Shown: positions 1 through 64,000 of the stretch, piece by piece
Layout: the number at the start of each line of letters is the position of its first letter
Position numbering within the stretch: the first letter of the stretch is position 1
NCBI GenBank assembly: GCA_965222075.1
Contig: OZ244937.1
Location: 1,696,001-1,760,000 of the forward strand
Length of the DNA: 64,000 nt
Origin: Candidatus Latescibacterota bacterium
Lineage (GTDB): Bacteria > Latescibacterota > UBA2968 > GCA-2709665
Direction of reading: 5' to 3'
The notes under the pieces: model-generated
What the model saw: the letters and a program-made list of their open reading frames with translations, nothing else
Databases searched by the model: none
Told to the model about the DNA's origin: nothing
Program-made: the position numbers and the translations under genes

Positions 1-194
1 GTTACCAGCCGATCGATGGTGCGGTCCAGGTCGAAGCGGGGCTTCGCTCCGCTGCGGGTGACGGACCGGTCCGCAATCCGGGTGGCGTCTGTGTAGATGG
101 CCTCCATCAGCGAATCGTGAAAATTGGGACCGGCCTCCCAGCGCAGGGAGGATGCGGCGGAGAGCACGTCGTCGGGCATTGTTTTAGCGTTCAT
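1..194 (-). CDS. feoB: Membrane-domain half of a split FeoB (partial, runs off window start)
   Basis: Not in ORF track. ATG at 194 overlaps the TGA of the GTPase gene (ATGA); reads MNAKTMPDDVLSAASSLRWEAGPNFHDSLMEAIYTDATRIADRSVTRSGAKPRFDLDRTIDRLV, like the FeoB linker before TM1 (compare LSDRLDRVL in the full-length FeoB at 5018-7291). Confidence 0.8.
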   Translation of the reverse strand, partial: MNAKTMPDDVLSAASSLRWEAGPNFHDSLMEAIYTDATRIADRSVTRSGAKPRFDLDRTIDRLV

Positions 195-1006
195 AACACC
201 TCCTGGAGCGGAGTCTCGGCCTGAGACCCCTGGTTCAGGTCGCCCAATTCCCCCGATCGAACCGCTTCGATCATCCGTTTGTCGCCTTCCAACAGGCGCA
301 GCGCCACCCAGCGTGCATTTGGCAGCCCGGGAAAGGCCGACTCGAGCTTGTCCACAAGCTGGCTGACCGCGCGTTTCAGCGCGGGCGGCTCGCTTTTTAT
401 TCGGTGCGGCTTGCACACCACCTGGCCGTTGGCCACCTCGCTGATGGCCTGGATCAACAGCGGAACACCCTCACCCTGGCGGGCCGCGGTGGGCACCACC
501 GGCACCCCCAGGTCCCGCGCCAGGCGGCGGTCGTCTACCGCCAGGCCGTGCCGTTTGGCCTCATCCATCAAATTGAGGCAGACCACCGCCTGGTCGGTAA
601 TCTCCAAAACCTGAAAAACCAGGTTCAGATTGCGCTCCAGGCGGGTGCTGTCCACCACGATAACGGTCACGTCGGGCCGGCCGAACAGGATAAAATCACG
701 GGCGATCTCTTCGTCGTAGCTGGCCGACAGCAGCGAGTAGGTACCCGGAAGGTCCACCAGCTTATAGCGGTATTCACCGTAGGCGAACCCGCCCTCGGCC
801 CGGGTAACCGTCTTGCCGGGCCAGTTGCCCGTATGCTGCCGCAGCCCGGTCAGGCTGTTGAACACCGTACTCTTCCCGGTATTCGGATTGCCGGCCAGCA
901 CGACCACATAATCCCAGTTGGCCATATTGATGCCCAGCCTGGTTAGATTTCCGGCGTGATGCGTCGGACAAGTTTCACAAACCGTTGTCGCATTCTCTCT
1001 GTCCAT
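191..1006 (-). CDS. feoB: Stand-alone FeoB GTPase domain
   Basis: GNPNTGKS, GNWPGKTV, DLPGTYSL, NLMD motifs; no TM segments. Confidence 0.92.
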   Translation of the reverse strand: MDRENATTVCETCPTHHAGNLTRLGINMANWDYVVVLAGNPNTGKSTVFNSLTGLRQHTGNWPGKTVTRAEGGFAYGEYRYKLVDLPGTYSLLSASYDEEIARDFILFGRPDVTVIVVDSTRLERNLNLVFQVLEITDQAVVCLNLMDEAKRHGLAVDDRRLARDLGVPVVPTAARQGEGVPLLIQAISEVANGQVVCKPHRIKSEPPALKRAVSQLVDKLESAFPGLPNARWVALRLLEGDKRMIEAVRSGELGDLNQGSQAETPLQEVL

Positions 1007-2034
1007 CAGGCTGCCTCCATCTGTCGGGTAATATGAATCTGGTTGGCCTGTTCTTTGCGCAGCGCAATCACGCTGTCCCGAACCCGGTACGCGGTCGGAT
1101 CACCGGTCGGGCTCTTCATCTCAACCTCGATCCGCGTGCCGGGCAAAATGCCCAGGTCCATCAGCCGGCGGCGCTCCAGCCCCCGACAGCTCCGGGAAAG
1201 GCGGATCACCCGGGCCGTCTCTCCCGGTTTCAACCCGGACAAAGGCGCATAGGGCGCCTCCTTCTCCTGTTCCTCCGGCACGGGAATAACCGAAATATTG
1301 GCGGCCAGGACCGGAGCCAGCACGTGTTCCTCCCCATCGGCCCAGAATCGAATGCGCCGGGGCGAGATGCCGGTGATCTCCACGCGCATCCCCAGGTTCA
1401 GCCCCTCGGCAACCAGCTGAGCGAAAACCGCCTCCGGCTCGTCTTCGATATGCACAATCGTCGCTGCCTTTGCCACGGGAAGGGCCGTAAGGGGCTGGCC
1501 CTGCCTGGGGGCGATTTCTCCGGACGCGGTGGGAATCGGATCCCCGTGGGGATCGTAGCCCGGGTGTCCCATCTGTTCGTCCAGGCGATCGGTTTCTTCG
1601 GGAGACAGATCGTGCTCCCGGTATTCCGCCTCACTGTGCCAGTCGGCTTCGGCCAGGCCGGTCTCCTCGGCCAGATAGTGCTCCCAGAGCCGGTGCACGC
1701 GAAGCATGCGCAGCGCATAGGTGCGCCCATCGGGAGTAAGATGCAGCCCGCCCCCCTCCGACTTCAACAGCCTCAGTGCCTCAATGCGCACGAGCAGGTC
1801 GGCCGTCTGATTCCCCGTAATACCCAGCGCCCCCGCCAGGCTCTCCACCGTGCACGCCTGTTTCCGGTATTCACAGTCGTACAGGTGTTTCAGGGCATCT
1901 TCAATCAAAACCCGTTCGGTTATGCTCCGCACCCGCTGCCAGCGCCAGAACGCGCCGCGCTTGGGCCAGAACATCCTCTCCCCTGCCAACAGAACCAGGG
2001 CAGCCACAAGCAGTGCAGTGACCGGGTCAACCAT
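1006..2034 (-). CDS. DtxR/MntR-family regulator with N-terminal hydrophobic helix and two FeoA/SH3 domains
   Basis: EDALKHLY, RVHRLWEHYL, EAEYREH, DPHGDPIP; FeoA motif RRLMDLGILPG..SPTGDP; start moved to ATG 2034 (RBS AAAGGGGG). Confidence 0.9.
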   Translation of the reverse strand: MVDPVTALLVAALVLLAGERMFWPKRGAFWRWQRVRSITERVLIEDALKHLYDCEYRKQACTVESLAGALGITGNQTADLLVRIEALRLLKSEGGGLHLTPDGRTYALRMLRVHRLWEHYLAEETGLAEADWHSEAEYREHDLSPEETDRLDEQMGHPGYDPHGDPIPTASGEIAPRQGQPLTALPVAKAATIVHIEDEPEAVFAQLVAEGLNLGMRVEITGISPRRIRFWADGEEHVLAPVLAANISVIPVPEEQEKEAPYAPLSGLKPGETARVIRLSRSCRGLERRRLMDLGILPGTRIEVEMKSPTGDPTAYRVRDSVIALRKEQANQIHITRQMEAA

Positions 2035-2073
2035 CCTGATCCCCCTTTCAGAATTTTTATAAAACAAATAATA

Positions 2074-2093
2074 ATTTTAGCCATAGCTAAAAT
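2074..2093. promoter_or_regulatory. Putative DtxR-family operator
   Basis: Perfect 8-4-8 palindrome ATTTTAGC-CATA-GCTAAAAT overlapping the -10 of the leftward promoter. Confidence 0.7.
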
Positions 2094-2117
2094 ATACAAA
2101 ACAAGCTGTACTGTCAA
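2089..2117 (-). promoter_or_regulatory. Sigma70 promoter of the dtxR-feoB operon
   Basis: TTGACA (2117-2112), 17 nt, TATTTT (2094-2089). Confidence 0.6.
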
Positions 2118-2139
2118 GTAAGATTTTCCAAAATACCCC

Positions 2140-2168
2140 TTGACATTCTATTTGAAATATTATATTAT
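2140..2168 (+). promoter_or_regulatory. Sigma70 promoter of arsR-ATPase
   Basis: TTGACA-17 nt-TATTAT. Confidence 0.75.
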
Positions 2169-2169
2169 C

Positions 2170-2189
2170 AATTGAACAGAAGTTCAATT
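2170..2189. promoter_or_regulatory. SmtB/ArsR-type operator
   Basis: AATTGAAC-AGAA-GTTCAATT palindrome just after the -10; TGAA...TTCA core typical of SmtB/CzrA operators. Confidence 0.75.
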
Positions 2190-2209
2190 ATTAAAGGAGA
2201 CAATACCCT

Positions 2210-2581
2210 GTGACAAGCGCAACAGAAACCACAGTCCCGGACATCTGCGAAGACCGCATCATCGACCGGGAAAAGGTCCGGCGGGCGGCGCAGGCCCTGC
2301 CCACCCAGAGGGTTTTAAACGGCCTGGCCGAAACCTTCAAAGTCCTGAGCAACCCCAGCCGGCTGAAAATCATCCACGCCCTCTCCGGAGACGAACTCTG
2401 CGTCTGCGACCTGGCAGCCCTTCTGGGCAGCACCGATTCCGCCGTGAGCCACCAGCTCCGCATCCTGCGCAGCATGCGCCTGGTCAAATACCGCCGCGAA
2501 GGCAAACTCGCCTACTACTCACTGGACGACCAGCACGTCCGCCAGCTCTTTGAGGCGGGGCTGGAGCATCTGATAGAATAG
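2210..2581 (+). CDS. ArsR/SmtB (CadC/ZiaR-like) metal-sensing repressor
   Basis: ELCVCDLA, SAVSHQL, YYSLDDQHV...LEH. Confidence 0.92.
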   Translation: MTSATETTVPDICEDRIIDREKVRRAAQALPTQRVLNGLAETFKVLSNPSRLKIIHALSGDELCVCDLAALLGSTDSAVSHQLRILRSMRLVKYRREGKLAYYSLDDQHVRQLFEAGLEHLIE

Positions 2582-2610
2582 GGAGTCACGCGTCTTTACG
2601 AGGCCAACCT

Positions 2611-4737
2611 ATGGGAGTCAGGGAAAAAGGGTCTACCAAAGTCTACGCCATCCCGGACATGGAATGCGCTGGATGTGCGGCCAAGGTGGAACGCGCCATC
2701 CGGGGTCTGGACGGTGTTCTGGAGGTCTCAACCAGTGTGATGGCGCAACGGGTAACGGTGCACTATATCCAGGGCGTTGTAGATACACGGCAGATGTCGT
2801 CGGCCATCCGGGATGCGGGCTACACCGTGGGAGAAGGTACTCCCGGCAAACCCTCCTTCCGGAAGGACCGGGAAAAGGTCCTCACCCTTCTGTCGGGCCT
2901 CTTCTTCGCCCTCGGGCTGGCTGCCCGGTGGGGCTGGCCGGAAGTGGCGCTCTGGCAGGGACACATCGGGCTTTCGGGCCTGCTCTTTCTGATCTCGGCC
3001 CTCCTGGGAGGCTTCAACTTTTTCCCCGCCGGAATCCGGGCGCTTCGCACGTTCTCCCTGGACATGGACTTCCTGATGACCGCCGCCATCTTCGGCGCAG
3101 CCGTCATCGGAGAATACCTGGAAGCCGCCGCGATTGCCTTCCTCTTCTCCACGGCCGAACTCCTGGAAGGTTATGCCATCGACCGGGCGCGGCATTCGCT
3201 TCGGACCCTGATGGAACTGGCACCCGATACCGCCACGGTTCGGCGCAACGGCCGGGAAGTCACCGTACCAATAGAAGGTGTGCAACCCGACGAACGGGTG
3301 GTCGTGCGCCCCGGAGAAAAGATCCCCGTGGACGGCGAGGTCGTCGAGGGGGTCTCCGCCGTGGACCAGTCCCCCATCACCGGCGAGTCCATGCCGGTTA
3401 CCAAGCAGGCGGGCGACGAGACCTTTGCCGGCACCATCAACCGGGAAGGCTACCTCGAAATCCGGACAACGCGGGGGGCGTCTGAAAGCACCCTCAGCCG
3501 CATCGTCCGGATGGTGGAAGAGGCCGAAGACCGTCGCGCGCCCAGTGAGCAGTTCGTGCGGAAGTTCGCCCGCTACTATACACCTGCGGTAACCCTCCTG
3601 GCCCTTGTCGTCATCCTGCTTCCCCCGCTCGTCTTCGGGGCGTCCTTCGACACGTGGTTTCTCCGGGGGTTAACCCTGCTGGTCATCGCCTGCCCCTGTG
3701 CGCTGGTCATCTCCACGCCCGTGGCCGTCGTCAGCGGCATCACCAGCGCCGCCCGCAACGGCGTCCTCATCAAAGGCGGCAACCACCTGGAAGCCCTCGG
3801 CGAGGTCCGGGCCGTGGCCTTCGACAAGACCGGCACCCTCACCCACGGCAACCCCGAAGTCACGGACATCGTGTCGTTCAACGGCCAGCCGGAAGCCGAG
3901 GTCCTCCGCATCGCCGCGGCCCTCGAACGGCGGTCGCAGCACCCCATTGCCGGGGCCATCCTCAAACGGGCCGAGGGCCTTACCCTCCCCGACGTCTCAG
4001 GATTCGAGTCCATCACCGGCCAGGGCGTACGCGCCCGCATCGATCACATCGCCTACCTGGCGGGAAAACCCGACCTCTTCCCCATACCGGCGCCCGAAGC
4101 GGTGGGCCGGCTCAACCGGGAGGGCAAAACAACCGTCCTCGTGGGCACGGACTCCGAACTCATCGGCGCCCTTGCCGTTGCCGATACCGTCCGTCAAAAC
4201 GCCGGGGAGACGGTTCGGGCGCTCCATCAAAGCGGCATCCAGCGGGTGGTCATGTTAACGGGAGACAACGAGGCAACGGCAAGGGCTATTGCGGGAGAGC
4301 TGGGCGTGGACGAATGGCAGGCGGGTCTGCTCCCCGAACAGAAGGTCGAAGCAGTCCGGGAGCTTCGCCGCAGGTATGGTCAAACCGCGATGGTCGGCGA
4401 CGGGGTAAACGACGCCCCGGCGCTTGCAATAGCATCTGTGGGCATTGCAATGGGCGCGGCCGGCACCGATACCGCACTGGAGACCGCCGACGTCGCGCTT
4501 ATGGCCGATGACCTGTCCAAACTCCCCTACCTCTTCCGGCTTTCCCGCACCTCAAGGCGTGTGATCCGGCAGAACGTCTGGACCTCGATCCTGGTCAAAT
4601 TCATCCTGGCCGCCGGCGTCTTCCCCGGCCTGGTTTCCTTAGTCGCCGCCGTCCTGGCGGGCGATATGGGCACCTCGCTTGGTGTTACGGGAAACGCCCT
4701 CCGCCTGGCGCGCGTCCGCCCTTTGGAGGTGCGCTGA
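2611..4737 (+). CDS. Heavy-metal (Zn/Cd/Pb) P1B-type ATPase, CadA/ZntA-like
   Basis: HMA MECAGC, TGES, CPC, DKTGT, HP, GDGVND. Confidence 0.95.
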   Translation: MGVREKGSTKVYAIPDMECAGCAAKVERAIRGLDGVLEVSTSVMAQRVTVHYIQGVVDTRQMSSAIRDAGYTVGEGTPGKPSFRKDREKVLTLLSGLFFALGLAARWGWPEVALWQGHIGLSGLLFLISALLGGFNFFPAGIRALRTFSLDMDFLMTAAIFGAAVIGEYLEAAAIAFLFSTAELLEGYAIDRARHSLRTLMELAPDTATVRRNGREVTVPIEGVQPDERVVVRPGEKIPVDGEVVEGVSAVDQSPITGESMPVTKQAGDETFAGTINREGYLEIRTTRGASESTLSRIVRMVEEAEDRRAPSEQFVRKFARYYTPAVTLLALVVILLPPLVFGASFDTWFLRGLTLLVIACPCALVISTPVAVVSGITSAARNGVLIKGGNHLEALGEVRAVAFDKTGTLTHGNPEVTDIVSFNGQPEAEVLRIAAALERRSQHPIAGAILKRAEGLTLPDVSGFESITGQGVRARIDHIAYLAGKPDLFPIPAPEAVGRLNREGKTTVLVGTDSELIGALAVADTVRQNAGETVRALHQSGIQRVVMLTGDNEATARAIAGELGVDEWQAGLLPEQKVEAVRELRRRYGQTAMVGDGVNDAPALAIASVGIAMGAAGTDTALETADVALMADDLSKLPYLFRLSRTSRRVIRQNVWTSILVKFILAAGVFPGLVSLVAAVLAGDMGTSLGVTGNALRLARVRPLEVR

Positions 4738-4755
4738 CCCCCTGAAGCAGAAAAC

Positions 4756-4790
4756 AAAAAGCCCCGGAGGAAAGTCCTCCAGGGCCTTTT
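4756..4790. terminator. Bidirectional intrinsic terminator between convergent operons
   Basis: AAAAAGCCCCGGAGGA-AAG-TCCTCCAGGGCCTTTT; second hairpin GGGCGCTC-AACG-GAGCGCCC follows. Confidence 0.7.
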
Positions 4791-4830
4791 CCATAGGGGG
4801 CAGGGGGCGCTCAACGGAGCGCCCTTTCCT

Positions 4831-5016
4831 CTATCCCCCAATCCGGAGCAGGTCTTCCGGGGGGGCCGAAAGCGTTTCCCCTTTGCACCCCTTGCTCCCA
4901 CATCCACCGCCGCACGCACCCCCCTGCCCTGACAAAAAGGGCCGGATAAACTGCCCCAACACCCACACGCCGCATACCAGCGCCACAAAAATCGCCAGAA
5001 TCGACTGCCAGTCCAT
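4831..5016 (-). CDS. FeoB-associated Cys-rich small membrane protein
   Basis: One TM helix then CGGGCGSKGC, directly after feoB. Confidence 0.85.
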   Translation of the reverse strand: MDWQSILAIFVALVCGVWVLGQFIRPFLSGQGGACGGGCGSKGCKGETLSAPPEDLLRIGG

Positions 5017-5017
5017 C

Positions 5018-7291
5018 CTACCCTCCCCACCCCAGGGCCGTCGTGGCCTGGTAAGTGACCCATGCGCCGATATAGGCCAGAAGGGTCATATACCCAAACG
5101 CGAACCCCGCCCACCCCCAGGACCGGGTCTCCCGCTGGATCACCGCCAGGGTGGCCGCGCACTGCGCGCACAGCGCAAAAAAGACCATAACCGAAAGGGC
5201 GACGGGAACCGTAAAAATCGGCCGCCCGTCGTCCCACGTCGCCGCCTGCAGGGCGTGCCGAAGTCCCTCCGAGGTCTCATCCACCCCGCTTCCCAGGCTG
5301 TAAATCGTCCCCAGGGACGCCACAACAATCTCCCGGGCCGGAAAAGAAGCAACCGCCGCCATCCCGATGCGCCAGTCCCAGCCGAGGGGGCGCACGACCG
5401 GTTCTATGAAGTGCCCGGCACGGCCCAGAAAACTCTGTTTCAGCAATTCGGAAGACATCCCGGCATCGATCGCGGCCAGTGCCTCTGCCTGCGCCTGCCC
5501 CGCATGGGTGCTCAAAATCTCCTCCTGCCGGGCCTCGTAATTTTCAACAATCCCCGCAGGACGGGGAAAATAGGCCAGCGCCCACATCACAATCGCCGCA
5601 GCCAGGATAATCCTTCCGGCGCGGGACAGAAACGCCTTGCTGCTCTGGTAGACCCGCATGCCCACCGTCTTGGGATCCGGCAGTTTGTAGGACGGAAGCT
5701 CCAGAACGAACGGCGAAGACGCCCCCTTCAGCAGCGTCTTCTTCAGCACCCATGCCACCGGCACCGCCACCCCGATGCCCACGCAGTACATCCCAAACAG
5801 CGTCAGCCCCTGCAGCCCGACCCACCCCCCCAGGAGCATGTGGTCCGGAATAAATGCCGCAATAAAAATGGTGTAAACCGGCAGCCGGGCCGAACAGCTC
5901 ATCAGGGGAGCCACCAGGATCGTCGTAAAACGGTCCCGCCTGTCTTCAATCGTCCGGGTCGCCATAATCCCCGGCACCGCACATGCAAAGCTGGACAGCA
6001 TCGGAATAAACGACTTCCCCGATAGCCCGCACCGGGTCAGCAGCCGATCCATCAAAAAGGCCGCCCGGGCCATATACCCGCCGTCTTCGAGAATCGCAAT
6101 AAAGAAGAAAAGAATGGCAATCTGCGGCAGAAAAATGACCACGCTCCCCACCCCGCCGATGACGCCGTCCACCACCAGACTTTTCAGCGCCCCCCCCGGC
6201 ATCGTCGCCCCCACCCAGGCGCCCAGCCCCCCGAACAGGCCGTCGATCCAGTCCATCAGCGGCCCTGCCCAGGTAAAGATCGACTGGAAGACCAGCCCCA
6301 TCATACCCACAAAGATCAGCGTCCCCAACACCCGGTGCGTCAGCACGCGGTCGAGGCGGTCTGAAAGGATCGTCTGCAGCCGTTCGGGCCGAACAAGACA
6401 GCCCGATATCACCTGGCTGATCCAGGCATACCGGGCTTCGGTCTCCAGCGCCGACAGGGGCGCCTTCGTGTGCACCTTTGAACGCACTTCCAAAAGCCGC
6501 CTGCCAAACGCCGGCCCCTGCGCTTCAACCAACCGCTGTTCGGCATAGCCCCCTTCGTCCACCAGCGCCCGAAAAGCCTCGACCTCGGAGAGCTTCCGAA
6601 CGCGCCCATCCCAGGAGAGCTCCACATCCTGAGCAAGCGTCCTGACCTGACGCCCCAGGGATTCCGGAAAGCGGGGCAGTCCCGCCGGTTCGGCGCTCCG
6701 TTCGCCTGAGACCACATCGGCGATGGCCCTGCGCAGGTCGTCCAGCCCCCGGTGCCGGTTCGCGCAGGTCGGAACCACCGGAACCCCGATCCGCTGAGAA
6801 AGCATCGCCGCATCGATCCGGACGCGCCTGGACGCGGCCACGTCCACCATATTCAACGCAATCACCACCGGCAGGCCCAGTTCCAGAACCTGCGAAACCA
6901 GATAGAGGTTCCGCTGCAGATTGCTGGCATCCACAATCGCCAGCACTACGCTTACCGGGGCCTCGCCCTCCACCTGGCCCATCAGCACATCGGCCACAAT
7001 CATCTCGTCCGGCGAATGCGCCGCCAGGCTGTACGCGCCGGGCAGGTCCAGCAAATCGACCTCCAGGCCGCCCCTCAGCTTCAACCGCCCGACCTTCCGC
7101 TCGACCGTCACGCCCGGATAGTTTCCAACGCGCTGAGAAAGCCCGGTCAGAGCATTAAAAAGCGTCGTCTTACCCGTATTCGGGTTGCCGACCAGGGCAA
7201 CGGTTTGAACCCCCGCACCCGGCGCCTGCCTGCGCAGCGTAGTGCGCTGCAGGCAGGGCTGAATATCGTCCGTCCGTATCTGTGTGGACAT
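5018..7291 (-). CDS. feoB: Ferrous iron transporter B, full length
   Basis: GNPNTGKTT, DLPG, NMVD; membrane motifs FACAVPGIMATR, MSCSARLPVY, QCAATL. Confidence 0.96.
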   Translation of the reverse strand: MSTQIRTDDIQPCLQRTTLRRQAPGAGVQTVALVGNPNTGKTTLFNALTGLSQRVGNYPGVTVERKVGRLKLRGGLEVDLLDLPGAYSLAAHSPDEMIVADVLMGQVEGEAPVSVVLAIVDASNLQRNLYLVSQVLELGLPVVIALNMVDVAASRRVRIDAAMLSQRIGVPVVPTCANRHRGLDDLRRAIADVVSGERSAEPAGLPRFPESLGRQVRTLAQDVELSWDGRVRKLSEVEAFRALVDEGGYAEQRLVEAQGPAFGRRLLEVRSKVHTKAPLSALETEARYAWISQVISGCLVRPERLQTILSDRLDRVLTHRVLGTLIFVGMMGLVFQSIFTWAGPLMDWIDGLFGGLGAWVGATMPGGALKSLVVDGVIGGVGSVVIFLPQIAILFFFIAILEDGGYMARAAFLMDRLLTRCGLSGKSFIPMLSSFACAVPGIMATRTIEDRRDRFTTILVAPLMSCSARLPVYTIFIAAFIPDHMLLGGWVGLQGLTLFGMYCVGIGVAVPVAWVLKKTLLKGASSPFVLELPSYKLPDPKTVGMRVYQSSKAFLSRAGRIILAAAIVMWALAYFPRPAGIVENYEARQEEILSTHAGQAQAEALAAIDAGMSSELLKQSFLGRAGHFIEPVVRPLGWDWRIGMAAVASFPAREIVVASLGTIYSLGSGVDETSEGLRHALQAATWDDGRPIFTVPVALSVMVFFALCAQCAATLAVIQRETRSWGWAGFAFGYMTLLAYIGAWVTYQATTALGWGG
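7225..7257. repeat. 33-nt CCTGCCTG...CAGGCAGG palindrome in frame in the feoB 5' end
   Basis: CCTGCCTGCGCAGCGTAGTGCGCTGCAGGCAGG; removal gives DIQPPGAGVQTVALVG. Confidence 0.85.
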
Positions 7292-7295
7292 CTCT

Positions 7296-7613
7296 CTACA
7301 CCGAACGCACCCGAATCGCGTCGGCGTCTCGCCTCCGGACGCAGAACCGCCCCTCTTCCAACTGGATCACGGTTGGACACCCGGCGCGCAGCACCCGTAC
7401 CCGCGCCCCCGGCACCGCCCCCATTTCCCTCAGCCGGGCCGTCAGGCAACAGGTTCCGGCCACCTCCACGATCTCCCCCTCGTCCCCCTCAGGCCACGCG
7501 GCCAGAGGCCCTTCCGCGGGCCGGTCCCGCCTTCCCGGCTCCGCCGCCCCGTTCCGGCCCCAGAGGAACCGCAGCGTCAGCCAGCCGGCCAGCACTATAA
7601 AACGCTCGGCCAT
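7296..7613 (-). CDS. feoA: FeoA
   Basis: RLREMGAVPGARVRVLRAGCP; immediately upstream of feoB. Confidence 0.85.
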   Translation of the reverse strand: MAERFIVLAGWLTLRFLWGRNGAAEPGRRDRPAEGPLAAWPEGDEGEIVEVAGTCCLTARLREMGAVPGARVRVLRAGCPTVIQLEEGRFCVRRRDADAIRVRSV

Positions 7614-7652
7614 GCCTCAATCTCCCTCCGGAATCCTGTCCCCGGCGTCCTC

Positions 7653-8183
7653 TCAGGCCTCGATCTGCATGTGCAGCAGACATTCATCCTCGCAGATCGG
7701 GCACACTTCCAGGCCGTAACACAGCGCCTCCTCGTTCCGAAACGCCTCCAGGAACTGCCGCGCCATCGGCGTATCCGACAGCAGGAAACTCATAAAATGG
7801 AGCAGCTTCTCCCCGGTCTCCAGGCTCAGGAGGTGTTCGACCTTACAGGCGTCGACCTCCGCCTGCTGTTCCCCCACGTGCAACACATCCTTCAGGAATT
7901 TCCTGACAATCGCCCGTTTGGCCATCACCAGATCCACAATCCGCTGCGCCTCTTCGGACAGCCGCAGGAACTTGTTCTGGTCTTCCAAAACGTAATGCTT
8001 TCGTTTTAAAGCCTTTAGCGTAAGCGAGGCGCTCCCCCTGGTAATATCCAAATACCTCGCCACATCCGAAACCCGGGCGTATCCCTGCCGCTCCGCCAAC
8101 TCGCTGATTGCCGCAAGGTGGTGGGCCACACTGTGGGTAATCTCATTGTCCTCAAACGCTTTCCACACCCCCGAAGATGACAT
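7653..8183 (-). CDS. DtxR/MntR-family regulator with C-terminal 4-Cys motif
   Basis: ARVSDVARYL HTH, DACKVEHLLS; tail CYGLEVCPICEDEC. Confidence 0.88.
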   Translation of the reverse strand: MSSSGVWKAFEDNEITHSVAHHLAAISELAERQGYARVSDVARYLDITRGSASLTLKALKRKHYVLEDQNKFLRLSEEAQRIVDLVMAKRAIVRKFLKDVLHVGEQQAEVDACKVEHLLSLETGEKLLHFMSFLLSDTPMARQFLEAFRNEEALCYGLEVCPICEDECLLHMQIEA

Positions 8184-8222
8184 GGAAGCCCCCTTTCCCC
8201 TACAAAGATGACTGTTTAATCA

Positions 8223-8252
8223 ACCAGATGTTTTGTTAATAAAACATCTGGT
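8223..8252. promoter_or_regulatory. Long palindrome in the leader of dtxR-feoA-feoB (operator or RNA hairpin)
   Basis: ACCAGATGTTTT-GTTAAT-AAAACATCTGGT; minus-strand TTGACA at 8286-8281 and TATATT at 8262-8257 lie upstream. Confidence 0.7.
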
Positions 8253-8408
8253 ATAGAATATAAACAATATCCATCGGACATGTCAAGGGGAATTTGTAAC
8301 AAAGCCGTAACAATCGTCCAGGCGCTGCCTGTGTATTGCCCCCTTGACTTTACCCCGAATTTTTTGTATACCTGTCAATGAATATTTTTCGTTGAGGAGT
8401 TTCCCCCC

Positions 8409-11159
8409 ATGCCTCCAACCTTCGACTTCGATCAAATCGGCCGGCTTCCTGCGTCGAGTGACAACGTGGCCATTGCGACCCGGAAGCTGGATGCGGGCGA
8501 CCGGGTCACCTGTCTGCCTGCTTGCGCGCTGCGCGCAGGCAAGCGTGCTCCGCACAGGCAGGTCTGCAAAAACACGCGCTTCACCCTCAGCCACACCATC
8601 CTGGAAGGGCATCGCTTTGCCGTGCATCCGATTGCCGCTGGTGAGGCCCTCCTCTCCTGGGGCCTGCCCTTTGGCATCGCCACCCGTGCAATCGGGCCGG
8701 GCGACTACGCCTGCAACCCCCAGATCCTTGAAGCCCTCCGCTTGCGAAACCTCGACTTCGAACTCCCCTCCAGGCCCAATTTCCAGGACCGGATCGAACC
8801 CTGCGTGCTGGATGAACAGCGCCTCAAACCGGGGGTGCAGGTCTCTTCCTACCCCCAACCCCGCACCTTTAAAGGCTACCGCCGGGCCCCCTCGCGGGGT
8901 GTGGGCACCCGCAATAACATCGTCATCCTGGGGACCACCTCACGCACCGCCAGCTTCGCCAGACGGCTGGAAGAGCGCCTGAAGGGGCTGTCGGACGCTT
9001 ATGAGAACATCGACAACATCGTCGCCGTCGCCCACACCGAAGGCGGCGGTGGGGAACGTCCCAACAACCTCGACCTCCTGCTGCGCACCCTGGCCGGCTT
9101 TATTGTCCACCCCAATGTGGGAGCGGTGCTGGCGGTCGACTACGGAACCGAACCCCTGACCAACAAAATGCTCCGAACCTGCATGGAAGCAGAGGGCTAC
9201 CCCCTGCGGGAGGTCGTGCACGAATTCTTAACCCTCAAAGGCGGCTTTCAGGAAAACCTGGACATGGGTGAAGCCATCGTCAAGGGGTGGCTCGACACGG
9301 TCAACCGCACCTCCCGCACCGACGAGTCGGCCGCGCACCTGAAAATCGCCCTCCAGTGCGGGGGGTCGGACGCCTTCTCGGGCATCTCCGGCAACCCCCT
9401 CGTCGCCTGGGTCGCCCGGGAAACCATCCGCTACGGAGGGTGCGCCAACCTGGCCGAGACCGATGAACTGATCGGCGCGGAGTCTTACATCCTCCAAAAC
9501 GTCAAAGACCTCGACACGGCCCGGCGGTTTCTGGATACGATACAGCACTACAAAGACCTGGCCGCCTGGCACGGTACTACGGCTGAGGGCAACCCCTCCG
9601 GCGGCAACAAATTCAGGGGGCTTTACAACATCGTTCTCAAATCGATCGGCGCGGCCCAGAAGCGCCATCCGGACATCCGCTTAGACGAAGTCATCGCCTA
9701 CGCCGAACCGATGCGCGCCCCCGGCTACTATTTTATGGACAGCCCTGGAAACGACCTGGAAAGCGTTGCAGGGCAGGTCGCCTCGGGGTGCAACATGATC
9801 TTCTTCGTCACCGGCAACGGCTCCATCACCAACTTCCCCTTTGTGCCCACCCTCAAAATCATCACCACCACCGCCCGCTACGACCTCCTCTCCAACGAAA
9901 TGGACGTCAACGCCGGCGCCTACCTGGACGGCACACCGATGGACGACCTGGGCCGGCAGATGCTGGGCCTCACCTTAGACGTGGCCTCCGGCGCCCTCAG
10001 CAAAGGGGAACGGGCAGGGCACGCCCAGGTCTCCCTCTGGAGAAACTGGCGGCAGACCGACACCCGCGACCTGGAGCGCCTGCTCGCCCTCCCCCGGCCC
10101 GGGGGCGTCCCCATCCCGATCCGGACCGACCCTCGGCACAGCGCCCTGACCTTCAACGCCATCCACACCCCGAAAGGCCCCACGACCGACCGGATCGGCC
10201 TCATCCTGCCCACCAGCCTCTGCTCGGGTCAGATCGCCCGGATGGGCGCCGAACGCCTCACGCAGAAGGGCCTGGGCTGCGCGCAGGGCATCTCCCGCTT
10301 CGTGGCCCTGGCGCACACCGAAGGCTGCGGGGTTGCGGGCGAATCGGCCGAGCGCTTCTACAACCGCACCATGCTCGGCTACCTCACCCACCCCCTCGTC
10401 GCCTGCGGCCTCCTCCTCGAACACGGATGCGAAAAAACCCACAACGACTACATGCGCCACGAGCTTGAAGCCCTCAGCATCGATCCTGCCACCTTCGGCT
10501 GGGCCAGCGTGCAGCTGGACGGCGGCATCGAACGCGTCCTCCAAAAAGTGGAAGCCTGGTTCGCCTCCCAACTCGCCCGTGAAGGCGCCCCTCTTGAAGA
10601 ACCGGCAGGCTTAGACGCCCTCCGCCTGGGCCTGCTCACCTCCGGCCCCCTCTCCGACACCGCAGCCCGGAGCCTGGCCGGGCTCACGCGCACCCTGGTT
10701 GGCGCCGGCGGCACCGTCATCGTCCCCGAAACCGCCGGCCTCCTCGCCTCGCCCCCTTACCTGAAAAGCACGCTTGGAGACCGTCCGCCGGGCGCCTCGC
10801 TGGGCCACGGGCAACGGGCGGAGGCCCCCGGCTTCTACATCATGGAAACCCAGACCGACCACTGGGTGGAAATCCTCACCGGCCTGGGGGCCACCGGCGT
10901 CGAAATCCTCCTGGCACACACCGCAGAACACCCCATGCAGGGCCACCCTCTCCTGCCCATGCTCCAGGTCACCGCCTCAACGCGGGCCGTCTACGGCGGC
11001 GACATCGATCTCTATCTGGGAGAAAACCCTGCCGAAAACGTCGACGGGATACTCCGCCTGATCCTGAGCGTCGCCTCCCGGACCTGTACGCCCAGGGCCA
11101 ATATTCAGGGCAACACCGATTTCCAGTTTACCCGGGGGCTGCTGGGCGTTTCGATGTAG
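8409..11159 (+). CDS. UxaA/GarD-family sugar-acid dehydratase, internally duplicated (916 aa)
   Basis: SAF domain DNVAIA..GHRFA; GVGTRN, QCGGSD, GNPSGGN, TGNGS; second copy with HTEGCG and HGCEK. Confidence 0.88.
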   Translation: MPPTFDFDQIGRLPASSDNVAIATRKLDAGDRVTCLPACALRAGKRAPHRQVCKNTRFTLSHTILEGHRFAVHPIAAGEALLSWGLPFGIATRAIGPGDYACNPQILEALRLRNLDFELPSRPNFQDRIEPCVLDEQRLKPGVQVSSYPQPRTFKGYRRAPSRGVGTRNNIVILGTTSRTASFARRLEERLKGLSDAYENIDNIVAVAHTEGGGGERPNNLDLLLRTLAGFIVHPNVGAVLAVDYGTEPLTNKMLRTCMEAEGYPLREVVHEFLTLKGGFQENLDMGEAIVKGWLDTVNRTSRTDESAAHLKIALQCGGSDAFSGISGNPLVAWVARETIRYGGCANLAETDELIGAESYILQNVKDLDTARRFLDTIQHYKDLAAWHGTTAEGNPSGGNKFRGLYNIVLKSIGAAQKRHPDIRLDEVIAYAEPMRAPGYYFMDSPGNDLESVAGQVASGCNMIFFVTGNGSITNFPFVPTLKIITTTARYDLLSNEMDVNAGAYLDGTPMDDLGRQMLGLTLDVASGALSKGERAGHAQVSLWRNWRQTDTRDLERLLALPRPGGVPIPIRTDPRHSALTFNAIHTPKGPTTDRIGLILPTSLCSGQIARMGAERLTQKGLGCAQGISRFVALAHTEGCGVAGESAERFYNRTMLGYLTHPLVACGLLLEHGCEKTHNDYMRHELEALSIDPATFGWASVQLDGGIERVLQKVEAWFASQLAREGAPLEEPAGLDALRLGLLTSGPLSDTAARSLAGLTRTLVGAGGTVIVPETAGLLASPPYLKSTLGDRPPGASLGHGQRAEAPGFYIMETQTDHWVEILTGLGATGVEILLAHTAEHPMQGHPLLPMLQVTASTRAVYGGDIDLYLGENPAENVDGILRLILSVASRTCTPRANIQGNTDFQFTRGLLGVSM
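8509..8562. repeat. Two nested 27-nt palindromes in frame in the uxaA-like gene
   Basis: CCTGTCTG[CCTGCTTGCGCGCTGCGCGCAGGCAAG]CGTGCTCCGCACAGGCAGG; removing 54 nt gives DRVICKNTRFTLSH. Confidence 0.88.
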
Positions 11160-11252
11160 ATCTGAAATTCCAATGGACCTGCACATTACTTTTCACCTGA
11201 CTTTTTGGTGAGCATTGTCTATATTTATTCTAACTGAAGATAATGTGACAGA

Positions 11253-11282
11253 AGTAATACTGTTACTGATAATACGCTTACC
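11253..11282. promoter_or_regulatory. Tandem palindromic operator of the TA pair
   Basis: AGTAA-TACTG-TTACT followed by a degenerate copy GATAATACGCTTACC. Confidence 0.5.
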
Positions 11283-11292
11283 AGGGAGACAC

Positions 11293-11523
11293 ATGATGCG
11301 AGTGACAACCAAAGGTCAGGTGACCATACCTCAACATATACGGGAAAAAATGGGAATTACATCAGATACCGAGGTTGAATTTATAGAAGAAGAAAAACGC
11401 GTCTATCTGGTCAAAAAAACGTCACCTGTCCCGAAAAACAGCAGATTTCGGCGTTTCCGGGGGATTGCCACGGTCAAGATGTCCACCGATGAAATTCTGG
11501 CTTTAACCAGGAGCGATGAGTGA
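11293..11523 (+). CDS. vapB: AbrB/MazE-type antitoxin
   Basis: MRVTTKGQVTIPQHIREKMGI; start moved to ATG 11293; overlaps PIN gene. Confidence 0.88.
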   Translation: MMRVTTKGQVTIPQHIREKMGITSDTEVEFIEEEKRVYLVKKTSPVPKNSRFRRFRGIATVKMSTDEILALTRSDE

Positions 11524-11930
11524 CCGGGGTACTTGTTGATTCCAGCGTCATACTGGACGTGTTTGAAGACGACCCGAATTGGGCCGACTGGTCTGAATCC
11601 ACGCTATACCGCCATAGCATGACAGGCCCGCTGTATGTCAATCCCATTATATATTCGGAAGTCTCTATAGGCTTTGCACGTATTGAAGAATTGGAAGCGT
11701 CAATCACCGGATGTGGTCTTCAAATTATAGAGATGCCTAAAGAAGCCCTCTTTCTTGCGGGCAAGGCATTTGTCAACTACAGAAGACGCGGAGGCGCGAA
11801 AACATCTCTGTTACCGGACTTTTTCATCGGTGCGCACGCTGCGGTTGCCGGATTGAAGCTCCTGACCAGAGATACATCGCGGGTCAAAACCTATTTTCCA
11901 ACGGTTGAGTTGATTTCTCCACAGACATAA
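11520..11930 (+). CDS. vapC: PIN-domain toxin
   Basis: VLVDSSVILD, YSE, PDFFIGAHA, LLTRD. Confidence 0.92.
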   Translation: MTGVLVDSSVILDVFEDDPNWADWSESTLYRHSMTGPLYVNPIIYSEVSIGFARIEELEASITGCGLQIIEMPKEALFLAGKAFVNYRRRGGAKTSLLPDFFIGAHAAVAGLKLLTRDTSRVKTYFPTVELISPQT

Positions 11931-12031
11931 TATTCCCGCAACAAGGCCCTGAAGCATGCCTTCCCCAGGGTCTCGCTTTATGATCTGACTGCCGGTTCTC
12001 AGACTCGCCGGTCCGGTCGCACTCGTCCGCG

Positions 12032-12319
12032 CTACTCCTCCGCAATCCACTTCTGCATCGCCTCCACGATCTTCTTCCCCTGTTTCATACTCGAAATATT
12101 GAACTTGCTCCGGGGCAGATAGATCCCGTCCCGCTTCTGGTAGCGCCGGATCGTCACCTTCTTCGGGCCGTACTCCCCTGTTCTCCGGTCCAGATCCTGA
12201 TAGAGGAATATCACCGTGGCCCATGCCCCTCTGGACAGCACGTACCGGTCCACCTCCTTACAGAGCAGAACCCCATCCTCTTTGTAATTAATCGACAGGC
12301 CATCCACTGTTTCCGCCAT
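12032..12319 (-). CDS. Hypothetical protein (basic, possibly nucleic-acid binding)
   Basis: Protein-like 95-aa ORF, SRGAWAT..RRYQK..SKFNISS. Confidence 0.7.
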   Translation of the reverse strand: MAETVDGLSINYKEDGVLLCKEVDRYVLSRGAWATVIFLYQDLDRRTGEYGPKKVTIRRYQKRDGIYLPRSKFNISSMKQGKKIVEAMQKWIAEE

Positions 12320-12583
12320 AAAGCTTGGGCGAGCAAGAAAAAGGCCAAGAGTCCTTACAACAACAGTCGGACCCGGGTATCTAAGGTTATTTGCCAGGCG
12401 GCTTCTCAGGCTTAATCTTCTGAAAAATAATAGGAATTATGAAGAAATAAGGCAAGCATAATAGCTGCAAGACGCCCCTGCGGCCCACAATACCGCCTGC
12501 ATTTAAACGTTGCCAGCCAGTGCAAAAAGACGTTATCTTGCTCCCGCACCCTCTTCTCCAACCTCTCCATCAGGAGGCCACCC

Positions 12584-13447
12584 ATGCGCCTCGGCATCGT
12601 CGGCATGCTCCCGGGCGATTTTCGCACGTTCACGGACGATCACTTCCACGCCATCCGGAACCTGGGCTTCACCGGCGCCGGCTTTCACTTTCCGGGCGAC
12701 CTGATCAACCAGACCGCCCCGGAAGATGCGGCCCGCTGCAAAGGCCGGTTTGCCGCCCACCGCATCGATCTCGCCCAGTTCGCCATCACCTACGGCGACT
12801 GCCTCTTCGACCCCGATCCGGATGCGCGGCAGGCTGCTGTGCAAAAGATCGCCCGGGGGGCCGAAATCGCCGCGCAACTCAACGCCCAGACCTACCTCAT
12901 CCGCCCCGGCAGCCTCAACCCCGCAGGCCCCTGGACGCCCCACCGGGACAATCATCGGCCCGACGCGATGGAGCGCCTCATCGAAACCCTCAAAACGATC
13001 CTTCCCCACCTCGAAGCCGAAGGCGTCACCGCGGTCCTGGAAACCCATGCCATCTCCATCCTCAACACCCCCGAAACCTGCCGTTCCATCGTCGAAGCCG
13101 TAAACAGCCCCCGCCTCCGGCTCGTCATGGACCCTGTCAACCACTTCGAGTCTCTCCGGCAGGTCTACGCCGGCGCCGACCGCCTCAACCACATCTTCGA
13201 CCTGATGGGTGCCCTCTCCCCGGTCTGCCACGTCAAAGACATCGCCGCCGGCAACCGCCTCGTGATCCACCTGGACGAAACCGTCCCCGGCGAGGGCGAA
13301 CTCGACATGGCCCTCCTCCTCCACCGCTTCCACACCGCCCACCCCGATGGCTACGCCCTCATCGAGCACCTCGGCCCGGACCAGATCCCCACAGCCGCGG
13401 AAAACGTCCGCCGCATCGCCGCCGGGGCCGGCATCCCCATTCACTGA
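12584..13447 (+). CDS. Sugar phosphate isomerase/epimerase (TIM barrel)
   Basis: LETH, MDPVNH, HVKD, PGEGELD, IEH; RBS AGGAGG. Confidence 0.85.
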   Translation: MRLGIVGMLPGDFRTFTDDHFHAIRNLGFTGAGFHFPGDLINQTAPEDAARCKGRFAAHRIDLAQFAITYGDCLFDPDPDARQAAVQKIARGAEIAAQLNAQTYLIRPGSLNPAGPWTPHRDNHRPDAMERLIETLKTILPHLEAEGVTAVLETHAISILNTPETCRSIVEAVNSPRLRLVMDPVNHFESLRQVYAGADRLNHIFDLMGALSPVCHVKDIAAGNRLVIHLDETVPGEGELDMALLLHRFHTAHPDGYALIEHLGPDQIPTAAENVRRIAAGAGIPIH

Positions 13448-13549
13448 GCATCCCCCCTTCCCCTTTTTAACCCCTTGACGTTCCCTCCAATGCTGACCAT
13501 ATTAGGGGAAAACGCGTCTCTCTTTTCACAAATCCCTCAGGAGCAGCCC

Positions 13550-14407
13550 ATGCAACCCGAACTCATTGCCGACTACCGGTGTGAAACAGGCGAAGGCCCC
13601 CTCTGGCACCCCATGGAAAAACGGCTCTACTGGGCAGATATCCCTGCAGGCCGGATATTTCGCTACGATCCCGCAACCGGGCACCACGAGCAGTGCTATG
13701 AAGGCGATATTGTCGGCGGATTTACGCTCCAGGCCGACGGTTCCCTCCTCCTCTTCATGGACAGAGGCGCGGTCAAAATCTGGCGGGATGGAGAATTGAC
13801 CACGGTCCTGGAAGACATCTTCGAAGAGCGGGCAACCCGTTTTAACGACGTCATCGCCGACCCTGCGGGCCGGGTCTTCTGCGGCACCATGTCCACCCCG
13901 GACCGGCCGGGCCGGCTCTATCGCCTGGACGCCGACGGCGATTACACCCGGGTGGTGGACAACGTCGGCGTGTCCAACGGGCTGGGCTTTACCCCAGACC
14001 GCAAGCAGATGTATTACACCGACTCGACCGCCGGGAAAATCTACCTTTTCGACTACGATGAAAAAACCGGCGACATCGCCAACCAGCAGGTCTTCGCCCG
14101 GGTCCCTCCCCAGGAGGGCATCCCCGATGGCATGACCGTAGACGCCCTTGGCCACGTCTGGTCCGCCCGCTGGGACGGGAGCTGCCTGGTCCGCTACACG
14201 CCGGGTGGTATTGAGGAACGCCGCATCCTCTTTCCGGTCAAAAAGGTCTCCAGCGTCACCTTCGGCGGCAGTGATTACACCGACATGTACGTCACCACGG
14301 CGGGTGGAGACAACAAACCGGAAGAAGGCGAAGGCGCCGGGGCCCTCTTCCGGCTCAACCTGGGCATTCGAGGCGTAGAAGAGTTTTATTCCCGAATCGG
14401 CCTCTGA
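13550..14407 (+). CDS. SMP-30/gluconolactonase family
   Basis: TGEGPLW, RFND, SNG, PDGMTVD; start moved to ATG 13550 (RBS AGGAG). Confidence 0.92.
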   Translation: MQPELIADYRCETGEGPLWHPMEKRLYWADIPAGRIFRYDPATGHHEQCYEGDIVGGFTLQADGSLLLFMDRGAVKIWRDGELTTVLEDIFEERATRFNDVIADPAGRVFCGTMSTPDRPGRLYRLDADGDYTRVVDNVGVSNGLGFTPDRKQMYYTDSTAGKIYLFDYDEKTGDIANQQVFARVPPQEGIPDGMTVDALGHVWSARWDGSCLVRYTPGGIEERRILFPVKKVSSVTFGGSDYTDMYVTTAGGDNKPEEGEGAGALFRLNLGIRGVEEFYSRIGL

Positions 14408-14419
14408 GAGGAACGCAAA

Positions 14420-15124
14420 ATGTGTGGACGCTTTACGCTTGCCACCCCGGCGGATGACCTCCAGCAGGCCTTCCCCGGATTCGCCTTTCCGGACGAGATG
14501 CCCCTCCGCTACAACATCGCGCCGAGCCTGGAGGTTGCCCTGGTCCCCAACAACGGGGAAAACCGGGTGCAGCACTTCCGGTGGGGCCTTGTCCCCCCCT
14601 GGGCGAAAGACCCCAAAATCGGCAACCGGATGATCAATGCACGCTCGGAAACCCTGGCCGAGAAGCCCTCCTTCCGGACCGCCTTCCGAAAACGGCGGTG
14701 CCTCATCCTGGCGGACGGCTTCTATGAATGGCGCAAACATCCGGGCGTCAGCGCCAAAACGCCTGTTTACATCCGGCTACAATCCGGCAAATCCTTTGCC
14801 TTCGCCGGCCTCTGGGAATCCTGGAAACAGCCCGACGCCCCCCCCCTCCTCTCCTGCACGATTATCACCACAGAGCCAAATGCGCTCGTAGAAAAAATCC
14901 ACAGCCGGATGCCCGTTATTCTCCCCCCCGGGGCCTACGACCAATGGCTCGACCCGGCCGAACAGCAACCGGACCGGTTGGCAGACCTGCTCAAACCCTA
15001 TCCCGATTCGGAAATGACGGCCTACCCGGTCTCCACCTTAGTCAACAACCCCAGGGCGGACACGCTTGCGTGCATCAAGCCTGTGGAAACGCAGGCGCAA
15101 CCCGACCAGCCGTCGCTTTTTTAA
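14420..15124 (+). CDS. SRAP (YedK/HMCES-like) abasic-site protein
   Basis: MCGRF N-terminus, RYNIAP, NARSET, FYEW, IHSRMPVIL. Confidence 0.95.
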   Translation: MCGRFTLATPADDLQQAFPGFAFPDEMPLRYNIAPSLEVALVPNNGENRVQHFRWGLVPPWAKDPKIGNRMINARSETLAEKPSFRTAFRKRRCLILADGFYEWRKHPGVSAKTPVYIRLQSGKSFAFAGLWESWKQPDAPPLLSCTIITTEPNALVEKIHSRMPVILPPGAYDQWLDPAEQQPDRLADLLKPYPDSEMTAYPVSTLVNNPRADTLACIKPVETQAQPDQPSLF

Positions 15125-15230
15125 GCGGCAACTTGCAGGTCGGGAAGACAGAAGCCGGGATTGGGTTATCCCGGCTTTCTTTATCACAGGCACCAGCTTT
15201 GTGGTAGGCGTCCATCACCGCACAAATTTT

Positions 15231-16019
15231 TCAAGCCCGCGCCAGGTCTACGTAGGCCCGGAACAGATCCGAGTAGTAGGCCACAAACATCCACAGATCC
15301 CCCACCCCCCGGTCCGCGCTGCGCTCGGCCTCAGCCGACATGTAGCCCTCGTAGCCCTTTTCGTGGAGCAGCCGGAACAGCTCCCGGTAGGGGTAGCCCT
15401 GTCCTGCCAGGTCGTGCATGTGGACATGATCCAGCCAGAACCAGACCGTATCCAGGGCCTTTTCGACCGACCCGTCCACCACATCCTGCGGCACCGAATT
15501 CCAGATCAGCCCGAAATTCTCGTGGTCCACCTGCTCGGCCACCGCCCTGCAGGCCTGCCAGTCGAACTCCCCGTGCAGTTCCAGGCTGGGCTTCACCCCT
15601 CTTTGCGTCCCGTAATCGCACAGCTCCCTCAGCGCCTCGGCCACCTGCGCAATCGTCCTCTCCCTGGACACCCCCTCCGGAAAATTGTTCCCGAACACCC
15701 GCACCCGGGGCGCTCCCAGGTCCGCTGCCAGGTCCATCCGGACCTTTGTTTCCTCAATATGTTTTCTGAGATCCCCAGCATCCGGATCGTGGTACCGGTT
15801 GCCCGTTGCCACACTCATAATCCTGATCCCCGCCACGGCGCAATCGGCCACCACCTGCTTCCGTTCCGCCTCATCGATCGACGCCTCCACCCCGTGTCCG
15901 TGGTTCGCGTCCGTGCGAAACTCCACCCCCTCAAACCCGTGGTCCTTCAACATCGCCAGCAGATCCGACCGCGACAAATCTTTCAGAACGCCATAGGTCA
16001 TCCACGATGGTTTCATCAT
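15231..16019 (-). CDS. Sugar phosphate isomerase/epimerase (TIM barrel)
   Basis: GFEGVEFR, RVFG, LELHG, HVHMHD. Confidence 0.85.
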   Translation of the reverse strand: MMKPSWMTYGVLKDLSRSDLLAMLKDHGFEGVEFRTDANHGHGVEASIDEAERKQVVADCAVAGIRIMSVATGNRYHDPDAGDLRKHIEETKVRMDLAADLGAPRVRVFGNNFPEGVSRERTIAQVAEALRELCDYGTQRGVKPSLELHGEFDWQACRAVAEQVDHENFGLIWNSVPQDVVDGSVEKALDTVWFWLDHVHMHDLAGQGYPYRELFRLLHEKGYEGYMSAEAERSADRGVGDLWMFVAYYSDLFRAYVDLARA

Positions 16020-16152
16020 ATCCTCCTTTCCTTAGTTCCTTGAATCCGTTAGCCAGGTATGTCATTCCCTAAGAATACGCTCATTTTTCAGATCCGTCCA
16101 CAACTTTCTGATATACCTCTCTGATCCGGGGGGCAAACTCCCACTTTTTTGC

Positions 16153-16180
16153 TTGACAGCGTAGAGCAGTTTGCCATAAT
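16153..16180 (+). promoter_or_regulatory. Sigma70-like promoter facing the 1.3-kb intergenic region
   Basis: TTGACA-16 nt-CATAAT with TGn extension. Confidence 0.5.
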
Positions 16181-16868
16181 ATTTCTAATAGACCGTTTGT
16201 TATGATGGATTATTTTTTTATCAGAAAATGATTGTCTGAAAATTGATTATTCTTGAGAGGCTAATCTCGCATCAGGGCGTTCCGGGATCGCAGGTTGCAG
16301 ATGTTTGACATGAGGGGGACACACCATGTGGAGTACCGTCGTGGGACGGCTCTTTCCGGTAATCGTCGACGGTCTTATCTCCGCTTGCTCGCTTGCGAGG
16401 GACTCGACCGCAGTCCGAACAGAGCGCGCGGTTCCGTCGACCGCCCAACATCGATATCCACCTTCGCTGGCAGGGCGAAAGATTCTGTGGATACGTCAGA
16501 GATATTCGCGCTGTGCATATCGACGGCGCCGCGCGAGAAATCCCTTGTTCCGGTTGACGAAATCGAATATACTCATGTTCGCCCTTTTGTCGCCTCCAAC
16601 CCGCCGCGATGCGCCCATCTCGTTGGGTTCGAACGTGTCGCTCTTTTACCCTGCGCAATCGCCGCGTCTTTTGTACAGTAGTTGTCATGCGCCCTTTGGG
16701 GCACCCATTAGGATGAAAATAGCTGCCTGCAGACTTGTGCTGTAACCGTACACGCCCTCTCACGCATCTCGCCGTGCGATCCCCCCACCGGCGCGCCTGC
16801 GGGCTGGCGCCCCGCAACCAAGGGGGGAGTAATGGTGGCCACGGTGAATTTGCTGCAGCCGTCGCCTG

Positions 16869-16946
16869 GTGGGCAACCACGAGGGTTGCCCCTACAAATG
16901 CAACGGCGTGGACAACCACGAGGGGTGCCCACGCAAATGCTGCGGG
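16869..16946 (-). repeat. Two tandem 39-nt units carrying a GTAG-type REP hairpin
   Basis: Minus strand GTAG-GGGCAACC-CTCGT-GGTTGCCC; second unit degenerate. Confidence 0.75.
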
Positions 16947-17079
16947 GCGGAAGGGGCTTTTCCGCGCAGATCCCCCAAGCACTTCGCCCAAAAACGCCCC
17001 AAAGGTCCGCTGGGCACAACCGCCTGCTGCCACCACAGGGTCAGTTCGCGGAAAAGCAGCCCCCGCGGCGTTTGAGCGG

Positions 17080-17136
17080 CCTGCCTGCAGCGCGGTGCGC
17101 CGGCCTGTGCGTCGCACGCAGACAGGCCCAGGCAGG
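17080..17136. repeat. Nested palindromes (27 nt inside 30 nt), intergenic
   Basis: CCTGCCTGCAGCGCGGTGCG[CCGGCCTGTGCGTCGCACGCAGACAGG]CCCAGGCAGG; inner reverse complement is 24/27 identical to the outer uxaA element. Confidence 0.85.
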
Positions 17137-17197
17137 CGCGGCCTTTTTCCTGGGCGAGCAACGAACGTCAACCTGCCGCCACCTCCTCCGCCTTTCT

Positions 17198-17235
17198 CCC
17201 CCTTTCCTCTCAGGAAAGGGGGCCGGGGGGATAGG
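17198..17235. repeat. GC-rich hairpin of a third type
   Basis: CCCCCTTTCCT-CTC-AGGAAAGGGGG (11-bp perfect stem) plus CCGGGGGGATAGG. Confidence 0.55.
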
Positions 17236-17343
17236 TCACTATACCGCAACACATCCACCGGGTTCGCCCGCGCCGCACGGACCGCTTAAACCCAATAAAA
17301 ACAACAAGTTCGGTTGCAATCTGAAAGGTTATTTTCTAAGTAG

Positions 17344-18132
17344 ATGCAAAACCCACCCATTATCACCGTAGAGAATGCGTGCAAGACCTTTACCGGGGAC
17401 CGCGGGGAGGTCCAGGCCCTGGACGGCTTCGATATGGCCGTGCGAGAAGGCCAGTTTGTATCCATTGTGGGACCGAGCGGTTGCGGCAAGAGTACCCTCC
17501 TCTGGGCCATGGCCGCGCTCTGGCCGCTCACGTCGGGTAGAATTACCGTCAACGGGCGGGAGGTTCTGGAACCCCGGAGGGAGATCGGCATGGTCTTCCA
17601 GACCTCCAACCTGCTGCCGTGGCGCAACCTGCTGCAGAATATCCGTTTTCCCTTTGAAATCATGCGGGAAGACCCGGAACACTACCGGGATCGTATCGAT
17701 GACCTGATCGAGATCACGGCCCTGAAGGGCTTTGAACATCACTATCCCCGCGAACTCTCAGGAGGCATGCAGCAGCGGGCATCCATCGTCCGGGCGCTCG
17801 CGTACGACCCCGGGGTTCTGTTGATGGACGAACCCTTCGGCGCACTGGATGCCTTCACCCGGGACGAAATGAACCTGATGCTCCTCAACATCTGGGAACA
17901 GTCCCGCAAAACCATCGTCTTCGTTACCCATCAGATCCCCGAAGCCGTCTACCTCTCCGACCGGGTTTACGTGATGACCCCCCGTCCGGGCAGGAACTCA
18001 AGAATATATGACATCGATCTGCCCCGCCCCCGCCCGTTATCCATTACCGCCGAACCTCATTTTTTTGAAATCGTCGCCGAAATCAAACAGACCATTTTCC
18101 ACGACGTACAGAACGATGCCGCGTCAGCCTGA
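17344..18132 (+). CDS. ABC ATPase, TauB/SsuB class
   Basis: GPSGCGKS, LSGGMQQR, LLMDEPFGALD. Confidence 0.95.
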   Translation: MQNPPIITVENACKTFTGDRGEVQALDGFDMAVREGQFVSIVGPSGCGKSTLLWAMAALWPLTSGRITVNGREVLEPRREIGMVFQTSNLLPWRNLLQNIRFPFEIMREDPEHYRDRIDDLIEITALKGFEHHYPRELSGGMQQRASIVRALAYDPGVLLMDEPFGALDAFTRDEMNLMLLNIWEQSRKTIVFVTHQIPEAVYLSDRVYVMTPRPGRNSRIYDIDLPRPRPLSITAEPHFFEIVAEIKQTIFHDVQNDAASA

Positions 18133-18203
18133 CGAAAGCCGACGACGTGCGGCAGCGGTAACCGAATACGTCGAACTTCCGCCCCTCGCCAACGGTTCGA
18201 CCC

Positions 18204-19004
18204 ATGTCTACTAAAGGCGAAAAACAGCCCATCAACTGGTCTGCGCTTACCTCCGTCAGTTTCGCCAGCGTACAAATCGCCGTGATCGCCGGTGTGGCGC
18301 TGGTCGTCGTGGCGGCTTCCGAGCTCGTGGTCCGCGCATGGGATATCCCGTCCTATGTCTTCCCGCTGCCGAGTGAGATCGCATCCGCGCTCTACCGGTC
18401 CTTCCCGTTAATCTGGCCGCATCTGCTGGTCACGCTTCAGGAACTGGGCCTGGGATACGCCATCGGGGCTGTCGTCGGCATTCTGCTGGCCGCTCTTATC
18501 ACCCAGTTTCCTTTTGTTGAAAAGATCGTTACGCCGTACATCCTCATTCTGGTCACCACGCCGATGCTCGCCCTTGTGCCGCTGCTTATCCTCAAGTTCG
18601 GTTTCGGCCAGACGCCCCGGGTCATCGCGGTCGCTCTCGCGGTCGGCCCCATGGTGATGATCAACGCCGCCACGGGCTTCCGAAGAACCGACCTGGCGAA
18701 AATCGCCCTCGCGCGCTCATACGGCGCCACGACATTCCAGATCTTTTACAAGGTCCGCTTTCCGCTCGCGCTTCCGATGATCATTGTCGGACTCATGGTC
18801 GGAGGCATCTTCGGCCTGCTGACCGCGATAGGCGCCGAGATGGTTGGGGGCGGGTCCGGCCTGGGCAACCGCCTGGTCTATTATTCGTCCCTCGCACGCA
18901 TGTCCAACTTTTTCGCCGTGATTATTCTCATCGCCGCGATCGGGATCGGCCTTTACGTCGCCTTCTACCTGATCGGAAAAAAATGGGCGAATTGGGAAAG
19001 CTAA
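18204..19004 (+). CDS. ABC permease, TauC/SsuC class
   Basis: Multi-TM, EAA-like loop ARSYGA...ALP. Confidence 0.92.
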   Translation: MSTKGEKQPINWSALTSVSFASVQIAVIAGVALVVVAASELVVRAWDIPSYVFPLPSEIASALYRSFPLIWPHLLVTLQELGLGYAIGAVVGILLAALITQFPFVEKIVTPYILILVTTPMLALVPLLILKFGFGQTPRVIAVALAVGPMVMINAATGFRRTDLAKIALARSYGATTFQIFYKVRFPLALPMIIVGLMVGGIFGLLTAIGAEMVGGGSGLGNRLVYYSSLARMSNFFAVIILIAAIGIGLYVAFYLIGKKWANWES

Positions 19005-19045
19005 CTCCTTCATCAACAGGCAGGAGTCAACCAGGAGGAAGTCAG

Positions 19046-20158
19046 ATGAAGAAAGATACCCTCACCCGCCGCCAATTCCTCGGGTATTCATCCGCGATGG
19101 GCGTCCTGTTCTGTATCCCCGCGAACCCGCTCAGTGCGGCCGAAGCCGACAAGATCGTCTGGGTTTCTCCTCGCGGAAACCTGGAGGTCATGGATGACTT
19201 CAACCTGTGGGTCGCCCACGAAATGGGCTACTTCAAGGAACTGAACCTGGACGTCGTGTTGCAACCCGGTCCCACGGAAGCGATGGCGGTAACCAAACTG
19301 GTGGGCCAGAAACAGGCTGATATCGGTTTTCCGTCTCCAGGCGTTCTGCTTTCCAGTATCGACGCGGGAATCCCGGTTGTCCTTGTGTGGGAAATGGTGA
19401 TGAAACAGGTCTTCGACTTCGCCCTGCCCGAAAACAGTCCGATCGCGAAAGTCCAGGACCTGGAAGGGAAAACGATTGCTGTCGCCTCCGAAGGATGGCG
19501 TGTGATCATCGATCCGATCCTGGTGGAAGCCGGGCTCGATCCCAAGTCCGTAACCTACCTGAACGGCGGCCCTCAGTGGGGACAGATGGTCGCCCTCGGG
19601 CGCGCGGACGCAGGGCTTGCCTGGAGAGGGCTGGCCGCCCAGTGGAAAGCCCTGGGAATGAAGCTTAAATTCCTTATCGGGATGGAGTTCTCCAATCATC
19701 CATCCAACGGTTATGCCATCCACCGCGACGACCTGAAGGACGAAACCCGCGTGGACATCTGGACGCGCTTCTTCAAGGCCAATTGTCTGGCCTACGAATT
19801 TACGCGAGCCAATCCTCGAGCGGCCGGTCAGATCGCCTACGGCCGTTTTCCGGCCCTCCGCGAACAGATGGCGCCCCAGCTCGCGCTGGATTCCATGCTC
19901 GAGTTGGGCACCATCTACTTTGACGGCGACCGCGTTGGCAAAGGGTACGGATACAGCGACCTGGAATCCTGGCAGGCCTACATCGACACCGTTCACAAAC
20001 TCGGACAGATCCGGAACCACTACAAGGCCGAGGACGTCGTCAGCAACGTCTTTGTCAAGGAAGCCAACAATATCGACCGTGAACGCGCCCGCGCCGAAGG
20101 CAAAGCCTTCAAGCTCAACGATAACTTCAAGGATCTGAAAATCAACTATCCGGTCTGA
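19046..20158 (+). CDS. NMT1/THI5/SsuA-like substrate-binding protein, Tat signal
   Basis: TRRQFL; GYFKELNLDV, DLEGKTIAV; start ATG 19046 (RBS AGGAGG). Confidence 0.88.
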   Translation: MKKDTLTRRQFLGYSSAMGVLFCIPANPLSAAEADKIVWVSPRGNLEVMDDFNLWVAHEMGYFKELNLDVVLQPGPTEAMAVTKLVGQKQADIGFPSPGVLLSSIDAGIPVVLVWEMVMKQVFDFALPENSPIAKVQDLEGKTIAVASEGWRVIIDPILVEAGLDPKSVTYLNGGPQWGQMVALGRADAGLAWRGLAAQWKALGMKLKFLIGMEFSNHPSNGYAIHRDDLKDETRVDIWTRFFKANCLAYEFTRANPRAAGQIAYGRFPALREQMAPQLALDSMLELGTIYFDGDRVGKGYGYSDLESWQAYIDTVHKLGQIRNHYKAEDVVSNVFVKEANNIDRERARAEGKAFKLNDNFKDLKINYPV

Positions 20159-20189
20159 CTGCGTCCGATTTTCAGAGGAGACACTGACA

Positions 20190-21371
20190 ATGGCGAACGA
20201 AGGCAGCGCGAAGTACCCCGGTATCAGGATCACCGCCGTGGACACCTTCCTGGTGGAAGGCAACTGCTGTTTCGTGAAGGTCAGCACCAACGAGGGGATC
20301 ACGGGACTGGGCGAGGGCTCGATCAGCGACAACAAGGTGGGCACCATCGCCCAGTGCATCAAAGACCTGGAGGGCCACCTCATCGGCAAGAATCCCACGG
20401 ACATCGAGCTTCTCTGGCAGGGGCTCTACCGCTGGAACCGCTGGCACGTGGGCGTGCTCTTCAGCACCGCCCTCAGCGCCATCGATATCGCCCTGTGGGA
20501 TATCCTCGGAAAGATCGCGGGCCTGCCGATCTACAAGCTCCTCGGAGGCGCCGCGCGGGACAAGGTCCGCATCTACGCCGGCGGCAGCGGAAAGTCGGGC
20601 GTGCAGCGCGCCCGGAGCATGGGATGCAATGCCGTCAAGACGGGGCCGCCGGTGACCAGGGTTGGCGACCCTCTCACCGTGCCCATGCCCTGGGACCTGA
20701 ACCGGGCAGCCGCGCAGATCGAGGAGATGCGGGTCGAAGGGGGCGATGACTTCGACATCCTCATCGACGCCCACGGCCGGCTGACGCCGACCATGGCCCT
20801 GGAGTACTGCAAGGCCGTCGAGCCCTACCGTCCCTTCTGGGTGGAGGAACCGATCCAGGTGGAAGGATCGAACGACGCCCTCGAGTGGCTGAGCGACCAC
20901 ACGACGGTGCCCCTGTGCATGGGCGAACGGAACTTCACCAAGTGGGGCTTCCAGGACATCATCGCCAAGCGCCTGGTGAGCTACCTCAATCCGGACATCG
21001 TCCACTGCGGCGGCATCTCGGAGTTCAAGAAGATCGCGGCCATGGCGGAGGCGCAGTACATCCAGGTCTCTCCCCACATCACCTACAGCAAGGTAGGTCT
21101 CACCGCCGAGATCCACATGGGCCTGAACTGCCCCAACAGCGTCATCCAGGAGATGGGGTCCTACGCGAACGAGCCCTTCAAGGAGTCCACGGACTGGATG
21201 GACGACCTGTTCTTCGGGCACAGGTACCAGATCGAGGACGGTTTCGTGAGGTTGCCGGACACCCCCGGTCTCGGACTCGAGCTGAACGAGGAGGTGGCCC
21301 GGACCCACCCTTACGAACCGCAACTCCGCCCGGAGCTCAGGTACGAGGACGGGTCGGTGGAGGACAACTGA
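20190..21371 (+). CDS. Mandelate racemase/galactonate dehydratase-like enzyme
   Basis: SAIDIALWDILGK, IDAHG, VEEP, MGER, PGLG. Confidence 0.92.
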   Translation: MANEGSAKYPGIRITAVDTFLVEGNCCFVKVSTNEGITGLGEGSISDNKVGTIAQCIKDLEGHLIGKNPTDIELLWQGLYRWNRWHVGVLFSTALSAIDIALWDILGKIAGLPIYKLLGGAARDKVRIYAGGSGKSGVQRARSMGCNAVKTGPPVTRVGDPLTVPMPWDLNRAAAQIEEMRVEGGDDFDILIDAHGRLTPTMALEYCKAVEPYRPFWVEEPIQVEGSNDALEWLSDHTTVPLCMGERNFTKWGFQDIIAKRLVSYLNPDIVHCGGISEFKKIAAMAEAQYIQVSPHITYSKVGLTAEIHMGLNCPNSVIQEMGSYANEPFKESTDWMDDLFFGHRYQIEDGFVRLPDTPGLGLELNEEVARTHPYEPQLRPELRYEDGSVEDN

Positions 21372-21414
21372 AACTTCCAGGGGCGGGCCATTCTAAAAAG
21401 TGGGTATAGTTCTC

Positions 21415-21582
21415 TCAATAAACGCCAGGAATAATCCGGTACTTCACCCGCGCCTGATACTCTGCCCACTTTTCGGGGCCGTATTTCTCGGCACAGTGCC
21501 TGTCGTCCTGAAGTTGACGCACGGTGAACAGCGTGACGATGAAGACAAAGTAGGTCCAGGCCCAGGGATTGGTGAAGTAGCC
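21415..21582 (-). pseudogene. C-terminal fragment of an ERG4/ERG24-family sterol reductase
   Basis: Manual translation GYFTNPWAWTYFVFIVTLFTVRQLQDDRHCAEKYGPEKWAEYQARVKYRIIPGVY*; DDxxCxxKYG..W..Y..V.YRIIP.Y signature; no start. Confidence 0.8.
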
Positions 21583-21604
21583 GGGAACCCACTTTCCTGT
21601 GAGA

Positions 21605-23980
<2,376 letters not shown>

Positions 23981-23991
23981 TCACACTTCAC

Positions 23992-25539
23992 TCAGGCGTG
24001 TGCGACCTCGAAGACTGTCAGGTTGCGGGTGTTCTTGCTGAACTCTACGGCAATCAGGTAGATCGGCTGGTTCAGGCCGCGATATTTGTCCGCGTACCGC
24101 TTTTCCTTCAATTGCGCCATCGCTCCGCCCTCAGGCGCCATCTCGACCACCTTGAACTCGAATAAATAGATGTTACTGTTAAATTGAACGGCCATGTCCA
24201 GGCGGCCATGGCTGCTGCTGTCCTCCACGGTGATGTCAAGCCCCAGTCCCGCGAAATAGGAGTAGAACACGCTGGCGTAGTAGCCCTCAAAATTGGCGAT
24301 GTCGTTGTTGGTGTACCACTCGTAGGGTATGCTGGCGAAGAAGGCGTGGAATAATGTCTCGAGGCCGGCGAAGTCGTTGGCTTCCAGCAGGCGGTACAGG
24401 CGCACGCTGTTCGCCATCTGGCGCGTCGAGTCTTTCACCAGGTAGCGCAGCAGGCTCTCGTTGAGGCTTTGACGCACCTCCCGATTGGGATAGCTCAGGC
24501 GATAGAGGAACTTGCCGCCGAGGTTCTCTTTCTCTGTGATGGTGAGGTAGCCGGTCTGGAACAAGAGTGCCTCGGTCGCTATGTGGTCAACGTCGAAGGC
24601 GGACAACAACTCGTCGCTACCGATCATGTTATCGAGTTCGAGGGAACTAACGTGGCGTTTGAACAGTGTTTCAATGAGGAACGTGGGCGTGCCGGTCTCG
24701 AACCAGTAGGTGCCAAAGGTGCGCTTGTCGAACAGCAGGAGAATGTCGAAAGGGTTGTACACCTTCTCGTCGCCCAGCCAGCAATAACCGTTGTACCAGT
24801 CGCAGACCTCCTCTCGATCCAGGCCCGGCAGTTCTGGCGCGAACACGGTGTCCAGGTCTGCCTCGGTGTAGCCGCAGATGGCGGAATAACGCGGGTCAAT
24901 GGTGATGTCGGTGAGGTTGTTGAGGCCAGAGAACAGGTGAACTTTGGAGAATTTGCTGACGCCGGTGAGGAAGGTGAAGCGGACGTGTGCGTCGCAGTCT
25001 TTGATGGTGGCGTACAGGCCACGCAAGAAGTCGCGGTTGGCACGGGCGATGTCCGGGACTTCCAGCGCGTCCAGGATCGGTTTGTCGTATTCGTCAACGA
25101 GAACGGCCACGCGCTGTCCCGCCTGGCGGTGCAGCATCTGGATTATATGACGAAAGCGTGCCGACGCGGTGTCGTAATGGCTTTCCACGCCCGTTTCCTC
25201 TTCAATGGCGTCCAGTTGCGCCATGACCTCTTTGTGCAAGATCCCCGGCTCATTAAAGTTGCCGCTGCCAAAACTGAGGCGCAGGACGGGATAGCGCACT
25301 CGCCAATCCCAGTGGTCGTGGATGTACAACCCCTCAAACAGCGGCTCATTTCCCTCAAATAGTTCCTTCAGCGTGTCCAGAAACAGGCTTTTGCCAAAGC
25401 GACGCGGTCGCGACAGGAAATAGTGCGTGCCCTCATTGAGCAGTTCTCGGATATAGACCGTCTTATCGACATAGTAGTAGTTCTGCTCCCGAATCTTGCA
25501 GAAGGTCTGAATGCCGATGGGCAGTCTGCGTTTGGTCAA
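23992..25539 (-). CDS. AAA-ATPase-like + PD-(D/E)XK nuclease (DUF1703-type)
   Basis: LPIGIQTF, YVDKT, RPRRFGKS, VDEYD, GRLDM..FEFK; start TTG 25539 (RBS GGAGG). Confidence 0.92.
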   Translation of the reverse strand: MTKRRLPIGIQTFCKIREQNYYYVDKTVYIRELLNEGTHYFLSRPRRFGKSLFLDTLKELFEGNEPLFEGLYIHDHWDWRVRYPVLRLSFGSGNFNEPGILHKEVMAQLDAIEEETGVESHYDTASARFRHIIQMLHRQAGQRVAVLVDEYDKPILDALEVPDIARANRDFLRGLYATIKDCDAHVRFTFLTGVSKFSKVHLFSGLNNLTDITIDPRYSAICGYTEADLDTVFAPELPGLDREEVCDWYNGYCWLGDEKVYNPFDILLLFDKRTFGTYWFETGTPTFLIETLFKRHVSSLELDNMIGSDELLSAFDVDHIATEALLFQTGYLTITEKENLGGKFLYRLSYPNREVRQSLNESLLRYLVKDSTRQMANSVRLYRLLEANDFAGLETLFHAFFASIPYEWYTNNDIANFEGYYASVFYSYFAGLGLDITVEDSSSHGRLDMAVQFNSNIYLFEFKVVEMAPEGGAMAQLKEKRYADKYRGLNQPIYLIAVEFSKNTRNLTVFEVAHA

Positions 25540-25631
25540 GGTTCCTCCGGGGGTCGATCTCCTCAAAGTACACGACAAAAATCGAAATGCCATTGTTCCG
25601 ACGATTATTTGCTCTTCTCTAATAAATCCCT

Positions 25632-25796
25632 TGCGACCAGAGAAGTGAGGAGGCTGTCTACGGAGCCGAGCAGGGCGAGAATGAGCGCCGGTTCCACCGC
25701 ATGCGCCAGGAAGTCGGCGGAAGGCAGCGCCAACTGCAATCCCGGCAGGCCGGTCGGTATCTGACCGATGACGGGCACGTCCTTCAGCCACAGCGT
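25632..25796 (-). pseudogene. Internal fragment of a SulP/BicA anion transporter
   Basis: Manual translation VPVIGQIPTGLPGLQLALPSADFLAHAVEPALILALLGSVDSLLTSLVA. Confidence 0.75.
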
Positions 25797-25874
25797 CCTT
25801 TCACCGGATAACGGCAGTTGAGCTTGACGCAGCTCAAGTTATGTAGTACCTTCCAACAAAATAAGGAGTGGACA

Positions 25875-26531
25875 ATGCTGAGATTTCCCGAAGAACTCAT
25901 GCTTCTCATCCTCGACGACGAGAACGGGAAATTCGCCCGAGTGTCGGATCAACAGTTGCGCTACGCGCTCGCCGGAGGGGTGCTGATGGATCTGGCGCTG
26001 GAGAACCGTATCGACACCGATCTGAAGCAGCTGATCCTCGTCAATCCGCATCCCGTTCAGGACAGCCTGCTCGACCCGACGCTCGCCGACATTTCGCAGG
26101 CAACCGATACCCACGATGCGCGCTTCTGGGTAGGGCGCACCGCCATTCGCAGCGCCGACGCCATTCGCCAGGAGGCGCTCGACCGGCTGGTAGAGCGGGG
26201 TATCCTGCAACGTCAGGACAACCGGTTTTTGTGGGTTTTCCGGTCGCGGCGCTACCCGGCCATCGACGACCGGGCCGAACGGGAGGTCAAGCTCAGAATT
26301 ATGGAGATCTTGTTCAGCGACCAGCTTCCCGGCCCGCGCGATGTGGTGATCATCGGCCTGGCGCACGCCTGCAACCTGTTCAGGCAGATACTGTCTACCC
26401 GCGAACTGGCGCACGTTGCCCCCCGCATCAACCAGGTGCGCCAGCTCGATTTGATCGGCCAGGCCATGTCGCAGGCGATCACGGACATTGAGCTGTCACT
26501 TGCCCTCGCTGTGCAGATGAAGCCATATTAG
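25875..26531 (+). CDS. GPP34 (GOLPH3/Vps74) family protein
   Basis: EELMLLILDDENG, LAGGVLMDLALENRI, LVERGIL, RRYP; RBS AAGGAG. Confidence 0.85.
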   Translation: MLRFPEELMLLILDDENGKFARVSDQQLRYALAGGVLMDLALENRIDTDLKQLILVNPHPVQDSLLDPTLADISQATDTHDARFWVGRTAIRSADAIRQEALDRLVERGILQRQDNRFLWVFRSRRYPAIDDRAEREVKLRIMEILFSDQLPGPRDVVIIGLAHACNLFRQILSTRELAHVAPRINQVRQLDLIGQAMSQAITDIELSLALAVQMKPY

Positions 26532-26591
26532 CCCGCGGCCTGGCCGCCCGACCTCGTGTGCCCCCAGCACGAGCGAACAAGCGGCGAACAG

Positions 26592-28322
26592 CTAAGGCGC
26601 GCCCTCGACCTGCACCGCAACGATGTCCAGATCGTGATATTTCTGGTGGCGCACCGAAGAGGCGTAATGCCGCAACAGGCGGAACGAGATCTCGCGCTCG
26701 TCCACCAGCTCGGGCTGCTCGCTCAGATAGGCCAGTCGGTCTTCGAGATTTTCCCCCGCGGCAGCCGCCAAAAACTCCAGCTCCGCCGCCCCCTCGGCGA
26801 AGCGCGCGGTGATGATCAAGCGCCGCCCGTTATCGCCCACGCCGTCCTCAGCTTGTTGTATCAGAATCGCCAGGGTCTCTTCCCCTGCGGCGCACAGCCG
26901 CTCGGTCGCCGGGTCGTTCCAGCCGATTTTCGCGGCAAAGGCGCGGAGGAACGCGTCGATCCTGGGCAGCGCGGCGATGACCAACTCGATCTCCAGGCGC
27001 CGGCGGCGCGGAGCCGTCAGCTCCATGAACGCGGTCAGTAAGATCGCGGCAAGACCACCAGCGGTCATGCCGTTGCCCAGCAAGACACCCCACGTCCCGC
27101 CCAGCAAGTCGGCGAAGATCACCTGATTCTGAAAGCCCACGCCAATCCAGAACGACAGCCCCACCACTGCGGCCTTCCGGTGATCGAGGCCGTCCTCGAC
27201 GACCAGCTTCATACCCTGTACAAAGAGCAGGCCTATGAGCAGGGTTACATAGGCCGCGCCCACAGGGTTGGGAATGGCGATCAGGAGGGCCGTCACCTTG
27301 GGCGATAAGGCCAGTACCGCAAAGATGGCCCCGATATACACCCCAACGCGGCGCGCGGCGACCCCGGTGAGTTCGGCGAGCGATATACTGGTCGAGTAGG
27401 TCGTATTGGGGGGCGTCCCGGCGAGCCCGGACAACAGGTTGCCCATCCCGTCGGCGTTGAGTGCGCCCTGCACCAGGCGAAAATCGGTTGCCCGCGGCCG
27501 GCGCCGCGAGACCCGTTGAATGGCAACGCCGTCGCCAATGGTCTCAATCGCGCCTACTAAGGTAACGACCACAAACGCCGGCAGCAGCGTCCAGAACGCT
27601 GCACTCAGCGTCAGGTCCAATCCCGGCCACGCGCTATCGGGAAGACCGATCCAGGGGGCTTCGATTACGGGATTAATGTCGTATAGTCCGAAGAGGGCGG
27701 CCACCGCGCAACCCACCGCGATGCCGATGAGCGGCGCCCACAGCCGCCAGGCCACCGGGGCGCGCAACGCCAGCACCACAAGGGTAACGAGCGTCGCCCC
27801 GGCCGCGGCCGGGGCCGCGGCCCACGGCGTGCCCTCGGGCACATCCGTCAGCAAGCCGAAAATGATCGGCATGACCGTGACGGCGATCAGCATGATCACC
27901 GTGCCGGAGACGACCGGCGTGATAATCCTGCGCAGTAGCGAAAGCCGTGCGGCCAGGGCAAACTGAAACAGCGACGAAACGACGATCAGGCTCGCCATCA
28001 GGGCCGGTCCACCCTCCACCAGTGCCTTGATGCAGACCGCGATGAAGGCACCGGAGGTGCCCATGATAAGCACGTGTCCGGCCCCGATCCGCCCGACCCG
28101 GACCGCTTGCAGAACCGTGCTCACTCCACTGATCATCAGCGCCGCGAAGGCGACCCAGGTCAGGTAGCTCTCCGCCTGGTTGGCCGCCCGGCCAATAATA
28201 ATCGCGCTGAGCACCACCGGCGCCAGGACGACAACCGCGGCCTGAAAGCCGACCCCGACGGCGACTGAGTGGGGGGGCTGCTCATCCGGCTCGTAGCGGA
28301 TGTTTTCATTTACGCACGCCAT
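26592..28322 (-). CDS. NCS2 xanthine/uracil permease with soluble C-terminal extension
   Basis: SGVSTVLQ, TPVVSG, ETIGD, PNTTYS; ~115-aa tail. Confidence 0.88.
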   Translation of the reverse strand: MACVNENIRYEPDEQPPHSVAVGVGFQAAVVVLAPVVLSAIIIGRAANQAESYLTWVAFAALMISGVSTVLQAVRVGRIGAGHVLIMGTSGAFIAVCIKALVEGGPALMASLIVVSSLFQFALAARLSLLRRIITPVVSGTVIMLIAVTVMPIIFGLLTDVPEGTPWAAAPAAAGATLVTLVVLALRAPVAWRLWAPLIGIAVGCAVAALFGLYDINPVIEAPWIGLPDSAWPGLDLTLSAAFWTLLPAFVVVTLVGAIETIGDGVAIQRVSRRRPRATDFRLVQGALNADGMGNLLSGLAGTPPNTTYSTSISLAELTGVAARRVGVYIGAIFAVLALSPKVTALLIAIPNPVGAAYVTLLIGLLFVQGMKLVVEDGLDHRKAAVVGLSFWIGVGFQNQVIFADLLGGTWGVLLGNGMTAGGLAAILLTAFMELTAPRRRRLEIELVIAALPRIDAFLRAFAAKIGWNDPATERLCAAGEETLAILIQQAEDGVGDNGRRLIITARFAEGAAELEFLAAAAGENLEDRLAYLSEQPELVDEREISFRLLRHYASSVRHQKYHDLDIVAVQVEGAP

Positions 28323-28344
28323 TCCAGTAATTCCCGCACTTCGT

Positions 28345-28722
28345 TCACGCTCGCCCTCTTTCTCTTTCGATCCAACACCAGGCCAGGCACCGCTTGAAAT
28401 CGCCAAGCCACATGGCCGCGTCCGGATCGAAGGTTAAGGCGTCATGCAGCCGCACGTCACACCGGGGCGGATCTTCTTTCACCACCCCAGAGACAAGAAC
28501 GTTTCCGCCACGTGAAACCCTGAACAACAGCCGCTTGCCCGATCTTTTCGCCGCCAGCCGGTAGGCCTTAAAGCACGGCACCGCCACACTATCACCCGCC
28601 AGCGCTTTTTCAAGAACGGGCCGCAAGGCGTCAAGGGTTTGGTCATGCACTTCGGAACGGGGGGACATCCGGACATCTCCCGTGTTCAAAGTCTTGTGCT
28701 CGAGTACTTCGCTACGCCGCAT
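28345..28722 (-). CDS. Hypothetical protein
   Basis: Protein-like from ATG 28722: HKTLNTGDVRMSPRSEV...WLGDFKRCLAW. Confidence 0.55.
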   Translation of the reverse strand: MRRSEVLEHKTLNTGDVRMSPRSEVHDQTLDALRPVLEKALAGDSVAVPCFKAYRLAAKRSGKRLLFRVSRGGNVLVSGVVKEDPPRCDVRLHDALTFDPDAAMWLGDFKRCLAWCWIERERGRA

Positions 28723-28734
28723 GTTTCTACCCCC

Positions 28735-28755
28735 CCTTACCGGTCGGCAGGCAGG
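28735..28755. repeat. 21-nt degenerate copy of the CCTGCCTG palindrome family
   Basis: Minus strand CCTGCCTGCCGACCGGTAAGG; first 14 nt shared with the copy at 45523-45546. Confidence 0.6.
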
Positions 28756-29069
28756 CGCCGGGCCGTAAGTGGTTACACCCAAAAGTACCTTCGTATCCCG
28801 ATTTGGGGTCCCTCTTTTTGAAAAAAGTGCGCCGCCCATCGTGCGGATTCGTCCTCCACTTTCTCCACCCACCTCCTCGATACATTTCGTGATGCTGATC
28901 AATTTCGAGAATGGCAATTCTTTGGATCGAGTGAAACCTTTCCTCAACGCCATCTGAATTCCGCACACCTCTCATCTATCCGGAGAAGGAGAGAAAAATG
29001 AGCAAACTCAAAATGATGATTTGAAGCCATTGTCCATGACAACAATCGGCCGATACAGCCGTTGCATGG

Positions 29070-29130
29070 GCGTGAACTTCTCGTGGATATTGCAGAAAGC
29101 GTGAACTTCTCGTGGATATTGCAGAAAGCG
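29070..29130. repeat. Perfect 29-bp tandem duplication
   Basis: GCGTGAACTTCTCGTGGATATTGCAGAAA x2 plus GCG. Confidence 0.9.
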
Positions 29131-29172
29131 ACTAAAAGTATATCAATTGCTGACTCACATGGCGGCAACCTG

Positions 29173-31089
29173 CTATGCTCCTGTCCCTACTTCCAAATCG
29201 GCATCGCTACGATGATACCGCGCAGCGTCAGGGAAGAAGACGCTCAGCACCTGTCGGGCAATGCCCTGTGCGTCCAGTTGCAGCCGATGTCGTTGGTCAG
29301 TCGCAGTGCCGTGCTCAATGAAGGAATCCGGCATACCGATGCGATGCACCGATACATCCTCCAGTCCGGCCTCGGTGAGGGCTTCAAGTACGGCAGAGCC
29401 GAACCCTCCGGCAAGCACATTTTCCTCCACGGTGACGATACGCCCGACGCTGCGGGCTGCGTTTAACAGCAGCTCTACATCGAACGGCTTCACAAAGAGC
29501 GGATTCACTACGCCGCAGTCGATACCATACTCGGCAAGCATTTCTGCTGCCTGCACGGCTGCGTCGGCAGGCTTGCCCAGACCAAAGACAACGACATCGC
29601 GTCCCTCCCTGACAACATAGCCCTTGCCCAGCGGCAGCTCCTTGAGGTCGCTGTCGAGCGGCGCGCCCGTGGCGGTTCCCCTGGCGATGCGGATAGCGAA
29701 GGGTCCCTGGTGTCTATAGGCGGTATAGACGAGATGTTGTAAATCGTTTTCGTCCATCGGCGCTGCTACGACGGCGTTGGGAAGACACCGCAGGTATGAG
29801 ATGTCGAATGCGCCGTGGTGTGTCTTGCCGTCCTCTCCGACGATGCCCGCACGATCGGCTATCAGCGTCACGGGCAGGTTCTGCAAGCAGACATCATGCA
29901 CCACCTGATCGAACGCCCGCTGGAGGAATGTGGAGTAGATTGAGACGAAGGGGGTGAGTCCGGTGGATGCCATTCCCGCCGCCATGCTGACGGCGTGCTG
30001 CTCCGCGATGCCGACATCGAAGACTTTGTCCGGGAATTCGTTCCGCACTTCCGCCAGCCCCGTGCCCTCAAGCATCGCCGCAGAGATGCCGACGACGGAT
30101 TCGTCCTCGCGCATGAGGCGTGTGAGTGTCTGGGCAAACACCTTTGAGTAAGTGGGCGCTCCCGACGAGTCTCCCAACGGCGAGCTTGGCTGGTGAAACT
30201 TGACGGGATCGTCCTCAGCAGGTTCATAACCATGCCCCTTATGCGTAACGACATGTACCAGAGGCACGAAGCCGGTGGATATTCTGGCTTGCCGAAGTGT
30301 GTCTTCAAGCTGCTCGAAGTCGTGCCCGTCCACGGGTCCCAGGTATTGAAAACCCATCTCGTTCCAGAACATCGTGGGCAGGATGAAACTTTCTACCCCG
30401 TCATTGAGCCTTTTGACAAGTTGGTAAATCAGCTCGCCCGTGGGCACCCTCTTCGAAAGAGCGGTCATACGCCTGATCATCGCGTGATACTGCGGGTGCG
30501 TAATCAGACGCTTGCGCCAGTTGGTGAGGAAGCCGATATTCTCAGAGATGGACATCCCGTTGTCGTTGAGGACCACAATCAGCTTTTCAGGGTTGAGATG
30601 CACGATGTTGTTCAGCGCCTCAAAGCTTGAGCCGGAAGTCATCGCCCCGTCCCCGACCACCGCGATAGTCCACGAGTCGATCTGCCGATTCGCCGCGCCT
30701 TGCGCTATGCCCAGAGCGATGGAAAGTCCCGTGCCGGCGTGCCCCGCACAGAGTGTGTCGTGCGGGCTTTCGCTTGGCTCTCCGAACCCTGACAGCCCGC
30801 CCTCTAATCGGATGTCCTTGAACTCGTTGCGGCGTCCTGTCACCAGCTTGTGCGTGTAGAGCTGGTTGGTGGTATCCCAGACGATGCGGTCCGTGGGGCT
30901 GTCGAAAATGCGGTGCAGCGCCAGGGTGAGCTCGACCACGCCCAGATTGGAAGCCAAATGACCGCCGCGCTCGGTTATCACGGAGATGATGGTGTCTCGC
31001 GCCTCCTGCGCAACTTGCGTCAACTCTTCGTGGTTCAGCGCTTTGAGGTCACTCGGTGCGTCAATCCTATCCAAAATACGGCTGACCAT
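29173..31089 (-). CDS. dxs: 1-deoxy-D-xylulose-5-phosphate synthase
   Basis: GGHLASNLGVVEL, GDGAMT..EALNN, LNDN, DVGIAEQH, YSTFLQR, DRAG. Confidence 0.96.
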   Translation of the reverse strand: MVSRILDRIDAPSDLKALNHEELTQVAQEARDTIISVITERGGHLASNLGVVELTLALHRIFDSPTDRIVWDTTNQLYTHKLVTGRRNEFKDIRLEGGLSGFGEPSESPHDTLCAGHAGTGLSIALGIAQGAANRQIDSWTIAVVGDGAMTSGSSFEALNNIVHLNPEKLIVVLNDNGMSISENIGFLTNWRKRLITHPQYHAMIRRMTALSKRVPTGELIYQLVKRLNDGVESFILPTMFWNEMGFQYLGPVDGHDFEQLEDTLRQARISTGFVPLVHVVTHKGHGYEPAEDDPVKFHQPSSPLGDSSGAPTYSKVFAQTLTRLMREDESVVGISAAMLEGTGLAEVRNEFPDKVFDVGIAEQHAVSMAAGMASTGLTPFVSIYSTFLQRAFDQVVHDVCLQNLPVTLIADRAGIVGEDGKTHHGAFDISYLRCLPNAVVAAPMDENDLQHLVYTAYRHQGPFAIRIARGTATGAPLDSDLKELPLGKGYVVREGRDVVVFGLGKPADAAVQAAEMLAEYGIDCGVVNPLFVKPFDVELLLNAARSVGRIVTVEENVLAGGFGSAVLEALTEAGLEDVSVHRIGMPDSFIEHGTATDQRHRLQLDAQGIARQVLSVFFPDAARYHRSDADLEVGTGA

Positions 31090-31200
31090 TGAAAACCTCC
31101 TTGTTGGCGGCTCGAGGCGGTTTCAAATCGGCCCCTCAAGGTGGACGGGACGAGGTGGAACTCATGGCGTCCCACGGATCGCGATCGCCCATCGGTGGTG

Positions 31201-32505
31201 TCAACTCTTCCCCGGCACCGGAATCCCATACCGGTGAAGCGTGCTTTCCAGCGTCGGCCGGCCCAGACGAATCCGACCGTCGTTCAACAGGTAAGAGAAC
31301 AGGTACCCGGCGCCGAGCATGAGGATGCCGATGAGGAAGCAGTACATGACGGCTCTGTCGGGATAGACATCCTTCAAATGCCCTACGTACAGTGGTCCGG
31401 AGATCCCGGCGGCGGCCCACGCCGTCAGAACCGCGCCGTAGATCGTGGACATCTTCCTGGTACCGAAAACGTCGAGAACGAAGGGAGGCATGGTGGCGAA
31501 TCCACCTCCGAAACAGAGCAGGACATAGCAGACCAGGACGGAGAAAACCCAGGGGTTGGTCTCCGTCATGAGAACCCCGAAGACGACCATTTGACTGGCA
31601 AGCAGCACCCTGAAAACCGTGGCCCGGCCGATGCGGTCCGAAAGCAATCCCCAGAAGAGGCGCCCCAACCCGTTGCAAATCGAGCTGACGGCAATGAGCG
31701 TCGCGCCGTAAGCGGCAAGCGTGGTCGGCTCGACCGAGGGATCGGCCAGGCCCCAGACCTCCTGAAGGAGCTCCGACTGAAAGCTGACCACCGAGATCCC
31801 CGCGGCGATATTGAAGAAGAAAACGATCCACATGATGATGAATTGGGTGGTGCGCAGGTACGCGCCGGCAGACTCCGGCTCCCCGAATCCCGCGGGCTCG
31901 CCCGCGCTGCTGCCGGTCCGGGACTCGGACTCTGGGGGATTGCTCAAGACAAGGCTGCAGGGAATCAGAATGCAAGCGAATACGACGCCAAGCCAGATGA
32001 AGACGAGCGGCAGTTGTCCACCGACCTGCACGATGAGTAAGGGCGCCAGACCCTTGCTCAGAAGAAACGCCCCCACGCCAAAGCCCATCACCACAATGCC
32101 GATGGCCAATCCTTTATGGTCGGGAAACCACTTCGCCACCGTTGCGACCGGCGTCACATAACCCAGCCCGATTCCCGCCCCGCCGATCACACCGTAACCC
32201 AGATAGAAGAGCGGTATGGAATCCAGATGAAGCGCCGCGCCCGAAATCAGGTACCCGCTTGAGAACATGATGCTGCCGGCCACCGCAAGCCGCCTCGGAC
32301 CCAACCGGGGCAGCATGTTTCCCGCCCAGGCCGCCGATACGCCAAGCGAGAAAATCGCGATACTGAAGGCCCAGGCCGTCTCGGTATGGGTCCAGCCGAC
32401 CTGCCTTACCAGCATCGTCTGGAAGAAACTCCACGCGTATACCGTGCCAAAGCAGATCTGCAGCACCGTGCAGAAGAGTGCGATGGCGCTTCGCGGAATG
32501 CGCAT
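31201..32505 (-). CDS. OFA-family (oxalate/formate antiporter-like) MFS transporter
   Basis: GTVYAWS, KWFPDHKGLA.G, NGLGRLFWG.LSDRIGR, FGGGF. Confidence 0.9.
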   Translation of the reverse strand: MRIPRSAIALFCTVLQICFGTVYAWSFFQTMLVRQVGWTHTETAWAFSIAIFSLGVSAAWAGNMLPRLGPRRLAVAGSIMFSSGYLISGAALHLDSIPLFYLGYGVIGGAGIGLGYVTPVATVAKWFPDHKGLAIGIVVMGFGVGAFLLSKGLAPLLIVQVGGQLPLVFIWLGVVFACILIPCSLVLSNPPESESRTGSSAGEPAGFGEPESAGAYLRTTQFIIMWIVFFFNIAAGISVVSFQSELLQEVWGLADPSVEPTTLAAYGATLIAVSSICNGLGRLFWGLLSDRIGRATVFRVLLASQMVVFGVLMTETNPWVFSVLVCYVLLCFGGGFATMPPFVLDVFGTRKMSTIYGAVLTAWAAAGISGPLYVGHLKDVYPDRAVMYCFLIGILMLGAGYLFSYLLNDGRIRLGRPTLESTLHRYGIPVPGKS

Positions 32506-32520
32506 CTGTTGATCCTCCCT

Positions 32521-33264
32521 CTACCGAGCGCTCCCCGGCGGCGCCCCGGACCTCTCCGAACCGGACGAATGTCCGGAAACGTAACGGAAGAGGCGAGCCA
32601 GATCCCCTACTTCATCGTCGCGGGCCAGGAGCTCGTCGTCCGGCGTCTTGTCCTTCCCCTGGTCATCGGCCAACTCCACGGCGTAGGCAAGAAGTCCTCC
32701 CAGCGGTTTTGCGGCCAGGTTGACCAGCCAGATCGAAGCCAGGACGCCAACGACGAGAAAGATGCAGATGAGGATGACTTGCTGGCCGATGGCTCGCTGA
32801 ATCTTGAGCGCGACGATGTCCATATCCATGCCCACGTGTACCGTACCGGCGACGCCGGCCAGGATCGGGCTGCCGACTTCTATGAAATCGCCCATGCCCG
32901 GGATGCTTCGTTCGACCGGCTCGGTGCTGGACGGATCGCTTGCGAGGATCTCCTCGGGTATGCCGGGTACGAAGGTATGAGCCAGATACTCGCCTTTCTC
33001 ACTGGTGATGTAGATGTAGCGGATGCCCTGAATCTCGACGAACTGGTCGATCAGCGACTGCAGCGTCGCCAGGTTCCTGTTCAGAAGGATGTCCACGCTG
33101 GAATCGGCAATGCTCTTCGCGATGTTCCTGCTGTTGGTCTCGTACTCCGCCGACAACTGAGTGTCAACGGTGTAGATACACAGAACGGACGTTGACAGGA
33201 CGATCATCCCGAAGAGCGCGAAGATGCCGAACCGGGTTTTCTGAAAGAGCTTCTGGATTTTCAT
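32521..33264 (-). CDS. Two-TM sensor-like protein ending in a HAMP-like segment, no output domain
   Basis: TM, Cache-like domain (YLAHTF), TM, KPL...DEVGDLARLF then stop. Confidence 0.75.
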   Translation of the reverse strand: MKIQKLFQKTRFGIFALFGMIVLSTSVLCIYTVDTQLSAEYETNSRNIAKSIADSSVDILLNRNLATLQSLIDQFVEIQGIRYIYITSEKGEYLAHTFVPGIPEEILASDPSSTEPVERSIPGMGDFIEVGSPILAGVAGTVHVGMDMDIVALKIQRAIGQQVILICIFLVVGVLASIWLVNLAAKPLGGLLAYAVELADDQGKDKTPDDELLARDDEVGDLARLFRYVSGHSSGSERSGAPPGSAR

Positions 33265-33265
33265 T

Positions 33266-34636
33266 TCACGAGAGCCAGTTTTGCCAGTCGTCCAGGGTCA
33301 CGAAGCGGCCGTCCTGAACGACGGTATAGTAGACGGTCTGGAGCCCCTGTCGACGGTCTGGCCCGAAAGAGACCTTTTCACCGATCCCAAGGTCGAAGTC
33401 CCGCACCGAGAAGACCGCTTCCTCCAGCCCGACCCTGTCGGGCTCTCCTCCCAGGCGCCGCAGAATCTCGGTCATCAGCTTGGCGTCGAGAAAGCCCTCC
33501 AGGCTGACGAAGCTCTGCGGAAATGGGCTGTAGGGCTCCTTGACAAGCTCCCCGGGGACTTCGGGATCGTAGCGCGCCATCAGATCACGATACTCCCGCA
33601 CCGCCGGAATGGAAGTGTCCTCATAGCTGGGAACGACCTGGGAGTTGACCAGCAGCCGCGTATAGGGCTCGGCGTCGTCCCGACCCTCGGTTAGGAGTTG
33701 GAGGAGGTTCTCGCTTCCCACGAAGGAAAGATTGGCCATCGGGACCCGAAGGCCCAGGTCAACGGCGTCGCGCGCGAAGGCGGCGCACGCGGCGTACGAC
33801 CCGATGCAGATCACGGCGTCGGGCGAAGCAGCCTGCAGGATTTCGACCTGCCGCCTCATGCTGCCGGTGAACCTCTGTCCGCGGCGGTAGGTGGCCTCAC
33901 CGACAAGTTGCTCGCCGTGCGCCTCCAGGGCCGCCCTTACACCCGCCCATCCACTCCGGCCGTACGCGTCGGCCTGATAGAACACAGCGATGCGCTTTCT
34001 TCCAACCCGAATGAAGTTGTCGACGAGGCCGGCGGTCTCCTGACGGTAGGACGCCCGGAGGTTGAAGGCGAAGTCACCGTACGGAGGCTCCCTTTGGGGC
34101 TGAGCACCGGTAAAGGGGAAGAACAGGTAGACCCGCTCGTCCTGGAACTTCTTCAACAGGGGCAGCGCGCGGGTCACGGTCGGCGTCCCCACGTAGCCGA
34201 ACAGCAGGAACACGCGGTCCTCCAGCATGAGCTTCATGGTGTTCCGAACGCACGGATCCGGCTGGTATCCATCGTCGTAAAGCTTGAAGACGATCTTGCG
34301 CCCGCCGACGCCACCGTTGTCGTTGACGTGGCTGAAGTAGGCTTTGGCGCCGCGATAGAGCTCGCTGCCCAACCCCCGTGAAGGGCCGGAAAACGCGGCG
34401 GACATACCCAGGACGATCTCATCGTCAACCGGGCCTTCCGGCCCTGCTCCACGCCTTTGGTCCTCTGCTAAAACCCTGTCCAATCCCCCTATTTCGGCTC
34501 CGGCGTTCCTCCAACTCCCCCAGGAAATCGCCAGCAACCCGGCAAGGCCGCGACGGAGCAGCGACCTCCGCGTCAAGACCGGCGCTCGGTCCTCCCGCGC
34601 GTCGCCGTCTCCTCCGGCACCATCACGAATATTCAT
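33266..34636 (-). CDS. LivJ-like periplasmic binding protein, Tat signal
   Basis: TRRSLL; LGMSAAFSGP, NGGVGGR, DDGYQP, YVGTPT. Confidence 0.9.
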   Translation of the reverse strand: MNIRDGAGGDGDAREDRAPVLTRRSLLRRGLAGLLAISWGSWRNAGAEIGGLDRVLAEDQRRGAGPEGPVDDEIVLGMSAAFSGPSRGLGSELYRGAKAYFSHVNDNGGVGGRKIVFKLYDDGYQPDPCVRNTMKLMLEDRVFLLFGYVGTPTVTRALPLLKKFQDERVYLFFPFTGAQPQREPPYGDFAFNLRASYRQETAGLVDNFIRVGRKRIAVFYQADAYGRSGWAGVRAALEAHGEQLVGEATYRRGQRFTGSMRRQVEILQAASPDAVICIGSYAACAAFARDAVDLGLRVPMANLSFVGSENLLQLLTEGRDDAEPYTRLLVNSQVVPSYEDTSIPAVREYRDLMARYDPEVPGELVKEPYSPFPQSFVSLEGFLDAKLMTEILRRLGGEPDRVGLEEAVFSVRDFDLGIGEKVSFGPDRRQGLQTVYYTVVQDGRFVTLDDWQNWLS

Positions 34637-34690
34637 TCCGTTCCTCGTCTCCTGGAGAATCCTCCAGGCTCGGGGCGACAGCTCAACTGC

Positions 34691-35807
34691 TCAGAAATTG
34701 TAGGTAAAGTGGATATCCACCCGGTTGGCGATCCCGTCGTCCAGTTCCTTGTACCCGGTCGTCCAGTGCAAATACTCGACCGCCACCTGGAATTTCTTCC
34801 AGGGCCGGTAGCGGCCCACCGCGTAAACGGCCTGATTCCTGATGCGTCCCCCGCTGGGCACGGCCTCCTCATCTGGCACCTCTATGGTCGCCCCGGCGTA
34901 CAGCTTCCACCGGTCGTTCGGCTTGATCACGACCTGGGCCCAACCCCCGGTGGAGGCGGTCTCCTCACCGGTCTCCCGGTTGATCCCCTGGCCGATGCCG
35001 CCGCGTATATCGGTGAGATTGCTGCCGGTCCAGCCTTCTCCTTCGATAGCCAGTTTATCAGTCAGGGATACCGAGGCGTCCAGGCCCACCACCACCGAGG
35101 TGAAACGGGTCTCGCCACCCACCGGGGTGGCTGTCTCCTCCATCGCCCAATGGGCCCACGCGCCGGCCTTGAATTTTTTCTGCGCCAGCCCCAGCCGCGC
35201 CTGCAAAAAGGGCAGCGCTGCGTCCCAGCCATCCAGAATGCCGTTTCCGTCCAGGTCTTTCTTGTCCACCGCCCCGGTCTGGCCTGCCGCCACCGCCAGG
35301 GAAAACCCGCCCTCAGGGCTTGTACGTGAGCCTCGCCTGGGGATGCCGGTCACCCAGGTTGCCCGCGTGCCACATCAGGCCGTCGTTGTTGGCTATCGGG
35401 AACAGCGGCGAAATCACGTCCCAGGTCTGGCCGGCCAAAAAGTGCCAATTCCCTCTCTGCAGATTGAAATAGGCCTGCCGAAGGCGCAGAATCTGGCGCG
35501 ACTCGCTGCCGCCATTCTGAAAATCGACCTCAACGAGGCCCTTTATGCTGGTATCCTTGTCCAATTCCACGGGCGTGAATCTGGCCCCTATCCGGGTGAG
35601 ACGCGGGTACATGGTCAAATTGCCGTCGTCTTCGGCGCCAGGCGCTTCCGGCTTTACCCAGAAGCCGAATTGGTGGCTTTGCATCCTTGAATCGTCGATA
35701 ACGGCGTCGAAGCGGACAAAACCGTAGATCGTGAATTCTCCGGCAAAGGCCCGATCCATCCGGCCCAGCAGACAGCCCAATATAGCTGCAGCAATTGCCT
35801 TTTTCAC
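34691..35807 (-). pseudogene. Outer-membrane porin (DcaP-like) with a single-base frameshift
   Basis: Signal peptide from GTG 35807, IYGFVRFD, RLRQAY, LAGQTW; AAG CCC TGA at ~35313-35321, one C less restores KPEGGF and joins the frame ending in TYNF. Confidence 0.8.
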
Positions 35808-35954
35808 GAATCGCTCCTTTGCAAATGAAGTTCCAGAGTCGGCACCTTGCCCAGGTGGTAGAGCACGCCCATCAGGGCGGAAAAGAAGATACAGGCTGAT
35901 TAACCGTTCCATCTGTACCCGCTTTCTCTAAAGAAGGAACGGAACCCGATTCTG

Positions 35955-36689
35955 TCAGGGCAAGACCCCCTGTTTCCCGATCCTCGCAAATCCCTCTGCA
36001 TACCGGCAGTCCGTCATCCCCGCCACATGCAGCGACTCGATCGCCCGGTAGCGCCCCAGAACCTCGTAGACCTCCGGCAGCGCGGGCTGCGCGGCCAGCC
36101 TCTTCAGCGCCTCCATCTTCCGGTCAAACACCGGGGTGATATCCACATAAAGATCGGGCACGAACCCCGACACCGGCACGGTCCCCATCGTCGTCTCGTA
36201 GCAGACCAGCGACGGCCGGGAACACGGCTCGTGCGCCGTCTCGATCCCTCCGGCATTGCAATAGGAGCAGGCCCACAGCGCCGCCTGCGTCGTCTCCACG
36301 TGGTCGGGATGCATCAGGTCGTTGATCCAGTGGCTCAGCACCAGATCGGGCCGGAACGCCCGGACTGCATCCAGCACCTGAAGCCTCCGCTCCGGTCCCA
36401 GAACCAGCGGGCTGTCTCCAAAATCAAAACAATCGATCGACGCCCCCAGGATGCTCGCGGCCGCCGCCATCTCCTCCTTCCGGATCGCCTTCACCTCCTC
36501 GATCGTGGGCCTCGGATTCCGCGCCCACAGCGCCGGCGACTCGCACCGCTCCCCGTACGTCAAATCGTAGACCTGCACCGTTCCCCCCGCCTCCACAAAC
36601 CGGATAATCGCCCCCCCCGCCCGCGAACAGAAATCCGCTGCGTGGGCGCTGAACACCAGCACCCGCATCCCGTCTTGAATCATCGTCAC
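35955..36689 (-). CDS. PIG-L family, GalB (4-oxalomesaconate hydratase)-like
   Basis: SAHAADFCSRAGGAI, YGERCES.ALW, HPDH, YVDIT. Confidence 0.75.
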   Translation of the reverse strand: MTMIQDGMRVLVFSAHAADFCSRAGGAIIRFVEAGGTVQVYDLTYGERCESPALWARNPRPTIEEVKAIRKEEMAAAASILGASIDCFDFGDSPLVLGPERRLQVLDAVRAFRPDLVLSHWINDLMHPDHVETTQAALWACSYCNAGGIETAHEPCSRPSLVCYETTMGTVPVSGFVPDLYVDITPVFDRKMEALKRLAAQPALPEVYEVLGRYRAIESLHVAGMTDCRYAEGFARIGKQGVLP

Positions 36690-36734
36690 CTCCTGATCGA
36701 ATCGTCAGACCCCGGTAGCGAGGGGAGAAATGCC

Positions 36735-37523
36735 TCACTCCTTCTGCTTATACTTTGCCCGGAACGCCTGCGACGACCCCTCATCCTGCGGCTCATACCC
36801 CAGCAATTCCCTGGCGTTGGACAGGTCCCACTTCTTCTCGCTCCCCCCTGATACTCCGTAGAAAATGCCGAACTTCACCTCTTCCCTCTCGATGCACCGC
36901 CAGACCATATCCGCCAGGTCCCGGCGACTCAACCACCGGGACAGACCGGGCTCATAATACCTTCCGGGGGCGTCTTCCCCATTGAAATTTGCGATCCGAA
37001 GACAAAGCACCCGGATGCCGTACCGATCCGAGTAGAACCGGCCCAGAGCCTCGCCGAAGGCCTTCCCTGTGCCGTAGATGCTGTCCGGCCGCACCGGCGT
37101 ATCCGGACGGGTGTAAATCCCCTCCTTCTCGTACATCCCGGTCACGTGATTGGTACTGGCAAAAATCACCGCCGGCACCTTGTTGATCCGGGCCGCCTCA
37201 TACATATTGTAGACCCCCGGCATATCCACCTCAAGCGTCGCCGCGGCAACCTCCTCCGGCGACATCCCGCCCCACCGCCGGATCGCCAGGTGAACAATCA
37301 CATCCACCCCGGCTGCGGCCTCCACCATCGCGTCATAATCGGACACATCCCCCCCCACCACCTCGTCCTCTTCGTAGAGATCGTCCGGAACGGTGGAACG
37401 GAGCACCAGCCGAAAATCGTAATGGTCCCGCAGATGCGTCCAGATGGTCCTCCCGATCTTCCCCGCCGCCCCGGTAATCAACAGTTTTTTACGTCCCGCC
37501 ATCCCTTTCATGACGGCGCCCAT
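36735..37523 (-). CDS. NAD-dependent epimerase/dehydrogenase, uronate dehydrogenase-like
   Basis: TGAAGKIG, FASTNH, RPDSIYGTGK. Confidence 0.88.
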   Translation of the reverse strand: MGAVMKGMAGRKKLLITGAAGKIGRTIWTHLRDHYDFRLVLRSTVPDDLYEEDEVVGGDVSDYDAMVEAAAGVDVIVHLAIRRWGGMSPEEVAAATLEVDMPGVYNMYEAARINKVPAVIFASTNHVTGMYEKEGIYTRPDTPVRPDSIYGTGKAFGEALGRFYSDRYGIRVLCLRIANFNGEDAPGRYYEPGLSRWLSRRDLADMVWRCIEREEVKFGIFYGVSGGSEKKWDLSNARELLGYEPQDEGSSQAFRAKYKQKE

Positions 37524-37552
37524 AAATCCCCCCCCGGGAAAAATCTACCGCG

Positions 37553-38308
37553 CTATGAGATTCCGTAAATCCTCGCCAGATTCTCTCCGAAGATCAGGGC
37601 CTCGGCCGCCTCGCCCAGATTCAGCCTCTGAATCGCCCGCTTCACCTGGATCGGCCGGTACTCCGGCAGGTTCGACCCGAACACCACCCGCTCCGGCCCC
37701 AGCTCCGCCGCGGCCCGCGCCACATCCACGGGCACCGTCTCCTCCGGATTGTCCGCCCACCGCTTGTGGAACCGCAGGATCGTCGTCCCCATATACACGT
37801 TTTTGTGCTCCCGGCAGACCGCCAGCGCCTCCTCAAAGTGGTCCGGAAACCCCATGTGGTCCATAACGATCGGTGCCTCCGGAATAAGCCGGGCGACCGC
37901 CCCGACCCGGTCGGCGCTGCAGTTTCCCACACCCGTGTGGATCGACACCACGATCCCCAGGTCCCGGGCTGCCTCGACGAAGGGAAACACCATCGGATCG
38001 TCCACCTCAAACTTGTGAATCACCCCCATCAGCTTCATCCCCTTCGCCCCCCGGTCCACGTACCCCTTCAACGCGGCGACCCCCTCCTCGCCCCGGTGGG
38101 GATCCATCATCACGCAGGGCAGCAGATTCGGAAACTCCGCCGTCTTCTCCAGCAGCCCGCCGTTGTCCGGGTCCACCTTTGGCTGCGGCATCACCACCGC
38201 CATATCAAATCCCGCCTCCGCCTCGCATTCCAAAAGCGCCGCCACCGTCATCGGATGCCCATACCAGTCATCTGCCAGGTAGGCCTCAAAATCCGCCGTC
38301 ACGGCCAT
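37553..38308 (-). CDS. Amidohydrolase_2 family
   Basis: GMKL, IHTG, MDHMG, VFGSNLP. Confidence 0.85.
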   Translation of the reverse strand: MAVTADFEAYLADDWYGHPMTVAALLECEAEAGFDMAVVMPQPKVDPDNGGLLEKTAEFPNLLPCVMMDPHRGEEGVAALKGYVDRGAKGMKLMGVIHKFEVDDPMVFPFVEAARDLGIVVSIHTGVGNCSADRVGAVARLIPEAPIVMDHMGFPDHFEEALAVCREHKNVYMGTTILRFHKRWADNPEETVPVDVARAAAELGPERVVFGSNLPEYRPIQVKRAIQRLNLGEAAEALIFGENLARIYGIS

Positions 38309-38334
38309 ATTCTACATCCTCCATTTACGATGTC

Positions 38335-39132
38335 TTACCCCAGCTGAAGCGCCCGCCACCGGTCGTAAGCGGGGCGCATGGCCTCCGGCAAATACCCTCG
38401 CACGTTGTCGGCCAGCATCCACTTGAGCCGCTTGTCCGTCTCTTCCAGCTCCTCGCCCTCCTGGTGCTTTGCCCAGCTTCCGGCTAAGGTCAGGCGCTCC
38501 GGATGCACCTTATAGATGCCCCGGTGAATGGTATTGCCGGCCCAGAAGATCGTCTGCCCCGCCTTCAGCACCATCACTTTCTGGGTGGAGATATCCCCGT
38601 GGCGTGTGTTCAGCAGACACTCCCGCTCCTCATCCGTCCGGTACCGCCTGTGGCTGCCCGGCACGAGCTGGAGGCAGGAATCGTCCACCAGCGCCAGGTG
38701 CCACTTCAGCCGGTTCAGGGGCCGGTTCAGAATCTCCATCTCCACCTCGTACGAGCCATCCCGCTCGTTCCCCCCGAAATCCCGGTGCCACCCGCCGCTC
38801 CAGTCGGCCGCGTGCGGGGTGGTGAAAATCACCACCCCGCCCAGCCGCAGTTCGCTGCCCAGGAAAAGCTCCACATATTTCATCACCGGATCGGACATCA
38901 GGTAGTCCGCAAAGACCGGCTCCTCGAACTCCGGCGCGAACAGCCCCCGGATCGCCCAGGCGTCCCCCTCCAGGGTACGGTGCGTAAAGACATCCACCTC
39001 CCCCGATCGGACCTTCTGCTTCACCCGCCGGGTCGCCTGCAGAAGGGACTCCAGCATATCGGGCGCCACCGCGTCTTCCACGACAAAATACCCCTGGGTC
39101 TCATACTGTTCCACCATCTCTTTCAAAGCCAT
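38335..39132 (-). CDS. Phytanoyl-CoA dioxygenase (PhyH) family
   Basis: GYFVVE, WHRD, VPGSH, IHRG. Confidence 0.88.
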   Translation of the reverse strand: MALKEMVEQYETQGYFVVEDAVAPDMLESLLQATRRVKQKVRSGEVDVFTHRTLEGDAWAIRGLFAPEFEEPVFADYLMSDPVMKYVELFLGSELRLGGVVIFTTPHAADWSGGWHRDFGGNERDGSYEVEMEILNRPLNRLKWHLALVDDSCLQLVPGSHRRYRTDEERECLLNTRHGDISTQKVMVLKAGQTIFWAGNTIHRGIYKVHPERLTLAGSWAKHQEGEELEETDKRLKWMLADNVRGYLPEAMRPAYDRWRALQLG

Positions 39133-39243
39133 ACGCCAGATCCTCCATATTGGGATACGAGGTTCATCAGGGTGGCTTGCACGGCAGGCAGAGAGCCTGT
39201 TTCATGATAGCTCCAGAATCGATAGATGTCAATCACGTTCTTT

Positions 39244-39278
39244 GCAAAAAAATAGCGTGGGGACCAACCCCACGCTAC
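39244..39278 (-). terminator. Terminator after yceI built on a GTAG-REP-like hairpin
   Basis: Minus strand GTAGCGTGGGG-TTGGT-CCCCACGCTA-TTTTTTT. Confidence 0.75.
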
Positions 39279-39301
39279 GGAAACAGCGATTTCCTCTCGA
39301 T

Positions 39302-39913
39302 TTACTTGCCGCCCGGATTCTCGGCCGTCTTCATCCCGGCGGCCTCGATATTCAGAGAAACCTTGATCTCATCTCCCAACATGCCAGCCTTATCCACCCA
39401 GTTATTCACCCCGAAATCCGACCGTTTAACCGTCAATTCGGCGGCAAACCCTGCCACGGGGGCCTTCGACATGGGATGGGTGCCTACCCCCAGGACTTCA
39501 ATGGGCAGGACCGCACGCCTGGTGACCCCGTGCATGGTCAGGTCGCCGGTAACCATCAGCTTCTCGTCCTGCTTCTTCGCCCCAGTACTCTTGAAGGTGA
39601 TCTGGGGATACTTCTCCGCATCGAAAAAATCGGCGCTCCTGAGGTGGTTGTCCCGTCTCTCATTGTTGGTATTGATGCTTGCAACCTTGATGGTCGCCTC
39701 AACCGAAGACGTCTCAGGATGATTCGGATCGTACATAATGGTGCCGGAAAAATCCGTGAACGACCCACCAACACGACTGAAGATGTGGCGAATGGTAAAC
39801 CCGACCGAGGAATGCACCGTATCGATACTGTAGGTATCGGCAGCGCCCGTACCTGCCAGAAGGAAAACGGCCAGAACCCCGATACCCAGCGAACGCATAT
39901 ATCTTGCAAACAT
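39302..39913 (-). CDS. yceI: YceI-family protein
   Basis: Signal peptide; IDTVHSSVGF, RDNHLRSADFFD, GDLTMHGVT, KRSDFG. Confidence 0.93.
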   Translation of the reverse strand: MFARYMRSLGIGVLAVFLLAGTGAADTYSIDTVHSSVGFTIRHIFSRVGGSFTDFSGTIMYDPNHPETSSVEATIKVASINTNNERRDNHLRSADFFDAEKYPQITFKSTGAKKQDEKLMVTGDLTMHGVTRRAVLPIEVLGVGTHPMSKAPVAGFAAELTVKRSDFGVNNWVDKAGMLGDEIKVSLNIEAAGMKTAENPGGK

Positions 39914-40085
39914 ACTGCTTCCCCCCTATGTTGGTTAGACAGAGTGCCCGTATGCTCTGCCGGTGTGAATTTGAAGCGGGCGTCCACGCAATATATACCC
40001 CTGAACTCGTGAGATCAACACATATCTATCCGTGGGCGTATCAAGACGCAATCCGCTTCACCACAACTGACGACTCCCTGATTTT

Positions 40086-43000
40086 TCACCATTCCATCTT
40101 CCAGAAAAGCCCCAGGGACTTCCGGTCCCGTTCCTGCTCGTTCCCCACCCTCTGCTGCGCCTCCAGCGTAACCTGCGGCAGCAGCTCGTACTCCACGATC
40201 ACCTCCTGTCCCCTTGCCGAGGAAATATCCTGCGCATAGCTGATGAAGAACCTGGACCCGAAATACTTTCCCACCCGCACCCGGGTAGCCGAGTTCTCCC
40301 GGCCCAGGTCGATCTCCACAACGTCCAAGTTCAACCGCCGGCCGATCGTCCGCTTGAGCTGGTTCGCAGCCACACCCAGCACAAGGCCTGCGGCCTGCCC
40401 TTCCAGGCTGCGCCCGCCGCCGCCTTCCCCGCGCAAAAATCCCGACATTTCTTCGGCCGGCCTTCCGACGATCAGATAAGAGAGCAGGTCCGCTTCGGAC
40501 AGAGGAGGGGTGGTATCGCTCTCCAGGGTAATCTGGGGATTCAGCAGCGTTCCGCCCACGATCACGCTGATCACCGCAGGCTCGTTGGAAACCAGTATCA
40601 CCCTGTGTGTACCCAAAATGTAGAGATCGGGGTTGATATCCGCATTTCCCTGGAACTGGAGTTCTCCACGGTCGATGTTAAAACTCGTATTCTGAAACTC
40701 GTAGCGTCCCTGCCGGCTGTCCAGAGCCCCGTAAATCCGAACCCCCTCCCGGTCTTTGACCAGATCCACATCCCCGGAAATCTCAATATTGAGATCCCTG
40801 TCCCGGATCCAGACATTTCGAGAGGCCGACACCCGAATATTGCAACCCAGATTCTGGATAAAACGAGACGTCACCCAGAAATCGTGGGTCGGCGTCTCGA
40901 TAAAATCCGACAGCCTGAGCACCGCGCGGGTCAACCCTGCCTTGCCTTCCACCCGGGACGCCTCCGGATTCCCCCTCAGGTGGAGGTCGGCCCGCAGGGT
41001 CGCGTTGAGTTCAGGCAGGTTGATCGCCTCAAAATCCTCTGCCTGCAGCGCAATATCAAAATCCTGAACACCAAAACCCTCAACAGCGTGCTGGTCCAGC
41101 CTCACCTCACCGCTGAATGCCAGCCTGCCCTTCCCTTCCCTGGCCTCAAGCTGCTCCAGGACGATCCGGTCCTCAGCAAAGCTCAGCTTTGCCTGAACCT
41201 TCCGGAAGGTCTTGTTCAGGGGCACAATCCGGACGACCCCATCCTGAAGGCGTATCCATCCGCCCTCCTGCAGACGCAAACGCCGGGGGGTGCCTTCCAC
41301 GCTCAGGTCCATCGCCAGCATTCCCCCTGTGTCCCGGACCTCCGAAAACACGGCCTGGAGAAAGCCAGGGTCGATGCCGTCCGCCCTGAGCAACACGCTC
41401 ACGGGCCCTTCGGGAAACAGGTCTTCCCTTCCACCGGGCGACAGATTCAGCGGGAAATACCCCTGCAACACGGCCTCTCGGCCGGGCGACTGCACCAGCT
41501 TCAAATCCACCGCTGCGCGACGATTCCCATAGGCCAGGGTGCCTGAAAAATCCTGAAACCGGACGCCGGCGACAGCGCCGTTCTTCAGTTCCACCTGCGC
41601 CCCGATCTGAGGATCGTCCGGCGTGCCGGACAGGGTGATCTCTCCGGTCAGCACCCCGCTCATCTCACCCCTCAGCCCCAGCAGAAAAGGCCACGTCCGC
41701 AGGTCCACATCCTGCAGCCACACCACCACAGCGCCCGGTTGCCCGGAATGGTCCCGTGCCTCTATCCCGCCGCCGGCCCCGGCCAGCCGGAACTGCTCCA
41801 CATGCACCCCCTCCTGGGGGCTATACCTTACCCGACAGGGGCCGTCGTTAAACAGGGCCATCCGGTCCACCTGAACCGCAAGAGAGTCCAGCTCAAGATA
41901 ATATCCACCCTCCCAGGGCCCGGCCCGGCCCCAGAGATAGACGCGATCGATGTCTTCCGAACTATTCCCCAGCAGAAAGGATATCCCGTCTCCATCCAGG
42001 CCCACATCCAGGAACAGGTCGTGGACCACCCGTCCGCCCCACACAAGAGACCCCACCCGGACGGAAAGGCCTCCCGGCAGGAGAGCAGGCCACCTCATCT
42101 GAAAGGTCACCCTCTGCATCGGGATGCCCTGGTAATTCAGGCTGTCCGCCAACAAATCCACCGCAGCCAGGGGCTTCTCCCAGCTCCCACCGACCCGGAC
42201 AACAAAGGGCGCCGGCGTACCGGAGAGTCCCAACCCCAGCAGGTTGCTCAGCGCCTCGAAATCGTGAACCTGCCCGGTCACGTGGATGTCCAGGCTGTCG
42301 CCCGGCGTCGCCCACCCACGGCCGTCAAAGCGCATCAACGCGCCCGCCAGCATCAGCCGGTCCAGGATCACCCGGCGGCCCTGCAGCACCAGGCTCGCCC
42401 TGGCGCTGTCCAGCTCCCCTCCCAAAAAATCGGGCGCCTCCACCACCAGATCCGCCCGGGCCTGCATCGAATCCGGGTGAAACCCCGCGCCGGCAAGCGA
42501 AATCTGAAACGAAACGTCTCCCCCCAGCCTGGCGTCGCCCGTCAGGCGTTCCAGCGCCAGCCCCTCCAGTTGCAACCCCATCTGATACGTCGGCTGTTTT
42601 CCGCCGGGTCTCCAGAACTGGCCCAGATCCATACGTCCCTTCCCCCGAACCACCCCGTACCCATCCGGCAGTCTCACCCCCAGGCTGTCCAGCCGCACCC
42701 GGCCCCCCCGGGAAGACCCCCGAAGCACGAGTCCGGTTGCCGGGGGCAACCCCTGGATATTCAGGGCGTCAAATCTGGCCTCGCCCTGCCACATACCGGC
42801 CCCCGTCCGCCGCAGCCGGACTTCCCCGGTCAGGTCGGTAACCCTTCCGGACGCTCCTGAAACCCGGGAGAGGTCCAGGTTTGCCAGACGCGCCCTCAGC
42901 GCATAGACCGGAGCCGCCCCCCTCAGGTCAACCTCCAGATTTGCGGCCAGCCCGCCCGCCTCCCCTTCCGCCCTCAGATCCATCACCACCTGTCCACCGT

Positions 43001-44120
43001 TTAACGCCGCCACCAGATTCGCCGTATCCACAGCAGTGCCGAAGAGATACGCACGGGCCATCCCCGCGCTCACCGTCCCCTCGGCGGTCAGTGCATCCAG
43101 GCCCCGTCCCTGCAGCCGAATCACCGTGTCAAACCGGGCGTCCAGGCTCCACTGCGGCCCGATCTGCGCCAGATCCACCCCCCGGCCTTCCGCCTGTACA
43201 TCGTAAACAACGCCCTCCCCGGTAAAATCCACCCGTCCGGACACCGCACAGGTGGTTGACCCGTAGTTGAACCTGAAGTCTCCCCTCATCCCGGAGGCGT
43301 CCCCCCACGCCCGACCCTCAACCGCCACGCTCCCCCGGGGGTAGGTCCCCGGAAAGATCCGGGCCATCTCACCAAACGCCAGGGAATCCGCACGCAGGGC
43401 AAAATCGTACTCCGGCCGGGACAGCCCCGTCATCGTACCATCTATCTGCAGATGGGACCCCGGCGTATGCAGGCGTAGCCCCTTAAGCACCAGTTGTCCG
43501 TCCCGCAGCAGGGTCAGCCCGGCCAGATTCCGAATAACCAGTGGGGGGTCAAAGAGCAGAGACCGGAAACGGCGCAGCGCCAGCTCATACCCCTTCGGAC
43601 CGGCCTGAAATCCCACGACCACATTCAGGCTGTCCACCCGGCCTTCGGTGCCCCACAGGTAACCTCCATCCACAACCTCTGCGTGGCCAATATGGATCTT
43701 CCACTCCGGACCCCCTGTCCACCGGTCAGGATCGGCCGCGGCCAAAACCCCTGCGGCCCAATCTGCCCCACCCGTCGCTTCCCGGAAGCGCACCCTGGGG
43801 GCACGAAAACGGAGCGTATCCACAATCACGGCTCCCCACAGCAACCCCAGCAGCCGGTACTGGACATCCAGAGCATCCAGAACCAGCAGCGGTTCCGGCC
43901 CCTCGCCAAGGCGCACCCGGTCCATTCGCAACCCTGCCAGGGGGTTGCCCTGCAGGCTGCCGATCTCCACGGCCATGCCCAGGCGCCGGGAAAGCCGCCC
44001 CTCCGCATAGTCCCGCAGATAGGGGTTCACCCACCCCGATCCCAGCACCAGCAGCCCGATCCCGCCTCCCACGGCCCCCACGGCCAGGAGGAGGACAAGT
44101 ATTTTAACAACAGGTCTCAT
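40086..44120 (-). CDS. tamB: TamB/AsmA-like protein
   Basis: N-terminal anchor, long beta-rich body, C-terminal DLLSYLIVGR...VGKYF; follows an Omp85 gene. Confidence 0.88.
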   Translation of the reverse strand: MRPVVKILVLLLAVGAVGGGIGLLVLGSGWVNPYLRDYAEGRLSRRLGMAVEIGSLQGNPLAGLRMDRVRLGEGPEPLLVLDALDVQYRLLGLLWGAVIVDTLRFRAPRVRFREATGGADWAAGVLAAADPDRWTGGPEWKIHIGHAEVVDGGYLWGTEGRVDSLNVVVGFQAGPKGYELALRRFRSLLFDPPLVIRNLAGLTLLRDGQLVLKGLRLHTPGSHLQIDGTMTGLSRPEYDFALRADSLAFGEMARIFPGTYPRGSVAVEGRAWGDASGMRGDFRFNYGSTTCAVSGRVDFTGEGVVYDVQAEGRGVDLAQIGPQWSLDARFDTVIRLQGRGLDALTAEGTVSAGMARAYLFGTAVDTANLVAALNGGQVVMDLRAEGEAGGLAANLEVDLRGAAPVYALRARLANLDLSRVSGASGRVTDLTGEVRLRRTGAGMWQGEARFDALNIQGLPPATGLVLRGSSRGGRVRLDSLGVRLPDGYGVVRGKGRMDLGQFWRPGGKQPTYQMGLQLEGLALERLTGDARLGGDVSFQISLAGAGFHPDSMQARADLVVEAPDFLGGELDSARASLVLQGRRVILDRLMLAGALMRFDGRGWATPGDSLDIHVTGQVHDFEALSNLLGLGLSGTPAPFVVRVGGSWEKPLAAVDLLADSLNYQGIPMQRVTFQMRWPALLPGGLSVRVGSLVWGGRVVHDLFLDVGLDGDGISFLLGNSSEDIDRVYLWGRAGPWEGGYYLELDSLAVQVDRMALFNDGPCRVRYSPQEGVHVEQFRLAGAGGGIEARDHSGQPGAVVVWLQDVDLRTWPFLLGLRGEMSGVLTGEITLSGTPDDPQIGAQVELKNGAVAGVRFQDFSGTLAYGNRRAAVDLKLVQSPGREAVLQGYFPLNLSPGGREDLFPEGPVSVLLRADGIDPGFLQAVFSEVRDTGGMLAMDLSVEGTPRRLRLQEGGWIRLQDGVVRIVPLNKTFRKVQAKLSFAEDRIVLEQLEAREGKGRLAFSGEVRLDQHAVEGFGVQDFDIALQAEDFEAINLPELNATLRADLHLRGNPEASRVEGKAGLTRAVLRLSDFIETPTHDFWVTSRFIQNLGCNIRVSASRNVWIRDRDLNIEISGDVDLVKDREGVRIYGALDSRQGRYEFQNTSFNIDRGELQFQGNADINPDLYILGTHRVILVSNEPAVISVIVGGTLLNPQITLESDTTPPLSEADLLSYLIVGRPAEEMSGFLRGEGGGGRSLEGQAAGLVLGVAANQLKRTIGRRLNLDVVEIDLGRENSATRVRVGKYFGSRFFISYAQDISSARGQEVIVEYELLPQVTLEAQQRVGNEQERDRKSLGLFWKMEW

Positions 44121-44159
44121 AAGGAAATGCGATCCAACCCCAAAGCCACCCGCTATGCT

Positions 44160-45986
44160 TCAAAACGCCTGTCCCAGGCTGAAATAAATCCGCCTGTGGG
44201 GCACGAACCGGTCTTCGGAGAGCCGGTATGCAACATCGATCCGCAGGGGGCTGATGGGGCTCAAATAGCGCACCCCGGCGCCTGCGGCCAGCTGCAACTC
44301 GCCCGGTTTGAAGGCCCCGAACCGATCCGATCCGACATTGCCCGCATCCAGGAACACGGCCATCCCCAACACGGGCAGCAGCCGGGTGCGCAGCTCGATG
44401 CTTCCCTCCAGCAGGCTCCGCCCGCCCACCGGATTGCCGGATGCGTCCCGGGGGCTCAGCTGGTTCAGGCGCCATCCCCGCACGCTGTTCGCCCCACCCG
44501 CGAAAAACCGCTCGAAATTGGGGATCGCCTTCGCCGTCCCCAGGCTCAGGATCATCCCTCCCGAAACCCTGAAGGCCAGCACGTTTTTCCGGAATACCTT
44601 CCGGTACCAGCGCCCTTCACCCGTCAGCTTGAGGAAATCCCCAACCCCCGACGCCTTCATCGCAAGCGAAGCCAGCAGTCCCCGCTGGGGATCGAAGAAA
44701 TCGTCCCGGGTATCTTCCATGTAGTCGATCAAAAAATTGGTGCGGGTGCTGTCAACCTTGAAGTCAACCAGTTCGGTCCGCACCTGAAAAACAATTCTGC
44801 CCGTGGCCCTGAACGTCCGTTCCAAAGACACGCTACCCCCTGCCCGCTTCACCCGGATCTCCTCAGGACGTTCCTGCTCTACAAACCCCACCACGTCCAG
44901 CCAGGTCTTGCTCCCAAAAATGTAGGGCTGCCGCAGGCCGATCTTCCCATGGGCTTCCAGGGCCGACGCTTCGGACTCGATGGTCAGCTGCCGTGCGCCC
45001 CCCCCCAGGAAATTCCGGTGCCGCCAGGCCAGCAACCCGCGCACCTGCTCCTCCGTATCGTATCCCGCCCCCAGCTTCAGGCTCCGGGGCGGGCGCTCGC
45101 GCACCAGAACGGCCACGTCCACAGGGCTTGTCTGAGCGGCGGTGTCCGGCAGACTCAGTGAAACCGACCGAAACACCCCCGACCGGTAGAGCTGACGCCG
45201 GCTGTTTAAGAGGTCCCGCTTCCGGTAGGCCTCCCCCTCCCGAAAGGTCAGGCCCCGCCGGATCAGCCCTTTGGAAACCTTCCGGTTGCCCTCGACCCGC
45301 ACCTGTCCGAACCGGCATTTTGGCCCTGGCCTGGCCCGAAACGTCACGTCTGCCCGGCGGGCCTGCCGGGTTACGGGGGCCGCAACCTCGGCAAAGGCGT
45401 AGCCGCTGTCCTGAAGCCGGCCGGCAATGAGGTTCAGATCCGCCTCCCGGCCGACCCGGGTCAGTGGCCGACCCGGTTTGGTGCTCAGCGCCTCCCGGAG
45501 GTGCAGGCTGTCCAACGCGGCACCTGCCGGCAGGTCGGCAGGCAGGCCTTCCAGCCGGACGCTGAAAACCAGCACAGGCTCTCCCTCTTCAATGCGGATC
45601 CGGATGCGCACAAACCCGGGGCGGTACCGGTTGATCACCGTATCTACAACCGCGTCAAAATAGCCCAGGTCTTTGTAACGCGCAACAACCCGCGCAACAT
45701 CGGATCGAAACACGGCCGGATCGAACCGCCGGGGCTTTACACCCGGAAATATCGTGTACCACCGGCTCACCCGGGTATGCATCAGCAGCTTGAGATCTCC
45801 CCTGGAAAGGACACGATTTCCTTCAATCGTAATCGCTTCAACAACAGGAGGCTCGGCCTCCTGCCTGCCTGCCGAGTCGCCTGCCTGCGCCGAGTTCTGC
45901 TCGGCAGGCAGGGCGCAGGCAGGTCCAAAAAGGGTAAAGGGAATACCCAGGAAGACCATGGGAACGAAAATTCTGAGCAGAATCAA
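44160..45986 (-). CDS. tamA: Omp85 family (TamA/BamA-like) outer membrane protein
   Basis: POTRA repeats, FFAGGANSVRGW, C-terminal YFSLGQAF. Confidence 0.9.
   Translation of the reverse strand: MILLRIFVPMVFLGIPFTLFGPACALPAEQNSAQAGDSAGRQEAEPPVVEAITIEGNRVLSRGDLKLLMHTRVSRWYTIFPGVKPRRFDPAVFRSDVARVVARYKDLGYFDAVVDTVINRYRPGFVRIRIRIEEGEPVLVFSVRLEGLPADLPAGAALDSLHLREALSTKPGRPLTRVGREADLNLIAGRLQDSGYAFAEVAAPVTRQARRADVTFRARPGPKCRFGQVRVEGNRKVSKGLIRRGLTFREGEAYRKRDLLNSRRQLYRSGVFRSVSLSLPDTAAQTSPVDVAVLVRERPPRSLKLGAGYDTEEQVRGLLAWRHRNFLGGGARQLTIESEASALEAHGKIGLRQPYIFGSKTWLDVVGFVEQERPEEIRVKRAGGSVSLERTFRATGRIVFQVRTELVDFKVDSTRTNFLIDYMEDTRDDFFDPQRGLLASLAMKASGVGDFLKLTGEGRWYRKVFRKNVLAFRVSGGMILSLGTAKAIPNFERFFAGGANSVRGWRLNQLSPRDASGNPVGGRSLLEGSIELRTRLLPVLGMAVFLDAGNVGSDRFGAFKPGELQLAAGAGVRYLSPISPLRIDVAYRLSEDRFVPHRRIYFSLGQAF
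45523..45546. repeat. 24-nt palindrome-family copy in frame in a POTRA loop
   Basis: CCTGCCGGCAGGTCGGCAGGCAGG encodes LPADLPAG; removal gives LEGAALDSL. Confidence 0.65.
45864..45923. repeat. Nested palindromes (33 nt inside 27 nt) in frame after the tamA signal peptide
   Basis: CCTGCCTGCCGAGTCG[CCTGCCTGCGCCGAGTTCTGCTCGGCAGGCAGG]GCGCAGGCAGG; removal gives TLFG-QEAEPP. Confidence 0.9.
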
Positions 45987-46202
45987 TGTGCTCCATCCTA
46001 TTCCACCATTTGCAGATCCCGCCCTGCCTGCGTCCCCCGGGTTTGGTGCGAGGGGAAGGGGCTATCTACCGAAAGGTTATTTTCCAAGCATCTTCTCAAA
46101 AAAAAGATACGCTTCTGGCCGGAACGCACAAGGAGTTTTTGTAAAGGTCAAAGATCAAGGGCCCTTTGCCTTTAAAAAAATGCCCCCTTTGCCGAGGTCG
46201 AA

Positions 46203-46425
46203 ATGAACGAATACTTCTCGCCGGATGCGGTTGAGGTGGAAAACGGGATCGCCAAGCTTCCTGACCTTCCCTCTCAAGTCTTCTACTATGTCCGGGACCC
46301 CGAACTGATCATCTTCGAGAGCGAGACACAGACCGCCGGACCGGGTGGTGTTGCGCTGATGACCCGGATGCTGGACTTCGCCCAGCAGCTGAAGGTCGGC
46401 ACCATCTTTACCGGAGCGGCGTTCG
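46203..46425 (+). pseudogene. Fragment of a PAC2-family protein
   Basis: YFSPDAVEVENGI..LP..VFYY..LIIFESETQ..IFTGAAF, then frame runs antisense into dnaK. Confidence 0.6.
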
Positions 46426-46494
46426 AGAGGACCAGGAGGGCAGTGTGTAAAACGAGTCCATACGTGATCGGTTTAGGGCCAACTGGCCGTGCCC

Positions 46495-48411
<1,917 letters not shown>

Positions 48412-48450
48412 TGCTGTTCTCCTCTCTTTAATTGCAATCCAAAACCGGTT

Positions 48451-48480
48451 AAGAGGCTGAGGACAATCCCCCAGCCTCTT
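48451..48480. other. Intercistronic hairpin between hsp20 and dnaK
   Basis: AAGAGGCTG...CAGCCTCTT; weak U tract. Confidence 0.6.
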
Positions 48481-48506
48481 TCTCCCGGCGTTTCTGTAAG
48501 GGATGT

Positions 48507-48947
48507 TTATACCGCCTTAATCTCGATCTCCTTCGGCCTGGCCTCTTCCGTCTTGGGCAGGGTCAGCGTTAGCACCCCATCCGTGTAAGCCGCCGAAATC
48601 TTCTCGGCGTCCACAGCCGAAGGCAGCGTAAACGACCGCTTGAAGCTCCCGTAGGTCCGCTCCGTCCAGTGGAAACGCTTCTCATCCTCCTCGGACTCGT
48701 GCCGCTTCTCGCCGTGGACCGTCAGCACGTTCTTGTCCACGTTCACCTTGATCTCTTCCCGACTCAGGCCCGGCAGATCGACCTGGACAACGACTGCCTG
48801 CTCGGTCTCCGACACGTCCATCGACGGGCGCCAGGCGACCGGTCTGCTGTCGCCATTCCCCCACGCGTTTCTGAACCCTTCGAAAAACCGATTAAAATCG
48901 TTGTGAAAACCGAAGAGCGCCTGCGGCTGCCATCTGACCAGTGTCAT
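48507..48947 (-). CDS. Hsp20/alpha-crystallin small heat-shock protein
   Basis: [33 protein letters not shown]. Confidence 0.96.
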
Positions 48948-49043
48948 CGTTCTTCACCTCCGTTAAGATTTTTGAACTGTTGATCTCTGAGATTTCCCGC
49001 AAGAACTGCCAGCCGATTTCTTGCGTCCTCTCCCGATTGATTC

Positions 49044-49060
49044 AGCAAGGCTCGTGCCAA
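49044..49060 (-). promoter_or_regulatory. Sigma54 -24/-12 promoter for hsp20-dnaK
   Basis: TTGGCACGAGCCTTGCT. Confidence 0.8.
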
Positions 49061-49162
49061 TCTACGGGAGCGGGTGTATATTTTATACATATCCAATTGA
49101 TATAATTACACTTAACAAATATACGGAATCTTATGTTTCCCTGGAATTTTTGAAACAGGTGA

Positions 49163-49215
49163 TGCCATTATGACACGTTACAGCCATTTATGGAAATCTA
49201 ATTGCCATATTGTCA
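49163..49215. promoter_or_regulatory. Two putative enhancer-binding-protein sites
   Basis: TGCCATTATGACA and TGCCATATTGTCA, 40 bp apart, beyond an AT-rich tract. Confidence 0.6.
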
Positions 49216-49253
49216 TAATCCCGGACATAAAAAACAGCACAGGTGCGATGACG

Positions 49254-50060
49254 CTAATACCCGCTCCCCCTCAAATACGCGCACGTACGCCTGCTCCGCG
49301 CCGCCTCACTTAACGGGTCCTCCGCGCCGGGCACAGGCTGTCCGGGGCAGCTGGTGACCCAGCGTGCAAACCCGATCTCCTCCAGCGCCTTCCCGATGCC
49401 CGGAAAATCGATGTCTGTCCCTTCGCCCACGCCGCACCACACGGGCAGGTACTGGCCGTCTTCGTCCCGTGAGGTGGACGTGTAGTCCTGCAGGTGGATA
49501 TAGTTCAGCTGCTCCCGGAAATCCCGGATTGACGCCACCGGGTCGTACCCCCACAGCCGGGCGTGCGAAACGTCGATACACAGTTTAGCCCTGTCGAGCT
49601 GGTCCATATAAAAACGCCAGTCCTCGATCGAGTCAACCAGCGTATTGGTATGGATGTGGTAGCTGATCTCCAGGTCGTACTGCGCCGCATACTCCGCCCA
49701 GGCCTCCGCGCCTTCGGCCGCGGCCTTCAGGTCGTCCTCATTCACCGGCCGGCCCTCCGGCTTGCGCCCGCTCATAAACATAAAGCAGTCCACCTCCATC
49801 TCGGCCGCGTAATCCATCCGCCGCTTATTGCGCTCCACGTGTTCCCAGTCCCGGCTGTCGGGAGAGCCGCTGGCGGTGAACACCACCAGCGGCATGCCCG
49901 TATTCTCGCAAATCCGGCGCAACCGTGCGGGCGGGCCCAGCCAGTCCAAAGGCAGGCGCCCTTCCCAGCCCTCCCAGCCGGCCGCCTTCAGCGCTTCCAG
50001 CGCAGGCTCTAAGTCCGGATGCTTCCACCTCAGGGTACTGTATCCCAGCTTAAAAGCCAT
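49254..50060 (-). CDS. Sugar phosphate isomerase/epimerase (IolE-like)
   Basis: YHIH, IDVSH, YIHLQD, VGEG.IDF; start ATG 50060. Confidence 0.85.
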   Translation of the reverse strand: MAFKLGYSTLRWKHPDLEPALEALKAAGWEGWEGRLPLDWLGPPARLRRICENTGMPLVVFTASGSPDSRDWEHVERNKRRMDYAAEMEVDCFMFMSGRKPEGRPVNEDDLKAAAEGAEAWAEYAAQYDLEISYHIHTNTLVDSIEDWRFYMDQLDRAKLCIDVSHARLWGYDPVASIRDFREQLNYIHLQDYTSTSRDEDGQYLPVWCGVGEGTDIDFPGIGKALEEIGFARWVTSCPGQPVPGAEDPLSEAARSRRTCAYLRGSGY

Positions 50061-50171
50061 ATCTTCCTCCTTACTCACGAGCAATACTGTGGGCTTGAAA
50101 ACAGTAAATCGTTAAAATCCAATGATGGCTCAGAGACAGCCGGATGTCAAGGACGATCAGAACCGGCAATC

Positions 50172-50205
50172 AAAAAAGGCCCGGAGAAAATCCCCGGGGC
50201 CTTTT
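50172..50205. terminator. Intrinsic terminator
   Basis: AAAAAAGGCCC...GGGCCTTTT. Confidence 0.65.
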
Positions 50206-50229
50206 CATATCTTCACACTGAATCGATCC

Positions 50230-50478
50230 TCATCCTGTCCGCAGATTTCTGTACGCCTCGGTCGCCGACTGGGGGCGCTCGTAGTCGGCCTTCCACTCAC
50301 GTTCTTCAACCGGCATCTTGCCAACCGCGCGGGCCATCTGGCGGATGTGCGCACCCTCGCATCCGCAGCAGCCCCCGATGAAATTCACCCCGAGGTCCAG
50401 CGCCCGCCTGGCAAAGTCGCCCATTTCATAGCGGGTAATCCGGTAGGGATCCAGCTTGTCCGGAAAGCACACCATCAA
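50230..50478 (-). pseudogene. C-terminal fragment of a homocysteine S-methyltransferase
   Basis: FPDKLDP..TRYEMGDFA..LGVNFIGGCCG..HIRQMA. Confidence 0.8.
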
Positions 50479-50550
50479 ATATTACCGTCGATTCCCATAA
50501 AAGTCAATCAAAAATCGACCGTCTCCTTCCTGGTGCGGACCAGAGGCTAT

Positions 50551-50579
50551 TTGCAATATATCTCAAATTGCGATATATT
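50551..50579 (+). promoter_or_regulatory. higBA promoter with overlapping operator; probably leaderless
   Basis: TTGCAA-17 nt-TATATT, ATG begins 7 nt later; AATATATCTCAA-A-TTGCGATATATT palindrome. Confidence 0.75.
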
Positions 50580-50585
50580 ATATAG

Positions 50586-50873
50586 ATGCACGTAATCTCA
50601 CGCAAAGCCCTCCGGGTGTTTTGGGCACAGCATCCTGACAGCGAGGAGCCTCTGAGTCGCTGGTTCAAGATCATGCGGCAGACTCAGTTTGGCAATTTCG
50701 CGGCATTGCGCCGCACCTTTCCTTCGGCAGACAAAGTCGGAGAATTCGTCGTGTTCAACATCGCCGGCAACAAGTATCGCCTGATTGTCTCTATTCACCT
50801 CAATCGGGGCAAAGTATATATCCGTCACGTGCTTACCCACCAGGCCTACGACCGTGGAGGATGGACGACATGA
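50586..50873 (+). CDS. higB: HigB-family toxin
   Basis: MHVISRKAL, FPSAD, VFNIAGNKYRLI, LTHQAYD. Confidence 0.93.
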   Translation: MHVISRKALRVFWAQHPDSEEPLSRWFKIMRQTQFGNFAALRRTFPSADKVGEFVVFNIAGNKYRLIVSIHLNRGKVYIRHVLTHQAYDRGGWTT

Positions 50874-51268
50874 GTATCATTACCCCACAGCTTCAGCGGT
50901 CCTGGACGCAAGTGAGCGCCTTACTCAAGATTCAGGACGAGCAGGAATATGATTTGGCACTAAAGCGTCTCAACAGCCTGATAGATGAAGTGGGCACTGA
51001 TGAGCGGCATCCGCTCTATTCTCTGCTCGATACGCTGGGCACCGTTGTCTATGCTTGGGAGGAACAACATCATCCCATGCGCAAGTTGGAGGGTAGGGAT
51101 TCACTTCGATTCCTCATGGAGGAGCATGAATTGACTCAGTCGGACTTGCCGGAGGTGGGTTCGCAAGGGGTGGTTTCGGAGATTCTGGGTGGGCAACGGG
51201 AGCTGAACATCCGGCAGATACGTGCTTTGTCCAAACGATTCGGCGTCTCACCCTCAGTATTTGTATAG
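50870..51268 (+). CDS. higA: HigA HTH antitoxin
   Basis: LRFLMEEHELTQSDL, SQGVVSEIL.G.RELN; ATGA overlap. Confidence 0.93.
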   Translation: MSIITPQLQRSWTQVSALLKIQDEQEYDLALKRLNSLIDEVGTDERHPLYSLLDTLGTVVYAWEEQHHPMRKLEGRDSLRFLMEEHELTQSDLPEVGSQGVVSEILGGQRELNIRQIRALSKRFGVSPSVFV

Positions 51269-51293
51269 GCTCAATCTCCGTCGAATGCCCTTT

Positions 51294-51376
51294 GTCTAAC
51301 ACCGTGCCCCCGGCTACGGGCCATGCGGCCCTTCGCCCAACCGCTGCGCGGTTCGGGGACACGGTAAACGCTATAT
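51294..51376 (+). mobile_element. attC-like site 1
   Basis: GTCTAAC...GCTATAT (GTT altered); stem ACCGTGCCCCCG/CGGGGACACGGT; clearly homologous to 54092-54173. Confidence 0.7.
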
Positions 51377-51394
51377 GGATCAATTGGTGATCGT

Positions 51395-53212
51395 ATGAGT
51401 CGGCTATCTACCGTTGTAAGTCTACTGCCGCGTTTGCTGGCATTTGTTTGGCGAACCAGTCCGTTCCTCACCTCTGTTTCCGTGCTGCTGGCGATCGGTA
51501 ATGCTGCAGTCGTCCCTTCCCAGATTTGGATTACTAAGGTAATAATCGACCAGATAGCCGAAAATGTATCTTCAGCTGCCGAAGACAGCTATTCGCCAAC
51601 CAGCTTTGTTCTACCAGTCGCTGGCGTATTTGGTGTTTGGGTACTCGGCGTAATTGCTCAATCTCTTGCTGTGCATATACGGATGCTTCTTGGCCAACAG
51701 AGTAGCCACCGGGCACGAATGCAGGTGTTTGCCAGGATGGCGGCGTTAGACCCGTCGCTCCTTGAAACTCCCGCTGTTCATGACTCATTCAACAATGCAC
51801 TGGAGGAAACCGGGCGGGCTCACGACACGGCGTACTTTGCGTTCGGTTGGATTTCTGATCTTCTGTCCCTGGTTGCAATCATCGGACTTCTCGCACACAT
51901 ACATCTTGGGGCGGTCGTGGTGCTCATCCTTACTTCTGCCCCTGGAGCAATTGCACAGGCTCGCCTTGCTGCCCATCACTACAACATATTTCGCGGACGA
52001 TCTGAACTACGTCGCCGGATCGAGTACCTTGGAGACCTCTTGTCGAATGCACCAGGGCTCCGTGAACTAAGGCTCTTCGGGCTAATAAAATACCTGTTGG
52101 ATCAGTATCACCGATTATGGAAAGTACAACATGCTGATGCCCGAAACCATCGACTTCGCCTGGCTCGGACCGATTTGCTTTATGGTTTCTTGTCTGTTGT
52201 CGGCACTCTGGCAATTTGGTGTTACGCAATCTTCCGTGGTCTCATAGGCATGATCACCATCGGCGACGTAAGCTTGGCCTTCCAGGCTGCTGAGCAAGGA
52301 CGTTCCCGTTTCAGCAGTGCTTTTCGCAGCGGCGCCCAGGGTTTTGAGCGCCTATTATATGCGTCAAATCTTTTCGAGTTCCTGGATCGGGAATGGGAAG
52401 ATGCTGAAGGAAAACTTCAGTCCCCGGGCACAAAAGGTGTTTCTATTCCGAAGCCCATCCAAAAAGGGATCGAATTTCGTGCCGTATCGTTCCGATATCC
52501 AGGGTCCAATGAGTACGCGCTCCGCAATATCTCCTACCATCTTCCCGCCGGGCATACGACGGCCATCGTCGGTCCTAATGGAGCTGGGAAGACGACACTA
52601 ATCAAGCTATTGGTTCGACTATACGACCCGACCGAGGGAGCGATTCTGGTGGATGGAACAGACCTTCGTGAGGTCGAACCCGAGTCATGGTGGCGCCATG
52701 TGAGTGTCATCTTCCAAGACTTCCAACGGTACAATCTATCTGCACGGGAAAATATCGGATTTGGCGAATTGGAGCGCTTGCATGACGACGACAACCTTAT
52801 GCAAGCAGCACGCCTTGCTGGAGCTGAGACGCTGATACAACAGTTACCGAGGGGACTTGACACGATGTTTGGTCGTATGTTCTCCGACGGTATCGAAATT
52901 TCCGGCGGGGAGTGGCAGCGCATCGCCCTTAGCAGGGCGTTTATTCGGGACGCACAAGTAATTGTATTGGACGAGCCGACGGCATCGCTCGATGCCTTCA
53001 CCGAGCAGGCAATATACGAAGGATTCGCGCGAGCGACTGTCGGCAAAACGGGGTTGCTGATCTCTCACCGATTTTCCACTGTTCGCATGGCGGACAGTAT
53101 TCTCGTTCTGGAGGAGGGACAACTCGTTGAACATGGGAGGCACGAACAACTCGTTTCGGCAAACGGCCTCTATGCCAAGATGTTTACAACTCAAGCAAGT
53201 CAATACAGATAG
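51395..53212 (+). CDS. ABC exporter (TMD+NBD fusion), cassette-like
   Basis: GPNGAGKTT, ISGGEWQRIAL, LDEPT, ISHRFST; lower GC. Confidence 0.92.
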   Translation: MSRLSTVVSLLPRLLAFVWRTSPFLTSVSVLLAIGNAAVVPSQIWITKVIIDQIAENVSSAAEDSYSPTSFVLPVAGVFGVWVLGVIAQSLAVHIRMLLGQQSSHRARMQVFARMAALDPSLLETPAVHDSFNNALEETGRAHDTAYFAFGWISDLLSLVAIIGLLAHIHLGAVVVLILTSAPGAIAQARLAAHHYNIFRGRSELRRRIEYLGDLLSNAPGLRELRLFGLIKYLLDQYHRLWKVQHADARNHRLRLARTDLLYGFLSVVGTLAIWCYAIFRGLIGMITIGDVSLAFQAAEQGRSRFSSAFRSGAQGFERLLYASNLFEFLDREWEDAEGKLQSPGTKGVSIPKPIQKGIEFRAVSFRYPGSNEYALRNISYHLPAGHTTAIVGPNGAGKTTLIKLLVRLYDPTEGAILVDGTDLREVEPESWWRHVSVIFQDFQRYNLSARENIGFGELERLHDDDNLMQAARLAGAETLIQQLPRGLDTMFGRMFSDGIEISGGEWQRIALSRAFIRDAQVIVLDEPTASLDAFTEQAIYEGFARATVGKTGLLISHRFSTVRMADSILVLEEGQLVEHGRHEQLVSANGLYAKMFTTQASQYR

Positions 53213-53266
53213 CAGGGATTCATCGATCAATTTCGATGTAATCGCAAAGGCAATTTGTCCCCCGTC

Positions 53267-53337
53267 GTTTAACATTGCCTACCCGCTCGGCCCTTTGGGA
53301 TCTGCTGAGCAGGTGGGGTAGCCAAGAGACGTTACCT
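53267..53337 (+). mobile_element. attC-like site 2
   Basis: GTTTAAC...GTTACCT; stem TTGCCTACCC/GGGTAGCCAA. Confidence 0.6.
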
Positions 53338-53349
53338 GATGGCGCTTGG

Positions 53350-53613
53350 TTGCCCAAGGTCGGGCATCAGTTCGGGGGAGCCATTTCTTTTTGGACCGAA
53401 GCCGGACTAAATCGCTATTTTGAGTCGGGGTTGTTGCGTTGGCATGCCTCAGTCGTCCGGGAGACACCGACTGTTTTAGGTGCTTCAATCCACGGGCCGG
53501 TTCTGTATTCGGACCCCTACCAAGTAATTTGCCATCCAGACGCGGCCTATATCACGTCAGAAACGGACTGGGCAGTTTTCTTCCAGCAGCGAAGTGAGGA
53601 GCACAACGTCTAA
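53350..53613 (+). pseudogene. 5'-truncated cassette ORF, unknown function
   Basis: Protein-like FWTEAGL...VLYSDPYQVI; stop TAA lies inside GTCTAAC; no good start. Confidence 0.45.
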
Positions 53614-53629
53614 CGTGGAAACGTTATAC
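53608..53629 (+). mobile_element. Collapsed attC remnant
   Basis: GTCTAAC-GTGGAAAC-GTTATAC. Confidence 0.6.
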
Positions 53630-53717
53630 GCCAACAGCCGGAGAATCGACAAACACACACAAACCCTTCATCCCGAACCTAATAGATCCTGCAGGTTCGT
53701 GCAATCGTGAGGATGTC

Positions 53718-54059
53718 ATGCTTACGTGGTACCATGGCTCTCAGCAAGAGCTGACAAAACTTCGGGTCGGAAGTTCGATCACACAGAACAGAAAAGTGGC
53801 CGTGTACGTTGGCCATACGCTTGGACGGGCCGAACCGAGAGATCTTCCAGCCATAGTGAAGATGGAACCCGATCTCTTCTACGATCTTGGCACACGACCT
53901 CTCGCTATTGAGGAGGTAGAGCAGCGAGGAGGTATTCTGCAAGAGCGGCAAAGGATTCCGCGCTCTGCTCGATTGACGCCGGTAGGAACGGCCAGCAGGC
54001 TTCTGGAGTTACGGCGACTGCATCCTGAGTTACTCCAGGGCATTGTGGGTGAGTTCTGA
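53718..54059 (+). CDS. Cassette ORF, probably chimeric
   Basis: RBS GAGGA; N-terminal WYHGS start (ADP-ribosyltransferase-like) followed by unrelated-looking sequence. Confidence 0.45.
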   Translation: MLTWYHGSQQELTKLRVGSSITQNRKVAVYVGHTLGRAEPRDLPAIVKMEPDLFYDLGTRPLAIEEVEQRGGILQERQRIPRSARLTPVGTASRLLELRRLHPELLQGIVGEF

Positions 54060-54091
54060 CGGCGCGGCTACCGCCCGCTTGCCGCACAAGC

Positions 54092-54173
54092 ACTTAACAC
54101 CGTGCCCCCCGCTTCGGGCTTGCGCCCTTCGCCCAGCCGGCTGCGCCGGTTGGGGGGCACTGAAACATTAGCC
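54092..54173 (+). mobile_element. attC-like site 4
   Basis: ACTTAAC-ACCGTGCCCCCC...GGGGGGCAC-TGAAAC-ATTAGCC. Confidence 0.72.
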
Positions 54174-54197
54174 AGCATTTGCGGAGGAGATTCCGGA

Positions 54198-54938
54198 GTG
54201 GCCCGCTACGATGCCTATGACCCCTTTTCTCGCATCTACGATCAGCATTGGGGTTCCTTCGCGGCGAAAGTGTACCCGATCCTCGACCATTTGGTGTTGG
54301 GGGATCTCCCGCCTGGCTGCGCCATCCTGGATCTGTGTTGTGGGACGGGGCAGCTTGCCGCTAAGCTTTCGGAGGAGGGATACATTACAACGGGCCTGGA
54401 TGGATCGGAGGGGATGATTGAGATGGCGAGGAGAAATGCACCGGACGTGGAATTCCTCGTCCAGGACGCCCGGAACATCTCTCTGAACCGCAGGTTTTCG
54501 GCAGTTTTCTCGACCTTCGACAGCCTCAATCACGTGATGAGCCTGGACGAGTTGGAGCAGGTGTTTCAGAGCGTTCACTCCGTCCTGGAAGAGGGTGGCT
54601 ACTTCGAGTTTGACCTTAATATGGAAGAGGCCTACCTGTCGAGATGGTGTGGCACGTTCGGATATGTAGAGGACAATCACGTGTGCGTGGTTCGGTCATC
54701 GAACGATGAGAAAGAGAAGATCGGAAAAATGGACCTGACTTTGTTTGAGTTGAACGGTACGAACTGGAAGCGGACCGACTTCTCCCTGTTGCAGCGCTGG
54801 TATCAGGAAAGTGACATCAGAGAACGACTTCGAAGGGCTGGATTTGGAAGGCTCCTCACGTTCGATGGGAAGGACCCAATCGTGGAGGGGGCACCGAAGT
54901 ACGCAGGCCGGATGTTTTTCGTCGCAAGAAAACCATAG
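54198..54938 (+). CDS. Class I SAM methyltransferase, cassette
   Basis: ILDLCCGTG, DGSEGM, FDSLNH; start GTG 54198 (RBS GGAGG). Confidence 0.9.
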   Translation: MARYDAYDPFSRIYDQHWGSFAAKVYPILDHLVLGDLPPGCAILDLCCGTGQLAAKLSEEGYITTGLDGSEGMIEMARRNAPDVEFLVQDARNISLNRRFSAVFSTFDSLNHVMSLDELEQVFQSVHSVLEEGGYFEFDLNMEEAYLSRWCGTFGYVEDNHVCVVRSSNDEKEKIGKMDLTLFELNGTNWKRTDFSLLQRWYQESDIRERLRRAGFGRLLTFDGKDPIVEGAPKYAGRMFFVARKP

Positions 54939-54949
54939 AAGCAAACGCC

Positions 54950-54976
54950 GGCTAACATCGTGTTCCCGGCTACGGC
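54950..54976 (+). mobile_element. Left half of attC-like site 5 (truncated)
   Basis: GGCTAACATCGTGTTCCCGGCTACGG resembles site 1; GGCTAA is complementary to TTAGCC at the cassette start. Confidence 0.65.
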
Positions 54977-55045
54977 GGCTGTGTCGGATCCGGCCATCGA
55001 GTTCGCTTAGATGAGATGAACGCGTAAAGGAAAAGAGAGGAAGAA

Positions 55046-56410
55046 ATGAAGCGCGAACACATTTTTGCCCATTACGAAAAGGACGCACCCCGGTACTGGA
55101 AGCTGAGAGAAGGCGGCTATGCCAGCCCGATAAGTGTGTATCAGGGAGATGAGATAACGTTCCATATATCGAATTCCAGATCGTACTACGATGTATTTGT
55201 GTTCCACGAAGGGGCAAAACGGCGTCTGGTAAAGGAGATAAACGACCTGCGTGGCGGGCTTCCCCCGGTCCCCGAGTTTGGATATCGGGATGGATTCGCC
55301 TGGCCCGCGACGGTCGCGTTCCGGGTGCCTCGCGACTGGCAGAGCGGTGTCTACATCGCCAGTTTTCCCACTGCACAGGGGATCCGGGAAATCCTGTTCG
55401 TCGTTCGCCCGCGTGTTCCCAGCGCGCCGATTCTCCTGACAATCGAGACCAATACGTATGCCGCGTATAACCCTGTGGGTGGTAAAAGTCTCTTCCATTA
55501 CCTGTCTACGGACCGCACGCACAGCGACCTGGTGACCTTTGAGCGCCCCCTGCAGCCGGACATCATGGGCGGATTCTATGCCTGGGATCAGTTCATCACC
55601 TCATGGCTGGACGCCGAGGGTTACCAGGTAGACTACTGCGTCAACGCCGACCACGATCAGCAGCCGGATCTCCTGGATGACTACCCTGCACACCTCAGGA
55701 TCGGTCATGGCGAGTACTCCAGCCGCGAAGAATGCGAGCAGCTTCAGCGGTTCGTAGCACGTGGCGGCAACCTGATGGTGCTCGCCGGTAACTCTTTCTC
55801 GCACCTGGTCGAGACCAGGGCCGACGGACGCCAGCTCTACTGTGCCAAGACCCGGTACAAAAAGCATCCGCTCGGCACGCCGGAAGCCCCCCATACATCC
55901 TTTCTCCGCGCAATCGATAATCTGCGTCAGCGCACCATTGGCGTTTCCTATACGGCTGCTGTCAACGCGAAGAGCAAGGTTCCCGGCGAGATTATTGCAC
56001 CCACAACCGGAGAATACGGATTCTTCCGCGTGACCCGGCCCGACCACTGGGCATTCGAAGGAACCGGGTTGGAGGAAGGGGATGAATTTGGCCGGGAGGA
56101 TTCGATCGTTGGGGTCGAATGCGACGGCGGCGACATCGAATTCAAGGATGGGAAACCACGGTTTACAGGCCGCGACGGAATCAGCCCGCATTACCGGATC
56201 ATCGCGATCGGAGACGCAGAAGACCACGGTTTCAACGCGGACATGGGGATCCACCAGGACCGGTTCTACGCCACCGTCGCGGTCAATGAAACGGAGTTCA
56301 AGGGGACTGTCTTCACGGCGGCAACCATGGAGTGGGCGCACGGTCTTTACCGGAACAGCGGTCCGGTGGCACAGATCACACGCAATGTCCTGGACCGCCT
56401 GGGCAGGTAG
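55046..56410 (+). CDS. N,N-dimethylformamidase beta-subunit-family protein
   Basis: WQSGVY, NTYAAYN, FERP, GHGEY, GGNL..LAGN, GVECD, ITRNVLDR. Confidence 0.82.
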   Translation: MKREHIFAHYEKDAPRYWKLREGGYASPISVYQGDEITFHISNSRSYYDVFVFHEGAKRRLVKEINDLRGGLPPVPEFGYRDGFAWPATVAFRVPRDWQSGVYIASFPTAQGIREILFVVRPRVPSAPILLTIETNTYAAYNPVGGKSLFHYLSTDRTHSDLVTFERPLQPDIMGGFYAWDQFITSWLDAEGYQVDYCVNADHDQQPDLLDDYPAHLRIGHGEYSSREECEQLQRFVARGGNLMVLAGNSFSHLVETRADGRQLYCAKTRYKKHPLGTPEAPHTSFLRAIDNLRQRTIGVSYTAAVNAKSKVPGEIIAPTTGEYGFFRVTRPDHWAFEGTGLEEGDEFGREDSIVGVECDGGDIEFKDGKPRFTGRDGISPHYRIIAIGDAEDHGFNADMGIHQDRFYATVAVNETEFKGTVFTAATMEWAHGLYRNSGPVAQITRNVLDRLGR

Positions 56411-56472
56411 ATGATATTTCGCAAGAGCAGCGGTCCCGGGGACCGTACCGTAGTCCAAAAAGTGAAAACCAC

Positions 56473-56500
56473 TTGACATTTTTCCAGTCTTTATTAGATT
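56473..56500 (+). promoter_or_regulatory. tRNA promoter
   Basis: TTGACA-16 nt-TAGATT. Confidence 0.6.
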
Positions 56501-56519
56501 TTCTTGAATTCCATAAGGT

Positions 56520-56595
56520 GACCCCGTCGTTCAGTGGCCCAGGACACCAGACTCTCACTCTGGAGACGGGGGTTCGACTCCCCTCGGGGTCACCA
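56520..56595 (+). tRNA. tRNA-Glu (anticodon CTC)
   Basis: Acceptor GACCCCG/CGGGGTC-A-CCA; anticodon arm CCAGA-CT CTC AC-TCTGG; T loop TTCGACT. Confidence 0.96.
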
Positions 56596-56697
56596 ATTTT
56601 ATGATACATAGAATAAGCAGCCCTTCTGACCATGGGATCAGGAGGGCGTTGCCTTTAAGGGGTATAAGGTTAAGGACCAGCTGGCTCCTCGCATCTT

Positions 56698-57021
56698 GTG
56701 GGTCAATCGGGGGAGTTCAGAAAAGCGTTTGCGGCCGCCACCGTACACGATTTTTTCAATATTCTGAGCATCCTGGTATTCCTGCCGTTGGAATTCGCGT
56801 TCGGTTTTCTTGAAAAACTGAGCGGTGTGATGACCCATATCATCGAGAACATCGGGTCTGTTGATGCAGGGGGAAAGGGCATAGTGAAGGTCGTCGTCGG
56901 TTTCGGTACCCGGCTTGTAGTCCCCGCTCCCCGACGTGTGGGCGGGTTTGGTTCTGATCGTCGCAGGAATCGCGCTCATTTGTGCATTTTTCGGCATTCC
57001 GGGAGCGCTCGTGTTTGTTAG
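56698..57021 (+). pseudogene. Fragment of a Na+/phosphate cotransporter (NptA-like)
   Basis: EFRKAFAAATVHDFFNILSILVFLPLE; no proper start. Confidence 0.75.
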
Positions 57022-57118
57022 TGCATGGCTGTCCTGAGCGCTGTATGCAAGAGAGGGATGTTGACAGGCAGCGGGGCGGTTGCTGAAGGTGATGTGCCTA
57101 TTATAGTTGAAATTTAGA

Positions 57119-57234
57119 GGGCTCCAGACTTACGTTTGGGTATGTGAGTTGTAAAACAGCGTACCCGTAAGAAAGGAGCCCGAAGTTTTCGCGTGGGTGT
57201 CCTGTGGGGCGGGACCACGGGCGAAAAGGTTTTT
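57119..57234 (+). other. Two-hairpin structured non-coding segment
   Basis: GGGCTCC/GGAGCCC enclosing CTTACG/CGTAAG and GGGTA/TACCC; then TTTTCGC...GCGAAAA plus T run. Confidence 0.45.
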
Positions 57235-57273
57235 GGGTAGATGTCTTGTCAATCGCTTAGAAAACAGGATCTT

Positions 57274-57420
57274 GGCACACGCAGCGGTATTTTCCTGCGG
57301 TCAAAGCGATGAAAGACCTGGTCAACCGCGGCGATCTGGGGTCGGTGATCATGGCCTACGACGTGTGGCACAAGCCCTATGGCCCGTACAACCGTCCGGA
57401 ATGGATGCTGGACCGCGGCG
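57274..57420 (+). pseudogene. Fragment of a Gfo/Idh/MocA oxidoreductase
   Basis: Manual translation TQRYFPAVKAMKDLVNRGDLGSVIMAYDVWHKPYGPYNRPEWMLDRG. Confidence 0.65.
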
Positions 57421-57442
57421 GACATCCCGGAGAGATTCAGTC

Positions 57443-58885
57443 ATGACGCAAACCGACTTCAATGATGTCGAATGGACCCAGCGCCTGGCGCTGGCTCTCG
57501 CCAGACTGGCGGAAAAGCAAAGGCCTTACGTGGAGGAGTTGGCCGAAGGCCGTCGACGAAACACAGGTGTGGAGAGGGATGACCTGTTCTCCATTCGTCT
57601 CCCTCATCCGTCGGACGACCTACTTCCCCTCTATGCCAAGACGTCTTTCAGCGAAGGACGATACTTCGAGAGGCATTACCGATCTCTCCGGTTTGCATTG
57701 GATGAGGTGCGGAATGTTCTTGGAGAGCATCCCGTGTTCCAGAGGGTACTGGATCCTTCCGACGAGAGGCAGAAATTCTGGGTTCAAGTCGCGAACCACG
57801 GCGGACGTATAGGCCTGCTGGCGATAGTTGGCGGCCTGATGGGGCGCGCAATAGAAGTGCCGGAAGACGGCTTCAGGGTGGCGTCTTCCGAACTGAACGC
57901 ACAGCTCAATTTGAGCCGGGACGAGCCAGCGATGCTTCCTGGCGTTCAAAACACAGGTTACCACGTCGCACTCTTCCACGGTTTGCGATTCAACGAGAAG
58001 ATGAAGATCACGAACGAAATGACTGTCGTGCCCTTTGACCAGACACGCGCTTTCGTAAACGTCAACGTATTCCGGGATATCGCGCCTGATATAATCAAGT
58101 ATAACAACACGAAATCCGTAGGAGCGGTCCTGAAACCCTTTCGATGGAAACCGGAGTTTCTCTCATCAGGCAAGCAATGGGAACCCGAATTGGATTGGGC
58201 CGAGTCGTTTTCCGGCGATGCGCAGGCCTTCGTTGAATTGCTTGCTGTATCCCACGGGGCACCGGTCGTTTACCTGATGGAGATTCCGCACTGCATAGAT
58301 CGATCGACATCCTATCTACTGGGCGAACCGCACTATCATAGCAGCATTAGCTGGGGCCGTTCCGCAAATTCATTCGATAGGTTTCTAAGAACTCAAGACT
58401 TGCGCATGGACGCGTTCGAGGAAGCCAAACGGGTTTTCCAGGAGCGGAACAGCAGCCAGTTTCAAAAATACGCGCCCGTCATATCGAGGCTTGCCGAATC
58501 GCTTGCGCGAAGCGGTCGGTTCAAGTCGGAAGACAGGATACTCGATGTCGCGATTGCCCTGGAGCGGATGTACGGCCTGGACAGCGGAGAAATCACCTTC
58601 AAATTGAAAACGAGAGCGGCCTGTTTTTTGGAACACGATACAAAAGGCCGGATGCAGGTTTTCAAGGATGTCAAAGACTTCTACGATGCGCGGTCGGATA
58701 TCGTTCACGACCGGCAGAAAAAGGCATTGGTCAAGCAGAATATTGAGGCATTCGACAAGGGATTCGAGGTGGCGCGACGGTCGCTATTCAAACTTCTGCA
58801 CAACGGCCCGCCCTCAGACTGGAACGAAATGGTAATCGCGGCGGGAGATCGGGCGACCCGACCGGATCCAGTTGCCGAAGATTGA
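57443..58885 (+). CDS. ApeA-like HEPN-domain protein
   Basis: C-terminal IALERMY..FKLKTRAA..YDARSDIVH (RxxxxH); start ATG 57443. Confidence 0.82.
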   Translation: MTQTDFNDVEWTQRLALALARLAEKQRPYVEELAEGRRRNTGVERDDLFSIRLPHPSDDLLPLYAKTSFSEGRYFERHYRSLRFALDEVRNVLGEHPVFQRVLDPSDERQKFWVQVANHGGRIGLLAIVGGLMGRAIEVPEDGFRVASSELNAQLNLSRDEPAMLPGVQNTGYHVALFHGLRFNEKMKITNEMTVVPFDQTRAFVNVNVFRDIAPDIIKYNNTKSVGAVLKPFRWKPEFLSSGKQWEPELDWAESFSGDAQAFVELLAVSHGAPVVYLMEIPHCIDRSTSYLLGEPHYHSSISWGRSANSFDRFLRTQDLRMDAFEEAKRVFQERNSSQFQKYAPVISRLAESLARSGRFKSEDRILDVAIALERMYGLDSGEITFKLKTRAACFLEHDTKGRMQVFKDVKDFYDARSDIVHDRQKKALVKQNIEAFDKGFEVARRSLFKLLHNGPPSDWNEMVIAAGDRATRPDPVAED

Positions 58886-58967
58886 GCTAATGGCCGGCAG
58901 CAAGCGTAGACCTGCGGCCCGATGACCACTGGGCGCGAATATTTGAACAAATCAAACGGACAGGACA

Positions 58968-59320
58968 GTGGCGAAGCCTGAAGCACACTACCACGGGCAT
59001 CGGAAGCGTCTTCGCGAACGTTTCCAACAGAGTGGCCTGGCGGGATTCGCAGAGCACGAGGTCATTGAGTTGCTGTTGACCCTGGCCATTCCGCGCCTGG
59101 ACGTGAAGCAGCCCGCCAAGGCACTGCTCAAGCAATTCGGTAGCCTGCAAGGAGTCCTGGATGCTCCGCTAACCGAACTGCAGTCGGTGAAGGGCATCGG
59201 CAAGGTCGCTGCGATCTCCCTGAAAGTCATCCGCGAAGCGGCGACGCTCTACCTGCTGGAGACATCCGAGGAATCACAAGTGCTGCGCGACCCGGAGCGG
59301 CTCAGTGACTTCTGGCGGAT
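58968..59320 (+). pseudogene. radC: RadC N-terminal half, JAB domain lost
   Basis: GHRKRLRERF, EVIELLL, AKALLKQFGSL, HhH VKGIG. Confidence 0.88.
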
Positions 59321-59579
59321 TCGGTCGGGGACTGTTTTGACAACGCGATGTGTGAGAGCTTCTTCGCCACCGTAGAATGCGAACTCCTCGACCGCTACTG
59401 CTTTCGCACTTTCCAGGAGGCGCAACGGATCCTCTTCGAGTATATCTCGAGGGGTGGTACAATCCACATCGCAGACATTCAGCTTTGGGGTACCACTCAC
59501 CCACAACCTACGAGGAAAACCATCAAACATGGGCTTGACACCCAAGCCTAAAACCGTCCACGAAACCGGGGTAACCCTA
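59321..59579 (+). mobile_element. IS3-family remnant (transposase C-terminus and right end)
   Basis: SVGDCFDNAMCESFFATVECE..FEYI / GWYNPHRRHSALGYHSP (frameshifted); end CCGTCCACGAAACCGGGGTAA. Confidence 0.85.
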
Positions 59580-59615
59580 ACTTTACCTTGACTTGTGAGG
59601 AGGAGAAAACAGGCC

Positions 59616-61313
59616 ATGATTAACATCCAACCTCAGTACATCACACTTGCACAATTGTCTCAGAATCGCCTATTTAGAATCCCGCAGTATCAACGGTCAT
59701 ACAGTTGGCACAGTAAGCAACGACAAGATTTGTTCGCGGACATCCAAAAGATATACGACCACGGAAAGGGTCGCTCACATTTCATGGCGACTGTAGTGGG
59801 ACTCAGACGCAAAGCAAAAACAATTGGAACTACAGAGCATCAATTCATAGACATTGTTGATGGACAACAGCGAATCACAACACTCATCCTGTTGCTCAAG
59901 GCTATCGCCGTGGTATGCGACCATTCGGATATAACTGATGCAAAAATCCGTGACGAAATCAACAATTCGTTGATCAAAGACGACAATGCTACCCTTCTGT
60001 TGCTGCAAACCAATCACGACAGCAGCGACTACTTCGCAAATTACCTCAGACGCGGAAGGCATCCGTCTTCAGAGGACGCCAAAACCATCGCCGATTATGA
60101 GCTTCTGGCTGCTATCGAGGAGTGTGAGCAGTTCGTAACTGATTGGCAGAGTGCCAACAATCTTCTTGTCGACCTAGTGACTCTGCTGAAGAATAGGCTG
60201 ACCTTTATTTTGCACGAAATCAGCGACGAATCGCTTGTGTATACCGTGTTCGAGGTCCTTAACAGCCGAGGCCTTGATGTATCATGGTTCGACCGCCTTA
60301 AGAGCATGCTGATGGCCATCGTGTTTGATCGTGCGGGGAATAAGTCTGAGATCATTGACATGGTCCACTCGCTTTGGACGCAAATATACCGCTGTGTAGG
60401 GCTCCGATTGGGTCTGAGTACGGAATCCCTACGTTTTGCCGCTACGCTTCGTCATCTGGTATGCCCAAATCGCCCATTGGGTGAAGAAGAGGCCGCGCTT
60501 ATGCTTTACAATCAGTCCAAAGATGGCGCAAAACAGGTAATTGAGACAACTCAATGGCTAAAAGATGTAACCGTAGCGGTGGATCAATTAGCAGCCAAAC
60601 GTCCGAGGGATGCAGTTACTAGAATTGTGCAAGCTAGAATGGTAGCGACGGCGGTGCATTTGCGTCAAGATTTTACCAAAGATGAAAGAAGCAGGATACT
60701 CCACAGATGGGAAAAAGTAACCTTCCGCATATATGGAATGTTTAGAAAGGACGCACGCTGGGCTGTCGGTGATTACGTACGGCTCGCTTGGAGTATTATG
60801 AACGAGCAGTTATCTTGCGATGAGACACTCAAAAGGTTGGCTGAGATTGGCAGGAAATTTCCAGTTGCTGAAGCAGTAGAGAATCTGCGTGATGCGAATT
60901 GCTACGATTACTGGAGAGAAGAGCTACGTTACTTCCTGCACAAGTACGAGGAACACCTGTCGAAGAAGGCTGGACAGAACTTTGACAACGAGCAATGGCG
61001 TCGCATCTGGGCAAGCAGCTCTGCAAAGTCTATCGAGCACATACGCCCGAAGAATTGGTGGATCTCGCGAGGCAAGGAGTCCGAGGAGGGCAGAATGCAC
61101 GGCCTTGGCAATTTACTCTTACTTCCGCCAGGGCTAAACTCCAAATTGCAAGACAGACCCACACGCAAAAAGGCAGAGGCTTATACTAAGACAGGGCTCC
61201 TAATTACACAAGAGGTTGCCGACCTTGTGTCCACATCTGGCTGGACACTTAAGACAATGAAAGAGCGTGAGAGTCATCTGCTGGAGTGGGCAATCCAAGA
61301 ATGGTCAGACTAG
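59616..61313 (+). CDS. GmrSD-type protein (DUF262 + DUF1524/HNH), putative modification-dependent nuclease
   Basis: IPQYQRSYSW, DGQQRITT, FEVLNSRG; SIEHIRP, LGNLLLL..LN; start ATG 59616. Confidence 0.9.
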   Translation: MINIQPQYITLAQLSQNRLFRIPQYQRSYSWHSKQRQDLFADIQKIYDHGKGRSHFMATVVGLRRKAKTIGTTEHQFIDIVDGQQRITTLILLLKAIAVVCDHSDITDAKIRDEINNSLIKDDNATLLLLQTNHDSSDYFANYLRRGRHPSSEDAKTIADYELLAAIEECEQFVTDWQSANNLLVDLVTLLKNRLTFILHEISDESLVYTVFEVLNSRGLDVSWFDRLKSMLMAIVFDRAGNKSEIIDMVHSLWTQIYRCVGLRLGLSTESLRFAATLRHLVCPNRPLGEEEAALMLYNQSKDGAKQVIETTQWLKDVTVAVDQLAAKRPRDAVTRIVQARMVATAVHLRQDFTKDERSRILHRWEKVTFRIYGMFRKDARWAVGDYVRLAWSIMNEQLSCDETLKRLAEIGRKFPVAEAVENLRDANCYDYWREELRYFLHKYEEHLSKKAGQNFDNEQWRRIWASSSAKSIEHIRPKNWWISRGKESEEGRMHGLGNLLLLPPGLNSKLQDRPTRKKAEAYTKTGLLITQEVADLVSTSGWTLKTMKERESHLLEWAIQEWSD

Positions 61314-61338
61314 CAGGTTGCTCAAGAGCGGACCACGG

Positions 61339-61730
61339 TATACTGAAACCAGAACAGTGTTTTCCGTCGGCGTGACCCAATACAGGGGCCTGTGGCGGTC
61401 GCCTGAGGGTCCTCACAGCCCTGACCGATTCGGCCTCGATCCGACGCTATCTGTAGGGGGTAGGGTTGCCGGCGGTGCCCTCAACGAGGGCCCTGCCTCA
61501 GCCGTAGTTCGATTTCGCCACCTGACTTGCCTTGTCGACCGCCTCCCTGCGCCAGAACCGCACGAGTTGGTGGGCCCTGAAGGGTTTCCCCGCGAACGGG
61601 GTTGATCCCGATAGGTGCGGCCCGGCAACCCAACCGCACCGGGAGCCCTGCCGAAGGATCTGCAATCGATCTTCAGGGAGCTTTGCCCGACCCGTGCGTG
61701 CGTCGCCTTGACAGAGGCCCCAAAAGGTGC
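61339..61730. ncRNA. Structured non-coding element; candidate ncRNA or transposase-less IS110-type element
   Basis: At least 7 stems; 10-bp long-range match 61463-61472/61622-61631; TATACT at left end, TTGACA near right end; no credible ORF. Confidence 0.6.
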
Positions 61731-61747
61731 CTTATTTTACCTATACT

Positions 61748-61917
61748 CAGTGGATGAATTTCTATACCAAAGTTTTGACCCGCTTACAGAGCTAGGGCTG
61801 AAACTGTAGGTCAGTTTTGAGGCACCCACAGAAGAAGAACAGGCACAGAATGCTGTGGACGAAATCAAAAGTGACTTGTGCGATCTTGGACTTGATGAGG
61901 ACGCATCTGCCAGTTAA
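61748..61917 (+). pseudogene. Degraded C-terminus resembling DUF499-family ATPases
   Basis: QWMNFYTKVLTR / GLKL*VSFE...VDEIKSDLCDLGLDED*; frameshift and stop; family call from recall. Confidence 0.55.
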
Positions 61918-61968
61918 AAGCGTTAGGATCTGACAAGATGTATATCTCTCCAAGAAGGAAAACTTCCG

Positions 61969-62736
61969 ATGGGACATGAAAGATCAGGAACACTTCCCCG
62001 TTCGCAGCAATGGCGAAGTGTTGTCGCTCAAATAGCCGAATTTCCAGAAGAAGGCAAAGTTTCAGACGTTGCTAAAGCAACGATCTCTAACGTTCGGAAG
62101 CAGTTCCTTCAGATTCATAGAGATGAAGGTGTAATAGCAGCATTTGGTTTCCTTATAGCGCTTTCGCGCTCTTCCATCTCAGATCAATCTGAACGCCCCT
62201 ATGTAGACCTCTCATCAAATCCCTCGCCTCTCCGAATCTCTGTGAACCTGTCCAAATGGGTCAAAGCTCACACCAATTCTTTTGAATATGCAGATATTGC
62301 ACAGAAAGCGGCCACAGATGCTGTCGGCAAATGGACCCGGCAACAACAGCAGCAACAGACCATCTTCCCTGAATATAGCGATGCTGCTGAAGTGTGGCGC
62401 AAAGCAGGTGACGGTAGAGGGTTTTGTGAAGTGGCACGACTGTTCTTTGCCAAATTTACACAGAGATATCTCAACTATTTTCTTGAGCGAGAAGCTTCGG
62501 CGGTTTTGCCAGGCCTGCAGGAACGTGATGAATTCTCCGATATTTTGGAAGAGCATATCGACACTGTTTCTGATCATGCGTTTGAAACTGCCAGAATTGC
62601 GCAGTCGTTTGCTGCTGGGTGGTACAACAATCACGCTCGTGAGGAAATGCCATCAAATGAAGAAATAGAGCGATTTTTAGAGTTGGCGTTTGGCAAAATC
62701 CGTGAGGAATTGATGCGGGAGAGTGTTCAGATATGA
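61969..62736 (+). CDS. QatB-like partner of the QueC-like enzyme
   Basis: Starts MGHERSG; helical; ATGA-coupled to the QueC-like gene. Confidence 0.6.
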   Translation: MGHERSGTLPRSQQWRSVVAQIAEFPEEGKVSDVAKATISNVRKQFLQIHRDEGVIAAFGFLIALSRSSISDQSERPYVDLSSNPSPLRISVNLSKWVKAHTNSFEYADIAQKAATDAVGKWTRQQQQQQTIFPEYSDAAEVWRKAGDGRGFCEVARLFFAKFTQRYLNYFLEREASAVLPGLQERDEFSDILEEHIDTVSDHAFETARIAQSFAAGWYNNHAREEMPSNEEIERFLELAFGKIREELMRESVQI

Positions 62737-64000
62737 CGAAAGACTCTCCCTACATTGTTCTGTGCAATAATGCTGAACGGGATGGCAGTAAGTCTGGAAA
62801 ATCCGTGAAGCAGCTTAACTATCTGGAGGAAGCTACCAAGAACGTCAAGCTCCTGCTTCCTGATTTTGTCAGAGGGGTTTATCATTTACCTGATCGACTA
62901 TTAGATCTTCTTGAGATAGCATCATATGTTTACTGCGCCGACCGAATGACTTCTCGAGGTTCCCGAGATGCAGTAGAATATCACAGTTGGTCACGGACGT
63001 TTGAGTTTGTTATTCGGGTTCGTGATGAAGCTTTTTGGAATAAATCTGAGGTTAAGCAGGCTCTGTCGGATGCGTTGAAATTTGTAACCGGTGATCGAGA
63101 GTATCGGTTCGATTTCCAATCAGGTCATTCAACTTTACCCACCAGTCTTTTTGACAGTGAAGAGTTCAGTGTTGCCGGCGAAAATGATGTTTCTGTCATA
63201 CTTTTCTCAGGGGGGCTTGATTCATTAGCCGGAGCGCTGGAACGGCTGGTAAACACTGACGAACAAGTGTGTTTGGTTAGCCACCAGTCATTTCAGCCGA
63301 GTATCATCAGAACTCAGAAAAGTCTTGCCAATGCTCTCAAATCACTCTTCCCTGATCGAGTACACCACTATCGCTTCAAGTGCAGTTTGAAAGGTATTCG
63401 TCCGCCAGAGGAAACTCAACGGAGCAGATCATTTCTCTACACGAGTGTCGCTTTTGCATTGGCCTATGCATATGAACAGAGGCAGTTCTATGTGTACGAA
63501 AACGGCTTCACCAGCATCAATTTCGCTCGGCGGGAAGATCTTGCTAATGCACGGGCAAGTAGAACAACACATCCTCAAACGATAGGTCTACTTCAAAAGT
63601 TCTTCTCACTATTTGTGGATGAATCCTTCAGTATTGAGATTCCTTTTCTCTGGAAAACCAAAACGGAAGTATTTGAGTCCATCAATGCCAGTGGACATCC
63701 CAAGCTAATTTCCAGCGCTGTATCGTGCAATAAAACTTTTCAAAATTTAGAACAGGCCACCCATTGTGGCCAATGTTTCCAGTGTGTTGACCGTCGGATA
63801 GCAGCATATGCGTCTGAATCTGAAGACTTTGACGATTCAGGGATATATGCTGCTAATTTTATATCGGAAACTATGGTCTGCGGAGAGACAAAAACTACGG
63901 TTGTTGACTATTTGCGCCAATCTCGAAATTTCGCAAAGTGGAATGTTGATTATTTCTACAAAAAGATGATGAACGGTCTTCGGGAGCTGATAGACTGGAT
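62733..64000 (+). CDS. QueC/QatC-like PP-loop enzyme (partial, runs off window end)
   Basis: Not in ORF track; manual translation: DLLEIASYVYCADR, LFSGGLDS, QRSRSFLY, YENG, SRTTHP, KTKTEV, VSC, HCGQCFQCVDRR. Confidence 0.9.
   Translation, partial: MTKDSPYIVLCNNAERDGSKSGKSVKQLNYLEEATKNVKLLLPDFVRGVYHLPDRLLDLLEIASYVYCADRMTSRGSRDAVEYHSWSRTFEFVIRVRDEAFWNKSEVKQALSDALKFVTGDREYRFDFQSGHSTLPTSLFDSEEFSVAGENDVSVILFSGGLDSLAGALERLVNTDEQVCLVSHQSFQPSIIRTQKSLANALKSLFPDRVHHYRFKCSLKGIRPPEETQRSRSFLYTSVAFALAYAYEQRQFYVYENGFTSINFARREDLANARASRTTHPQTIGLLQKFFSLFVDESFSIEIPFLWKTKTEVFESINASGHPKLISSAVSCNKTFQNLEQATHCGQCFQCVDRRIAAYASESEDFDDSGIYAANFISETMVCGETKTTVVDYLRQSRNFAKWNVDYFYKKMMNGLRELIDW

What the first reader, a model, noticed from the sequence alone, without database searches (positions are those of the whole stretch)
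7225..45923. Family of short frame-preserving palindromes that invade genes and nest inside each other
Seen: nine copies with CCTGYCTG...CAGRCAGG-like arms and variable cores at six loci (7225, 8509 x2, 17080 x2, 28735, 45523, 45864 x2). Lengths are 33, 27+27, 30+27, 21, 24, 27+33: all multiples of 3, including the intergenic ones. Four sites lie in open genes, all near N-termini or in probable loops. No target duplication is visible. Three loci are one copy inside another. Known: REP/RAYT hairpins are mostly intergenic; Rickettsia RPEs insert in frame but are much longer. Inference: a non-autonomous micro-element mobilised in trans that favours its own hairpin as target and adds 7-20-aa peptides. 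No mobilising enzyme is in this window.
Basis: partly seen in the sequence, partly recalled or inferred. Interest (0 to 1): 0.85.

Follow-up and report, generated by a model that had tools for sequence, protein, structure and literature searches.

The report
Tiny mobile hairpins inserted inside genes
A family of about 250 hairpin-forming DNA repeats, 19 to 36 bases long, has recently and precisely inserted itself between and inside the genes of this bacterium, mostly without breaking reading frames; it is an unusual relative of the known REP repeats, and the enzyme that moves it is not identified.

Summary
The genome (one contig, 5.36 Mb, 59% G+C) has 294 matches to CCTGYCTG-N(0-80)-CAGRCAGG, against 0-1 in simulated genomes. 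These reduce to 251 minimal hairpins, mostly 33 or 27 nt long.

103 of the 251 lie inside predicted genes, and 91 of those 103 have lengths divisible by 3. Density is still 9 times lower in coding than in non-coding DNA.

At 8 of 8 alignable sites the same-genus genome G001 lacks the element. At 5 of those sites the flanks join cleanly, with no target duplication. Insertion prefers R^YNKG. It recurs at the same point of two larger repeat families and inside other copies.

Copy number in 140 genomes of the phylum runs from 0 to 292, with sequences also found in G000 present in distant families.

The architecture is that of "long-hairpin" REPs: a 9-bp stem, a 2-nt bulge, an inner stem and a loop. 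There is no GTAG or CGTC tag, and no RAYT gene is flanked by these hairpins.

In-frame REPs inside genes are already published (PMC3733652). I therefore rate this a new variant of a known kind. The mobilising enzyme is unidentified.

The parts
7225..7257 (.). 33-nt hairpin element (perfect-arm type) in codons 12-22 of FeoB, upstream of the G domain
   Evidence: DNA fold -15.4 kcal/mol, z -3.4. G001 lacks exactly these 33 nt; the empty site is CCGGCG^GCTGA.
8509..8562 (+). 54-nt composite: a 27-nt T/C-arm element (8509-8516 plus 8544-8562) carrying a 27-nt CCTGCTTG..CAGGCAAG element (8517-8543). It encodes TCLPACALRAGKRAPHRQV inside the N-terminal domain of the UxaA-like dehydratase.
   Evidence: The 18 residues are absent from 6 of 6 aligned orthologues. 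The G001 DNA joins GGATCA^TCCAC.
45864..45923 (.). 60-nt composite: a 27-mer (45864-45879 plus 45913-45923) carrying a 33-mer (45880-45912). It is translated on the minus strand as the linker after the Omp85/BamA signal peptide.
   Evidence: G001 joins CTCCTG^TCCAAA. The same 60-nt composite lies at genome position 1823859 in another gene.
17080..17137 (.). Degenerate nested pair: a 33-mer type interrupted by a truncated 27-mer type, in non-coding DNA
   Evidence: It occupies the GAGCGG^CGCCC hot spot of the ~130-nt repeat.
16951..17079 (+). Body of a ~130-nt dispersed repeat (about 48 copies in the genome) whose GAGCGG^CGCCC site is a recurrent insertion point
   Evidence: 11 of 35 copies are filled and 24 are empty. 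Filled copies are scattered on the tree.
45523..45546 (.). Look-alike in BamA between POTRA domains; not a canonical copy
   Evidence: G001 differs by a 12-nt indel and already has GGCAGG. The 5' arm carries a mismatch.
28735..28755 (.). Half-site holding only a GGCAGGCAGG arm
   Evidence: There is no G001 counterpart. It is not matched by the strict pattern.
5018..7291 (-). Host gene: FeoB
   Evidence: Pfam FeoB_N 1.3e-57, Gate, FeoB_C
8409..11159 (+). Host gene: fused altronate/galactarate dehydratase-like protein
   Evidence: Pfam GD_AH_C 1e-83, GD_AH_second. Orthologues found in 31 of 31 relatives searched.
44160..45986 (-). Host gene: Omp85/BamA-like protein
   Evidence: Pfam Omp85 1.6e-47, POTRA

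Best explanation
These are REP-like miniature mobile elements. Each is a single imperfect hairpin of 19-36 nt. It has a conserved 9-bp outer stem (CCTGYCTGC/GCAGRCAGG), a 2-nt bulge on one side, a freely varying but self-complementary inner stem, and a 3-5-nt loop.

Shown here:
- They are inserted precisely and without target duplication.
- Insertion falls mostly between a purine and a pyrimidine, in front of a YNKG tetranucleotide (TCGG is commonest). That tetranucleotide is already present in empty sites.
- Because their own arms are built of YCTG units, they also land in one another and at arm-like sequences of other repeats.
- Composites formed this way then spread as units.
- Copies that land in genes persist almost only when their length is a multiple of 3 and the site tolerates 9-23 extra residues. 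Frame-breaking copies are found nearly only outside genes or at gene ends.

Inferred, not shown:
- Movement needs a protein supplied in trans that recognises the conserved stem and bulge.
- My leading candidate is an HUH single-strand DNA enzyme of the Y1 transposase/RAYT kind. It would cut next to a flanking tetranucleotide that resembles the element's own terminal CAGG, as IS200/IS605 and REP systems do.
For: **Family and chance.** 294 matches against 0, 1 and 0 in simulations. The reverse-order control gives 30. About 640 matches appear with one mismatch allowed per arm, against 98 simulated.

**Insertion polymorphism.** 8 of 8 alignable G000 sites lack the element in G001; 5 of them join cleanly without duplication. 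24 of the 32 elements examined had no G001 counterpart.

**Paralogous empty and filled sites.** 24 copies of one repeat family are empty and 11 are filled at the same position. Filled copies are scattered on the tree: 11 changes, at least 3 forced by well-supported branches, and no clustering.

**A second hot spot.** A second repeat family carries four or more different element variants at the same point.

**Target motif.** For the 91 T/C-arm copies, position -1 is R in 83, +1 is Y in 86 and +4 is G in 75. TCGG or TCC is present in the empty sites.

**Structure.** Outer stem, 2-nt bulge and inner stem are predicted on both strands, with z from -2.0 to -4.7. This matches the 'long hairpin' REP description in PMC6006769 (passage).

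**Selection in genes.** 91 of 103 genic copies against 104 of 143 intergenic copies are multiples of 3 (Fisher p = 0.004). In the interior of well-supported genes the figure is 39 of 42.

**Patchy spread.** Copy number is 0-292 among 140 genomes of the phylum. It is 50 or more in 9 genomes. Element sequences also present in G000 occur in other families.

**Hint for RAYT.** In family f1, 8 of 8 genomes with 50 or more copies have a RAYT-like hit, against 4 of 10 genomes with 6 or fewer.
Against: - **No cognate enzyme was found.** The G000 RAYT-like genes are not flanked by these hairpins, nor are any of 80 related loci.
- **The RAYT-like orthologue does not track copy number.** Close orthologues of the 255-aa RAYT-like gene occur in only 3 of the 9 genomes with 50 or more copies (G000, G009, G058). 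They also occur in low-copy G012 and G017.
- **G021 is an exception.** It has 133 copies but no RAYT-like hit, and only broken IS200-like fragments.
- **Pfam Y1_Tnp hits do not track copy number**.
- **No REP tag.** There is no GT[AG]G guide at the foot of the hairpin.
- **No strand bias.** Orientation relative to replication is 118:94 (p = 0.11). The IS200/IS605 single-strand mechanism would predict a bias.
- **The flanking tetranucleotide is degenerate.**
- **The RAYT association is weak evidence.** The genomes compared are related to one another, and the hits belong to different paralogues.
Confidence: 0.55

Rival explanations
1. The hairpins are mobile, but the enzyme is not an HUH/RAYT protein. 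It would be a recombinase or nuclease not yet recognised, for example a tyrosine or serine recombinase acting on folded single strands as integron integrases act on attC. It would recognise the conserved stem and bulge and insert at R^Y next to arm-like sequence.
For: - The same point of two repeat families is hit repeatedly.
- There is no duplication at the junctions.
- There is no replication-strand bias.
- G021 has 133 copies without any RAYT-like gene.
- No element flanks any RAYT-like gene.
Against: - No candidate gene was found.
- Genes flanked on both sides by elements are unrelated to one another: a sigma factor, NtrC-like regulators, a serpin, a methylase and IS remnants (20 ORFs scanned).
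- The hairpin architecture is that of REPs, whose known partners are RAYTs (PMC6006769).
Confidence: 0.2
2. No dedicated enzyme exists. Copies spread by replication or repair template switching. A nascent strand leaves its template at R^Y, anneals by a few bases to an existing copy, copies the hairpin, and returns through the shared YNKG microhomology.
For: - There is no target duplication.
- Donor-like flanks (position -1 R, then YNKG) are present in empty sites.
- Composites are copied as units.
- Truncated and partly deleted copies exist.
- No mobilising gene was found.
Against: - The outer stem and bulge are conserved while the inner stem varies freely with compensating changes. This pattern is expected for protein recognition, not for template switching.
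- Copy number varies from 0 to 292 within one genus. That is hard to explain by a general replication error.
- Boundaries are exact at CCTG...CAGG at 5 of the 8 compared sites; the other 3 differ at or next to the junction or rest on a paralogous copy.
Confidence: 0.15
3. The hairpins are not selfish. They are host-selected motifs, such as protein-binding sites or signals for RNA stability or termination, kept similar by selection and gene conversion. Their presence in genes would be incidental.
For: - REPs in other bacteria bind IHF, gyrase and Pol I and stabilise mRNA (PMC6006769, passage).
- Density is 9 times higher between genes than within them.
Against: - 8 of 8 alignable sites are empty in the sister genome.
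- Whole genomes of the same genus have 0-6 copies.
- Copies sit in IS remnants and in an island absent from G001.
- No Rfam family matches.
Confidence: 0.05

Closest known systems
REP elements and REPINs mobilised by RAYT (TnpA-REP), including the intragenic REPs described by Di Nocera et al. 2013 (PMC3733652) and the 'long hairpin' REPs of Quentin et al. 2018 (PMC6006769)
   Same: - Imperfect palindromes of 20-40 nt, in hundreds of copies.
- A basal stem, a 1-3-nt bulge, a second stem and a loop.
- Subfamilies with compensating stem changes.
- Patchy distribution between related genomes.
- Mostly intergenic, with a minority inside genes, in frame, encoding about 10-30 residues.
   Different: - No GT[AG]G or CGTC tag.
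- No RAYT gene flanked by them.
- Mostly single units, not inverted doublets: only 32 of 250 gaps between neighbours are 150 nt or less.
- A high share of copies inside genes (41%).
- The dominant lengths are 27, 30, 33 and 36 nt.
- Frequent nesting.
Rickettsia palindromic elements (RPE)
   Same: Palindromic repeats inserted in frame into functional genes (as summarised in PMC3733652, passage).
   Different: From recall, the classic RPE-1 is about 100-150 bp. According to the PMC3733652 passages, the short RPE-4 and RPE-6 are CGTC-tagged REPs. The present family has different arms and occurs in a different phylum.
Small dispersed repeats (SDR) of Nostocaceae cyanobacteria (Elhai et al. 2008, Genome Res 18:1484)
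   Same: From recall, and from one sentence in PMC5861425: very small (21-27 nt) mobile repeats, some palindromic, that insert into other short repeats and into one another. Their enzyme is unknown.
   Different: The sequences and the phylum are different. I could not read the paper because it is not held, so the details are recalled, not checked.
IS200/IS605 family and their derived hairpin MITEs
   Same: Insertion without target duplication next to a short tetranucleotide that resembles the element's own terminal tetranucleotide, with hairpin ends that carry a bulge.
   Different: Here there is a single hairpin only, no transposase gene, a degenerate target and no replication-strand bias.

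Membership tests
REP/RAYT (REPtron) system | Short (about 20-65 nt) imperfect palindromes in many dispersed copies | tested here: met
   251 strict copies of 19-67 nt, with modes at 33 and 27 nt. Hairpin folds are predicted.
REP/RAYT (REPtron) system | Conserved GT[AG]G guide tetranucleotide at the 5' foot of the hairpin | tested here: not met
   The flanks are R|CCTG...CAGG|YNKG. No GTAG or GTGG is present. The flanking tetranucleotide already exists in empty sites.
REP/RAYT (REPtron) system | A cognate RAYT gene flanked by copies of the same REP | tested here: not met
   The G000 RAYT-like loci at 3.242 and 1.858 Mb have no such hairpins nearby. None of 80 related loci holds a full element. 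RAYT-like genes in G003, G001 and G018 are flanked by a different hairpin, GCAGACATTCCTGTCTGC, which shares only a 9-mer with these arms and is absent from G000.
REP/RAYT (REPtron) system | Predominantly extragenic location | tested here: inconclusive
   Density is 205 per Mb in non-coding DNA against 22 per Mb in coding DNA. Even so, 103 of 251 copies lie inside predicted genes. The gene calls come from my own crude finder.
REPIN (inverted REP doublets) | Two REPs in inverted orientation at a fixed short distance, acting as the replicating unit | tested here: not met
   Only 32 of 250 gaps between successive copies are 150 nt or less, and their distances vary.
CGTC-tagged REPs (Di Nocera 2013) | Terminal CGTC tag, an 8-9-bp stem and a 4-5-nt loop | tested here: not met
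   No CGTC is present at either end. Like the CGTC REPs, this family lacks an associated transposase (PMC3733652 abstract).
MITE (transposase-derived, TIR plus target duplication) | Terminal inverted repeats with a target-site duplication; 70-300 bp | tested here: not met
   No duplication at the 5 cleanly joined empty sites; sizes are 19-36 nt.
IS200/IS605-type single-strand transposition | Insertion next to a fixed tetra- or pentanucleotide, no duplication, and orientation tied to the lagging-strand template | tested here: inconclusive
   No duplication and a one-sided YNKG preference are met. The motif is degenerate, and orientation against replication is 118:94, p = 0.11.
Small dispersed repeats (SDR, cyanobacteria) | Repeats of 21-27 nt that nest in each other; Nostocaceae only | not testable with these tools
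   The paper is not held. Only a citation and one descriptive sentence were seen.

The most novel reading that the evidence does not exclude
This would be a lineage of selfish hairpins shaped for living inside coding sequence. The successful masters are 27, 30, 33 or 36 nt long. Their arms, as given in the calls, contain no TAA, TAG or TGA in any reading frame on either strand (my reading of the sequence). The preferred reading gives a bland xLPA...QAG linker. They would be moved by an enzyme that is not a classical RAYT, possibly a new class acting on folded single strands, that homes to arm-like sequence and can hit the same site again and again. They would be a natural generator of short peptide insertions in proteins across a candidate phylum.
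Probability: 0.2. Interest if true: 0.75.

Novelty: new variant of a known kind. Interest (0 to 1): 0.55.

Why it matters
REP-like repeats are among the commonest bacterial repeats, yet how they move is known only for the GTAG class and its RAYT. This family has several features that make it useful for study.

- **Recent activity is clear.** Sites are empty in a sister genome that is 91-94% identical.
- **There is a measurable target preference**, with repeated hits at the same position.
- **41% of copies lie inside genes.**
- **There is no recognisable partner enzyme.**

That combination makes it a good system for two questions. One is what mobilises 'orphan' REPs. The other is how often such elements add short peptides to proteins such as FeoB, BamA and a sugar-acid dehydratase.

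It also matters in practice. Copies inside genes can be mistaken for assembly errors or can mislead gene calling. Related repeats break short-read assemblies: many G001 matches to the ~130-nt repeat lie at contig ends.

Tried and rejected
- **RAYT as the cognate enzyme.** Pfam Y1_Tnp hits across 31 genomes do not track copy number. The intact IS200-like tnpA of G000 has its own unrelated end hairpins. The 255-aa RAYT-like gene scores 55.6 bits on NF047646, below the cut-off of 80. No family hairpins lie beside it, or beside any of 80 relatives. Its close orthologues are in only 3 of the 9 high-copy genomes.
- **Genes flanked on both sides by elements.** There were 32 such ORFs, of which I scanned 20. 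They are unrelated genes and IS remnants, with no candidate enzyme.
- **Replication-strand and gene-strand bias.** Neither is significant.
- **Element-dense regions as a source of empty sites.** This failed because the regions are absent from G001.
- **Viral carriers.** The rest look like chance hairpins.
- **Rfam.** It found nothing at the sites; the only hit in the window is a tRNA.
- **Structure of the UxaA N-terminus with the insert.** Mean pLDDT was 36.6, which is unusable, so 'in a loop' rests only on the alignment.
- **Literature search for the arm sequence.** It returned only primer-like hits. A search for Poribacteria plus 'palindromic' returned 31 papers, of which 12 were listed. Judging from the listed titles and the starts of their abstracts, none concerns a dispersed hairpin repeat family.

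Full report
**What is there.**
- The window lies in a single-contig genome of 5,360,005 bp with 59.3% G+C.
- GCAGGCAGG is the second most common 9-mer in the genome, with 246 copies; its complement has 233.
The same arms in reverse order match 30 times.
- Three first-order Markov genomes gave 0, 1 and 0 matches.
- The window has 4 strict matches against 0.01 expected.
- After removing outer matches that merely enclose another left arm, 251 minimal elements remain. Lengths peak at 33 nt (93 copies), 27 (50), 30 (19), 25 (17) and 36 (13).
- With one mismatch allowed per arm there are 640 matches against 98 in a simulated genome. The family including decayed copies is therefore roughly twice as large.

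**Anatomy.** Three arm types occur.
- Perfect arms, CCTGCCTGC...GCAGGCAGG: 133 copies.
- Arms with a fixed T·G mismatch, CCTGTCTGC...GCAGGCAGG, which gives the element a direction: 58 copies in one orientation and 56 in the other.
- A 27-mer with arms CCTGCTTG...CAGGCAAG, found at 19 loci.

All fold as a 9-bp outer stem, a 2-nt bulge on one side, an inner stem of 4-8 bp and a loop of 3-5 nt. The folding z-scores run from -2.0 to -4.7. There are 132 distinct sequences. The outer stem is constant, while the inner stem varies and stays self-complementary. This is the 'long hairpin' REP architecture described in PMC6006769 (passage read).

**The elements are insertions.**
- The same-genus genome G001 is 91-94% identical in DNA and has only 24 copies.
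- I searched six 20-kb regions of G000 against G001. Of the 32 elements in them, 24 had no G001 counterpart, largely because the element-dense regions are missing from G001. One of these is a 16.5-kb island.
- All 8 alignable sites lack the element in G001. The joins are:
  - FeoB: CCGGCG^GCTGA
  - UxaA-like: GGATCA^TCCAC
  - BamA: CTCCTG^TCCAAA
  - genome 1823859: GGCG^TCCC
  - genome 1816880: ^TCGG, with the base before the insertion differing
  - genome 1826664: GTGTA^TCGGTC
  - genome 2055206: a 31-mer, net gain 28 nt
  - the 17080 locus, compared with a paralogous repeat copy
- Five of these joins are clean. No target duplication is seen.
- At protein level, 6 of 6 aligned UxaA orthologues lack the 18 inserted residues.
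- Going the other way, I examined 13 G001 element loci.
  - One is shared with G000.
  - One shares the site but has a 27-mer where G000 has a 42-nt composite remnant.
  - One is a hot spot with different content in the two genomes.
  - One is an unrelated terminator-like hairpin.
  - Three aligned only to paralogous or diverged G000 sequence and are uninformative.
  - Five have no two-sided G000 match.
  - One duplicates a neighbouring locus.

**Where they go.**
- For the 91 oriented T/C-arm copies, the base before the element is a purine in 83, the base after is a pyrimidine in 86, and position +4 is G in 75. TCGG, TCTG, CCTG and CGCG are the common right flanks.
- TCGG or TCC is already present in the empty G001 sites. 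This is therefore a target preference, not part of the element.
- The motif resembles the YCTG units of the arms themselves. That explains nesting.
  - The 27-mer with CTTG arms is inside another element at 15 of 19 loci, at three different host positions.
  - The same 60-nt composite lies at two unrelated loci, so composites also move as units.
- Two larger repeat families act as hot spots.
  - In the ~130-nt repeat that includes window 16951-17079, 11 of 35 copies carry the same 33-mer at GAGCGG^CGCCC and 24 are empty.
  - On a tree of 34 repeat bodies the filled state needs 11 changes, at least 3 of them forced by well-supported branches, and it is not clustered at all.
  - A near-identical sister pair differs only by the hairpin.
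  - A second repeat carries 27-, 28-, 33- and 34-mers of different subfamilies at the same point, and empty copies exist as well.
  - Repeated insertion, precise excision and gene conversion could each produce this pattern. I could not separate them.

**Genes and reading frame.**
- My own codon-usage gene finder,868 genes covering 86.6% of the genome. It is crude.
- 103 elements lie wholly in genes, 143 between genes and 5 overlap a gene end.
- Density is 22 per Mb of coding DNA against 205 per Mb of non-coding DNA. Genes are under-populated, not favoured.
- Lengths divisible by 3 account for 91 of 103 genic copies and 104 of 143 intergenic copies (Fisher p = 0.004).
- In the interior (5-95%) of genes of at least 300 aa with strong coding scores there are 42 elements in 37 genes. 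39 of them are multiples of 3.
- Genic copies are enriched in the first and last tenths of genes: 21 and 15, against 7-11 in the other tenths.
- One frame is preferred: 47 copies against 23 and 21 (p = 0.001), reading xLPA...QAG. This could reflect selection on the peptide, or the codon phase of the GA^TC-like target. I could not separate the two.
- At copy level the rule of three is strong: 98 of 132 distinct sequences.
- The number of independent length classes is small, and 19- and 25-mers also exist, almost all of them outside genes. Family-level adaptation to coding sequence is therefore suggestive, not shown.

**Distribution.**
- Record titles of related loci name Candidatus Poribacteria and Latescibacterota MAGs.
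- Among 140 genomes of the phylum that are at least 85% complete, 71 have at least one match.
- Only 9 have 50 or more copies. Eight are in the window's family (248, 292, 258, 164, 139, 106, 89 and 66 copies) and one is in a sister family (G021, 133 copies).
- Genomes of the same genus range from 0 to 292 copies.
- Canonical 27-mers identical to G000's occur in G034, a family related only at phylum level.
- This pattern indicates bursts, and probably horizontal spread or very strong sequence constraint.

**The enzyme.**
- None is in the window.
- G000 has one intact IS200-like tnpA with its own unrelated ends, two broken ones, and RAYT-like genes at 3.242 and 1.858 Mb. One broken tnpA lies beside a 25-mer and the other is split by a 33-mer.
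- None of these genes is flanked by the family, and neither is any of 80 related loci.
- Close orthologues (70-82% identity) of the 255-aa RAYT-like gene are in G009, G058, G012 and G017, the last as a pseudogene. They are not in G003, G059, G060, G002, G018 or G021.
- In family f1, some RAYT-like gene is present in 8 of 8 high-copy genomes and in 4 of 10 low-copy genomes. These are different paralogues in related genomes.
- G021 has none.
- RAYT-like genes of G003, G001 and G018 are flanked by GCAGACATTCCTGTCTGC hairpins. These share the 9-mer of the arms but close the loop on the opposite side, and they are absent from G000.
- There is no replication-strand bias: 118 against 94.
- I therefore hold the HUH/RAYT mechanism as the leading inference only.

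**Comparison with what is known.**
- In-frame REPs inside genes, encoding roughly 10-30 residues, are described for Opitutus terrae, Rickettsia conorii, Thauera and other species. The same paper reports CGTC-tagged REPs as lacking a transposase (PMC3733652, abstract and passages).
- REPs inserted in frame inside RAYT genes are described in PMC6006769. I saw the same for a GTAG REP in G009.
- Nested very small repeats (SDR) in cyanobacteria are known to me from recall. The paper is not held.
- The new points here are: a different arm family without a GTAG or CGTC tag, in a candidate phylum; a high genic share; dominant lengths in steps of 3; repeated hits at identical sites; and the lack of a cognate RAYT.

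**Verdict.** It is a new variant of a known kind, not a new category.

Noticed in passing
window 16951-17079 (the repeat extends to about 16700-17250): A dispersed ~130-nt repeat with about 48 copies in G000 and about 60 hits in G001. Many of the G001 hits are at contig ends, so the repeat breaks short-read assemblies. Its nature (MITE, IS end or RNA gene) is unknown.
   Followed up: partly
G000 genome, e.g. 2554028, 2319434, 3988229, 4359890 (outside the window): A second dispersed repeat, ...GAGACGATCCGGTGAGCCGGAGRCRGG^CGTTAGCCAATCGTCCGG. Its marked point holds different hairpin subfamilies in different copies and is empty in others.
   Followed up: partly
L030 (G009:C7) 1529-2131 and 4897-5499; G000 1857.9-1859.4 kb (L044): RAYT-like genes carry a GTAG-type REP in frame inside the gene and another beside it. 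In G000 the RAYT-like gene is tandemly repeated in units of about 565 nt, with a similar insert.
   Followed up: partly
G000 611230-611458 (outside the window): A remnant of an IS200-like tnpA is split by a 33-mer of the family. Another broken tnpA at 3018501-3018743 has a 25-mer 150 nt upstream.
   Followed up: partly
G000 2820315-2836792 (L125): A 16.5-kb stretch absent from G001 between otherwise contiguous flanks. It is dense in elements and includes a UPF0236-type transposase gene that carries hairpins. A second copy of that transposase at 3464 kb has the same inserts.
   Followed up: partly
G002:C2:164-170 kb, G003:C1:3070-3072 kb, G059:C1:4548 kb, G060:C1:1912 kb: Open frames of 1,200-1,441 aa contain a RAYT-like Y1 domain, in four genomes with 89-258 hairpin copies. 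No counterpart was found in G000.
   Followed up: no
G098 (whole genome): 55 matches to the backwards control pattern, i.e. a different palindrome family with arms GGACRGAC...GTCYGTCC.
   Followed up: no
G000 genome-wide: A CRISPR-like repeat beginning GTTTCAATCCTTGTTCTGGTGGAAGTATTGCCCTGG dominates the list of commonest 12-mers, with about 90 copies.
   Followed up: no
L256, L257 (IMG/VR contigs): Two viral contigs carry canonical 33-mers of the family, one of them identical to a G000 copy. They may be viruses or proviruses of related hosts.
   Followed up: no
window 56520-56592: A tRNA gene, the only Rfam match in the window.
   Followed up: no
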